In this document: piece after piece, positions 1 to 64,000 of the stretch
Layout of the letters: every line of letters starts with the position of its first letter
How positions within the stretch are numbered: the stretch's first letter is position 1
Assembly: GCA_963924565.1 (NCBI GenBank)
Contig: OZ004611.1
Location: 29,760,001-29,824,000, forward strand
DNA length: 64,000 nucleotides
Direction of reading: 5' to 3'
Source of the DNA: Ascidiella aspersa
Lineage: Eukaryota
Position numbers and translations under genes: made by a program
The notes under the pieces: generated by a model
What the model saw: only the letters and a program-made list of their open reading frames with translations
The model's database searches: none
Told to the model about the DNA's origin: nothing

Positions 1-539
1 TCATTTTTTTTGAACACTGAAAGCTTCTATTGGTTTTAAATACTTGAGGATAATCTAACAACTGTTGAAAAATATAATTTTATTCAAATGAACAAAAAAC
101 ATATATATTTCAATAAAAATGTAATACTAGACTTTGAATTTGGTATGAATTTTGGTTATTGTTTCTTTTTTTGTAATCTTTTCCATGTTGAAACCTTTTT
201 CTTCGTTACAATATAAGGTGTAGATTTTTCATCCCATTAAGGGTTTTTGCCTAAATATTTTGTTCCTTTATGTTAGATGTTTGGGTTTCATCATCAGATG
301 CATCAGTAGTTTTCTCAATGTCCTTAAAAAGTAACTAGATTGGGAAAGTGTTTTCTACCATAGCAATACAGTTTTATTACCAGTGCTTCAGAATTACGAA
401 TGGTTAAAAAATATCCTTCTATATTTTGTAAACTTGATTTAAAAAGGGAGGGAATTCCGGATGATTTTGCTGCAATTCCTTTAGTATCTACTAGTTTTCC
501 ATTTTGTTTCAGACTGATTTTTTACAAGTGTTTAAGTTA

Positions 540-2060
540 AAAAGTTATGGCCAGATTAATTATGTGGCCCGCCGATGGTAGGGCTTGCAGGAGGAACAGG
601 CTGGCGCAGATTGGGCTCGGGGGTATGGTATTGTGTAATTAGATAAATATTTTGGAAGTGTGCCTAGAGTGAGTGAGTGGAAGGAGGTGGGGGTGGCGAA
701 AAGAGTAGGAGGGCCTACACAAGGTGTGGGTATTTAAAAACAATGTAAGTAAAAAAATAGTTAAAATTCTGTGAGTATAAAAGGGTAAAGTGTTGTGCAA
801 TACGCCGGCCTGCTGGACCCCATGGGTGCGAAGAGGTGAAGTGTTGACCGCGCGGCGTCCGCGCCCTTTTGCCGTTGACGATGATTCGGCTGGTGTGGCG
901 GACGGAACTGACGATAAACGAACGTTGAACGCAAGTATTTGGTAAGTTGGCCCCGGCTGCCGCGCGGTTAGAGAGTTGAGAGCACCTCGGCGAAACGGTC
1001 AGGAGTGGGTTTTGATTGGAGGAGGAGGCCAGCTTTAACATTGGAGTGCGAGGAGGGGTTGGCGGCGGGGCGTGGATAGAGCTGGGGTCAGAGCTGGGGT
1101 CAAAGGGCTGAAGTTTTCCAAAGTGATGAAGTGAGTGGGCTAGGTTGTTGGCTGATTGACGAACGTACTGTTGAGCTGAGTTATTTGCGGTTTGTGTGGT
1201 GCCAGTCTGCGCTTGCAAAGGATAGTTTAAGGTTTGGTAACAATCATCCCCCTGTACCAAGATTGCCACATTAGTACGTGGTGGCTGCACCCTTGATAGC
1301 CAGAGCATGCGACGGCCCGTGATGCCCACAAGGCGCTGAGGTTTCCACACAACTCCCTGTACTTTTGGTGCTTACGGGCCGCAGCAGCGGTAAGGGCATG
1401 TTGGCCGTTTTCGAAAGGGCACGCAAAGTCCACGACTAAAAGAACCTGTCGGCGCTCTCGACCATCAAGTCTGGCCGGAGGTTCTCACCCGTGGCATCGG
1501 CGTGCTCCCGGCAAACTCGGTCACAAAGAAACCTTGGTGACCTGAAGGTACGTGGCGCAACACTTCCCCCCTGTATGGCGTCGTGCCGAGATAGGATTCG
1601 GGGCATGACGGGATCGCAGTGGTTGAGTACGTGGGGAAGTGTCTCGGCCAAACTGCCGCATCTGCAGCACCTAACGTCTCTGACTGTCCCCCGTGAAATC
1701 GTTCCCGAACCTTCTTTGAGGCGTGCTTTCATCGCGAAAATGCGCTCTGGAATAGTCAGAGCCCCGGGGTTCTTCAACCAGTGGTTCGAATAACCGTATT
1801 GGGTGTGTGAGCCCCTACCGTCTTCCCCTGATCAAGATCGTGGAGTCCTGGTAAAACACTGCCCGGTTGCCGGGGTATAAACGTCTTGCCGCCAGACGTT
1901 GCACAAAACTGCCCATCAGCGCTCGGGGGACAACTCGCCAACAAGTCTGTTGCGAGGAACTTGGCCAGCTGAAGGGGCTCACTCTTTGCCTTCCCAATCG
2001 AAGTTGCAAAGTAAACTCGTGGATGAGGCTCATATACCTACCACCAACGTTTCGGTCTCT
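540..2060 (-). mobile_element. RLE-type non-LTR retrotransposon (Utopia/NeSL-like), degraded 3' part plus 3' UTR, copy 1
   Basis: Frameshifted minus-strand peptides RIFAMKARL, CRCCRCGSLAETLPHVLNHC (CCHC), RHDAIQ, LRPDL, DFACPFENG...KHQKY (restriction-like endonuclease). The 3' UTR is homologous to 2350-3230 and 19680-20870. Boundaries approximate. Confidence 0.8.
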
Positions 2061-2194
2061 GAAGAGGCCCCTCCCTACTCGAAGTCCCGTACTAGCAACA
2101 AAATTTGTCATTTTTGGCCGGTCGGTCACCATTTTTGCTTTAAATTTTCGCTCCAATTTAATTGGATAAAGAGGAATTGCCACGGTGTGGGAAT

Positions 2195-2347
2195 GTGGGC
2201 CGTGCGGAGAGAGGTACTGCAAATACCAGGACAACCCGTGAGCAGGGCGAAGCAAGCTTCGGCACCGTGCTCCCTGTCCAAAAATCAAGTTAATACAAAG
2301 AGCAAGCGAATCGCTTGCGTCCCAGGTATTAAACTGAGAAGAACAAA
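2195..2347 (-). ncRNA. U2: U2 snRNA gene fragment (nt ~39 to 3' end; 5' end missing)
   Basis: Reverse complement reads TTTGTTCTTCTCAGTTTAATACCTG...GATTTTTGG (Sm site)...GAAGCTTGCTTC (SL III)...CCTGGTATTTGCAGTACC (SL IV loop), matching metazoan U2 from nt 39. Confidence 0.9.
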
Positions 2348-4140
2348 CTTTTTGACTGTACACCGGGTATGCGACGAACTCACTGCAAAAAAACGAAGCG
2401 CGTGACATGGCTTGGGGTTTTGAGTAAGGGCGCTTAGGGGGCCCACGGCCGTGTAAACACTGCAAATGAAAACGGTTAAACGGGATGAAATTAAATACTG
2501 TAGGTTATTTAAATGGGAAAATGAAAGTATGGGGGGCCATGCCGATGTTCAAATACAAGGGATTTTGCGCAGACTGGCTCGACGAATATGTGGCAAAAGT
2601 GGGGGAAGGGGTGAGTGAATTTAACTTACTGACAGGACAGCAAAATGTTAAAAGATAAAAAATTAAGTGCGTTTTTATAAAAAGTTTAAAAATTTTCAGG
2701 TGCAATATATTTAAAAGGGTTAAAAAATACAAACATCGCATCAAAAAAATAATTATAATGGTGCGCGTGGGGTGGGTAAAAAAAAACTGCCACGGGTTTA
2801 ATCCATGGTACCCCGACTGTGGCGAATAGTCCGGCCAGCCGGCCTCCCAATGGTGCAGCTGATTGGGATCTTGTGGAACCCGGCGGGGCCGCCGTGCCAA
2901 GTCGGCCCCATTGGGTAGGTTTAATTTGTATTCCGCCCCTGTCGCCGTTGCACTTGAACTAGTTGATAGTGTTGTTGTTGTCGGGGCGGAGATGTTGAAG
3001 TCAGAGGAGGAGGAGTTGATGCTCTCGGTCCCCGTAGAAAGGTGGAGGAGGCCGGTGAAGGGATGAACGATAAGTATGGGTGAGAGAGAGTAGCTAATGA
3101 AGAGCTGGTTGAACCTAACGTATGATGAAACAGATGGGGATGGGCTGATATTGTTGCCCCGCCGCCATGTTATGATTGTTTGGGTGTGGTGCCAGTTTGC
3201 GCTTAGTTAACGAGGTTAGGGTTTTGGGATGGACTCCAGCCATAAGACCGAGATAAGAACAACACCAACGTCAGAATAAAACACAATTCGGAATAAGTCA
3301 TAAGGTCAGAATCAGGCCTAAACAACACTTTAACTAACCCCAAACCCCACCCCTAAGTACATCACTAACCCATTTTCTAACCCCCCCCCCATTACCCACC
3401 ACCAACCCCAAACAGGACCAAAAATCCGTTGCCAAAACAGCGACGCCCTGACGGCGCCGGTCAGACAATGGCGTCCAAACTTTGGCACCAAAACGTCCGA
3501 TGCCAACCTATGGCCCCCGATCGTCCCATACCCTTTACCCACGGGTTCTGGCGTTATTATGGCCATTTAGGTCTTCTTCCGATGAATTTAGGACTAATTC
3601 CGACGACTTTAGGCTTTATTCCGACGAATTTAGGCTTTATTCCGATGAATTTAGTAGGCCTTATTCTGATGAATTTAGACCTTATTCTGCAGATTTAGGT
3701 CTTATTCAGACGATTTTGATCTTATGCTGTACGGGATATTACTGCGTATTTGACTGTATTACGCGTTGTTGGTCTAAATACTATGGTTTTATTATTCTGC
3801 TTTAGGTATTTTTGCTTTTTAGGTCTTTTTGTGTGTTCTCTTTGGGATAATCCCCCTGCACCAAGATATTTGCCCTGCCTGCCGCAACAGGACGACGACC
3901 CGTAATGCCCAGGGAGGAGGGCGCTAAAGGTCGAATTGTGTGCCGGGCGCGATAATAAAGGTGTTGTTGACCCCCTGCTTCTTTGATGCACGGGCCAAAC
4001 TTCCACACAGCTTCCTGTACTTGTCGTGTTTACAAGAGTCGCCGCCGCGGCCAGAGAAATTGGCCGTTGGTCCACAGAACCTGTCGGCGCTCTCAAGGAT
4101 TAAGGTTCTCGTCCCCTGTATCTGCTGCAGTGTAAACGCC
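2348..4140 (-). mobile_element. Utopia-like RLE retrotransposon 3' part, copy 2; 3' end abuts U2 nt 39
   Basis: LILESADRF, KHDKYRKLC and TFII remnants at 3850-4140. The 3' UTR runs to ...CCGGTGTACAGTCAAAAAG then directly into U2. Confidence 0.75.
3231..3840. mobile_element. Non-autonomous DNA-type repeat (GGACTCCAGCCATAAG end) with internal 21-bp tandem repeats
   Basis: Flanked by TTTGGGAT direct repeats (3223-3230, 3841-3848). About 7 copies of TTTAGGNNTTATTCCGAYGAA at 3567-3720. Related copies at 30203-30580 and, inverted, at ~50180-50660. Confidence 0.65.
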
Positions 4141-6159
4141 TCGTCGCAAGCGCCTAAGCTCGCGCCGCGTCGCTCGCTTGTAGTGTGTAAACCGGCCTTA
4201 ACTTCTATCGCTAATTGTCCATTTTTGTATTTATTTCGCGTATTTAAACAACTCCTTTTCGAAGATCAACAGTTTGGATTTTAGGAGTGTAGCCTACTGA
4301 CCTGTAATACAAAAATGCCTAAGCAAGCTTATCTTATCGCCAAAAGAAGTCATAAAAAATAATTTTTTTTTTTTGGTACTTCGCGTCGTCCACTCTTAAT
4401 GTTAATCCAGATATACATGTTTTAATTGTTGATGATGACACGACACACGAGGAGGAATTGTCAAACTTAATCCAATTACAATCATTGGGTTTGGCTGAGT
4501 AGTGAAGTATGTTTTTCGTGACTGCATTACTGCACCTGTGCCCTTTCATTTGAACCGTGGCAATGTCAAGCCTAGAAGTTTAACATAATTAAATTTTTTT
4601 TTTTTTTACTTGGTAAACGAAGTTAGAAAAGGACTAGTAGTGTTCAGTTGTTTGCCAACCATTTGTTGAAAACAATAAAAGTGTTTCTTTAGCGACCTGA
4701 CCGAATATTGGCCAAACATATATTTTTCGGTGACATTTTAAAGTTGAGAAAATGTGTCGACTTTGGCCCATTTGGAACCTGTTTTTGCGGCAAGTTCAAT
4801 GAAACAGATAAGCATTTATATATAGCAACTTTACTCTTTAATGCAGCTTATAGATTAGTTAGCGGCTTGAATAACCGCGTTACGTTATCGTTGAGTTACA
4901 CCTCTTATTTGCAAAAATAGTTTTTCAAATCAGCAACGAGTTTATGGTTGAAATCTCTAGTAAAAGCTAGCAAAAATAGACTCCAAACAAATGCGGTAAA
5001 CATGAAGATTTTTACTAAATCGAAAATTTTAACAGACCCACACTAATCATAAATATTATTCGTCGTTCTTGCGGATTGACTCACAAACTACTGAGCTGTG
5101 AAACAGAAAAAAATGCACATTAGAACTAACTACTAGTCTTTAATGGTTTGTGCAAAACACCCAAAGTGTTCGCTTGCACAATTCGTCCATTTGGTATTTA
5201 AAAATACTGCACTCACTTCATTGTTTTTAGTAAAAGGCAGCAAACATTCGTGACGTCAGCGTAAAATTACAAACGGGCCAATGAGAAAATGGCATTGTCT
5301 TCTCTATAAAATCTTTTCGCAGGTCTTTTTTTTTGCTTTGCCGTTTATAAATTATCAAGCTACATTGTAACAACATGTTGAAGACAAAAGTCGGCCGCAA
5401 GTTTTAAGCTCAAGATTTGTTTCGCTATTATTTTTTTTTAGAAGCCGGAACTGCAAAAAACTCAGCTACGAAGAGAAATGCTTGGAAACCATCGGAGTCC
5501 GTTTATATGTTTTAAACCTTTTCGGTTTTGTTCAGCAAGAGTTGCTTGTTTCTGGTTTTCTTGGAATGGCCTTGTTAAACTAACTGCCGCTACCCCAAAG
5601 TTTGGTTTGAAATTGTCATATTGAATGAATGACAAAGGTCATTTAGAAAACAAATCTGTGTTTTTTGCTGTATTCACATTGTTACTATATGGCCTTTTAC
5701 ATACAGCACAAGTCATGTCACGTTTTATTTTCTTAAATTACACACAATAATAACAGGCTACTGCTGCTAGCCACAACAACACTTGACCAAATTGCCAAAC
5801 ATATCTTTGCCGGCGACATTTGTCAATTTTGGCAAGGGTGCGAGCCCCGTTCGAACCTGTAGGTTCCTTTGGCATAACTCTTCGTCAACAAAAGCTGAAA
5901 AACAAAGAAAGTCACATCACTTTTAGGGTTAGATATATTTTTTAAATTTTGTTAAAGCTTGCAAAACACAATTTCCAATGTATAAACTTACACCATACTC
6001 AGCTTATAGTAAGGTTTAGAGGTATCTGGTTAAAGTATAGTTAAAGCTTGAAAAACAATTTACTAATTTTTCTAATTAATAAAAAACTCTCCAGATAAGA
6101 AATTTTTATTTCTGAGGGCTCGTGGGTGGGGTGGGGTTAGCAATTTGCTAACTGGATCT

Positions 6160-6490
6160 TTGGTTTTAAGCTTATCTTTTTTCCCAAATTGCATTTGATA
6201 GTTTGCCAGAAGTTCCGGAAAGGAAAAATCTTCAACGGCCGCCACCTTTGTTGCAATCTTCTTCCATTAACATTTTGGCTTCGTCGGGAATTTCGGTTTC
6301 TTCGACGCCTTTAGGTAGGTAACAGGACTCCGACCCAGCATGGTGAACAGCCCATGACGGTGTGGGCAGTTCGAATTGCCCCTCTCGGTTTGCCATATGT
6401 CTATTTTTTGTTGTCGTGAAGGCCCCTGAAGCCGTCGTCTTGCTTTTGCCTAAGTTTTCTGAAAAGGAGTTATCCAACGGATTAGGTAAC
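6160..6490 (-). pseudogene. Endogenous ssDNA-virus Rep fragment B (heavily deleted)
   Basis: Remnants NCPHRHGLFTM, EETEIPDEAK, DFSFPELLA, QFGKKDKLK and upstream PNPLD, homologous to the other copies. Confidence 0.75.
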
Positions 6491-6620
6491 TACATGAATT
6501 GACGACTCCATCTTTTCGTTGCTTGTTGCCAAACATGGCGCACAGTGAAATAACTGCAAAAACAAAACGACTTTCTGCGACGACAGCACATGGATTTTAT
6601 ACGATCGTAAATTTCTTTGA

Positions 6621-6881
6621 ACTGGTACCAGTCACAGCTCATTTGCATATTTATAATTTGTTTTTTTCATTCAAAGACACTATGGCACTGTAGTGCCATA
6701 GTACCGTCATCTCATTATCATATTAATTATTTTTTTTATTTTTATTAGTTCGGAGGGTCAAGCGAACTCCTCAATAGCCCCTCTGGTACTGGTACTGACA
6801 CTTTTATTAGTGTTCCTTTTTGTAGCACTAGAATTTTTAGTACCACTTTTATTACTAACCCAAAGTGTCAGTACCAGTACC
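6621..6881. promoter_or_regulatory. Hairpin/octamer region downstream of Rep A (candidate viral origin/intergenic region)
   Basis: CTCATTTGCATATT 6638-6651; perfect hairpin 6679-6702; CTCATTATCATATT 6711-6724; 20-bp inverted repeat 6785-6804/6862-6881. Homologous to 25233-25390. Confidence 0.55.
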
Positions 6882-6911
6882 CGCAATAAAACAACATACA
6901 CAATTACAATA

Positions 6912-8615
6912 TTATTCGGCCATTGCTTCTTCTAGTAAGTTGACAAACTGGAAGTCTTCCCTTGTGAGACTATGTTCTTCTTCTTGTTGGCACATACACT
7001 GAGCGTTTCGACCATTATGCTCGCATTTGCGCCCATCTACAATTACAATTTTATACCGGATTCGGCCATTGCCTCCAACAAATTTACAAATTGGAAGTCT
7101 TCTTCCGTTAGTGTTTTTTCTTCTTCATCCATTCTTTTTTCTTGTGCACATGTGCATTGTGCGCACATGTGCGTCCATCGTCATAGAGGTCTTCTAGTGA
7201 AGGTTCATCCGCGAAGCCCGTGGCAATCTCTACACGTGATGTCTTCGCGGATGGCTCTTCTACTTCTTCCTGGCTTGAAGGGCATGATCTTTTACTGCCT
7301 CTTGAGCTGCAGCTGCTTTGTGTGCTTTCTGGTTGCTCTTCGTCGCTGTCGTCTTCTGCTATTAAATGTGCGACGTTTCGGACATATTCCGCAATTTGCA
7401 CCAATGATGGCTGGACGGCCATTTCCCTTTATTCCAGCTTGTGCACTATTTCTGTTGTTAGTTGCATTAGTACTTCGTCCGTTAGGTCGCTTGTTATTCG
7501 TTTCTGATTGCCTAATTCCGGTGTCGTGCTGTCGTGGGTCCATTCAGCCGTGACGAATCTGCGCCGCATTGGCGCCATTTCCTCGAGGCCCGCCATTTTA
7601 TAAAGTGGATTTGCCGCGTTGGTGGTGACAAATGCGCATGTCGCCTCGTTGTCCTGGTGGGTCTTTGCACTCCATGCGTTGTGGTGCATGAATTTTACGG
7701 CGGCCAGCAGGGCGTCGTTATTAAAGAACGCGTTCCCGGCGTCATCCACTTTCAATACTTTATGGCGGAACCTCAAAGCCATTTGGCCAAGCCAACGCCT
7801 TGCGAGTCGTTGGTTAGAATTGACGCGTATTCCACGGGGAAGAACCATTTTCCCAGGAACGTCTTCCCTTTTCCTGCGATGCCGTGGAGCATAATGTGGG
7901 GCGTGTATTCTATGCCCCCTGCCTGTACCAGGATTAGTAGCAGCTCATCAGTCGTCAGCTGATCGCCGTTATATTCCACGTTTTTGGCTTGTTTGATTAT
8001 GTTGTAGATTGCCTCTTTCGCTTCATTGGTTTTCCATATTGGCACTTGGTGTTTGGCTAGTTTCTTTAATACTCTTTTCAACTTATTCTTCTTTTTCCCA
8101 AATGTTACCTGATTGTATGCCCGTTTTGCTAGCAGTTCGGGAAATGAGAAGTCGCGTTCGAACAGGGCGCTCTTTGTATAGGTTCATTGAGGGTTTTGTA
8201 TCGAACTCCTTGGCGACCTCTTCGGCTATTTTTTGCCACTGCCCTTTTACTGCGCCTAGGCCCTTCTTCATCCATTCCTTTGCCTCTTCTGGTATGTCGA
8301 CCTCTTCGGCGTGTTTGTATACATAGGCAACCCATGCCGCTTGGTCCTTGACCGCTGCCACGTACGTCAAGGTAAATCCTATTTTTTTCAGCTCTTCCGC
8401 CACTCTTCTTTGTTATGGCCGCCAGCTGATGACCCGCCCCCCGACTCTTCATGGTGAACAGCCCATGATAGTGTGGGCAGTTGCTGTTCCCCTTTTCCAT
8501 GGGGCCGACATAGATCGTGTACCTGTCCGTTTGCGTTATTCCAGGTTTTCCATTCACTGCCGTGAAGGCCCACTTTCGGCCTCTAGTTTTTTCCGGTCTC
8601 TTCCGTCCCATTCAT
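6912..8615 (-). pseudogene. rep: Endogenous ssDNA-virus Rep A (HUH endonuclease + SF3 helicase), near full length, frameshifted
   Basis: RCR motif I WAFT, II PHYHG, III YVYK; Walker A GIAGKGKT, Walker B KVDD, motif C FVTTN, Arg finger MRRRF; acidic C-terminal tail. Assembled from ORFs 8129-8611, 8083-8403, 7773-8081, 7429-7848 and 7108-7422. Confidence 0.9.
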
Positions 8616-8683
8616 TATTATATAGTGTTATCAAGTCTTCTGTCAACCTATTTATCCTTAAAGTTCTCTGTAAAGCAGTACCG
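8083..8683 (-). pseudogene. Overprinted ORF-X (-1 frame) overlapping the Rep nuclease domain
   Basis: TALQRTLRINRLTEDLITLYNNE upstream of the Rep ATG aligns with ORF 22010-22378. After correcting the Rep frameshifts, the -1 frame has no stop until 8083 (WEKEE*). Confidence 0.65.
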
Positions 8684-8709
8684 TTTTTCTAAATTTGTAA
8701 AACTGTACA

Positions 8710-11300
8710 GTCGACCTAAGTGTTCAAATTTATTTTGGTTTGGCTGTTTGTTTAGTTAGTTACACCAAAAATACAGTTGTTTGTCCAATAGTACAATTAT
8801 TTGTGAAAGTGACCAATATAGTTAATTTGATACATGTCGAGAATATTTAGATTCAATACAACCAGGAATTGGAAATTGTCTAAGTCTAATTTTAGATTGC
8901 CAACTGTCTCCTTAGTCTAATTATTGTGGCAACTGTCGAGTCGGTCGATATTAAATTAATAATAATTCTGGGAAACAATGCCTAAATTGACGAACAAAGG
9001 GTTCGCAACGGTCCAATAATCCAACACAGTCAAGGAAGATAAACAAAAATTCCAAATTTGTTAAGTACAAATTCGCTGAAGGTTGGTGGTCACTTGCCAA
9101 CTGTTAAAATAACCGATAAGAAAATTACAGGTAAGTGATGTTCCTAATTGTCCAATAAAAATAGATAGGGTTTAATCAAATGTTATAATTGTGTATTATG
9201 TGAGTTAACAGAGACAAATTCCAAGCAAACTGTTGTTATGGTTTCAACTTGTGTTTGTTAAATAGCGCTATTACCAAGGAAGCAAGAGACAGCCTTCCAG
9301 ATATTTCAAATGTGAAACCTGTCCAAATCAACCAACCAATTAAATATTCCAATAGAGGCGGTATTACCCAGGTCCAATAATTTGAATGACAAAGTTTGAG
9401 TTGTCAGAGACCAGCAGCAATCAATTTTAACAATCAACACCAAGGTTCAACAATCCAAAGACAAACTTATTACGATAATTCAAGTGGGCCAACCAATCTA
9501 TTGGTTTAGGGACTGGATGTTTAAACTGTCCGAATTATTTAGTAAGGTTATTAGCTGTGGAGTACCTATTTTCAAAGTGTGAACGAACCAAATATACTTA
9601 GATCCGAAACTCTAACAGATTAGGATTGTCCAATTTCAGAAATCTATTCCAATTATGGGGCACCTAGATTCAACGATTGGAAGGTCAAAGGCTAAGTTAG
9701 ACCGACAATTTAAATATTCCTAAAGCTGATTATTTCAACTTTTGAGTTTGTTGAGTAGAATTGCGAAATGTGAGAATCACCAATCTTCAATTTATAAATT
9801 ATTACTGTTATCTAGGTCCAATAATCTGTGTGTTAAGGGAATAAAATTGTTCAGGACTAAGACTGTATTGAGTTCCAACAAATGTAACACCAAAGTTCAA
9901 TCCGAAACCAAAAGTTGAAATTGACCAAGTAGATGAGTTGAGTCCAATTAACAATAACTGAATCTTCAGATTGTCAAAGTTAAATTATTAGCAAAGGTAG
10001 ATTGTTTAAAATTAGTCAACTGTTGAATGTTTAAATTGTGAAGTATCGAACGTACTTAGGACCAATAGTCTAAGTGTTAGGCTGAATCCCCACCGGTTAG
10101 ACAAAAACGCTTTAAAGCAGTCTGATCGCGACTAATGAGATGGAACGCTATTTCTTTTGTTGTCGCGTCTCCACCGACCAGACTTGACGCAAATCTTACG
10201 CACAGCAGACAGACACGACTAAACGCGTTTTTAGCGAGATAGCGCGTGCACTACTTTTTTACCGTGTCTGAAGATGCTTTTTGATAGAAACCATTAGTTT
10301 TTTATGGGTTTTTGTAGGTTTTATATCAGGAATGTTATTTTGAAAGGTTAAGCAGGTAATTTATTTTAATTCCAATAAAAATATATTCCTGGAACGGTCA
10401 AAAAGCCTTTTAATTCGTATCTTTATTTTCCATGTATGATTTTACCAGCTTGACTCGTTCAAAAAACAATTTTGAAGACACCCTTGCGTAATTTTGAAAC
10501 TTATCTACATGTTTTAATAAAGTGCGAAAAAGTACATAGAAAGAAACCTCTTTATACCTTTTTTCACAAATGGGGTGTATCCACTACTTGTGCTGTCGTA
10601 TAAACTTCTGGTTACGTTTCCAAATACATATTCCTGCCAAAATTTACATTTTATTTGCCTCCGCTATGATCACAACTGAATTATATCGCCTAGCTTTGAC
10701 CAGTTCAATTTTCGCGCGCTTTGTTGGTGGGGATTGGACAGTCGCTGTCAGGCACGACGCGACAAGTCAACAGTCAGACATGTTTCGTCGCGTCGTGTCT
10801 GAGGTCCGGTGGGGATCCAGCCTTAGAGGTTTAAATTAACCAGGACTAATATCCAATTCGAATTAAAGAAACACCCAATTTACAATCTAAACCCGAACGT
10901 TGAAACTGTCCAAATTGGTTAATTAATAGCAATTATAGGTAAGCTGAATGTTAAGGTAGACTGTTGAATTCTTAAATTGACTGATAGCAATATAGACCAG
11001 ATCCGGATCCAATTATCGACGGTAAAAATTGCCTAATTCTAGAAATTGTATAACGCAAGTTTGATAATATCCAAATACTGTAATTTTATTCTCCAATTGT
11101 TCAATCTGCCAAAATTTCCAATACTCCCAGTACGATCAATAGTTGGAGTTTAATGTAGTGGTCTGAATTCGAAATCGTCAGGAATAAAATTACCGGAAAT
11201 TACGCTTGCTCGAGTCCAATTCTCCTAGTAACCAAGTGATGAAATTAACCGGAAAAACAGTCCAAAAGCCAATTTTAACCAGATCCAGAAATCCCAATAT
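8710..11300 (+). repeat. Degenerate repeat region enriched in strand-specific GTCCAAT/YCCAA motifs
   Basis: GTCCAAT/GACCAAT at e.g. 8783, 8811, 9011, 9150, 9372, 9628, 9816, 9942, 10060 and 11213. Longer diverged repeats lie ~450 bp apart. No ORFs outside the inserted MITE. Confidence 0.5.
10080..10822. mobile_element. PIF/Harbinger-type MITE
   Basis: TIR GGCTGAATCCCCACCGG / CCGGTGGGGATCCAGCC with TTA TSD on both sides. Second copy at 47686. Confidence 0.85.
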
Positions 11301-11349
11301 AACTGCGTTGAACCTCGTTTAAGTGGCGATCTAATGCCACAAAAAACGG

Positions 11350-11600
11350 CACCGGCCGGACAAGACCTGGAGGCTCTATTAGCCTAAAGGCCGCAAAAGC
11401 CAGGTGCAGGCAACAACAACAGACTCCAATTGGCTCAGACCAGACAAGGCTCTATTAGCCAAAGGCCGCAAATCCAGTGTAGGCAACAGTAACAGACTTT
11501 AATATGCACCGGTCAGACAACACCCAAGGCTCTATAAGCCAAAGGCCACGAAAACCGGGCAAACAACAACAGACAGTAAGACCAAGACCAGCCGGTGCAC
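11350..11600. repeat. Three ~76-80 bp diverged tandem units
   Basis: GGCTCTATWAGCC(T)AAAGGCC...GGCAACAACAACAGAC-like units at 11372, 11448 and 11528. Confidence 0.8.
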
Positions 11601-12169
11601 AAACAAGGCAACAGGAGCAAGTCAGACCAGGGTTACTTGAAATGACCAGCCACTAAAAAACAGACTTGGGCTGAAATTTAACCAGGCCAAAACTAGCTGA
11701 GGCAAAAACCAGACCAAGGCAGACTTGAGGAAGTAAACTAAGTGAAACAGAAGCTAACTTGAACGGACCACAAACGAAACAAACTGAGGACTTGAACCGA
11801 AACAACGGAAGCTGACTTGTTGCGAACCACTAATGAAAAGCAGATTCTGAGTGAACAAGATGCCCAAAAACTATGTTATCGCTTGTTGCAAAACAACGTG
11901 GTCACAGCTTTAAAGATTGGGGTTAGTCAGGAAGAGGTACAACTCTCAGACTTACCCAAGACTTGCTGGTTGGCCGTGGAAAGATTTGGCAAGCGAAAAC
12001 GTATTTTGCCGTCTCTCGAAAATAGTGCATTTGGAAGCGATTTTCGACAAAACGACACGACGAATTACAATTGGGAAAGAATTGAAAAGAGAATTTGGCC
12101 GTCGGACTCTCGTTTTAGCTGGCCTTTGATTTCTGGCCAGGAGTTATTGAAATTTCTAAGTTGATTTTA

Positions 12170-13596
12170 TATTATGCTTGAATTAAGGTAGTCAGTCCAA
12201 AATTTGTTTTGAAAGAGTTTTTTTGGTCTTAATGTGCTAAAGAGAGATTGTTTAATTTGTTTTGTCTTGAAGCCTAGTTGATATATATAAACCAGACGTG
12301 GAAGAATTGGTTCGGATTTTCGATGTTTTTAATATATTTAATTCTTTCGAGATTTGCGGCGATGATTTTGGTAGAGATCTGGGACATAGACATGTTTAGT
12401 TTGGTTCGTTTTATGGTTTCGAAGTATTCTGGGTACCAAAGGAAGTTGTATATAATTTTATTAAGTTTTTTGATGGTAAAATTACTGGGAATAGATTGAC
12501 GTGCGATTTGAATAATTTTACCTATAATGTTTGCGTTAATTAGGTGAATTTTTCCTAACATGGTTAAATACGGATTATCAAATTTATTTTTAATGGCCTG
12601 AATTTTCTTTTCAACGTAATTCCAGTTATGGTATTCTGTTTGGTTCGATTCGTTGTAAAAGATTCCTAATATTTTGACTGTTTTTTTGATATATTCTGGG
12701 TAGATAGGGGCTATTTCTTGTTTTAGTCCGTTGTGTGTAATTAAAATTTCTGTTTTTGATATGTTTATGGTTTGGCCATTTGATAGGAAAAACGAGTTAT
12801 CGTCGGCATACTGCTGTAGACGGATGTTTATATTGTTAAAGGTAATGCCTCTAAGTTTTTTTGTATTTTTTATTTTCCTCGACAGAGTTTCCCCAATGAG
12901 GACGAATAAAAGCATGCTCAAGGAGCAGCAGCCCTGCTGGACTCCTCGCTTGATGTGGATTGCGGAGGTATGTGTACCCATTTTATAATTGATTTCGGGA
13001 CGTGCATTTTTTCTAATATTTTAAACATTAATTTATGATCAACCATGTCAAAGGCTTTTTGGAAGTCTGTTAGAATTATCGCAAGTGGTGTGTTTTTTTC
13101 TTTACTGTATTCGATGACAGAATTAATGTTATAGTGAAATCATTTGGCGTTGTGGGAGGCCGCATTTTTGAGTTAACGAAATTTCATTTTCTAGTAATTT
13201 GGTTAGTCGAGATGTTACGATTTTACTTAATATTTTATAATCTGTGTTCAATAGGGAAATCGGTCGCCAATTTTTTGAATATATGTGTTGTCGCATTTTT
13301 TTGGGATAAGTTTGGTAATTGCTAGTCGTCGCATTGAGGGGGTCATTTGGTTTTGAAAGTATATGTTGTTTAGTAGCTCGTGTAGGGGATGTTTTATTGT
13401 GTGCCAGAAAGTTAGGTAAAATTCTACAGGTAAGCCGTCTGATCCAGGTGATGAGCAGAGGTTCATAGATTCTATGACAGTTTTGAGGTTGTGTTGGTCA
13501 GGGTTTATGTCAATTTTATCAATATATTTTAAAAGTTTTTCTTGTTTTGATTCATTGATTATGTTGGGTTGTCCCCACAGATTGTTGTAGAAGTTT
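12170..13596 (-). mobile_element. L1/Tx1-clade LINE ORF2, RT part (degraded)
   Basis: NFYNNLW, SPGSDGLPVEFYLTFW, TDFQKAFDMV, RGVQQG..LSMLLF, QYADD, KILGI. Confidence 0.9.
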
Positions 13597-13605
13597 CGCA
13601 CGCGC

Positions 13606-16600
13606 TTGATTTGCTCGATCGGCAATGAGGCTGTTCTCAAGGCACTTTTCAAAATTAAGGCTGATGAGCTCAGTTTTGCGCGAGCCATCGAAGTTTCCAT
13701 TCAAACGGAGGATGCTGCTAAAGTTGCGAAGGAAACTGTATATGGAAACCGAGGCTCTGTTCAAAAGGTACGCGAAGCAGCGAAGCCAAGTCCGTCTCCG
13801 TATACTAAAGTTTCAAAGGACGCCGCAAGTTATGCTTCGAGGGACAGTAAAGCCAAGACGAACATGTGTTGCTATCGCTGTGGCAAGTCTGGACATTTTG
13901 CTTCCACATGTCGTCACCGAAGTTCAACTTGCAAGTTTTGCAGACGTATCGGTCATTTGGAAGTAGCTTGTCGAAAGAAACTGGCGTCAACAAAACCTTT
14001 AAGCATGGTTCATACGGTGAAGCCTATTTCAAGCATTGGGAGGTCAACTCCGAAGCTGGACGTCAATATTTACGTTTTAGACAAGATTTGTTGCTTGGAG
14101 CTTGATACTGCTACTACCGGAAACTTCTTATCTGTTGATACATGGAAGCGAATTGGCAGTCCATCGCTGGAGACGCCTACTTACCGTTTCAATTCGGCGA
14201 CAGAACATTCAGTGCCACTAATCGGTATTTTTCAGGCAGAAGCAGCATATGACGAAACCAAGTGTACGCTAGAGTTCCACGTATCTAAGATACCGAACCT
14301 TGATTTACTTGGGAGAAATGCTATTCAGTCTCTAAAAATATCAGTGGACAAATTGATATTTACCGATGTTGTTCCCGTACGTGCTTTATCTGTCGATACT
14401 CCACCTGATATTCAGTTACAAACGGATTGCCGGAAACTTTGCAGTCAATTTCCGGACCTGTTCAAAGAAGAGTTAGGTTGTCTAAAGGACTTTGAATTAG
14501 AGGTACAATTCAAATCCGCGACGAAGCCGGTGTTTTGTAAAGCTCGCTCAGTTCCGTTTGCTCTTCAGCAAGACGTGGGACAAGCATATGATGTTGGCAT
14601 CACTAAAGGAATCTGGACTCCAGCGAAGTTCAACGACTGGGGTACGCCTGTGGTACCCATACGCAAAACTCCGCTTCCAGGGAAATCCAAAGGTCGATTG
14701 CGCGTGTGTGGTGACTATTCCGTGACGGTAAACCCGCAACTGGCCACGCACCGCCACCCTTTGCCGCTTCCAGAAGATTTGTTACGCAAGTTGCAAGGTG
14801 GATATGGCTTCACGAAAATCGACTTGGCTGATGCCTACAATCAGATACGTCTCGGACCAGAAAGCCGAAAAAGGTTGGCTCTTAGCACACATCGTGGAGT
14901 TCTTCTGCAAAATGTTTTACCTTTCGGTATACACTCCGCTCCAGGGTATTTTCAGGAAATAATGGATGACCTTACAAAAGACCTTCCAGGAGTTGCTGTC
15001 TACTTGGATGATCTTTTAGTCAGTGGTTCGTGTGCAGAGGAACATCTTCGTAATCTTCGTCAAGTTTTCCAACGGTTGCATGACAAAGGACTTCGCTGCC
15101 GATTGGAGAAATGTGTGTTCGCGCAACCCAAAGTGGAATACTTAGGGCATACACTGTTTAAAAGTGGAATTGCAAAAGGTTCCAAGCTTGATGCGGTATT
15201 GAATATGTCACCTCCGAAGAATGCAACAACTCTACGTTCATTCTTGGGGTCCGTTCAATTTTATGGAAAGTTTCTGCCGACCAACTTTGCCGAAGTGGCA
15301 GAACCTTTATATCAACTTACCCGGTCTAACATTTCGTGGAAATGGGGAGCGGTTCAACAAAAATCTTTCGATCAGTTAAAAGCATGGCTTTCGGAAGATA
15401 ATGTTTTAACTCACTTCAATTCATCGCTTCCGATCGGAATTGCATGTGATGCTTCAAGTGTTGGAATTGGCGCTGTTTTATTTCACCGTTATCCTGACGG
15501 TACTGAAAGGCCGATATCTAATGCTTCAAAGACGCTTTCAACCAGTCAGCGCAACTATAGTCAAATACAAAAGGAAGCTCTTTCTATTATTTTCGCGCTG
15601 AAAAAGTTTTACCAGTACTTGTTCGGGAGGAAATTTATTCTTGTCACCGACCACAAACCGTTACTGGCACTATTCGGGCCAAGCAAGCCTACTCCGGCAC
15701 TTGCGGCAAATCGACTCGCAAGATGGGCACTTTTTCTCAGTCAATTTAACTATGACATTGAGTATAGAAAGACGTCAGAACACGGCAATGCTGACGCACT
15801 TAGTCGTTTACCTGGAGGTAAAGATGAGGAGTTCGACGGAGAGGAGAGTGTAGATGACGTGGACACCGTTTGCTCCATCACTACATTAAGCTTACAAGTG
15901 AAGCCCGCCGATAGCGCCACCCTCCAGAAGGAAACCAAAGTGGATTCTGTCTTATCGCGTGTTGTGCGATTTACAAGGGAAGGCTGGCCACCTAAATGCA
16001 ATCAAAGTGCTGATGATGACGCGGAGAAGTTTCGGAAAATATCCGATTCGTTAAGTACTTGCCATGGATGTTTGCTCTATGGATCGCGAATTGTAATTCC
16101 GCTCAGACTTCGACCCCAAGTCTTGCAGCTATTGCACCAGGGACATTTCGGTGTTCAGCGCATGAAGCAACTGGCACGAACCGCCGTATACTGGCCAAAT
16201 ATTGATGCAGAGATATTGTCATTGTGTCAGCGTTGTACTACTTGTGCACAGCATCAGAACGCACCAACCAAAGCAGTCATTCATCCGTGGATGATGCCAG
16301 AGAAGCCGTGGAGCAGAATTCACATTGATCATGCAGTGAATTTTATGGGCTACAATTGGCTGGTGGTAATCGACGCATACTCTAAGTATCCGTGCATTCA
16401 CCGAACGCAATCCATGTCAACCAAAACTACTATGGAATTTCTAGAACAGGATTTTGCGCATTTCGGGTACCCGCACACTATTGTCTCGGATAATGCTCAA
16501 GCATTTCTTTCGGCAGAATTTCAAGAGTTCTGCAAACAAAGGGGAATTATACATTTAACAGGTGCTCCTTATCACCCTGCTACAAACGGTGCTGCCGAGA

Positions 16601-17223
16601 GGCTTGTGCAGACTTTCAAGAAAGCTCTCCGTAAGTCATCGAAGTCTCCCCACGAAGCGCTATTGGAGTTCTTAATTCAGTACCGACGTACACCTGACAG
16701 CAACGGTTTCTCTCCGAGTGAGTTGTTAAACGGACGTCAAATTCGTGCTCGGATCGACACCTTGTTTCCCACGCCAGCTCACGTAAAGCAACGCGAGCAG
16801 ATGAAATGTGCATCGAAAGATTATCCTCGAAGGGAAATCATTCACAAACTACGACACTCGTTTAAAGTTGGCGATCCCTGTTATGCGTTATACTTTGGTC
16901 CAAAGCGAGACAAAGATGGACGTTGGGTCCCAGCTATTATAACCAAACGACATGGCAGTCGAAGTGTAAATGTCAAGGTGATTCCCCGTGGTCCGATATG
17001 GAGGCGCCATATCGACCAACTTCAATTTCGCTACACCAGCGACGAGGACGCTGATCCAGGAGAAAATAACTTTCCGGCTCCTCGACCCTCAACGAATTCT
17101 ACGCGGCCAACCTTGGTTCTGCCAAATCCCAATTTGGCCACAGCCAATCAAGATGAGTACGGACCTCACAATCCACGACGCTCGAAACGCCCACGTAAGC
17201 CTCGACAGCTATATTGCTGTTAA
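13606..17223 (+). CDS. Ty3/Gypsy (Mag/K02A2.6-like) gag-pol polyprotein, open but 5'-truncated
   Basis: Two CCHC knuckles, protease LDTAT, RT YLDD, RNase H CDAS/TDHKPL, integrase HHCC + D(HID)-D(SDN)-E(AER); order PR-RT-RH-IN; 1205 aa without a stop. Confidence 0.95.
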   Translation: MICSIGNEAVLKALFKIKADELSFARAIEVSIQTEDAAKVAKETVYGNRGSVQKVREAAKPSPSPYTKVSKDAASYASRDSKAKTNMCCYRCGKSGHFASTCRHRSSTCKFCRRIGHLEVACRKKLASTKPLSMVHTVKPISSIGRSTPKLDVNIYVLDKICCLELDTATTGNFLSVDTWKRIGSPSLETPTYRFNSATEHSVPLIGIFQAEAAYDETKCTLEFHVSKIPNLDLLGRNAIQSLKISVDKLIFTDVVPVRALSVDTPPDIQLQTDCRKLCSQFPDLFKEELGCLKDFELEVQFKSATKPVFCKARSVPFALQQDVGQAYDVGITKGIWTPAKFNDWGTPVVPIRKTPLPGKSKGRLRVCGDYSVTVNPQLATHRHPLPLPEDLLRKLQGGYGFTKIDLADAYNQIRLGPESRKRLALSTHRGVLLQNVLPFGIHSAPGYFQEIMDDLTKDLPGVAVYLDDLLVSGSCAEEHLRNLRQVFQRLHDKGLRCRLEKCVFAQPKVEYLGHTLFKSGIAKGSKLDAVLNMSPPKNATTLRSFLGSVQFYGKFLPTNFAEVAEPLYQLTRSNISWKWGAVQQKSFDQLKAWLSEDNVLTHFNSSLPIGIACDASSVGIGAVLFHRYPDGTERPISNASKTLSTSQRNYSQIQKEALSIIFALKKFYQYLFGRKFILVTDHKPLLALFGPSKPTPALAANRLARWALFLSQFNYDIEYRKTSEHGNADALSRLPGGKDEEFDGEESVDDVDTVCSITTLSLQVKPADSATLQKETKVDSVLSRVVRFTREGWPPKCNQSADDDAEKFRKISDSLSTCHGCLLYGSRIVIPLRLRPQVLQLLHQGHFGVQRMKQLARTAVYWPNIDAEILSLCQRCTTCAQHQNAPTKAVIHPWMMPEKPWSRIHIDHAVNFMGYNWLVVIDAYSKYPCIHRTQSMSTKTTMEFLEQDFAHFGYPHTIVSDNAQAFLSAEFQEFCKQRGIIHLTGAPYHPATNGAAERLVQTFKKALRKSSKSPHEALLEFLIQYRRTPDSNGFSPSELLNGRQIRARIDTLFPTPAHVKQREQMKCASKDYPRREIIHKLRHSFKVGDPCYALYFGPKRDKDGRWVPAIITKRHGSRSVNVKVIPRGPIWRRHIDQLQFRYTSDEDADPGENNFPAPRPSTNSTRPTLVLPNPNLATANQDEYGPHNPRRSKRPRKPRQLYCC

Positions 17224-17248
17224 CGAGGCGTTTCTTTCAAAGGGGAGG

Positions 17249-17496
17249 TGTCATGGAATGTTTACGTGGTTCTCCTGAGAGAGGTTGCCCGCGGCCCCTG
17301 AGCCGCGTGCTCTAGTCACGTGTTTTGTAATCATTGCTTGTGTTGTACGTTAATTGTATCGCAATGTAAATTACGCGACTACTCGCCTATAAATGCTCGT
17401 GCCCTTCTTGTGTTATAGCCATTCGAATTAAACCAGTTACTTACTTGGACTCTGTTTACTATTCTTGCAAGGCAAACAAAGGTTAGAAACACAACA
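17249..17496 (+). mobile_element. 3' LTR of the Gypsy element, with PPT at 17239-17248
   Basis: AAAGGGGAGG then TGTCATG...ACAACA; TATAAA inside. Confidence 0.75.
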
Positions 17497-17535
17497 GATA
17501 TACTTTGGAGCATAATGGTTGGAGGTTGTAGTAAG

Positions 17536-17701
17536 ACGTAATAAGAATATCAAAGCCCATACAGAAGTAGGTATCATTTTGGACGTTTCGAATAACTCTT
17601 TATTCATTTTCAACATCAAGATGTTGAAAATGAATAAAGAGTTATTCGAAACGTCCAAAATGATACCTACTTCTGTATGGGCTTTGATATTCTTATTACG
17701 T
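17536..17701. repeat. Perfect palindrome, 82-bp arms, 2-nt loop
   Basis: 17536-17617 is the exact reverse complement of 17620-17701. Confidence 0.95.
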
Positions 17702-17759
17702 ACAACAGATATAGTTTTCGTTTTTTTCTTGAAACCCGTCATATCATTTTTTTCTCAAA

Positions 17760-19345
17760 AATTTCATGCTATTAAGGTATTTGAATTATGTTTATTTTCC
17801 ATTTTGTAAAAATTTTTATCCGGGGTTTCGTAATCTAGGTTTTCTTTGATTTTTGCCTGTATTTTCGCTCATAATAGTTTTTCGATTATCTCTAAATATT
17901 CTCTATGTTGACGTCTAAGGTATTTGGATCTATATTTTGCGTTAGCTGTTCTAGTTGTGTGTGTAATTGTTTTTCATGTGCTCGGTTTTCGTTATTTAAT
18001 TTTTGACTAAATTTTATTGAGTCCCATTTAATTTTTGATTTTAGAGTTTCCCATTTGAATAATATATTTTTTAATTGTTTAGAAAATTGGCGTTCCACTG
18101 TTGTATTGTATTTTTAATGCGCAGTTTGTAATTTTGTTGTTTTAGTAATTAGGTATTTAGCTTCCAAGTTCCTTTTCCCCATCGTGCTTCGTTATCTATT
18201 TTTAATTGAATGTATGGAGCTTGTTGGTGATCAGAAAAGGTTATTGTGTGATGTCCGTGTTTTATTAGAGCTGGTTTAAAACTGTTGGAGATATATATGC
18301 GGTCGAGGCGAGATGCTGCATTACTCCGTATGTATGTAAACAGTTTTTTCGTGGGCTCGAAATAGCGATATGAATCGATTAAATTATGTCGTTTTTTGAT
18401 ATAATCTAATTCAATTTTATCTGTTTGAGATCGGACAGTTCGGAGGCTGGAGAAATCAAAATCAGAATCTGGGAAATTAAAGTCGCCGAGAATTGTGTTA
18501 GATGTTATATAAGTATTTATTGCTTTTAATTGTTCGACGTGAAATTGGTTGCCAAGTGCCCCTGATTGTAAGTAGAGGTTTATAATTATTATTATATTGT
18601 TTTCCTCATTTTTGTCGATTAATGTGATATAGCTTGTATACGATTATCTATCATAATATTATGTTTTACAGTATATTTATCGCAGAGTTTTCGATTTATT
18701 AGACATAACAGGCCAGATCTTTCATATGTACCGCTTGTGTATGGTCCGCGATATAGTTTATGCGCTTTAATAAATTATTTAATTTGGGTTTATTTATTTT
18801 GTGGGTTTCTTGGACGACAATTATAGAAGGGTGGTTTTTACAAATGTAATGTTCTAAATTGAGGAATTTTTTTTCAATACCATTAATGTTTAAGCTGTGA
18901 AGCGAGAAGGTCATTTCAAATTATAAGGAAATTTAGAAACAAAGAAAGAAGATGTTGTGAATAATTGGGGTCAAAATCTAAGAAGAAAACGATTAAGAAT
19001 TTTAGTCTATGTCTGATAATCTAGAGAAACTCTTTTTCTTATTCGCAGGAGTAGGGCTCCGGTTTGGTGGTGGTGTGTGAGATTGATTTGATGAAGAAGG
19101 AGATGTGCTTTTTCTATCTGTGGCTGATGTTTTGGATGGACGAGGTGGACTTTGTGAGATTGATTGCCGGCATATTTTCAAAAGCTTCTAGTAGATTAAT
19201 GGTCCCTATAAAGCGAAGCGCAAAAGTTCAACAGCCCAGGTCTAGTTACTGTTGACAACACAGACAAAAATAATCTGCAAAAGATTGCAAGAAGGGAGCT
19301 GCACTATATACAACTGACAAAGCTGCACTCGCACCTGTTGAGCAC
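17760..19345 (-). mobile_element. L1/Tx1-clade LINE 5' part (5' UTR, ORF1 remnant, APE endonuclease)
   Basis: MTFSLHSLNINGI..QETH at 18914, ILGDFN, SRLDRIYIS, FSDHQ, WGKGTWKLN, ETPDKNFYKMEN. Continues into 12170-13596. Confidence 0.85.
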
Positions 19346-19396
19346 GGGCTCAATCACCTGTAGTGACCTGGTTAAAGACCCCCGTCAGGTAAGTAT
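19346..19396 (-). ncRNA. U1: U1 snRNA 5' fragment (nt 1 to ~50)
   Basis: Reverse complement ATACTTACCTGACGGGGGTCTTTAACCAGGTCACTACAGGTGATTGAGCCC gives the U1 5' end plus an SL I-like stem. It lies ~170 bp downstream of a U2 fragment. Confidence 0.65.
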
Positions 19397-19566
19397 GAGT
19401 TGTGACGATTTTTCCCGAGGCCCTACTCGACTACTCGCCCGTACTCTTTATGGATAGCTACCCCATAAGCCCCCCGCATCAACTTCTAGCAACAAAATTT
19501 GTCATTTTTGGCCGATCGGTCACCATTTTTCTTATCAATTTTATGTTTTGCTTCTTTTTTTCAAAA

Positions 19567-19678
19567 CCGTGAGCAGGGCGAAGCAAGCTTCGGCACCGTG
19601 CTCCCTGTCCAAAAATCAGGTTAATACAAAGAGCAAGCGAATCGCTTGCGTCCCAGGTATTAAACTGAGAAGAACAGA
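19567..19678 (-). ncRNA. U2: U2 snRNA gene fragment (nt 39 to ~150)
   Basis: TCTGTTCTTCTCAGTTTAATACCTG...GATTTTTGG...; near-identical to 2236-2347. Confidence 0.9.
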
Positions 19679-21300
19679 CTTTTGACTGTACACCGGTTTA
19701 TTAGCAACACGTTAATTACGCAGCGAAAATACGATAAACGAAAAATACGCATACGCAAAAAAACGATAATAAACAGGCTTCGCCGGCAGGAATACTGTGC
19801 GTTGCACGCGCGGCCTCCGTCGCCGTGAGAGCTGACGGGTGATAAATTGTGGCTTGGTGTTTGGGGTAAGGGCGCTTAGGGGGCCCACTGAATAAACTGT
19901 AAATGAAAACTGGTTAATATGTGATGGAATTGAATGCTGCAGAATTAACTAAGTGGGAAAAATGGGATGATGGGGCCATGCCGATGTTCGGGCTTACAAG
20001 GGATTGATTGTCGCAGGGAGGCAGGGGTATTTGCGCAGACTGGCTCGGTTATGTGACAATGGTATATTTAAATAAAGTGTGTTTCCTATTGTGAGGTGGC
20101 AAAAAAAAAGTGGGTGCGTGTAAAAAGTGGCGGAAGGGGTGGGTGGATTTAACTTTACGATAGGACAGCAAAATGTTAGAGGATACAATAAGTGCGTTTT
20201 ATAAAAAATTAAAAATTTGTAAGTGCAATTAAAATGGAATAAAAACTTTACAGATGGCATTAAGTGCACATCGCGTTAAAAAATTAATTATAATGGTGAG
20301 TGGGGGTGAGGCAAAAAATACGATAATAAACGATAAACCGCGGCAGAGCTAAGTGCAATAAAAACATTATAAACTTTGGTAAAAGATACGTAGCGCGGGT
20401 GTGGTGACGAATCCGGGTGCGAATTTAAAATAGGCCGTATAGTCCATGGCACCGGCTGTAAAAGTCCGGCCAGCCGGCCTCCTAATGGTGCGGAACTGAT
20501 GGGCTGGGGACCGAAGAGCATCATCTTGTGGAACCCGGGGCCGGCGTGGGTTAAATTTGAAGTACTCCGCGCGGCCTCCGCCCCTGTCGCCGTTGTACTT
20601 GAAGTAGTTGACGTGTTGTCGGAGCGGAGATGTTGAAGTGGTGAGCCGGGGACATGGTTCGTGACATGCTGTCAGATGAGGAGTTGATGCTTTTGGTCCC
20701 CGTTGATTCGTGAACGTGGGTTGGTGAGGGCGGCGGGCGAGATGAGACCGGGGTAGAAGGGATGAAGGATGAATGTTGGTGAGTGCTGATGAACATGACC
20801 GAGGAGATGATATTCGCCGCCATGTTATAATCCGGATTTTGGGTGTAGTGCCAGTCTGCGCTTAGTAACGATGTTAAGGTTTTGGGATCTCCCTGCACCA
20901 AGATTGCCACACGTGGTGGCTGCCCTTGATGACCAGAGCGCAACAGGCTCTGGCCACCTCCGACATGCGACGACCCGTAATGCCAAGGGCGCTAAAGGTC
21001 GAATTGTTGCCCTGGGCGTAACTACCCAGGGAGCCGATAATAAAGGTGTCGCCGCCGCCCCGGCCAGAGCATCTTGGCCGTTTTCGAACGGGCACACAAG
21101 TCCACACCTATCGGCGCTCTCGAGGATTAAGTCCGGCCGAAGGTTCTCGCCCGTGGCGGCAGCGTGCTCCGAGCAAATACTTTCGCAAGAAACCTTGGTG
21201 AAAGTCCCCTGAGGTTATATCTGCTTCAACACTTTCTCCCCTGCACCGAATCGTGACGTGCCAGGATCTGTGGCATCACAGGCTGGCAGTGACTGATCGG
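19679..21300 (-). mobile_element. Utopia-like RLE retrotransposon 3' part, copy 3; 3' end abuts U2 nt 39
   Basis: SHCQPVMPQILARHDS, ENLRPDLILESADR, CPFENGQDAL, FIIGSLGSY. Ends AATAAA-CCGGTGTACAGTC-AAAAG|TCTGTTCTT. Confidence 0.8.
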
Positions 21301-21774
21301 GATGACTGGCCCACACCTCCCTCCAACGCTTTGATAGTACTACACTCCCCGCCGTGGACCGTAATGCTTAAAGTTAAGAGGTAAAAGGATATAATATAAC
21401 AGACGGTTCAGTGTGACGGCGTGAAACCTTCGTCACGAAAAAAGTATTATAACAAAAGCGGCGGCGATTTGGTTAGGGTTTAGATTTAGAATAACAGACG
21501 TAGGATAGGAACTAGTTGAGCGAAGATTCAACACCGCCGGTGGAGAATGACAGAGGGGCTGTTTAATTCGGACGTTAGCGAAGTAAGAACAGAAACTAAG
21601 GCTACGCAGTGTGATCCAACCGGCGGTAAGTTATTAATGAATGGCTAACAACGAGGATAAAATATGGGGGGGGGGAGTTTTATAAAGTGGCGATAGTTTA
21701 CAGGTTAAGAAAGAATTAATATAAAAAGGAACGAAGATACGCTGTGTGTAGTTTTACTTAGGATGAGTTAATAA

Positions 21775-22075
21775 AAAACGGAAATTAAAAGGGTTTTTAA
21801 GAGTGTCCACAAGGGAGCAATAAATTTTACAACAGGTTTGAATTTAGAATATAGTACAGGTTGGGGGCGATGGACGGTAGGTTAGACGAGAATTGTTGGA
21901 GGAACGGCGCGATACGTTATAATTAGTTTTGGTTAGGAGGTGGAAACGGAGATTAAGGGGATTTTAAGAGTGTCAACAGGGGAGCAATAATTTACAACAA
22001 GTTTGAGATTTAAAATATAGTTCGACGGTTTGAGAATGAGTGGTAGGTTAGACGGGAATTGTTAGGGGAACGGTG
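21775..22075. repeat. Diverged direct duplication (~167-bp spacing)
   Basis: AAACGGA..ATTAA..GGG.TTTTAAGAGTGTC..GGGAGCAATAA..GGTAGGTTAGACG.GAATTGTT occurs twice. Confidence 0.7.
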
Positions 22076-22099
22076 GTAATTTACGGTTAGCTTCTTCCG

Positions 22100-22378
22100 C
22101 CACGCGGCTGACTGACGACCCTCCCCCGGACTCTTCATCGTGAATAAGCCATGACGGTGTGGGCAGTTTGGGTAATCCCCGACTTGCCACAGGCCCATTT
22201 GCGGTCTCTGAAGTTCTTGCCGGTCTCTTCCACGCCGTTCGTATTCATTTTGGTATAGTATTATTAGGTCTTCAACTAACCTATTAGTTCTACAGGTTTT
22301 CTGAAACACAGTATCAAGCGGGTTAGGTTTGATATAGTTAGCTGCTATATTTCTGATAACTTCAATACTCGGGTACAT
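22100..22378 (-). pseudogene. ORF-X start (ATG 22378) and Rep 5' fragment C (ATG 22248)
   Basis: MYPSIE..PNPLDTVFQKTCRTNRLVEDLIILYQNE; Rep frame MNTNGVEETGKNFRDRKWA and NCPHRHGLFTMKS. Confidence 0.8.
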
Positions 22379-22384
22379 TTTCTC

Positions 22385-23473
22385 TTAATGAATATTTATT
22401 AGTTTCAACGAACATATATACACACAAATTGACACTGGTACTGGCACTACAAGGTTTGCACCACGTCCGAATGTAATGTCCAGTTCTATTGTATATGGAA
22501 TGCAGATGAAGTTGTCGACTTTGTCTGAGTATCCCGAGGCCGTCGGTAGGTACGTCGCTGATCTTTTTAGGTTCTTCTTGATGGACTGGTCGTATACATG
22601 CATTTGAGTGACGAGTGCTCTGCATGCTGGCGGTTGTGCTGTTGCTACCTCCCACCACGGTGTTTCGAAGTAGTGCGTCACTGTTTTGTTTGTTGAGTGT
22701 GTTGCATATGGTGTGTGTATCTGCCTGCAGGAATTCTAGTGGTATTGTTGTGACGCTCTCTCCCAGTTGATATCTTTGACAGTTGTTGTGTATTCTTCCA
22801 CTGGAAATTCTGAGTATTGTCCCGAGTTGTTTTGGAATCCGTAGTCGAATTTGTTGTCGGTGTGGAATCCATGACGTTGTGTTGCCACGTCCATCAGCAT
22901 GATTGGCATGTTTCGTGCGTTGTCGTCGTGGTCGTTAATGCTGCTGCTGGCCATAGGTTGACCTTCCAGTTTGAGAACTTAATCATTGTGAACTTTTGTG
23001 CTAGCGATTTTACTCCTGCCGTATTGATTGCGTCTGAGTAGCCGTTTGGACCGTATACTCTCCATCTTCTTCCGATGTTGTTTCCTTTGTCCTCTACCAT
23101 TGCGTTCATTTGTCGACTGATTACAGCACTATGGACTATCATCGTTGATGCTTCTGTTGTGTTTCCATCCACCCATGTTTTCCACGCCTTGAATGTTCGT
23201 TCCTCTTGCGTCTGATGCCCCCTTTTGATAGAACCACCATGTTCCCTTTGCCATTGCCTTAAATTTGCATGTTTGTTGCACTGGGTGCATCCTTGGTACT
23301 GGTACTGTTGGTCCTCTCTTGACCCAGCCCCAGATTCTGTTGTAGCAGCCGGCGACAGTCTTGCGCTCGATGGATAGCATTCATAGGGCTGTTTCCTGGT
23401 ATGCTGGCGGGGGTTGCAGCTGTAGTAGTTGTAGTTCTTGTGCTGTTTTCTTTGCCTTTTTTGCAGGGGGCAT
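22385..23473 (-). pseudogene. cap: Putative single-jelly-roll capsid of the endogenous ssDNA virus (stops/frameshifts)
   Basis: Starts MPPAKKAKK (NLS-like). LAQKFTMIKFSNWKVNLWP, THYFETP and IPYTIELDITFGR resemble circovirus capsid strands (FEYYRIRKVKVEFWP, SRYFTP, YNIRVTMYVQFR). Ends 6 nt before ORF-X. Confidence 0.65.
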
Positions 23474-24199
23474 GTGAGGTAGTAGTGCTTGTTTTTAGCT
23501 TTAACCCCACGTACGAAATAACCTTCGATAGGTGAAAATTTATTTCAAGAAAAAGGCAATCCTGCTAATTTAACTGAAGTAAATCTTTTGGGCCTACAGC
23601 AGGAGACTATTGACCAAACTATTAATGTAAAGTTAAATTTCGAATTTTCCTGTTGTAATGGAACTGTTACCTTAAAGTTTACAGCTGTGATGTCATTATG
23701 ACGTCATATGCTCGTCTAATCGTTTTTATTTAATTGACTTTTTTGTTTGTTTGAACTTTACCTTTTATATAAGACTAATCTCAAGGTGTTTGGACTAATA
23801 TGAAATTTCAGCCTATATTGACATGCGTATGGTTTTGACGTCATTATGACGTGTTAGACACTAAATTTTTCCGGGGACTTTTTTTTGGGAATTTCCGGGA
23901 CCTTTCCTGATATGATTCAGCAAAAAAACCTTCTGTTGCAATTAGTTGTAGGTTTGAGCCTTTTTTCACCTAGATTTACTACTGGCCTATACGCGCACCT
24001 TCTTCAGTCACTTTTTGATTCCTTACCGAATACATATCCCTCCAAAAAGGGGTGCTTTTCCCTCTTCATTAGCATTGTCCAACTTCCAATCGCCAGGCGC
24101 TTCATTAATAACCACTTCCTGCACGTTCAAGGGCACTCACCTGGGAGTTCGCCGGTTTTTTTCCGGCTTTGGTAGACGCGACGGCCCTGCGAAGCTCAT

Positions 24200-24545
24200 C
24201 GTGCCAACCGAACAACTCTCCACATTGCATACTCGCTCTGGATTCGGGCCGCACTAATGCTGTCATCGGGGGTCGACACTAGCTCGGAAACCATCTTTCG
24301 ATTTTTCGACCTGATTCCCTTTATCGCATTCAACGTGCGACCTTTCAAGTACAAAAATAGCTCCTCGTTGACATTAACTCGTATAGCCGCCACTGTCCAT
24401 AAACTCATCGTCGCTCCAACGTATCTTTTTCACGGTATTCGTTACTCTGGCATGGTACTCCTCACCATCATGCTGCCTTTTCTCGTGCAAACCACGCGCC
24501 CATTTGTGGGGTACTTAAGTAAGCGTTCGCAGGTGCCACACAGGG
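24200..24545 (-). mobile_element. R2-type retrotransposon N-terminal fragment (C2H2 zinc finger + Myb domain)
   Basis: CGTCER...RGLHEKRQH, KKIRWSDDE, VNEEL..LKGRTLNAIKGIRSK across frameshifts. Confidence 0.75.
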
Positions 24546-25154
24546 TGGCCCACTTTGATCAGGGGCTGGGACTTCTGGTCAAGCCGCCCGTCAGATTTCT
24601 AAAAGTTTGTAAGTTTGTTTTGCCATAATCAACAGAAAGGGCGTGTACGCTTTAAAAGGCTGCGCTTGGCTACCTAAATCTAATCAAACATTTCTCTCTA
24701 TCTCCCGCCGAGAGTCGTTAGCCCGATTTTCGCCGTTTACTCGAGCTTGGTTGAATTTCTTCACTTTGAAATTCAGAGCATCCGAGTTCCTGGCACTGCT
24801 GCCCGGAAAGCAGTGACTTGCTGTCATCGTTATATAACAGCACATGCATTTTATACGATCGTTAATTGTACCGAAGTTCTTTATAGTGCATAAAGTCACA
24901 AGTCTGTTCTGCGCAATCTCAACTCCGTTTGAAACACATTGTGTGTATATTATCACACAGAAATATAAAAATAAATATATAACAAAGCACAAGGTGACAA
25001 TTTTGTTTGGTGTGTGAGTGAAAAATATCGTATTTTTTTTTATTTTCAAGCAATCCTTAAATGTGTAGTAGCCACATTAAAGTTAACAAAAAAATAAAAA
25101 TAGTAGTTAGAAGTTCTAGTTTTTTAACTAGCATTGTAATCACACTGTTGTGTT

Positions 25155-25337
25155 GAGTTCATTTAACCCAGTGAACTACAAAAAAGAAAAAAGAAAAAAT
25201 TTCTTTTAATAAAAAAAAAAATTATAAATATGCACTACTGTAATTTATAGTGGTGACAGCTCATTTGCATATTTATAATTTTTTTTTTCATTGAAAAATT
25301 TTTTTTCTTTTTTTAGTTCGCTGGGTTAAAGGAACTC
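25155..25337. promoter_or_regulatory. Long imperfect fold-back hairpin with inner stem-loop and octamer, downstream of Rep D
   Basis: Arms 25155-25234/25266-25337; inner stem 25233-25255; CTCATTTGCATATT 25260-25273. Confidence 0.6.
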
Positions 25338-25472
25338 CTAGTATGAATTAGTACCAATTTTTACATTAACCTTTAGTACCAGTACTAGTACCAAACACAT
25401 AATACAACGATATATACAATACAATACAGTAACTCAAAGTTCTATCCCCGCTTCTTTCATGAGCGTCTATAC

Positions 25473-25729
25473 CAGGGATGTCCAACATTTTATTATAGTG
25501 GGCCGCGCATTGAATGGGCCGCAGAACTTATTAAGTTTCTCAAGATTAAGTATTGCTCTTTACAGTTATAACGGGCCTTTAGAGTTACATATATATTTTT
25601 TTTACCTATATTATACTATTAGTGCTCCCCTAAAAGCTGACTGGTACAATTTAATTAAGCCAATATTGAACGTTTAAAATACTACTTGGGAATGAAAATG
25701 ACTAGCGGGCCGCAGGTTGGACATCCCTG
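25473..25729. mobile_element. hAT-type MITE
   Basis: TIR CAGGGATGTCCAAC; 8-bp TSD GTCTATAC/GTCTATAT. Confidence 0.85.
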
Positions 25730-25744
25730 GTCTATATATACCCT

Positions 25745-26315
25745 TATGTTCGAATTTCATCAGTGATGTCACTGGTTATTCTTTTTTGCTTTCCCATACT
25801 TGGTGTTGTTGACTCGGTCGTCCATTCAGCCTGCACGAACTACGTTTTATTGGCTGAATATATCCTTCAGTGCCGCCATTTTGATATTCGGATTCTTGCT
25901 ATTTGTTGTGACAAAGGCTAGCGTTACAATCATTATGGTGCATGAACTTTAGGGCGGCCAGCAGGGCATCGTTATTAAAAAAGCTGGGTCCAGCGTCATC
26001 CACTTTTAGAACTTTGTGTCGAAAGCGTAGCGCCATCTGGCCAACCCCTTGAGAATCTTGGTCATAACAGGGTCTTCCCCACGTAAGAGAATATGTTGAG
26101 CATATTGAATTCCACCTTCTTCCGCTCTAGCTTCCAATCCTGCTTCTATTAAGATTAGCATTAATTCATCCGTTGTGAGGTACGAGTCGTCGAATGTAAT
26201 ATTCTTGGCTTCTTTTACTATGTCGTATATTGCTTTTTTGGCGGCCTCTACTGTCCACGTTTTCTGAGTATTTTTCTAAGTGCTGACTTTAATTTTGTTT
26301 TTCTTCTTCCCATAT
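25745..26315 (-). pseudogene. Endogenous Rep fragment D (helicase half)
   Basis: QYGKKKNK, AIYDIVKEAKN, LTTDELMLIL, SQGVGQMALRFRHKVLKVDDAG, FVTTN, KRITSDITDE. Confidence 0.85.
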
Positions 26316-28556
26316 TGCAGAGGTAGCAGCATTGTTACACATAAAATATATTTATTTTTTAAAAACCAAAAAATTTTGTAAGCTAAACAGTAAAAATGGA
26401 GCCAATTTTAAAGAATTTGGCGTTAAAAAAGCCAATCTGACAATCCTGGTCTATTTACCTCTGGTATTACAGTTGGTTTGAAACTAAATGTGAACCAATT
26501 GCAGTTCTGTAAGGTGCAAGCTCCAGCCTGGTGTCACCTAGTGTTAAGGTTGTAAGTGGGGTATTATTACTCTAGTCAGCAAAGCCAATTAGTGTATATT
26601 CCTGTGTTTATTTTTTATCTATCAAAGTTCCTTGCAAGTTTTTAGAAATATTTATATAATATATATAGATGAAAACACTTAATTCGTACAACGAATCGCG
26701 TCAAGCTATAGTCATATTAAGTGATAATACGATGACATCTGTTTGATAAGCCAGCGTCGTGTTATTCATAGCGTGCCGAACCGCATCTTCCGTGTTGCTT
26801 GTAAATATGCGAAGATTTCCTGTTTATTGTGACTCATAGACGACCGCGCGGTAACTAAAGCCTGTTTGTTTGCCACGTCAAGCAGTGAACAGAAGTCTTT
26901 GTTGTGCATTATTGTTTGGTTGCAGGCCCCTATACTGTTTCTACTAGCTTGTGTCACAAGTCTAGTTTTTAGCAAGCCGCGGTTTTTACTGCAGAATTCT
27001 AAATATGTATTTATAAGATTCAGGCCGTCTAGTTCTCGGTGGAGAGTCAGTCCACCGGTGTTAGTTATGCCCCTTTAAATACAATTTGACCTAGCATGTT
27101 TCTAACTAAGTACCAAAATGTTTTTTCTCTCTACATCACCCACAGGTTTGTGTGAGCAAGCAAAAAATGGCTGAGATTTCGCAGGCAAGCGATGAAGTCG
27201 ATCAAAATACTTAAGATGTTGATTTGGTGAGACTCCTTACCAAGAATAAATTCGTTTGTGGATTGTTTTTGCTAACAATTATTGATCAACAATATATACA
27301 ACACTCGGCTAAAATTTGCTACTTTTAGGTACATTTGAATTAATAGGAAAAAGGGCGCTGCACCTTGTTGGGATTAGGGTGGTATATGACCCACCCCACC
27401 CAAACATTGTGCATTGTTTGTGGTAGGATTCTAGACCAGCGCCGGAAAAAGTGTTAAGAATGCTAGTGCATTTGTTTTTAATGAAGTTTGAAGATTAATC
27501 TTTACCAGAAATTTTACGGTCGAGTTACCCGCATTTTGGTTGGTATTTTGCAAGGATCAGCCAAGCCAACCGCCTACGTTATCACGCGATTCAAGACCCC
27601 GTCAATATTTTTATTGTTACCAATAAGTTATATTTCCGCTAGGTTTTAATGATTACAATTGTCTAATTTTTTAAATTAACAGAACCACACAACCGTTCAA
27701 AGCCTTTGCGTTGGTGCTCAAGTTCATCAACAAATCACCCATGAGACCAAACAGTTTCACACTCACGAGACTCACGAGCATCATCATGTGCAGCATAACA
27801 TACAATCTGAAAACTTACATGTCGATGTTCACTATTATCTTCAACAAGGCAACGTCAAAAGAGATGACATTACTGAAGAAGGTCGGTGGAATTTTTATTT
27901 TTACAAACACCGTTGGATTTAAAAAAATTATTGAAAAAAAATGTTAAACGTTTTAAATAAATAAATATAAAGTTAAGATTTGACAAATTAAACTAAAAAT
28001 CTCAACAACCTGGATCGTGGAAAAGTTTTATTCACTCTACTGCTGTAGTGTGTGTAATGTCCAGATTTGCTTAGTTACTGGGCTTGATGATACCTCAGAC
28101 TAAATTTATTTTTTCTGCAGCTATAAAATAATACCGTTTTGGGGGGCAGCGTTTTATTAAATGTTTACGATTAGTAAGTTGTGCTTAATACAGGTTTTTA
28201 TTTAGAGCAACTAAGTGAATAATTATTGGCATATAAAATGGTGATATTGATATGCTGAATCTGTTTAAATAAATATCTGCTCAAGGGATAACATTCGCAC
28301 ATAAACTTAAAACTAACCGCATTAGTTCATTTTTTTAGTATTTAATCTCGTACATAAATAAATTGTGCTTTAAAAGATTCAATGTCTGATGATATTTCGC
28401 TGGAAATTATAAAGGAAGATCTCAAGAGACCGCAGAAAGAAGTTGTTTCACTCGGGCTAAATTACGACCAGGACAGCTTTCCCCGTGTTCATCCAGTTCT
28501 AAGAAAAGAGGAAAACTTTTATCGGGGTTCAACCGGTAAAACCAAAAACTACAAGC

Positions 28557-28744
28557 CTTCTCCACACAACAAAGGTACGAAGATTCCGACTCAAATGACC
28601 TCAGTTTTGAGCAGTGGCATACTTCTGTCGTCCCAAATTGCTACACAGCCCTTCTCCACACAACAAAGGTACGAAGATTCCGACTCAAATGACCTCAGTT
28701 TTGAGCAGTGGCATACTTCTGTCGTCCCAAATTGCTACACAGCC
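28557..28744. repeat. Perfect 94-bp tandem duplication in the NACHT exon
   Basis: 28557-28650 = 28651-28744. Confidence 0.95.
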
Positions 28745-30202
28745 TTAGTCGGGTCTCCTGGTTCTGGGAAATCAACCATTGCCAGACGACTATCAAACAC
28801 CTCTTGTATAACCTGGATTATTCTGTTGTGCATGAACATTAGTTATGGGTCAGAAAAAGTCACTCGGCAGGTTGTGGTTGATCATGCGGATCCGTGGTTA
28901 AGCGAAAGAAAACGAAACGCCATATTTGCAGCAATGGTTAAATTCCCAGGAAAATTTGGGATTAACTTGGTCACTTGATAATGTAAATCTTATGATACTG
29001 CCATGTTAGTTGAAGAGGTAGTTGCAAATTTATGCACCGGAAAGTTCTTTCCAGGCATTTCTATAGTTTTGACTTCCAGACAGACCACATTCTATAGTCA
29101 CTCTCCATGAATTACTTCGCCCTAAGGAAATTGTTTTGGTACACGAGTTTACACCAGACAACATGAAAACACTATTCTTTGCGTTCGCTCAAAATGAAGC
29201 CCAAAGAATATGGGAAAGCTTTACCAAACTTGCACCCATGTTGCTTGAGCTTTTGTCTTATCCCAGTTATGCTTCAACTGATCCTATTGGCTGCTTTGAG
29301 CACAGATAATCTTACCGAACTTTGTAACATCACCAACATTTTTACAGTTTTAGTTGAAAACCTGAGACGTTCAGGACATGCCAAGGGTTGTGACATTAAT
29401 TCAATCAAAATGAAACTTACCAAAATTGCCTACAACGCTACAAACAAGGGTACTGTCATTATGACTTTTCCACAAATGGCTAAGGAGGGTTTAAGTGATG
29501 TCATAGTTCAAGATATTATAATCGCAGTACCTGGGTATTCTTACTTTAACCAGAAACTTTTTGTCGGTTCCCATCAGCTGTTTCAGGAGTTTTTTGCTGC
29601 TCTCCATAATTAGCCAGCACACGAGTTTCAATGAGTTTAGTAAGATAGTGATTAAATTGGTCGCCGATTCTCACTGGGCGATGGTTAGAAGATTCGAATG
29701 TGGTCTTTTACTCGGAAACAACTTCACGATTTCCCAATCGGGTGAATGCTCCAGCGATGAGGAGTCAACAGAAAGCAAAACGATAAAAGCAGGTGTGTTT
29801 GTCATCATTTTTGCTTTTACATCTCACGTAGTGTTTACAACCCGCGTTTCTCAAACGATGTTTGGGTTTAGTGACTTGACCCAGAGTAATTGATTGTCTG
29901 ATTAGACAGGTCATTTTTTAAGCTATTAATAAAACCTTCTTTGCATGTTGTGTTATTTCAGTAACCCTAACGATGGAATCTGATGTTTACCAGTAAAATA
30001 TTACCTAAATATTTACAGATTTGCGTGCAAGGTTCTCTTCTTCGTGTGGATTATAAATAACTAGCGGATCTCTAGAAATTCACGAGATTTTACCTTTCTT
30101 TGCACATTTGTGCAGAGCTTTGACCTTCATAGGACGTTTGTTAAAGGTTAGCCTACCTGTTTCATAACTTAACAGTATACCTTGCCAGGTCGCTAAATTA
30201 TT

Positions 30203-30580
30203 GACTCCAGCCATAAGACCGAGACAAGAACAACATCAACGTCAGAATAAAACACAAATAGGAATGAGGCAAAAATAGGACCAATTATACCTAATGGTGT
30301 ATTAGTACCGTCTAAATCAGAATAAGTCCTAAATCCTTCGGAATAAGACCTAAAAAGTCAGAATCAGGCCTAAACAACACTTTAACTAAAGGGCCGGTGC
30401 CAGACCGATGGCCCGCGATCGTCCCACACTCTACCCACATGTTCGGGGGTTATTTTGGTCATTTAGGCCTTCTTCCGATTGATTATGCTGTACTAAAAAT
30501 CACTGCGTATTTGGCTGTATTATGCCGTTGGTATTGTTGCTTTTTGAGTGTTCCCCTGCACAACACATTTGCTTGCCTAA
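30203..30580. mobile_element. Copy of the GGACTCCAGCCATAAG repeat, in an NLR intron
   Basis: Homologous to 3231-3880. Confidence 0.7.
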
Positions 30581-32714
30581 TTTGCCCCTTATGTTTGTAA
30601 AATATTGATTTCTCTATACATTCCAGACAAGGCTGAGATGTTATCCAAACACTTACTCGAGCAATTCAAACGAAAGCCCATTGGTAAGAAGTATATTTTA
30701 TTAAATGATTCTGTGGAATTGATAAACCCTTAAAAAAATATTTTTTGTTTTGTTGAGCAGTGTTTTTGTTTAATTGCCGCCGATACGTGAACACTTATCT
30801 AAAAATGTTGGGAACCAGTGCATTAAACCGACCATTTTAACAATTCACGTTAGTGTCAATGTGCAATATTTAATAGTAGATATAAAATTGTGTTTAGACA
30901 TTGCAATTATTGCTGACTTGCAAGAATGCAAAGAAGAAGAAGTGCTCCAATCCTTCGCAAAGCACTTCCCTGTTGAAGCTGATTTTAGACGTCAACGCCA
31001 ACCCATCGGAGCAAGTGGCTTTCAACACGCCTTGGGACGGATGCTCCAGCATGTCGACAAATCAATCAATAAATTGAATCTGTCGGGCTGCAATCTGACA
31101 AGTCAAGGCTTGGAACACATTTGCGAAGAAATTGGAAAAATAAAGCTTTTTATGAATTTTATGTAGACTGTACATTACAGGAAATACTCTGTTTATGCGT
31201 GCCATAATTTTATTGCCATACTAACAACTAACATTAACATAAGTAGGTGTTATGGTTTTCATATTGCTAGGGAAATACATTCACAAATTTCTCAATAGTG
31301 CTTGTGCCTAAGCAAAATAAATCCCTTGAAAAATGAAGAGCCGCAGGTTGGCCACTGATTTTATATCAACTTAGCTTTAATTAAAAAATGTTTAACTCAA
31401 TGAACCAGAAGTCATACAGTTCCATTAAACTACAAACAAAAAACGAACCACCAGAACAGTTAAAAAACATTCTCCGTTGTCCCACACTTGTGCCTAAAAG
31501 AATAAATCCCAAAAATGTTTAACTGGATGAAGAGATCCACAAGAACTACTGTTCTAGATCAACCAATGCAACATTAAACATCCTTAACGCAATACCCTAA
31601 AAGTAATATTTATTAAACAATATACTAAAACTAACGAAAAAGTTGAAATGATTATATAATGCGCATTGTTAGTAATATATTAAATTTAGTTTTTTTAAAA
31701 GCAGGCCTAAGGTATTTGTGAAAACCGTGACCAGCATAATATTTTTCGATAATGTTCAAACGTTCAACTTAGCAATAAAAATATAACCCTGGTTAGAATT
31801 CAACAAAAAAGATAATGTTCAATTCTGTGCGGCCTTTTAAAAAATGTGAATCTGTCATAAGACTAATTTTTTGGTTCGGAGCTGTTGGATATTCTTGTAA
31901 TAGAGCGATTTTAGTAACAATGAAACGAAGAATAAACTCGCCGAAATTATTATGTTCGTACGGCGCTCCTTACAAAAATGACTGGAAAACAATTCTTCGC
32001 ATCAAATTAATTTCAACAGAGCAATTAAGAAATATGTGACCAACTACCAACGATATGTTTCTGTGAATTAGTTGAAGAGGCTTGACCTCAGCTTCAACCA
32101 CGAAATCCAAAACACCGGAGTCAAAAGTTGGTCAAGGATGTTTCAAAAGCTGGAAAAGTTGGTGTTGGTCAGTTGTGACCTCAGAGACATCAGTCCACTT
32201 ACCGAAGCCATCAAGAATAAAGATTGCAAAGTACCTTTGTTAAGGTTTTTTCTCAATAAGTAGGATAAACAGCTAAACAACCTAGTGATGAAATTTGAAA
32301 CAAATCTGGTAAATTGATTAAAATAAATAATTATTATAATACATTTTTGCTACTGCACCATCGAAAATTTGCGATAGTTATTGCAGTGTTCTGAAACAAT
32401 CGCTTTTTGTAATGGTCAAAATTATTGTTCTGTAATAAAATCATTGAAAAAGCTTCACATTGAAAGCAACACCGGTATCCAAAACTCTGGAATAAAAAGT
32501 TGGAGGTGTATCACCGACATCAGTCTACCAACGCCATCGGGAATAACGATTGTAACGTAAGATTGTTTTTAAAGTTGGTTTCTTAAAATTCAGTTCAAGG
32601 TACATCAGCGTCAAAAGGAATTAAAATTGATCCATAATTTTACAGGAAGATTTTCCTTAATATTTAGAAGTAAGATATTGAAACAAAATTTTAATTTATC
32701 TATTTGTATTTTTT

Positions 32715-34044
32715 GTTACCGCTGGTGTTGCCTCCTCCTCTTCTTGACTTGAAGGGCATGATCTTTTACTTGGTCGTTGATTGACTACTCTTCGGTTGCT
32801 CCTCTCGCTGTTGTCCTCTTGCAGTAGGTAACCTACATTGCGCACGTATTCCGCGATTTGTATCAACGATGGTTAGACCGCCATTTTTCTTTCTTCTAGC
32901 TTCTCCACGATTTCCATCGTCATTTCCGTAATATTCATCGGTCAGATCGCTTGTGATCCTTTTTTGATTCCCCAATTGTGGCGTAGCGCTGTCGTGGGTC
33001 CATTCGGCTGTCACAAACCTTCTTCGCATTGGCGCCATTTTGTGTAGTGAATTTGGCGCATTAGTTGTTGTTATAAAGGCGCACGTGGCCTCGTTATCCT
33101 GCCGGTCGCCGTGAGTTTTGGCGCTCCACGCATTGTGGTGCATAAACTTCACGGCGGCCAGCAGGGCGTCGTTATTAAAGAACGCACTTCCCGCATCATC
33201 GACTTTTAGGACCTTGTGTCGAAACCTTAGGGCCATCTGCCCCACGCCTTGAGAGTCGTTGGTGAGTATGGGACGCGTATACATACTCCACTGGGAAAAA
33301 GAATTTCCCTAGGAACGTTTTCCCCTTGCCCGCTACTCCGTGCAACATTATATGTGATTCAATTCCTCCCGCTGCACTTCTCCAGTCCTGCTTGAATTAG
33401 GACTAGAAGTAGTAGCTCGTCCGTTGTTAGGCTGTCTCTCCATGCCTCTTTTACCACGTTGTAGATGGCCTCCTTTGCTTCCTGTAGTTTCCACAGTGGG
33501 ACTTGTCAATTTCTTTAATACCCTCTTTAGCTTATTCTTCTTCTTCCCAAACTGGACTTGATTGTAGGCCCGTTTGGCGAGGAGTTCTGAAAAGGAGAAA
33601 TCTCTTTCGAATAGCCGTTCTTTGTATAGGTTCATCGACGGTTTGGTGTCGAATTCGCTCGCCACTTCTTCTGCAATTTTCTGCCACTTTCTGCCATTGT
33701 CCTTTGGCGCCCCCCACAAGCCTTTTTTGATGGTATGTCTGCTTCTTCTGCGTGCTTGTAAATGTATGCTACCCAAGCGGTTTGATCCTTTTAAACGTAA
33801 ACCCTAGCTTTTCTAACTCGTCTGATACTCGTTTCTTCGTCATGGCTGCCAGCTGTTTTCCCGCCCCCCAGACTCTTCATTGTGAATAATCCATGACGAT
33901 GGGGGCAGTTCGACCCTCCCTTCTCTAGGGGCCCTACATAAATGGTGTAGCGTTCCGTCTGGGTAATTCCAGCTTTTCCATTGATTGCCGTGAGGCCCAC
34001 TTTCTCCCTCTGAAGTTCTTGCTTGTCTCTTCGCAACCGTTCAT
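32715..34044 (-). pseudogene. rep: Endogenous Rep E, near full length, frameshifted
   Basis: MNGCEETSKNFRGRKWA(F)T, PHRHG, YIYK, GVAGKGKT, KVDD, ITTTN, MRRRF, KRSCPSSQEE. Confidence 0.9.
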
Positions 34045-34749
34045 CTTCTTCGTTATTATACAGTAGCAGCAGTGAGTAGTAGTAGTGCGTGCAGGCGTCG
34101 ATTTAAATTATAAATTAAGGTTGAGAGATCTCAAAATAATTTGGCACAAACACTCATCTTGACTTTTCAATTCATACTAGGAGCGGCCCGCCTGAGAATT
34201 GTAATATTGCATTCACAATGCAAGATAATTTTATCGTCGGTTTTATATCAGAAAATAATTCCATAAGACAAAAAAGGCTAAATTTAAAAACCCTACAATT
34301 TTGTTCTCCTTTCGACCGCTGCATCTGTATAATAATAAATCGTGACTAGGAAGCAAATGGTTATCGATTAGTTTGGTGAAAATATCATTTCAATCCACAA
34401 AATAAAAAATGAATTCAGTTGCGCAAGTCATAAAAGTCAGAACTATTATGCAATTTTTGTATTTATACACATTATACATTATTGGCATAAACGAATAATT
34501 ATTGCTACTCGCGAATTTGTTGAGGGTAAAAAAATGAAGTCAATAATAGAGATCGACCGATATTTAAATTGTTTATCACTTTTTTTGTATTGCTGGAACT
34601 GAAGATGGTGATGCGCTTAGAAATCTTCTTACTAATTGTGAAAGTATTGCATATATTTCTATGTGTGTGTTTCCAACATTTAAGTGGGCTAATGGTGTTT
34701 CTTTAAGATACTTACTTCTCAATCTCATCCTTTAGTCTTCCTGTTATAA

Positions 34750-35460
34750 ACTGAAGACTGTTTGTAGAACAGTGGGCAAAACTGTTATTTTGGTGAGGTG
34801 TTATTAATTGAAGTTGGTGTTGTTTCCTGGAAAACCTCTTCTTGAACCCAGTCTTTAGCTTGCCACCACCGCAGTTTTGACACCTTCCATTTTTCTAAAT
34901 CTTGTACAAAGGCATTCTAACATAACTTTTCTGAGAGTCTGTAAGTTTATGGTCCTTCATCTTGAAAAAGAGCTTTCAACACAGCAATGCTGGGCAATAT
35001 TGATAAGACATATGATTCTGCTTTCGAAATTTCAAGTGATTACCTCAAATGAAGTAGTCTAAACCAGGTTTGCAACAAGTTTTTCATTTATAAACACACT
35101 GGGACAAAGAAAATTTCCAAATTCACTGTTCAGTAAGTGCTCTTTTTTTGTTCTAACATTCTTTTTGACATGTGTAAAATGGAATGAGTTGATAATCCAA
35201 CCTGATAAGCGTTGCTTTGCCAAAGCTGAATGGTAAAAAAGAGTAGCAATTGGCTTAAGTTTTGCTACAACATCTGTCACAACTCTTTGTGATTTCAAGC
35301 CATCATTAAAAACCAGATGCAGAGTGTGAGCGCAACAACTCAAATCTGGCTGAGAACCAAGAGCACCTGATCTTTCAATCTCCCAAAACTGAAGCATATC
35401 CAATACATTTCTGCAATGTAGTTGCCAGTATGAGAGTAGGACATTGATTTAACTGATAAA
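34750..35460 (-). mobile_element. hAT (ZBED1/4-like) transposase remnant
   Basis: HTGNYIAE, MLQFWEI, CCAHTLHLVFNDGL. Confidence 0.7.
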
Positions 35461-36759
35461 CCCACACCTACATACCTTGCTTTTTTATCAGAATAAGAAA
35501 AATTATTTTACAATTTCTCATTAGCATCACATAAACTCATCCAACTTTAAGACTTATGTGAACCCCAGCAGGTGACACAAATTAAACTAAATGGTTCACC
35601 GTGTCATGCTGAAAACCTAAAGCTAAAATAAAACACAACATCTCATCAAATATTATTTTTCAATGGCCATAGCACCACGGTTATGGTATTGTTTAAAACT
35701 TACACGACAGGTTGTCGTAGGCACTTGTTGGGCCATATTGTTCTCCCTGGCCCAATGTTAGCCAATATTATTATTAGATGTAAGTGATGATAGCGCGGTT
35801 GCATTTTTCGGTGTTCTGTATAAAGCATTCTTTCAAAAAAAAGCATAAAAAACTCGTATATCGGGTTAGTTAATGGTATTAAAATAAGCTTACTTGGTGT
35901 CGATATGGATGTCGATATATAACTAACAATGCAGACCTGAAGGATAAGTAGATTTATTTTAGTTTTTCCAAATTAGACTAGAATTACTGAATTCCTAAAA
36001 AGTCAAATTTAAACTGGAAAAGAAGGTGAATAATGGTAACTACGTGTGGGCTAATTTTTATGCTTTGTAGACTGTAAAAATTACATAGTGAGAAATTAAC
36101 TAGATTTCGGGACACAAGGACACATAAATGAGATTAGAATAAGCCGCATTTTGCTCTAATTCATTGAATTAAAAAACTACGATTATCTTGTTGTCCAAGT
36201 TGGTGATAATGTGGGTATTGGCCAAAAATGTGGCACTACAAGTAACTATTGTTGTAGTATCAGCAAGGGCTTTTATGAAAGGTCAGAACTGTTTCGGTAG
36301 TATCCATAGAGTTGAAATATTTAGGTGGGTCGGTTGTCGTTCTCGAGACATCCTTGATTTAAACATTAAAATGACGTCGCTCTAGATCAGGTGTTCTTCT
36401 TGACCTATTTTGTGTGTAACAAAAAGATGAATTTGCTTTTTAGCACGAGTTGTTCAATGTTTGGTAAAGTAGTAGATAATACACAACGAAGACCAGTGAC
36501 GTGCGGTAAAGTTCCTAGATCAGCCTTTCTTAATCTTGGGTAAATTTACCCCCTCACTTTAGGGGGTATATTAGCTATCAATCAAAATAGCCACATCAGC
36601 TGACGAGACAGAAAAATAGTGCCAGCTGTAGGTATTGGTAGCATAGTTTCCTAGAACTGCCTTTTTTGAAGCTAGCCGAATGTTTATTGTTGAACTTTTT
36701 AGTCCAATGAATAAGGTTTTAAACAACTCATTGACTGATATTATTATAATCAGTAAAAG

Positions 36760-36900
36760 TAACCAAAAATGCCCCATAAGAAGTGAAAGTACCAGAAAAA
36801 TTAGTGTGTCTACCATGAAACCGGCTCCTTTAAAAAGGCACCTAGCAAATTCTCATCCAATTATTATAATGAGCAAAAACTGGCGTCAGAACTGTTCAGT
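36760..36900 (+). mobile_element. hAT (Buster-like) BED finger remnant
   Basis: KCPI...MKPAPLKRHL...H. Confidence 0.5.
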
Positions 36901-37309
36901 CTGAGATGAAAAAAAAAAGAACAAACTGGAATGTTTTGACAACAACTCGTTGCCAAAAGCAAGGGAACCCGTCGCATTGAATATACGATATACCTGATGT
37001 ATTTTGTTACTTGCCTTTTTCTAATAGATAAGAACTATTTGAATCTGATATTCATCTTTGTTAAAGGGTAAAACATACAAAAAAGGTTAAGAACCACCCC
37101 TGGCTTAAAGATAGCGAAAGCTGTGGAACGGAAACTCCTCTAACGACTTTTGCTTGCTGTTACGGACAAAATAGCAGTGTTTTATAAGTTTTCTATGTTT
37201 TTCTGTCAAGTGTAACCATGCAAATTAATTAATTAATAAAATCGAAATCCGTTAATATGTTTTAAAATACGATAGTGTGAAATTACTAAGCTACTTATCC
37301 AAACCTAGA

Positions 37310-37690
37310 GAAAAAATTCGAATTTTCTTTCAATGTTTTTCCATATTTTCACCCATATCCTTAATCCGATCTGAGATGGCTCTTCGAGACTGACTGACTT
37401 TATGAAACATCACGAATTTTTTCCATCTGCAATGTTTCAGCTTCTTCGCTATCAGTTCAGCAACTTTATTATAACTCGTTCTGACAATATCTTCTGTTTG
37501 CAGTAGCTTGACAAAGTGCTTTGCTGCGCTGACAAACTTATTCTGCCTCGCCCTGTTTGTTCGCTGTTTCAGATTACCATGGCAGAAGTCGTCTCAAAAT
37601 TTGATTTCTTCATTGCTACTACTGATTTACCACAAACAATGCACACATAAAGAAGTAGTACACGAGTTTGTCCAATCTTTCTTTTTCAAA
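37310..37690 (-). mobile_element. hAT transposase remnant
   Basis: CIVCGKSV..K.SN, SY.KVAELIAKK, SRRAISDRIKDMGEN. Confidence 0.6.
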
Positions 37691-38159
37691 ACACTTTTGA
37701 CGAATAGCAGAACTGGTCGCATTGTGATACCTGTTCTTACGACAAAGAAGTTTTAATGTCTCTAAAAAATATTATGATCGGAATAAAAAGTTGGATGTGG
37801 TGATGATGTCATCTGGGAACGGAACTTTAAACTCACAACAAAATATGCAACACTAAACAAACCTCTTGCAAACAACGCCACACTTATCCGTCCTTAGACC
37901 TTGCAAAGGAACGTTACATTCGGGACAATCCATATGAGTGGCAAGCAATCCAGTACATCAATTAAAAATTGAACGTGGTTTTAAGCGTGCCATCTGATGA
38001 CCAAAAAGATAAATGATTACACAGTCAGTAACATGTTGTTATTGTGACGTACCGAAACGCTATATATTATTTCATCGTTCATATTTACTTTAAAGTGGCA
38101 AAAATAGGGTATATAGGCCTAGGGTCGTACTTTTTATGTTATGTTTACTGTTGCATTAA

Positions 38160-38950
38160 AAAGAAGGACAGGGGGCAGTTACTCTGTCTAGTTTGCCAAA
38201 AAACAGTTTCCATCAAGCGCCATTATGAAGCTTAAGAACAAACAGGAGAACCAAGTGGTTGTAAGCGGTGGAAAAACAAGCCTTGCAGCTTTCATATGAA
38301 GAGTTGCACTCCTCGCAAAAGAAAGGAGGAACTCATTTCGAGAAGGAGAATTAGTTAAGGAATGTGCGATCAAAATGGCAGAGGTGTTTGGCGGCGAAAA
38401 AGTAACAGGAAAGTTTAAGACCGTGTCTTTGTCGCATTGAACAGTGGCAAGGAGAGTGTCCATTTTGAGTCGGCACGTTACTTCTAAGTTGAAACACCTT
38501 AATGACAAATGCAAATACTTTTCAATTGCTTTAGATGAGAGTACGGATGTGAGTGATATTAGTCAATTACTAATATTTGCTCGAATATTAGACGAGAATT
38601 TTGTTGTTCACGAATAATTGCTTCAAATTCTTCCAATAAATGGTGGGACTAAAGGTTCTGACATATATGCAGAGCTCTTGACTCTCTGTTGTTTCCGAGT
38701 ATGGGGATTTTAAAACATGCTCTTGTATTGCAACAGTTGAGGCAAAGGCCATGATGGGAAACAAAACTGGTCTTGTCGGATTGCATAATTCACCAACTAG
38801 CACTTTGCGGGAAAGCATTGAAAATAGTTACAGCTCAACGGCATCGAATATTCGTGTCAAAGTGTTAAAACATTTCTTTGGATTGCGCCAAGAAATTCTT
38901 CCTTTTTTAAGGAAAACAATGTGGAAAACACCGATGCCTAGGTTTCCGCT
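38160..38950 (+). mobile_element. hAT (SPIN/GTF2IRD2-like) transposase remnant
   Basis: CLVCQ..IKRHYE, EGELVKEC, SLS..TVARR, FSIALDESTDVSDISQLLIFAR. Confidence 0.85.
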
Positions 38951-39116
38951 CGAAGAACTGTTTGGAAAGAAACGACATGGCTATTGCGATACCTAGCGCC
39001 TCTTCATTGTTTGCCTCCAACGCTGCTTGCTTTTCATTACTAAACGGACTTCAAAATTATATATAACTATAGGCTCGGGTCTATCCGCGTTGCTTTACCA
39101 ATTTTTAATTAGATAT

Positions 39117-40298
39117 TAAAGCGGTTGGTGCTTTATTGTGTAGCTGCGACATGGTTAAGTTAAGGAAAAGAGGTAGCAAAAGCACAAACACGCGTTTATA
39201 AATGTACAATTGCGAAATAGGAAAAAAGGCGATCTGCACGCTTCGATGAACGTGGATGCACATCGGTAGGTTCGCTACAGAACCCCGAAGAGGGCACGTG
39301 TGAAGTTGCGTAGGTTGCAGGGAAGTTCGTAGGGTTCGTTGCGATTATATGCATGTGGGCGAGTTCAATTCGCTCTCAAGTACGCCACGTCGGTGACGTA
39401 GTGAATATTGCGGGGACGGCGAAAATAGTTGGCGAGCTTGGATAAGCGGTCTTGGGAACGGATCCTTTGAAGGGTTTCTGCGACGTTCGAGACGAGCGAG
39501 GAAGAGCTAGTACCAAACGCAGGTAGGCTAGCTTCCATAAGCGGTCTTAAGAACGGGACCCTGTGGATTGGTGCGACGTTCAAGACGAGCGTGAAAGCAG
39601 CAGCTTTCTTCAGCGGCCTTGCCAATCGAATATCCTCCGGCATGTGTTGTAGCCACCAGGGACGAGTGTGCCAACGAGAAACCGTCTCGAGCAGAGCGGG
39701 CATCTACTCTGGTGAAACAGGTGTTTCTGTTCGCCCGAGAAAACGTGTTTATAAACAAAAAAGTCGCGATTCAAGTTCCTACCGGGAACGGGTAGAAAAT
39801 GGAAGAAATGAACGCTGCCTCTTGATTGTCCAGTTAGTGAAGTTGAATAGTTGCGTTCCTGCCGGGAAAGAATAAACAACTAAAGCGAAGAGCATTGCGT
39901 CTTGGTTGTCCCTAAGTGAAAGCATGCTGATTAGCTGCTGCGTTGCGCGTTCCTATCGGGAAAGCGCAGATGCCGAAAGCAAGCGCTCTTCGATTGCGTT
40001 GTGTCGAGCCAAGTAGCCAAAATCCTAGCCGTGTTTCCCAGAACGTGGAAAGCTTTGTAGAACAGGCGATAGTCATTCAACTAACTTTGCTTAGACTCCA
40101 GTTGTTCAATTTCTTCTTTTGACCTTCAAAAAACGTTTTGAAGACTCGGGGTCACAAGTAAAGCGGTTGGTGCTTTATTTAAGGAAAAGAGGTAGCAAAA
40201 GCACAAACACGCGTTTATAAATGTACAATTGCGAAATAGGAAAAAAGGCGATCTGCACGCTTCGATGAACGTGGATGCACATCGGTAGGTTCGCTACA
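39117..40298 (-). mobile_element. Small non-autonomous LTR element (TRIM-like)
   Basis: LTRs 39117-39279 and 40159-40298 are identical apart from a 23-bp indel. tRNA-Trp-like PBS TTGTGACCCCGA; 4-bp TSD ATAT. Confidence 0.8.
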
Positions 40299-40329
40299 AT
40301 ATAGTTTAAAATAATACTTAATTAGAAGT

Positions 40330-41560
40330 AGTTACTGTGTCAGTTGGTGAGCGTTGGCCCGTTCCATTTAATTTTAGACGCTTCTGTTATAATGGCTTTC
40401 ATCACCTGTTTAGTAGGCCAGCTTCTTGAGTTTGGCCGACCAACGTAGCCGTTTTGTAAGCTCTATTCGCCAGCAGCTCTGGAAAACTGTAATCGCCGGC
40501 GAAGAGGCCTCTTTAATACACTTTGGCTTGGTTTGCCCCCACCTCTTTCGCAATGGCCGTTAATTAACCTGATTTGCACGTCGTTCACATCTTCATTCAA
40601 AAAATACTGTATGTTTTAAGGAAGCACCTCCGCCGTCTTGTACATTTCCATTGGTTGTAAACGCAAACCTTCTTGCACGCTCTCGCTCGCCTTGTTTGAC
40701 TTTGTTTAAGCCGTACATTTTTTTAATCCTTTTGATTTTTTGGACAGTTACATAATCCATAACAACTATTAAGGCGTGGATAAGCTGATTGCTTGTTTTT
40801 AACTCGTCAAACTGGATAATTCTAAACTCTGAAACCAGCAGTTCCAAAAAACAAGTCTAACTCGCAAAGCTATTGCTGTCAGGCATAATATCAAGTTTGT
40901 AGAGCTCTTCTGGCAAATGTAATTTTTATTCCGATGTTTCGACGTCCTATACAGGTCGTCTTCATCAGGGTAAATAACACTGAATGCGACTAGTACAGTG
41001 CACGATAAACAAAGGAAAAAATAATGAAACGCAAGCACGTTACAACCCAACGAAAACACCGCGCGATAAGGAATGATTGGCATTACCTCTTCATTGGACA
41101 GGAGCGGCGAATGTGCTATCTCTTGAACAAACTTGGACGAGTTCGAAACAAGACCAGTTAGAGCGGCTTTTAGACCACACCAACGTAGGAGTTAATACAC
41201 GTTACAATCGTGCGATGATTGATTGTAAGTTCCATGTGCGACAGACGAAGAAGACCTGCAGTGGGAAGACAGAAGATGCATAACTGGGTCATGAACCTGT
41301 CTGATTACCGACGGTTGATGAAACCAAAGTTTTGCAACTTGGTCTTAATTTTGCCACTGCACCACGGGAGGTGCCGAAAGAAAAAAATATTGCTGCAGTC
41401 GAGAAAGGAATTTGGCAGTAACCCGCGCACATTAAATCAATCATTCAAGGAAAACTTGCAAACTGCCTTCGCACTTACCGAATGGGTCAAAGCAACCTCA
41501 GTAACACCGAGCACCAAGCGATCCGAAGTTTGAGGTCGAATGAAGACATCTCCAGCGGCG
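40330..41560. mobile_element. Penelope-like element remnant, with inverted pieces
   Basis: Plus strand WVMNLS, ETKVLQLGLNFATAP, SNLSNTEHQAIRSLRSNEDI; minus strand HTVFL..RC N-terminal motif and hammerhead. Confidence 0.75.
40931..40970 (-). ncRNA. Minimal hammerhead ribozyme motif (Penelope-type)
   Basis: CC-CTGATGA-AGACG..CGTC-GAAAC-ATC-GG followed by AATAAA. Confidence 0.65.
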
Positions 41561-41827
41561 CAAGTCTTATCATCAAGGCTCCAGCGTTATCAATGAACAA
41601 TGGTATATATCCATTGGTTAACCAAGACTTATTCCATTCTCTTTGAGAAACACTGTTGTATTCATCAAATTCTTGTCAGTTATTACTTGCTTGAGCATTT
41701 TAATTTCTAATACTTGAAATAATACGATGAACTCGTCACAATTTACCAAGGTAAGTGCTAAATAATGTTTGTTTGTATTAGGATCTTTGTGCGTGTAAAC
41801 AGTAAATTTAATTATTCACTATTTAGG

Positions 41828-42240
41828 TTGGAGTGCCAAAGCCTTGTCGGTCCCGACGATCTGCCGAAAGATACCCTACTGGCGTTTCTAAGAAGCAAGT
41901 CAGGTGGTTCATTCCTACAGCCCGTAAACCTGGTTTTGTGCTGTTCGTGTCGGACAGCAATGGAAGAGATCTGGTTTGTCCGTCAGTGGTCAAACTTTCC
42001 TCTGGACTTTGCGACCGTTAGCATTCCTGGTGGAACCATCTCGCATAGGAGGATTGAGGAGCTCCAAGACCATCACCCCCTTCTCTGTGTTGACGTGGTC
42101 GTTCTGGCTCTGGGAACCAACGACGTTTTGAAGAGCAGTAATCTAATGAAGAAGTACCCCGAGCGACTGACCAAAACCATTTACCTCCAGATCGCAAAAC
42201 TAATTGAAACGACCAAAGAATTGTATTCGAGTGCCAAGAT
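41828..42240 (+). pseudogene. SGNH/GDSL hydrolase-like domain, frameshifted
   Basis: VLFVSDSNGR (block I), SIPGG (II), VVVLALGTND (III). Confidence 0.6.
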
Positions 42241-42309
42241 GAATCCTCTATTACTGGCAGTAATATGTTGGAAACCAACAATTCAAAACCGTTTTATGTT
42301 TATGAAATT

Positions 42310-43089
42310 GTAGTTCGTCATCCGTGTAAGGGAAGAGCGCCATTAGCAGTTGGTACTTATATTACCAATTCCCACAACTCTTAATCGATTAAAAATTTTA
42401 TTGCTTCTTTTAAAAGCGACGAAAATCTAATTTGCGGAAAATCGCGCGCTCGCCTTTCAATATGCGATGGAAGTGTCGCATTAATTCAGTCCGTGTTGGC
42501 TGAAATTTTTCAAGAGAGCTTGGAAACGTATTTAGCTCGATGTTTACAAGTAGTGACAGGTAAAGCGAACGAAATTACTTTGTTAAAACCTTTTTTATAT
42601 TTATGCGGAAGTCATACTATGAAAAATATGAAAACGTTTGCAGGTATGGTAAGCAAGCGCAGGCGTGAAGTAATGTATATTATGGGTTTAATTACTTGCG
42701 CTGGTACCATAGAAGAAATAACCGAAATTATTAACCACATGGCTATTTTATTCTTGACGAGAAATGCAATTAACGCGGAAAGCAGTTGGCGATTTTTACG
42801 GCAAAAAATTGGACGTCAAATCACTTTTGATGAAACTGTATCGGATGTCGATATGGAAGATATGCAAAAAGACGAAAACCTAATTATTGATTTTGAACTA
42901 AATCCTTTTTTAGATATTTGTACGAACGTCATTAAAAATGCAAAAACAAATATTCTGTCAAGTGGTGAAATGACCAACGATTTTTCCTGTCCAGTGTTGC
43001 TAGAAAAGTTTGTTAAATATACGCTACCAAATATTGCGCTATGGTCAGGTATAATGATTGGCGATCTTGGAATGGCCTTCACGAGTTGA
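42310..43089 (+). mobile_element. Mutator/FB-NOF-like DDE transposase fragment
   Basis: ICDGSVALIQSV, YLARC, LCGSHTMK (CxxH), ALWS. Confidence 0.6.
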
Positions 43090-45880
43090 GTCGTTCTCTA
43101 GGAAACTAGAGGTAATAATCATCGATCTGATTCCGGCAAGAGTCGTAAGTACCTTTTGGTAAACGAAGGGAAACAAACAGACCCTATGAATTTTAGATCT
43201 CTAACGTGAATATTAGATGCTATTTGGGGCATTTGAAATCGAAAGGCCATATGTCGAACTTGAGCTGTTATGAAATTTTTGATCGCATATTAAAGCAAGG
43301 CCCGATTGATATTGACTACAAGCGATGTCTCATTTTGAAGAGTATGTCTTGTAGTTTATTTCGTGAAAAAATTAGCGAGAAAGTTTGAAAATTATGTGTT
43401 AATTTAGCTGTGAATATATTAATATTCATAGAAATAAATATTAACATTTTTTCGCTGAAAGTGTGATTGCTGGAAAGATGTAAGCAATATAAGGATTGTG
43501 TAGAAATTTCAACTTTGTATCGTCACAACTTTTGGAGATATTGCCCAAAACCAATCCAGCACGCCAACTTCGCCCAGGTCTCGGTTGGCTGGTTACCAGC
43601 GTCACGGTTCATTGCTTCTTTACCGCCATAAATAAAAACATGTTGCAACGAAATGGGATGGTTTCCACCACTAGGGGTCGCGCGGACCGACTCAGATGAA
43701 GTCGCATTTTTTTACAATGGCGATAGGTCTGAGACTGGCACTATTTGGTCGATAATTCAGTTATTAGGGCCGTTTGCGACATTTTGACCGGTTTAACTGG
43801 TAAGTTTATCCCTGTAGTCACTATCAGACCATTTTTTTTCAATTTTTATCGCAAAGAAGTATGTGAACATTGCTTTTTCCAGTCATCAAACTATCCTGGC
43901 AATAAATTGTTGTAATTTACGCCTTTCCCACTCCCCGAATCAAAGACTGAATTGTTATTTAAGTTAGTTTACGATTTTAGCTTGTTATCACACTCAGAAA
44001 ATCTTTCACGAGAAATTTGTTTGGCAAGGTGGCTGTGGTATGTTTAGGGGTAAGCTTCTAGTTATTGGTCCAGAAAGTGCATTAAACTAGCATGCATTTA
44101 CCAAGTAAAGGGTTTACCATAATGAAGTTAGATATATTGGTCAATTTTTACTAATAATGTTGTTTATAATTTTCTGAAGTTAGTGAGAATTTTGTGTAAA
44201 CTTCTAGAAAATACTTGTTTGGTAATATTAAACCTGCTATGCATTCTCTTCCTGGGTTAACAATTTATGGAACTAAAGAAACTGGTACTGGAATACAATT
44301 TAAGCAGATGCTGCTTTCCAAGTGATCTAACAGGTAAAAGTTTATTTTCTACCTCTAGTTCTCCCTGATTATATTAGTTTGTTATATGCAGTTTTTTTAA
44401 GTTATGGGATTCTTTAACGGTGTTTGATTTAGTTGAAATAAATAATAATCTATAATTCAAAAAATACACTTGTTTAGTTGCTATACTGTTTTATTTGTAG
44501 CAAATAATCATTATCTTATAAAAATTATTTATACCGTTTTTATAGGTTTGGAATCAAAACAGACAAATCTGGAAATATAATTTCTACAAGGGAAGATTCA
44601 AACAAGCCTGCATTAAAAAACTCTTTTAATCAGTTCTTGGTGCCATATACTACGGTTCACACCTAACAAAAAGTCAACAGTTTTGCTTGTTTTATTAAAC
44701 TTCATAATATGCATTTATTTTTTGTATGATACGAAGTGAAACAAAATTATACAGTTGTTTTAAACGCTGCGAATTAAATTGATGCTTTGCAAACCTGAAG
44801 TACACAAAAAAACACAAGTAAAAAACATTCTACTAAATTTCATATTAAAATCAGTACAATATTATTCTAGTGATTTGACTACTATTTGAAGAATGATAAG
44901 ATTCATTGTAGTTGTGACTTGTTTGTAACATTGGAAACTTACAAACTTCTTTCATTGTCCTGGCGTTGTTCGACAAATATACGGTTTCTTTGTCAAGATG
45001 TAAGATTTCAGTTCTGTAGCTAAAATATTCTTCGGAATTCAGCAAGTGCCTGATTTTTCAGCCAAATGCACAAGCTTGCATGATAGTGTCTGCTCTAGGG
45101 CTCCAGGCTATATTTATTCAACTTTTGTGAAACCACATGGAGTCACTTGTAAGAAAGGTTATAATAAGATAACATTTACAAAATTACACCCATTTCAAAA
45201 CAGTACAAATAGTTAGTTGTTTTAAAAGGATGTGGATCACTCGAATATTTTCCTAAGATGTGAGGTATCTTGTATGAAAAGGTGTTAAATTAATGTTGAG
45301 TACAAAAGAAATATCTGGTGAAAAATTTAAGTTAATTCACAAGCAATACAATGTCCTTTAGAATACTATACAGAAGATATATTTTCGAATTAAAAATGAC
45401 TGTTAAAAAGTGTGAATGAACTTGCAAAATGCAAAGTTATAGGTTAAAAAACAGCAGTACCACAAAAAACTACAATATTCCCTCATAAAAATGCTTATTT
45501 CAGCTTTGTTCCCAACTAGCTGGCCTTAAATATTCTAATTACATTTTATTTATAATTTAAAGTTGACGCAAATGCTTCCTGGTTTTAACCGAAACCCTAT
45601 TTTAAGTACAAAATTAAAGTTGTAACAGTACATGTTTAACAACTTCTCGCTACCCACATTTGACGAAATTGCGAATAAAAACTGATTATAGGTATTAATT
45701 AAAGTTAACTTTAAACGAATAATTAGCTTCATAATAGATTCTACAAAAACAAAGCGCGAAAACACGTAATTGAAAACCACGGATTACCATTGTAAAAGAT
45801 AGGCGCTCGCAACTGTTCATCTGACTCACGCAACGCCTCTAGTGGTGGAAACCATCCCATTAAAGAATTAAAATTTAATT

Positions 45881-46066
45881 GGCGCTGGTCTAGAATCCTA
45901 ACCATCCTACCACATTAATAAATCAACTCACAATATTTGGGTTAGGGAGGGAGTTAGCGTTTGGGTGTGGGTTGGCCAAGTATTATTATATTCATTATTT
46001 AAGAATAATACTGGACCGACCCTAACCCAAAAAATGTGCGTTTTGATAGGATTCTAGACCAGCGCT
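45881..46066. mobile_element. MITE with GGCGCTGGTCTAGAATCCTA TIRs
   Basis: Inverted termini; related short copy at 27354-27443. Confidence 0.75.
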
Positions 46067-46760
46067 AAAAATAGTTTTGAATTAAATTTAATGACATTTT
46101 AAGTGTATTAAATCTTCGACTTGATCAAGGTTATTATAAACGATATAAGCGAGTCACCAGAATTAACCACTCAAGTAGGCCTAGTTTATTGCATTAAATT
46201 TAGCACAAGCTTTGTTTTGGGTTTATACGGTTTTGTATCCCTGATTTGGACCAATGTATTGAAAAATATTTGCTGCATTTGCTAACTTGTGATTTGCAAT
46301 AATTATCCCATTTCAATGATCTTAGTCTTTGTTAATTTTCACAATTATTTTTATATTGTATTCCAACTATTTACACAACTTCAGACAACAATATGTTGTT
46401 TAAATTATATAAAAATATTCTGTTTAAAATTTGTCAAAATTTTAATTTTTCCAGTTCAAATTTTTTATTTTTGGGTGAAAAAATAACCGCCCTACTCATA
46501 ACAAAACTACAAAGAGAAATTTGACTTTCAAAATGTCCGTATATTTGTTAGTGTTTCGTTTCTACACAGCTAATGAGTGCCTGACAATTCCTTTGTTTTG
46601 CTGAAAAAAAAAGCCCGCAGTTTTTGTCGTATAATGTCTGTGGATTTTTTTAACGTTTTGATATTTAATAATTAGTAAATACTACAATATGTTTTCATAT
46701 TGCAGCCAATACTAGTCGTATAATTACCAAGCTGTCCTGTTAAGTTTTCCACACTTCAAC

Positions 46761-49700
46761 ATGACAACAGCAGATGTCTTGACAACATTTCAAGAACAAT
46801 CTGATATGTTGGAACTGCTTAACCGGTAATTAAATTATTCATAATAGCTATTGTGACATCTGGAAAGAATACCCTATAATGACAAGATGTTTTGCATAAC
46901 ACAGTATTACTTTGTAATAACCAAAGACCATATTAAATCTTTGTTTTATATCTGTTTCACATTTAAATTAGTAAAACTATATTGTTTGCTAACAAATTTG
47001 ACGCCATTAATTAATATGCATACTTTTTGCGAAAAAGTTTTTCAATAAATATCCTGTATATCTATTAAATCAGGGGTGGGCAACGTGCGACCCGCCTTTT
47101 TCCATTTTTTTGCTGCCCTTTACCTTCTTCCAGCTATTTTTCCCTAAATAATGCTTTTAGTGTGCACCATGTTGAGACTTTTGCTCTATCAGTTTCCTAT
47201 TTGAAGTGCGATGTAACCCACAGGCTACACCGCTATACTAATGTAGTTGAACTCGAATGGGAAGCATCTGTTACAAAACAATCTTGATTCATAAAGTTTT
47301 ACTTGTGTCACTGGTACGTCTGGTACGTTCAGGGTGTAACAGACTTTTGCCACGCATATTGACTGAGGTGTTTAATGACTGGTTTTGAATTAAGACTGTT
47401 AATTAAATTGTACTGAGCCGATCCGTACGAGAAAGGCTTCATTTAAATTGTAGAAAAAGTTTTTCCGAATCCACAAGTAGACAGCACCGACAAAACTGCC
47501 GAAGCTGCAGCCTAGTAGCTCATTACTTTTTCTAGTAAAAATTGAAAATATTAATTAGTGTTTATTTGATGTGCGGCCCTCCGATAAGCATTAAACTGGC
47601 CCTTGTGTTAAAACGGTTTCCTACCCCTGCATTAATTGCTTGCGATGTGATGGTATATTTAAGTGTACCTTGACTGAGTTCTTTAGGCTGAATCCCCACC
47701 GGTTAGACAAAAACGCTTTAAAGCAGACTGATCGCGACTAATGAGATGGAACGCTATTTCTTTTGTTGTCGCGTCTCCACCGACCAGACTTGACGCAAAT
47801 CTTACGCACAGCAGACAGACACGACTAAACGCGTTTTTAGCGAGATAGCGCGTGCACTACTTTTTTACCGTGTCTGAAGATGCTTTTTGATAGAAACCAT
47901 TAGTTTTTTACGGGTTTTTGTAGGTTTCATATTAGGAATGTTATTTTAAAAGGTTAAGCCGGTTATTTTTTTTAATTCCAATAAAACTATATTCCTGGAA
48001 AGGTCGAAAAGCCTTTTAATTCGTATCTTTCTTTTCCATGTATGATTTTACCAGCTTGACTAGTTCAAAAAACAATTTTGAAGACACCCTTGCATACTTT
48101 TGAAACTTATCTTTATGTTTTAATAAAGTGTGAAAAAGTACATGGAAAGAAAACTCTATACCTTTTTTTAACAAACAAAGTATACCCACTACTTGTGTTG
48201 TCGCATAAACTGCTGGTTACGTTTCCAAATACACATTTCTTCCAAAATTTACACGTTATTTGCCTCCGCAATGATCACAACTGAATTATATAGCCTAGCT
48301 TTGACCAGTTCAAGTTTCGCGCGCTTTGTCGGTGGGGATTGGTTTTTTTAGCTGTGAAAATATGAAATTTACCAACCCTGCCATTACACTGTAATTAGAA
48401 GAACATGTGCCACTGACGGTTTCATATTTTAAGAAAGCACCATAATTGTTTAAAGAAACGGGCAGGCAATTGTATACCCACTTGCTATTTAGGCATATAG
48501 AAAGCGCAGTAGCCACCTTATACTTTTAGATGCATTATGACAACCACTTTGTCTTTCTTGTTTGAAATAAATGCAGGTTTAGGGTTGAAATATGTTGACA
48601 TTTTTTTTTTATAATCCAGTATTCCACTTTGAGCATAAATGTTCAGTATTAGTTGTTGTCAACAAAACGTTTCTATGCAGCATAACTTATTACTGTAACG
48701 GTTGTAGGAGTAATCTCTAAATCACTTAAGTCGCCCCTGGTGTATATTCTAAACTTCAAAGAGTCCATCACTTGAAAAAAACTTCGGAAAACATAAGTTT
48801 TTATCTATTTGCCCCAATTTAAGTCATATGCAAAACTAAACAGGACGACCTATTCTACAAAAAGCTGTGCCGGTCATCAAACCGTTTATATTTAGGAATT
48901 TTCAATTTCTCGGCTATCTTGGCTATCATACTGGCCTCGCTATAAAAGTGAAAAAATGCAGAACCATTTGTTTAGTAGGTGTCCTGAATAAGCATTTCTA
49001 TTTTTAGTGATCGCAAGTTTGAAAAGCAATTTTGTGATGCAACGCTCAAGGCAGAAACCAAATGTTTTGATGTTCACAGAGTTGTGCTTGGTCTTACGTC
49101 AGTATTCTTTAGAAATCTCTTTAGAACCGAGGTAAGTTAATATAGAAATATGAAAAAGGCATTTTGGTGAACTATGTAATGCATTGTATCGTTATGTGCA
49201 CTTTTAAGATAAATAGATTGACTAATTTAATTCTTGTGTGTTAACATAATTATTTAGTGTGCTTTGTGGAATGTCCTGTTTATTCCTGACCTACCTGCTA
49301 GTGTTTTGCAGTGTTTTGTTTTTTAAATAAATATGTGTTTTTAATTTCATAAACTGAATGATGAACTAACACACATAATATAATTTCACATAATGTGATC
49401 TCATGTTACTGTTTAGTTGAAAGAAAAAAATGCTGCTGTGATTGAAATTAAAATGACAGATGAACAACTGGAGAGACTTTTAAATTGCATTTACACTAAT
49501 GATGCACAGATTACAAATGAGAATGCATTGGAATTGCATGAAGATGCTGACTACACACAAACCGGATGTATTTATATTAATTAATATTATCGATTTTAAT
49601 TTATAATTTTCTTTGCCTAATATAAAGTTAATAAATTCACAGAATAGTTTAAATTGGAGTAATGTGCGGTATACGATTTTAACTGTATAAATATTAACAA

Positions 49701-52700
49701 CAGTCTCTGAATTAGGTTTTATACGATTATTGTTTGACATGGCCTGGTTTGGTTATTTAATTAAAAACTTTGAACACCATATTGTTTTTTATAGTTCTTA
49801 AATTGAAATGTGCCAAGTACATCTTGCAAATGGTGGATGTTGATAATTGCTTGGAAATAATGGCTTATGCTCAACGCTACAACCTCACAGAAATTGAGGA
49901 AAGAGCAAAAGAAGTGATACTTGACAACTTTAAAGCTGTTGTACAACAAGATGATTTTAAACAACTGGATTTTTACTCTATGTCTGCGATAATCAATCAT
50001 GAACATGCTAAAGTAAGTGAAGTGTCACACATTGTTTGCTAAATTTTGTAGTACAAATAGGATTTTATTCAATATAATTTTTAAAATCAAAACACAATAA
50101 CATCTTAAAACAACAATTTATCTAAATACTCAGTAATATCCACGATGGAATTGAATATTAGTTGGAAAAAGCCACAAACCTTTTTAGAATAAGTCCTAAA
50201 ATTATGGGAATAAAGTCTAAATGGACAAAATAACCCTTTAACCGGTAGCAAGAAGACATGGAAAATTTTGGGACATCGGTCTGTGGTATCAGCCGTTGGT
50301 GTCCATGTTTGTATGCCCTAGTTTCAATTGCGCCTCATCGCTCCGCTGTTATGGCACCGGATTGTTTGACCCTGTTCAGTGTTAGTATTGAGTAATGGGT
50401 GGGGTAGACATTATAAATTAGGTTTCATTAAAGTTTATGTGTAGTTTGTGGTAAAGTAAGGGGTGTGGTTCCAGGTTAGGTAAAAAATTGTACATTAACC
50501 TTATTTTGGTCATTTAGGCCTCATTTTGACAACTTTAGGACTAATTCCGATTTAGGAATTATTAAAACTATTAGGTATTAGTCCTATTTTGGTCTTTTTC
50601 CTAACTCAACTTTGTTTTATTCAGGCGTTCTTGTTGTTTTTGCCCTTATGGCTGGAGTCCTTTTTAATAACGAAATATCTAAAAAGCCTTCAGTGAGGTT
50701 CAAACTCACGACCTCCGGTCATACCTTGACCGTCGCTCTATCAACTGAGCTACACAGGCTCAGGGGAAGCGAGTCGAGGAAACAACCATAAGGCAATGCT
50801 TGCTACAATCTGTTAGTACAAGCCATATCATTATTCAATGAAAGATGCACATGCACATATGTGTTACCAACTATAATCTAGCGGCTGGATTCTAGCCCTT
50901 TCTGAAAATTATAAACAAAGAGATGATATAAATAGAAGCTTAATAAAAAAATAGAACTATAATATAAAATATCTTCATATTTAGATCACTTTAGCGAGTG
51001 TTACACTTGGAATTACAAACCTGAAGTAAATCAGACCAAAAGTTTAGTTAAAGTAGTTTTAGATGTTAGCTGACCTTATTTTCTCCATTTTTACTTACAA
51101 CAAATTACAGTTTCCTTATTGAGTTTCAAAATAGTAATTAGGCGATGAATGGAAGCCTAAATCAAACTTCGGTTAGTTGTGCATAATTATGGAATACATC
51201 TGAACATTTTTGCCTATTTAAATATAAGAGGTTCGCAAGAACGAAAAGTTTTGGGAACCACTGCCCTAAATATATTACAAATTGTCTGTCAACAACTATA
51301 GAATTTATTGTTTTATTGCTGTAGTGTATACTTTGTCTTTTTGTTATTTGATGTAGGGACAAGAAGAATCTATTTTCACTGGAATTATTCATTGGGTTTA
51401 CTTCAATCTTCCCAGTCGTGGGGAACATTTTGTGAACCTCTTCTCTCAACTTGACCTTTCAAGACTTTCTGGTGAATTCTTGCAGACCAGTGTTATTGAC
51501 GAGGTTGGTTAAGTTGTTTAAAATGACTTAAATTCACTAGCTTTACATTACAAAAAATCTGGTTTATTGAACTTTTTAAATGCGATCTTCCAGTCTATGT
51601 GCTTAGCAAATGCAGTTAATGAGAAATGCCAGAAACCTTTTATTAATCTAATACTTTGCTTTTTTATGTGTCATCTGTTGTGTTGTTTTAATCTAAGTAA
51701 CAACTATTAAAATGAAAAAACCCTGGTTGAGATTTTCTCCATTTTGAATGTGTCCCATCATGTTCCACATTATCCTGCTTTAATTTACTAATTTATTAAT
51801 GGGTTTCAGTTCTAATTTGAATTCTATCCCTAGTCTGTCTCTCGCATTAAAAACAAAATAAAATGAATTTGTGAATGTAACATTATAACTATGTTTTAGA
51901 CACTTGTTCGTCAGAATTTTGCTTGCTGTCATGCTGTGATGGATGTGATGAAAAATTTTCTTACAAAATCCCAACCCAAATCTCAAGGTCACTATTAATT
52001 TATCATCACTATAAATGACTTTTATTATGAATCTGATGGCAAAAATTAGTGTCCTATATAGCGTGGCTACATGCAGCTTATACCACCAGCATTGACACAT
52101 ATATACTTTTGGCAAAGGTTTTCCAATCTGATTCATTTATTTTCTATGTTAAAGTTGATATAAAGAAGATGTAAACTTACGAACTTTCATTTAATTGTGA
52201 AACAGAAGATTGGTACAATCTTATCAGTAATATTTTTGAAATGTAGTTGTCAAACAAATATGCTGTATACTTTTGATATGTAATGTGTTAGGCACCATAA
52301 CTCAAAAGCTGTTAGCCTTAGTAACAATAAACTCGTTAGGCTGTCCAATGTCCGTTTTTAAATGTATAGAAGAAATATATCTAAATTTATGTTAATATTT
52401 GTTTTTAGAATTATGTTACTCCCAAGCAGAAGAATCGACGAAGATTCTGATAGTTGGAGGTTCCAATTCAAAGAAGCAATGTGTTCTAATTGATGTAGTA
52501 ACTAAGCAAAAAGAAGCATTGCCGGTAAATAATGGTATATAATTGCTGTGTATTTATAAACATGTATCTTAGTATCAATACATAGTTTAAAAAAAAGTTA
52601 AATGAAAATTTATACTGTGAACTTAAATGCAGATTACATTATTTAGGCCAGGGTGGTCCAAACCCAGGCCCGCGGGTCACAAAATAATGACCCTTTAACA

Positions 52701-55700
52701 GAAACCCAGGCCCGACATCATTGTTCGTGGTCCGCGAAGCACTGTTGAATTATTACAATGCGTCCTTTGAGGGTTTATTCAAAGAAAGCTAAGCATACTG
52801 CAATTGTTAGGTTATGATCACATTTTTCCGGTTATACCTTAAATAAAACAGTTCCTATCGCTCCCTAATTTCGGATACAGAGGCTGGCAAGAACGCCGAA
52901 TTTTGGTAAGTGTTAGACCGGTTTAAGAAAAGTCGCAGAACGTCGTAAATGGAACTTTTTGAAATGCTGTTCTGCGAACTTATACGATATATTTGCGTTT
53001 TGAAGTAAATGTACGATAAAATATATCGCGCTGCCAGAACAAATTGTTTTACAGGTTTTTACTGTGACGTTCGGGCGTCTTCCAAGATGCAATTTCAGCC
53101 AAATTGGTCTGGTTAAAACCTTTTTGCGTGAAACGATAACGTCTTTTTTATTTAGCAATTGCGGTATGCAAGATATCCTTAAAATTTTAGTAAGATACGC
53201 ACACGGTTTCCGCGAACATTCTATGCTTATAAAATGCAGTCTTCTAAATTAAAAGTTTTGTCATATACGCAAATTTTTCGTGCTTCGCGCACCATTTTCC
53301 CCAGTCTCATAACATTGACGACAGAAGCAAGTTTTTCGAGCTTATGTTTTTCGATGTTGCCTTGTGACGTCATCTTTAGACATGCATGCAGCCTACTTTA
53401 TGTGGCCCGCGATGCAGTCAACCTTGAATAATGAACGTTTGAAGGTCGACGACGTAAACGGCCTCTGCTATAATCAATCTCAAACGAACGCATTATTATG
53501 ACAACAACAACAAAAACTAGTCCGCCTGTTTTCTATTTTACTTTTTCCATGTGACCAGTTATGTAATTTCAGTACTCAACTTTTGATAGCCGTTAATAGT
53601 TTGTTATCCAACTATTTAAGCGCGTTTAATGTGGTATTCGGGTTATTATTCGGTGGTAAACTTGAAATTTAGCCAATGAAATTTGATATACGTGATTTTT
53701 CCTGATTGTGTGTTAGTTTTCATTTACGGTCTAATTGTGGCGTTTCACCCGACATATGTTTGTTTATTTTCAGCAACCGATCGTGCCAGTTTATTGCGCG
53801 GTGGCGGTGAAGTTTAAGAACAAGGTTTTCGTCTTTGGAGGATTTGGTGAAAACAGTAAAAGTTGCCAAATGTTTGACCTCTTCGATCAAACTTGGACAA
53901 CTTTGGCCAATATGCCAGCAGGTCGACATAATGCTGCTTGTGCTGTATTACATGGTGAGAAAGAACTATGACGTATTTAAAACAGGGTGGTCCACGGTTG
54001 CAAGAATAAAGGACCGCAAAACTTTTTGAGGTAGCCTTGCGGGCCTCAGTCCGAAACCCCAAAGTAATCAATAAACTGCAAATTCTTACTTTAATTATAT
54101 TAAATAATGCAAGTTAAGCGTTTTTATCAGCCCCAAATAGGAGATCGTGTTTTTTGTTTGAATAAGTTACCTTCCAGTTGTTTTAAAATGCTTCCCGAGA
54201 AGTACCTGATGTAATTTCCGTTAATTTTCCGTTTTCCTCATGTTTGGTGTTGTAATGTCGGTTCATATTAAACTCTTTCGGACTTTACCATTGGTGCCGG
54301 CAAATAAATAAGTTTTCCTCGAGTTAGAATTGAACACTCGTTTTTTCTCTGTCACCTTTCTTTTGAGATTCATTTTTTGAAGAATTGTTGTACTTGGCTA
54401 ATTTTATAACTTTTAGCCTAAGTCAAACAACACCCTATCCTGTCTGAGTTTAAATATAGGCTGTCGCCCGCGGTATGTTAACTGTGTTCAAACCCACACG
54501 ACCTCTAATGAAAACTAACTTTATACCATTGTTACGTCATAAATACCAAAAACAGCTGTTTACTGCATATCATGATGTAACCTTTGGTAACGAATTGTAG
54601 CCTACTTCTAGAAAACGTGGCGCTCGTTCGGCAACTGAATGAATGAATGCAACTGTAAAAAATTTATGTAAACTGAAATTATTATGCTGCCCGCGTGCCA
54701 GAGTTTGGACCACCCGGATTTAAAAGGATAAACATGTCTGAAGTATTTTGCAAATTTGCACAATGTTTTCCAACTGTTTTACTATTTCGTCGATCACTTC
54801 GCTGATTTACGAAAAAAATCGAAAAAAAATCGCTTAACGAAAAAATGAATAACAGCTAGGTATTTCATTGACACACTTTTGTAGTTCAAACGAACAAAGT
54901 ACGACAATCAAGATTGCAAATTAAATTATTTGTGCCAAGTAAAAAATGTTCTGGTAATAAAATAGGAAAACACTTTTCCTAGTTAGCGCATGGACAAGCA
55001 TAAATGACTGTCAGTCACCGAGTTAAGCTGTTTCGCAAAATTCCAAACCCAAATACCCGGCACAGTGCATTACTCGGCCGGGTCGAGTACTTATCTTAGA
55101 AGCGTATTTTCGTACCTAACATTCCTTGTGATTTTCTGCAAATTATTTTTCCTTAAAATATGTCAGTTTTATAGCGTAACCATATGTTATATTAAAGGCT
55201 GGGGAGACTACTAATAAAGTGGCAATTTTTTGTTCTCTCCTATAGATATAGTTGATATCCTATGAATAAACACTATTCTATAAAGTTCGCCAATTTTGTG
55301 ACAAATGTATTGTTTTTTTTCTCATTTTCGTTTATTCAAATTATGTGTTCCAAAATGTCATTGTTTTAATCGTAATATGACGAAATATAATGTATTAACA
55401 AATAACCGAGTACAATATTTGGACAATATACATAACAATTTACCCATAAGTTTGGCTTTTCGTTGTTGGTTTTATTTATCTGTTCAAAGCTTCCGTTTTA
55501 AAATATAAATATTTTTGCTTTGAACCCAGGTTTGGTCTACGTCACCGGTGGTCTTGATAGCAACAACAACAACAGGCAACGATCAACTTGTATGATCTAC
55601 GACCCCGACAACAATTCCTGGAGCAAGGGGCTAAACTTGATGCAACCTAAATATAACCACGCAATTGTCGAATTCGAAGGTAAGGATGAAAGTTGACTTT

Positions 55701-58609
55701 ACCTTCGCTATCAGCTGTTTGCGGGTGTTTCTAAATTTCTATGATAAAAGCACTGTAACGTAAACATAAAAATATGTCTTTGTTGCCGTAACGTATAGGA
55801 GCTGAATTATGTTTTCGCAAACTCTGGTTAAAACAGATTAATACTCTCGATGTTATGGTTATTATAAGGTTAGAATATCTGGTGAGTAACTTTGCTCAAA
55901 CAGTTTAATGGCTTACGAGCAATTTTAAGGCAACTGCGCTTCGTATGACGTCACTAATTAACGCAATGTTTTTTTCACTAATTAACGCAATGTTTTTTTT
56001 TATCGAATAAATTTAAGTCAAAAAATCATTTTTTTTAATTTATTGTTCAATTTTTATATTCAAAGTCATTTTAACCGCATTGAATCTTCATTAGAGCAAT
56101 ATACGGTATAAAAAACGTGTGAATATTGTTATTTAAATCAATGTATTTCTAACAGGATAAAATTTTGTCAAAATAAATTATTTTTAGGTCAAATTTTTTT
56201 TATAAACTTGTGTGTTGAGTTTTATATGTTTTTGCTAGGTTCACTTTTTGTTATTGGCGGATGGAATGGTTCAACACGCCTTAACTCATGCGAGAAGTTC
56301 TTGGATAATCAATGGTCAGCAATTCAACCCATGAATGAAGCTAGAGGAGGTGTTTCAGTTGCTGTGTTTCAAGGAAACATTTACGCAACTTGTGGCTTCC
56401 ATGGTAATTGTATTGTTTACCTTCTTGAATAAACATTCGATGGGCTTGTAATATATTCTAATCTAAGGCAACCAACCATCTCAAAATTAACTGTTTTTAC
56501 TGAGTTGTTTCGTAACTTATCAGGAAATATTGTAAAACAGATCAGAAGAAAGTTTTTGTTTAAATAAAAGTTGTTTGTTTAAATTAAAGTTTACCCGAAA
56601 TTGAGACGTCGGCACAACGTTATCTTAAACAAAACTAAAATATATTATTAGGATGTTTTAAAACGAATGTTGCGAAAATAACTCTAAACTTTCCAAAATT
56701 CTGTTAATAAACCACAATGAAAATTATCCCAAAATGAATATGGAAGGGTCCTGGAGCTTTTAACATTGTGAGCCCACTTGCAAAATAACGACACAAAATG
56801 TGTTTACGAAGTTATGCGTGGGTCACTGGGTAATGGCGGCTGTTTACCCCCTCTCGGTAATCCTGAACGTTTCCTAATTAACAAACCGCACAAGAGAGGT
56901 AATGAGGAACTTAATATTGCGCAACAAGTGCCCAGCTAACAACTGTTCAGTGTATAAAGTAGATATCACGTCACATTAGGTCAACTTGTACTTTGAACTG
57001 GGGATGTCCGATACTTGACATTATATTCCGATAGCGCTAGCCGATATTTTCATTTATTAGAATTTTAAACTTCATTTTATTTGATTTAGCGTTTAAAAGT
57101 TTAGTTACTTTATGTTGTCTCATTTAATTAGTTTTGTTGTTTGCATTTCAAGGTAGAAACGGCTACGTTGAATAAAAAAATCATGGCTGAAATTCCTGTA
57201 ATACTTTGGTATCGGGTCGGAACCGATACGATTGTAGTATCGGACGAGTGCCGATACTATCGTTTGCATCGGCTATTGACTCCCATCCTAAATTATTGGA
57301 CATCCTTGCTCTCTACACTTTCAATACATATTTCGTTTGCCAGCTCATTCCAATATATTTAACGCGAAAAATGTAACGGTAACCCAAGAAATCAAAATGT
57401 AAAATTTAACGTAAGGTAGGTGATCATTACTCGTCAAAAAAGTCACAATTTTGGAAAATATTACACGTTAAGTCAAAAGTTGTCAATTATTTCAAAATCG
57501 TTTAAAAAGCACCAACATTGTTTACAAAACTAACAAATATACAATGAAAATCTTAGCTTAGGTATTGGGTATATAAACTAATAGGTAACTGGACGAAGAC
57601 AACGCATTTTTTCTAAATATTTTAATTGTATATGTACTCAAATTCACATTATCTTGTACGTGACAGTTAGTTGTGTTTTCTTAGTGAGCCCCCTTTCTTT
57701 TGCACCCCTTGCTCGCCCAACACTCCTCCTTGGGGCGCGACCCAAGTTCAACAACAACAAAAACGGTTTAGACCAATGATGTCTAACTATAGTTGCGAAA
57801 ATCAACGATACCCGTTTCAGTTGGGTTTCATTTTTAAATTAATTGTTCTTTTACATAAAGAAGGTTTTGTTCAAACTTTACCACTTGTTTTTATTCCCAG
57901 CTTTAACCACAGTAGAAAAATACGACCCCAAAAGCCACTCGTGGACTCAAGTTCGACCCACCAACGTTGGACGGTCCCGCCATGCAACTTGTGTGTTGCA
58001 AGGAAAGCTCTATGTTATTTGCGGGTGAGGATTCCGAAGAAAAAACAATATTCTTCCTATTTTAAAAGATAAATATTAACTTGAACTTATATAATAGTTT
58101 GTTGTGAGCTGAGGGGATTTATTTTGCATTTTCATCATTTTAAATATTTATTGCCAAACTGAAATCAAGCTTTAAAATTTGAGAAGTTACGTGGCTGATC
58201 GCTCGAAGTGCATATTAAGTTAAAATTAAAACAAACAAACAAGTAAAAATACAACAATTTATTAGTTAACACTATTATTAAACACAAAGGTAAGTTGTAG
58301 TATCATTTAAAATTGAAATGCTTTAGTATTTGGTCGCAATCTCGATGTGGCATGCATTTTTGCTTCGTGTTTATTGTTTTTTCTACATATTTAACCGATT
58401 GTTTCTGATTTATGCTTACCATTATTTTACCATATTTCCTATAACAAAACTTTTTGTTTTGTTTTAAAAATTGTTTATATCGTTGCGGTACATCTTGTTA
58501 CAGATTTTACAATAAAACAGTGGAAGTTTACGACCCGCAAGAAAACAAGTGGACCGTTTGTTTCCACACTGATGATTTTGCCTCCTCTAGTTGCATTGTT
58601 GCAGTTTGA
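46761..58609 (+). CDS. Kelch-like protein (BTB-BACK-Kelch), 12 coding exons
   Basis: GT-AG exons 46761-46825, 49008-49131, ~49417-49567, 49795-50012, 51357-51503, 51900-51987, 52410-52525, 53774-53954, 55530-55679, 56239-56403, 57901-58025 and 58505-58609 join in frame. Motifs FCDATL..HRVVL (BTB), NCLEI (BACK) and GG..W kelch repeats. Confidence 0.9.
47071..47629. mobile_element. hAT-type MITE (intronic)
   Basis: CAGGGGTGGGCAAC...CCTACCCCTG termini. Confidence 0.7.
47686..48342. mobile_element. Harbinger MITE, second copy, 3'-truncated
   Basis: Highly similar to 10080-10737. Confidence 0.85.
50180..50660. mobile_element. Inverted copy of the GGACTCCAGCCATAAG repeat
   Basis: Ends CTTATGGCTGGAGTCC; TTTAGG..ATTCCGA subrepeats. 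Confidence 0.6.
50685..50760 (-). repeat. tRNA-derived sequence (SINE-like or pseudo-tRNA)
   Basis: A box TAGCTCAGTTGATAGAGC, B box GAGTTTGAACCTC, AGCCT/AGGCT stem; non-canonical anticodon arm. Confidence 0.55.
53983..54717. mobile_element. hAT-type MITE
   Basis: CAGGGTGGTCCA / TGGACCACCCGG termini; TSD ATTTAAAA. Confidence 0.8.
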
Positions 58610-59086
58610 ATTGCACAGACATTTGCTAATTCCACAAAGTTTTTTAGCGTCCACTGTCCAGTACCAATTTGCTTCACAGAACCAAGTGGTGCTACTTGTC
58701 AACTGTTTTTTTTTTACTTAACCTGTACAATTTTATAGGACTTAATGTGGCACACCTTTATTCAGTTATTTTTGTTTTTTATTGTTTAAATAAGTAGTTA
58801 TTTATGCTAAATTTTACAATTATGCTTGTTTTTTGTTTTAACTCCGATTGTTATTTGTATGATGCGAGTTGCGAGCCCCACCCAGTGGTGGGTTGTGTGT
58901 TCTTAACATTTTTCGTTAATAATTGTTTTACAAAAATACGATCTTCTGTAAAAAACGTTTTTCAAATCAGTTTAGATTCCTCCTTCACTTTATTTCTACT
59001 TGTTACACGGGGTTTGCGGTGCAGGACGCTCGATAAACGCTGCTTTTCCATGTCGGCTCCTCGGTCCCTGGACTCGTGTATAGGCC

Positions 59087-59438
59087 CGGGGACGCCGGAG
59101 AGGGGGGGGGGGGCGCGGGGGGGCAAGCGCCCCTCCTGCCCTTTGCTAAGGGGGGGCAAAAGTGCCCTTTTCATGAAAATGATATAGTGCTTTCACAACG
59201 TTAAATATTATTAGCTACGGAAAAGTGCAAAAAAAAATCGTAAAATTACATGGTTGACATTTGTTAAAACATTTTTGGTACAATTTTAAGCCAATCTAGA
59301 GGGCGTGGCCGCAAAAATTTTTTTCGGGGGAGTGCCCCCGGACCCCACAATATTTCGGCTCGCTACGCTCGCCTGCGCTATATGTTGCCCTTACCAAAAA
59401 AGTCGCCCCCTTGCCCTGTAATCGCACCGGCGTCCCCG
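59087..59438. mobile_element. hAT-type MITE
   Basis: TIR CGGGGACGCCGG; TSD YATAGGCC. Confidence 0.8.
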
Positions 59439-60338
59439 CATAGGCCTACCCACTCAACCAACGTTATACTGGCACCAATTGAACAATTGTAACTAGTGAG
59501 GTATTCTCTCCAATTTATGCCATTCCAACTATTGTTTTTACGATTTTTTATTAAAGCGGTCTATTGGTCTTGTTCTCTCTGTTTTTTATTAATTTTTATT
59601 GTGAAACATTTGTGCATGATTTTTTTCATAATTAAACTTTCACGTTATGTTGAAATTCTAAGTTGGAAAGTGCTGGAATCAACTTTTATGGCGTTTTTAT
59701 TTAATTTTCATGCCTGACAAATGAAAAAGACCCCGGCAGCTTCAAAAACGGGGTTTGGGGGCAAAACTGGTGAAATGACTACATTTATATCCGAAAACGT
59801 CAAAAAGGTCATATGTAAAATACTTTGTCCATATAGTAACCCCGTGGATGGTTTCTTTGCTTGTTAAACTGGATAATTCTAACCTCTGAAACCAGAAGTT
59901 TCAAAAAACACGTCTAACTCGCACGCTGACTATTTTTAAAATGGGGTGGTATTGTTGTTCGCTTACTTGTATGATATTTATTTAAACATTTGTTTACAAT
60001 AATTTATACTTGTGCAACAAACCACATTTTATGTTGAATCCAATCGAAAATAGAGCTGTAGAATGTTAGGGCTACCATATTTTCGGCACCCAAAAAGAGG
60101 ACATTTTTTTCCGGCAAGCAAAAGAAAGTAGAAGTGTTACGTTTGAGAAAAACGTGCCATTTTCACAAGAAGTGCATTCAGCTTCGATATTATGACGTCT
60201 TTTATTATTGACGTCTTTTTACAGAGATTCCCTCTTCGGCATTATAATTTATAGCTTTTTTGTTTATGGTTGTCTAAATTTAAAGAATAATAAAGAAAAA
60301 TGAAAGCATCTGCTGAGAACCACCTGTATGGTATAGAC

Positions 60339-61125
60339 CAGTGGTTCTTAACCTTTTTTCAGTCGCGAACCCCTTTCCTATGCCTGGCATTCCCCCGTAT
60401 GAAAACCAATCCGGCATTTTCAATTAAATATCACTGATAGTGTAGTTTGCGGTCGGTCGCGCGAAGCGCGAAAAAATTGAGTCTAATAATTGGTTTAATT
60501 GGCGCTAAACTGTAAATTTAGAAGGCTGTTCGCATTGGGCACACAACAAACTGCTCGTGCTCAACACATTGATTTTTATCGAGCTGATATGGACAAACGT
60601 GTTGTGAGGGCGTGTAGTCCACAGTTGTAAGGCTGTGATGTCGAGGGCACATCAAAATGTAAAGCGCAAAAATTAAACATTGCGTATAACACACAATACA
60701 ACGACAATATTGCAAAAACATTATATATTCGCGCCAAAAAAGTTTGATTCCCCCTGTTGCTAGCCTGTTATCATATATAAAATATGGATAAAAAATAGTT
60801 CGAACGGTGGATTTTTTATCGTTTACCTATAAGCTAGCAAAATTGTAATTAAATATGGCGTTACACCTTCGATTATATGAAAACATGCAATGGCACTCAA
60901 AGAGACTTTGTGCTAAAAAAATGTTAACAAAGAAGAAAGTGCAAGATTCGCGAGGAGCGCGAAACTTTTTTGCAGTTTTAATGTTAAAGTCAGAGTTTGT
61001 ACAGCGCTGTAGGAGAGGTGTACAACACAAACGACACCATTAGAATCATTGCCAAAAATGTAAATATTAACTTAAAGCTCGCGCCCCACTAATAATTGCT
61101 GGCGCCCCCGGGTTAAGAACCGCTG
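60339..61125. mobile_element. hAT-type MITE
   Basis: TIR CAGTGGTTCTTAACC; TSD STATAGAC. Confidence 0.85.
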
Positions 61126-61242
61126 CTATAGACTAACTAGACAAGCTTCTATAAGAAATAAAAACATAGCCTACCATACAGTAACAATGATAATAGGCTA
61201 GCTAGGCCTACAAAACTCACACCTTTGCTTTATTAATGGGCC

Positions 61243-64000
61243 TGTAGCGCTTGCGCTCCATATTGTTACCGGCTTGAAACCCCGGCCAACCAAATGAAGC
61301 AGGCTGGCCGGTTGTGACGTCGTCACACCAGCCTCTGTGAATTCATCAAATTGACAGTTTGTTGCCTGATCGTGTTTTCGTCGATTGTCCGAGTTTCCTC
61401 TTTTTCGATGCGTCGCCGAACCGCATTGTCACGATATTTAATTACCGCCAGCTGGAATGCTGTATAAAAGGGATTTCATTTTATACCAAAAATAGCAGTC
61501 TTGCATACTGTTCATTGTGGAGTCCAGATCGCGTATGTTATACGGAGGTAATTTATTGTATGTATCGTAAGTATCTGTGTAAGTACTGATGGTCGTTTGT
61601 TTATTTGCAATAAACATTATTTCATTGTGCTTAAAACCCACAAATTGGTGACCCCGACGTGATATTGAACACGCATTAATTCCTTCTGATTAACTAATAT
61701 TCTAAAATAATTAATATTAACTTATTGTGTTGATTTAAATCTATTTTGTAACCTACGCTTTTGTACCTATTTTTAGTCTTATTTACCGTGTGCTATTCTT
61801 AAAATCGTTATGTCGAAGAATAACTTTTTCGTTTTGTTTTCAAAGGTTTCAAGCAAATTTAAAGCTTGCAACGCCAAAACTTCAACGCGTATAGCTGCCA
61901 TGCTATGTAATATAAGGGAAGGTAATGTTTTTCCGAAACCAAAGGGAAATAATTCGAAATTTTCCATCTCTAAGCTACGGCGTCCGCAAATAGGCTCCTT
62001 TTCTAAACCTGTTTTTCCTTTCTCTAAAGACAGTTTAACAGAAAATGATGTTCTAATGCCATCGGTTCAAGTTGTTCCACCGATTGCACTGCCATTCTCG
62101 TCTACTGATTCAGTTTTGCAACCTGCAGCTGCTTCTTCAGCTGAGCCGCAGATGAACAACGACTTACCAAATTCAACTTTCGAAGCCGCTCCATCGTCGT
62201 TTTGCACCACGGCAAAACCTTTAAATGTTCCGGTAAAATCTTTTCAGGCTGTTGCAGTTACGTCCAACATCGAACTTTCAAATGCAGAAGCGATGCCTTG
62301 TCAACAAAGCGAGTTTACTGCATCTACGACGTTCCAAACATCTATAACGACATGCTATTTAAAGCCAGACTCTATTCGAAAGGTACTTTTATCCTATCTA
62401 TTTCAACTTTCTCTTTACCTAATCTTATCAGACAGGATTTCTCGCCGACCATTTGATGTTGCTGACTTTTGCGATGCTTGGAAACGTCCGCCCGACTTAA
62501 CTGCTTGCGAGAAAACCGTTCGTATTTGTTGCGAAGGAAGCAGCACTTTCCTACGACGTTTACACCTGATGATAACCTAGTAAGCTTTCATTACTTTACT
62601 TTACCTTATCTATCTACGGCCTCTTACTATTCTAACCTTGACTATCCTATACTATGGTTTCCCCTTATTTCTCAGCCTCTTGCTAGTTTTATGATAGACG
62701 CTTAGTTTACATTTTTTGGGTAATTTTAGTGCATATGGCTTAAGGTTGTCGTTAACGCAGGGATGGGCCTTGCATAATCAAATTGAATTTCACTAATACG
62801 CTCACGTAGGATGGCAGCTATAGTTTATTCGTAATTTTTGTGCGCGCTATGCATTGTCAGTTATTGATACATGCCTTGTTTACCTTTTTACGCACCACGC
62901 CTGTTTTTCTCTCTAAGCCGCCGCCATTGTAAGTATGTTGTTGCGTAATTATAAGCTCGTTTTAATGTTGCTATATCAGTCGAACAATGCAGATTTTAAA
63001 CCGCTTTTGAGCTAAAACTAAATTTACGGCATTGCTGTTCAGTCATTTGCAAAATAACGTCTCTTTTTGTTAAGTTAAAGGTGAAACCTTACGTAAGAGA
63101 ATATTCTTCTCTCGTAAACTATCTCTAAGCCTATAAACAGATATATTTATCTCTCACACTTTCAGAAGTTGTGCCTTCTAAAGTGCCATTCCGTTTGCAG
63201 CTAACCTGCAGTCTGGTCCTATATGGTTTACGGTGTTTGATCAGAGATATCACACCTAAAATAACCTGACCGTTTTGTTTGTATTCCGGGCATAGTTCCC
63301 GATGTTTTCAAGGCCACGTGATGCCTTTTTACCTTACTGACGGCTGAGGTACCGTCGCATGTCCATTTGAGTTACAGGCTTGCATAGTGTAACTTTTTAG
63401 TTTAACCTTTACGCCAAGGTTAAAATGTTTGGCATTTAGGGATTACTTTTAAAATGGACAAGTTGTTAATTTTGTTTTCGAGTTTCAGAGATTAGTACCG
63501 TTTAACTTTCTTTATTTCGGTATTCTAGAACGATAGATTCTAGGCATTTGACTGACGGTTTTTGTCTTTCTTCATTAAAATTACGATTTTTACGGCTCTA
63601 TTTCTGCATTGTAGGCTGTGCATTTCTTGTATTCGCATGTTGTTAAACGCCGGTGTAAGTATTTTTACACAGATTGTTCAGCAACAAAGTACCAGCTCGA
63701 TTACGGAGGGATTCTCGAACACTAGAAGGAGCAGTTCAGTTTCAGCTCTTTGACTACCAACGTGCTTTGTACGAAGCGAGCTTTTTCATCGTTGGACAAC
63801 AGTCATTTATGTTTCGGAGGTCGCCACCGTTCCTGACTTGTTCTACAAAGAGCCGATCGACAAGGAGGACATGATCATCCCATGAACAATGTTTGACTTC
63901 CTGGAGGAAGAAGTCCAACATGGAGTCTCTCCGGACCTATTGCTTCAAAGACAAGGGGAGTGACATGTAGCGCTTGCGCTCCATATTGTTACCGGCTTGA
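61243..64000 (+). mobile_element. Non-autonomous LTR retrotransposon (Gypsy-like), runs off window
   Basis: 5' LTR 61243-61642 (TG..CA); 18-nt tRNA-Trp PBS TGGTGACCCCGACGTGAT 61646-61663; PPT AAGGGGAG; identical 3' LTR start at 63966. The internal 2.3 kb has no recognisable pol. Confidence 0.9.

Follow-up and report, generated by a model that had tools for sequence, protein, structure and literature searches.

Germline remnants of a putatively new, capsid-first ssDNA virus lineage in the genome of Ascidiella aspersa

The genome of Ascidiella aspersa carries germline remnants of what is probably an undescribed ssDNA virus of about 4.1 kb, with the capsid gene ahead of the replication gene (Rep) and a likely linear genome replicated by a rolling-hairpin mechanism. 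In the better-preserved copies, the ~4.1-kb unit consists of an eared left hairpin, a capsid gene with a phospholipase A2 (PLA2) domain, an overprinted ORF X, Rep, and a different right hairpin. The window analysed here, a stretch of 64,000 nucleotides (assembly GCA_963924565.1, contig OZ004611.1, positions 29,760,001 to 29,824,000), contains six viral remnants, five of them inside 6160-34044 and a sixth, overlooked by the first-pass annotation, outside that range at 40.3-40.6 kb. The features are as follows.

6164..6406, minus strand: copy E, two short fragments of Rep, one from the motif II region and one from the mid-region, 67-79% identical to copies A, B, and D
6640..6900, minus strand: copy A, 3' end with inner stem-loop, small stem-loop, and one right-hairpin arm (copy A overall, 8680-6640)
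6915..8680, minus strand: copy A, Rep interrupted by frameshifts and stops, together with the 3' part of ORF X
22091..22239, minus strand: copy D, truncated N-terminal Rep remnant with motifs I-II
22166..22381, minus strand: copy D, ORF X, 3' of a stem-loop and a TATA-like element
22466..23519, minus strand: copy D, broken capsid gene, 80% identical to locus L040 over 1629 nt
23516..23992, no strand assigned: unrelated, non-viral dispersed host repeat, matched many times across 7 contigs at 71-91% identity
25154..25340, minus strand: copy C, A/T-rich palindrome of ~187 nt at the right end, with both arms present and one octamer
25750..26312, minus strand: copy C, broken helicase half of Rep
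32727..34065, minus strand: copy B, broken Rep from its start to beyond the helicase, both genome ends missing
40346..40596, minus strand: copy F, short and more diverged remnant of the Rep mid-region (E 4e-5)

The first-pass annotation had described five Rep copies with RCR motifs I-III and SF3 motifs. Five remnants on the minus strand are indeed present, but only A and B of the window copies hold both the nuclease and the helicase motifs, and the identical peptide ascribed to the copies is found in three of the five (A, B, and C), as D and E are short N-terminal pieces without that region. The Rep of copy A carries nuclease motifs I-III, the SF3 Walker A, B, and C motifs, and an acidic tail. 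Its 3' end combines an inner stem-loop built of strain-specific repeats, a conserved small stem-loop (6747-6768) that is a candidate origin, and the single right-hairpin arm, which is followed by a 45-nt piece resembling the hairpin arm of copy C. Sequencing run X9 covers copy A at single-copy depth, and runs X1 and X2 yield contig pieces that match it exactly; runs X3, X4, and X6 gave only short pieces at low depth. RNA run X10 covers copy A thinly, with a depth of up to ~12 at 80% likeness, many differing reads, and an uncalibrated library strand. Copy E was also considered as a duplicate of the C-D block, a reading that was dropped because its Rep piece is no nearer to D than it is to A or B.

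Copy D preserves the co-oriented order capsid, ORF X, Rep, the extent of which we refined to 23519-22091. Of 16 regions taken from the genome (two pairs of which overlap), 10 have the capsid gene ahead of Rep in the same orientation, the other six gave no capsid match, and none is ambisense, in agreement with the unisense layout proposed previously. The order persists in relatives that are only ~30% identical. A set of 25 metagenome loci, drawn from a small number of lineages and probably of samples as well, has Reps that either match the query relative at 30-37% identity or are almost the same as it; 16 of these loci have an upstream capsid gene (13 by profile, three by aligning the upstream ORF). 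ORF X starts ~50 codons ahead of Rep and overprints its 5' part. It is open in all three copies tested, compared to none of 2000 synonymous shuffles for each, so this sequence-based test indicates that the overprinted ORF is real; four-fold sites show no extra conservation in the X/Rep overlap (0.67-0.76 vs. 0.57-0.64).

The capsid gene of copy D lacks its 5' end, so the PLA2 domain is hidden in the window. This domain is found at six other places in the genome. The parvoviral PLA2 family PF08398 is matched in all three unbroken capsid ORFs (E 4e-12 to 3e-11), with a bufavirus-type parvovirus VP1 as the best PDB sequence match (E 4e-11), and PLA2 was detected in five of six distant capsid ORFs scanned. 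The ORF encodes 474 aa, with PLA2 first, then an NLS-like basic segment and a linker rich in Gly. The remaining core of ~290 aa gave only chance or P-loop matches in PDB sequence searches and none to solved capsids, its structure model has a pLDDT of 26, too low to show a fold such as the single jelly roll of T=1 parvoviral capsids, and its neighbours in feature space are ssDNA-virus capsids from several families. The earlier designation as a circovirus-like capsid thus has no specific support, as the ORF is PLA2-first and the Circo_capsid Pfam profile has no match in the capsid ORFs.

With ~550 codons, Rep is about as long as first reported. Its helicase has a DD Walker B motif and an RRF arginine finger, which we take to be CRESS-like; DD is present in 20 and EE in 3 of 29 aligned family members. 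For structural comparison, a relative was modelled (P0001, 45% identical over 345 aa, pLDDT 79.8). Residues 12-122 align best with compact nucleases, namely pMV158 RepB (Z 8.8, rmsd 2.6, 100 aligned), nanovirus M-Rep (Z 8.5, rmsd 1.9, 80 aligned), and circovirus Reps (Z 7.8-7.9), and no parvoviral nuclease domain is among the 50 structural matches listed. Residues 194-424 resemble papillomavirus E1 (Z 12.3, rmsd 3.6, 183 aligned), AAV2 Rep40 (Z 11.9, rmsd 3.6, 183 aligned), and B19V NS1 (Z 10.5, rmsd 3.9, 181 aligned) more than PCV2 Rep (Z 8.0, rmsd 3.2, 126 aligned). A further match of this helical SF3 module is the phage primase-helicase NrS-1 (Z 11.1), so the module is not specific to parvoviruses. 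The 50 best BFVD matches, all 10-15% identical, comprise 14 parvoviral, 15 CRESS-type, one papillomavirus, and 20 unnamed proteins, and language-model features place Rep toward CRESS and plasmid Reps. Rep is thus predicted to combine a compact HUH nuclease (~110 aa, CRESS/plasmid type) with an SF3 helicase that has parvovirus/papillomavirus-type flanking helices. In the predicted structure, the initial label of a CRESS-type Rep fits the nuclease but not the helicase module, for which circovirus Rep is a poorer match than papillomavirus E1 or AAV Rep.

These features invite the question of whether the virus is a highly divergent true parvovirus, either a new subfamily or a sister family within Piccovirales, in which the two gene cassettes have been swapped. 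Such a virus would use the same mechanism as the one we favour and differs from it in placement only. A size of ~4 kb, unlike hairpins at the two ends, a VP1u-like PLA2, an NS2-like overprinted ORF, a helicase fold near AAV Rep and B19V NS1, and a best BFVD match labelled parvoviral all agree with it. We nevertheless consider this placement unlikely: the ~110-aa nuclease has its best matches among CRESS and plasmid domains, the ~290-aa capsid core matches no solved capsid, and Walker B is DD as opposed to the EE given for parvoviruses in PMC9896142. Furthermore, Parvo_NS1 is absent from the 25 most frequent Pfam families listed for 29 family members, as is Viral_Rep; a Parvo_NS1 search of the genome found no match, with the control silent as well. 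A suspected relationship of the distant group P0062-P0064 to hepanhamaparvovirus NS1 was dropped, as no name supported the link.

The genome ends bear on linearity. The right hairpin of copy C (25340-25154) has a folding energy of -50.3 kcal/mol (z -13 vs. 100 shuffles) and one exact octamer (25263-25270), which bears out the large hairpin described at first. The left palindromes (z ~-12) form a two-eared turn with two TGACGTCA sites, reminiscent of MVM, whose left hairpin is eared and has CRE sites. A palindrome is also present 3' of Rep in distant relatives. On the left side, the shared sequence ends 102-370 nt upstream of the capsid start in all six copies, with ends that are ragged between copies; the expected place of the left end of copy D is occupied by the host repeat. 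On the right side, it ends 230-284 nt beyond the reference point in all 10 ends. In all eight right ends from outside the window, the shared sequence breaks off at a common point, give or take a few bases, and three of these ends have a palindromic run-on of a few bases. We read this common stop point as the putative hairpin tip, which fits the expectation for a linear rolling-hairpin genome. Thus, the parvoviral trait of a linear 4-6 kb genome with palindromic termini has a counterpart in a ~4.1-kb unit with two terminal palindromes, as reconstructed from integrated copies only; neither free virus nor particles nor terminal reads were observed, none of the copies examined has both ends or an intact Rep, and we infer linearity from these copies.

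Alternatively, the remnants could derive from a unisense CRESS virus with a circular genome and an acquired PLA2 domain, as the first-pass annotation's cressdnavirus would imply, with both hairpins in one intergenic region and the ends representing preferred break points. The compact nuclease and the CRESS-like motifs are compatible with such a genome, as is a nonanucleotide-like string, present near the common break in six of the 10 right ends and also in one left region out of six. However, this string sits in the stem rather than the loop and is missing from copies A and C. Metagenome locus L071 has capsid codons after Rep and a hairpin, but the junction lies mid-gene and lacks the 5' leader. 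A circle is decidedly improbable given the distinct hairpins at the two ends: among 10 right and six left flanks, no Rep end runs into the left hairpin or the capsid-side end, and what lies beyond the complete right hairpin of copy C is unrelated DNA.

Five contigs of the A. aspersa genome carry at least 31 helicase matches to the viral family, and the copies of this genome form one clade in the tree (12 rows, SH-aLRT 99), which was inferred by a quick method with long branches and without outside references and is used for this clade only. Copies A and B share 93% amino acid identity, although pS is 0.88 and pN 0.034 (99 codons). Of 91 helicase pairs, 67 are saturated at synonymous sites and the other 24 have a median dN/dS of 0.046, while capsid dN/dS ranges from 0.13 to 0.61 across 23 pairs. 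A conserved protein with mostly saturated synonymous sites indicates that diverged strains integrated separately. These sequence comparisons support the earlier proposal of independent integrations, with purifying selection acting between copies. A host transposon encoding Rep and a capsid-like protein and spreading inside the genome, in line with the mobile element that the first-pass annotation gave as an alternative, would account for the clustering of the at least 31 matches in repeat-rich regions, the sharp common right boundary, and the near-identical pair L051/L052 (pS 0.03), but is highly improbable: synonymous differences are saturated, in contrast to those left by neutral decay of a recent master, the left ends are ragged, the copies are distant in sequence except for L051/L052, and none of those examined has both ends.

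The remnants likely represent a new ssDNA virus lineage at the family level, with the parvovirus-like traits, first listed as extras, at the core of its architecture. The literature searched contains no description of a capsid-first, hairpin-ended lineage, and none of 30 relatives looked up bears a viral name, consistent with the first suggestion of an undescribed ssDNA virus; one of them is an uncharacterised Styela clava gene. These were drawn from 64 matches (E<=0.001; 49 at <=1e-10) in a profile search of 1.84 billion proteins. Pfam scans of the window fragments gave no viral family, a word-index search with one Rep ORF gave no match and one with a wide alignment only six family members, PDB sequence searches with Rep returned chance or P-loop matches only, and neither IMG/VR scans nor PHROGs yielded a relative. 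The family escapes Pfam and word-based searches, although dozens of its relatives are present in public data.

In the life cycle we propose, the capsid PLA2 would free the particle from the endosome, and the host would synthesise the second strand, primed from a terminal hairpin. Capsid and X/Rep may be transcribed from separate TATA-like promoters. Rep would bind at the strain-specific repeats, nick near the small stem-loop common to both ends, and unwind the DNA so that the hairpins are copied. Integration was likely accidental, with host repair opening a closed hairpin at its tip and joining it to chromosome breaks, after which the integrated copies would have decayed.

Parvoviruses are thought to have descended from circular Rep-encoding viruses, and to our knowledge few lineages are known between the two. 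The family described here unites hairpin ends, a PLA2 capsid, a Rep equally distant from CRESS and parvovirus groups, and a reversed parvovirus gene order. More speculatively, it may constitute a new family, possibly an order, of marine-invertebrate viruses with linear genomes and rolling-hairpin replication, capsid-first and with a CRESS-type nuclease joined to a parvovirus/papillomavirus-type helicase, that survives as an intermediate between Cressdnaviricota and Cossaviricota. We hold this placement tentatively; if true, the origin of parvoviruses would become testable. The germline copies also link the family to an animal host, a link that metagenomic ssDNA viruses usually lack, and may serve as a record of hairpin ends joining chromosomes.

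Compared to known systems, the lineage shares the following with Parvoviridae: a ~4 kb genome, left and right palindromes that differ, an N-terminal PLA2 with NLS-like stretch and Gly-rich linker, an overprinted ORF, and an SF3 helicase with flanking helices and a fold resembling AAV and B19V. It differs in having the capsid first and Rep second, whereas parvoviruses have NS left and VP right or are ambisense, and in its short CRESS-type nuclease, DD Walker B, lack of a Parvo_NS1 match among the families listed, ~290-aa capsid core, and structural-alignment identity of 10-12%. Oomyviridae have an ambisense layout, in contrast to the unisense one found here, and no Oomyviridae name occurs among the 30 of 64 family members looked up. 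Oomyviridae (Lineavirales; parvo-like hybrid virus, NIH-CQV) are alike in their linear ssDNA genome, CRESS-related Rep, and PLA2-containing capsid (PMC12451638, PMC13426907). Their proposed stramenopile hosts set them apart from the present family of animal germlines, which has copies in this genome and a gene model in Styela clava. Circoviridae, Nanoviridae, and pMV158-type Reps have the compact HUH nuclease with motifs I-III and the SF3 helicase with DD Walker B and RRF arginine finger in common with the present Rep, but belong to circular genomes with one stem-loop, and their helicase aligns only to model residues 242-377. Circular Cressdnaviricota have the nonanucleotide at the stem-loop apex rather than in the stem only, and Circoviridae encode an Arg-rich capsid of ~230 aa as opposed to the 474-aa PLA2-first ORF found here. 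The ~550-aa length of Rep is a further difference. Papillomaviruses and polyomaviruses are dsDNA circles with an inactive nuclease and share no further gene with the lineage, but their E1/large T group, at 13-15% identity, contains the best structural match to the helicase module, E1, which ties with AAV Rep40 (Z 12.3 for E1).

Taken as a whole, the virus remnants in the window are quite probably best explained as germline traces of an undescribed ssDNA virus with the order left hairpin-capsid-X-Rep-right hairpin, likely linear and replicating by a rolling-hairpin mechanism. The five Rep copies of the first-pass annotation were recovered on the minus strand by six-frame translation and self-comparison, and a sixth (copy F) lies beyond the range it had covered. 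Every remnant is broken, leaving no intact copy among the following features of the window:

8680-6640, minus strand, virus remnant, copy A
34065-32727, minus strand, virus remnant, copy B
26312-25750, minus strand, virus remnant, copy C
22239-22091, minus strand, virus remnant, copy D
6406-6164, minus strand, virus remnant, copy E
40596-40346, minus strand, virus remnant, copy F
12274-13700, 18149-18643 and 1436-1831, minus strand, broken pieces of non-LTR retrotransposons (E 1e-6 for the endonuclease domain, the rest weak or recognised by eye)
13591-17223, plus strand, unbroken 1210-codon Ty3/Gypsy-type pol frame with RT, RNase H and integrase
28358-31166, plus strand, weak NACHT/LRR-like remnant
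41762-42313, plus strand, GDSL-like ORF (E 4e-5)
49761-56429, plus strand, BACK/kelch gene exons
10077-10737 and 47683-48342, two copies of a 660-nt repeat (94% identity) that is high-copy in reads

The Rep peptide previously quoted as identical between copies is so in A, B and C and lies outside what is left of D and E. In a raw DNA run bearing the same species label, copy A is covered at the depth of single-copy sequence, and two contig sets include pieces that match it exactly or nearly so; it is therefore germline DNA and no assembly artefact. It is surrounded by retrotransposon remnants, the NACHT/LRR-like remnant and the kelch gene, which mark the host as an animal. Behind it (6583-6675), two short stretches are 93% identical to the copy C hairpin arm and its flank (24837-24867 and 25253-25296), in the same order. 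The Ty3/Gypsy-type frame has a depth >10x single copy and RNA reads. The non-LTR pieces share the minus strand with all six virus remnants, which might be what a one-strand piRNA cluster predicts.

The proposed unisense layout, with the capsid ahead of X and/or Rep on one strand, was found in 10 of the 16 fetched regions, the other six lacking a capsid match; the parts sum to a unit of ~4.1 kb. Unbroken capsid ORFs (~474 codons) start with a parvoviral PLA2; a basic motif comes next, then a Gly-rich linker and a ~290-aa core. Structure prediction gave no confident capsid fold, and the feature neighbours (0.91-0.94) are capsids of unclassified CRESS viruses, an IHHNV-like cluster, smacoviruses, circoviruses and parvoviruses. 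This spread over several ssDNA-virus groups supports the capsid identity of the “circovirus-like” Cap, yet points to no family. ORF X, the frame overprinting the 5' part of Rep, starts ~50 codons upstream of the Rep start and overlaps ~178 Rep codons. Its reality, already suggested, is upheld by an open frame in 3/3 copies tested vs. 12-14 stops expected (0/2000 shuffles open), and its 45 non-overlapping codons are 64-84% identical. Since four-fold sites in the X/Rep overlap showed no extra conservation, constraint on the distal part of X is weak. Rep is indeed long, at ~550 codons as judged from overlapping natural fragments (relatives, 538-658 aa).

The capsid is preceded by a ~150-nt palindrome that has two TGACGTCA sites and a two-eared turn. 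The palindrome that follows Rep is another one, rich in A/T, and window copy C alone has the whole of it. Both ends share one small stem-loop, in inverted orientation, and stem-loops of strain-specific repeats occur before the capsid, before X and after Rep, the first two with TATA-like elements behind them. About 30 nt upstream of the capsid start, 6/6 copies (L040, L041, L042, L044, L046 and L050 of the same genome) have a near-invariant TATA-like element together with an octamer-like motif and a perfect splice-donor string, AG|GTAAGT, which may permit spliced capsid or X/Rep messages.

Shared sequence ends at hairpins on the left and right alike, and no right flank among those compared runs on into left-end sequence. 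Outside the window, the positions at which 8/8 right ends break off agree to within a few bases, and in three of them a short palindromic run-on follows. This common position is taken to be the hairpin tip, because a closed hairpin end opened near its tip and joined by host repair would leave one arm and such a junction, as is established for AAV. A circular genome would accord better with the nonanucleotide-like string in 6/10 right ends, although located in the stem, and with metagenome locus L071, where the right hairpin is joined to mid-capsid codons; the hairpin-bounded ends favour a linear genome, as judged from integrated copies, with no free genome among the data examined.

Searches of the genome matched at least 31 of 35 candidates for the helicase (5 contigs), 9/9 for the capsid, 19/22 for the nuclease and 6/10 for PLA2, all lower bounds. 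Among 14 helicase fragments, synonymous sites are saturated in 67/91 pairs and the median dN/dS of the remaining 24 is 0.046; capsid values are 0.13-0.61 (23 pairs). Because of this saturation and low dN/dS, most copies probably acquired their differences while they were functional viruses, before separate integrations, in agreement with the earlier proposal of independent integrations of diverged strains under purifying selection. The pair L051/L052 (pS 0.03) is a recent duplicate. In a quick tree, own-genome copies form one clade inside the wider family. Several partial capsid-X-Rep units, arrayed in tandem and all on one strand, occupy G000 C5:33.06-33.08 Mb (L045, L046); the left palindrome of L046 is longer than the others and resembles a head-to-head junction. 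The Rep of L042 breaks off mid-helicase, directly followed by right-end sequence, resembling an internally deleted defective genome.

By sequence, the Rep motifs are CRESS-like, and its neighbours by language-model features are Reps of CRESS viruses and plasmids. The predicted structure of a relative (P0001), confident across residues 12-434, has a nuclease matching plasmid RepB, nanovirus and circovirus domains (Z 7.8-8.8), whereas its helicase module matches E1, AAV2 Rep40, phage NrS-1 and B19V NS1 over ~180 residues (Z 10.5-12.3); with PCV2 Rep the match covers just 126 (Z 8.0). The “CRESS-type” label thus suits the motifs and predicted nuclease but not the predicted helicase. The best Foldseek match in the PDB is full-length AAV2 Rep68 (E 1e-6), and among the BFVD matches listed, parvoviral and CRESS proteins are evenly mixed at 10-15% identity. 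Given these differing matches and low identities, the modelled Rep appears far from every family in the structure libraries searched and hybrid in build, through ancestry or recombination.

Word-based and Pfam searches missed the family, whereas a profile built from natural fragments and run against 1.84 billion proteins retrieved 64 at E<=0.001. Names were checked for 30 of these: 26 have none, three are annotated as “hypothetical protein” and the last is an uncharacterised gene of Styela clava. Contigs of 1.3-5 kb carry many of them. Among 25 metagenome loci, which represent few lineages, a same-strand upstream capsid was found in 13 by profile and in three more by alignable ORF, with no match in the other nine; several have a palindrome 3' of Rep. 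L062 has an overprinted ORF at the X position, a similarity perhaps imposed by the Rep frame, and its upstream ORF gave no PLA2 match. The L065-L085 sub-lineage has a long ORF overlapping Rep at its 3' end; past the hairpin, L070 and L074 contain pieces of Rep in inverted orientation. A more distant unnamed Rep group (P0062-P0064, P0078, P0085-P0087) has the same motif layout.

The window remnants are thus genuine, and likely represent a lineage of linear ssDNA viruses, undescribed and of family level, kept as repeated germline insertions. Comparison drew on portions of PMC12451638, PMC13426907, PMC5013282, PMC9896142, PMC11071296, PMC4419787 and PMC11945456; no capsid-first hairpin-ended virus was found described in the accessible text searched, which under-covers subscription journals and supplements. 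The contig sets of PMC11071296 could be a source of family members. The capsid-first virus falls outside the circular CRESS viruses on the tests for them. With Oomyviridae, as far as the portions consulted go, it has gene content in common but differs in host and in layout. It also departs from parvoviruses in gene order and helicase motifs, but probably works in a similar way.
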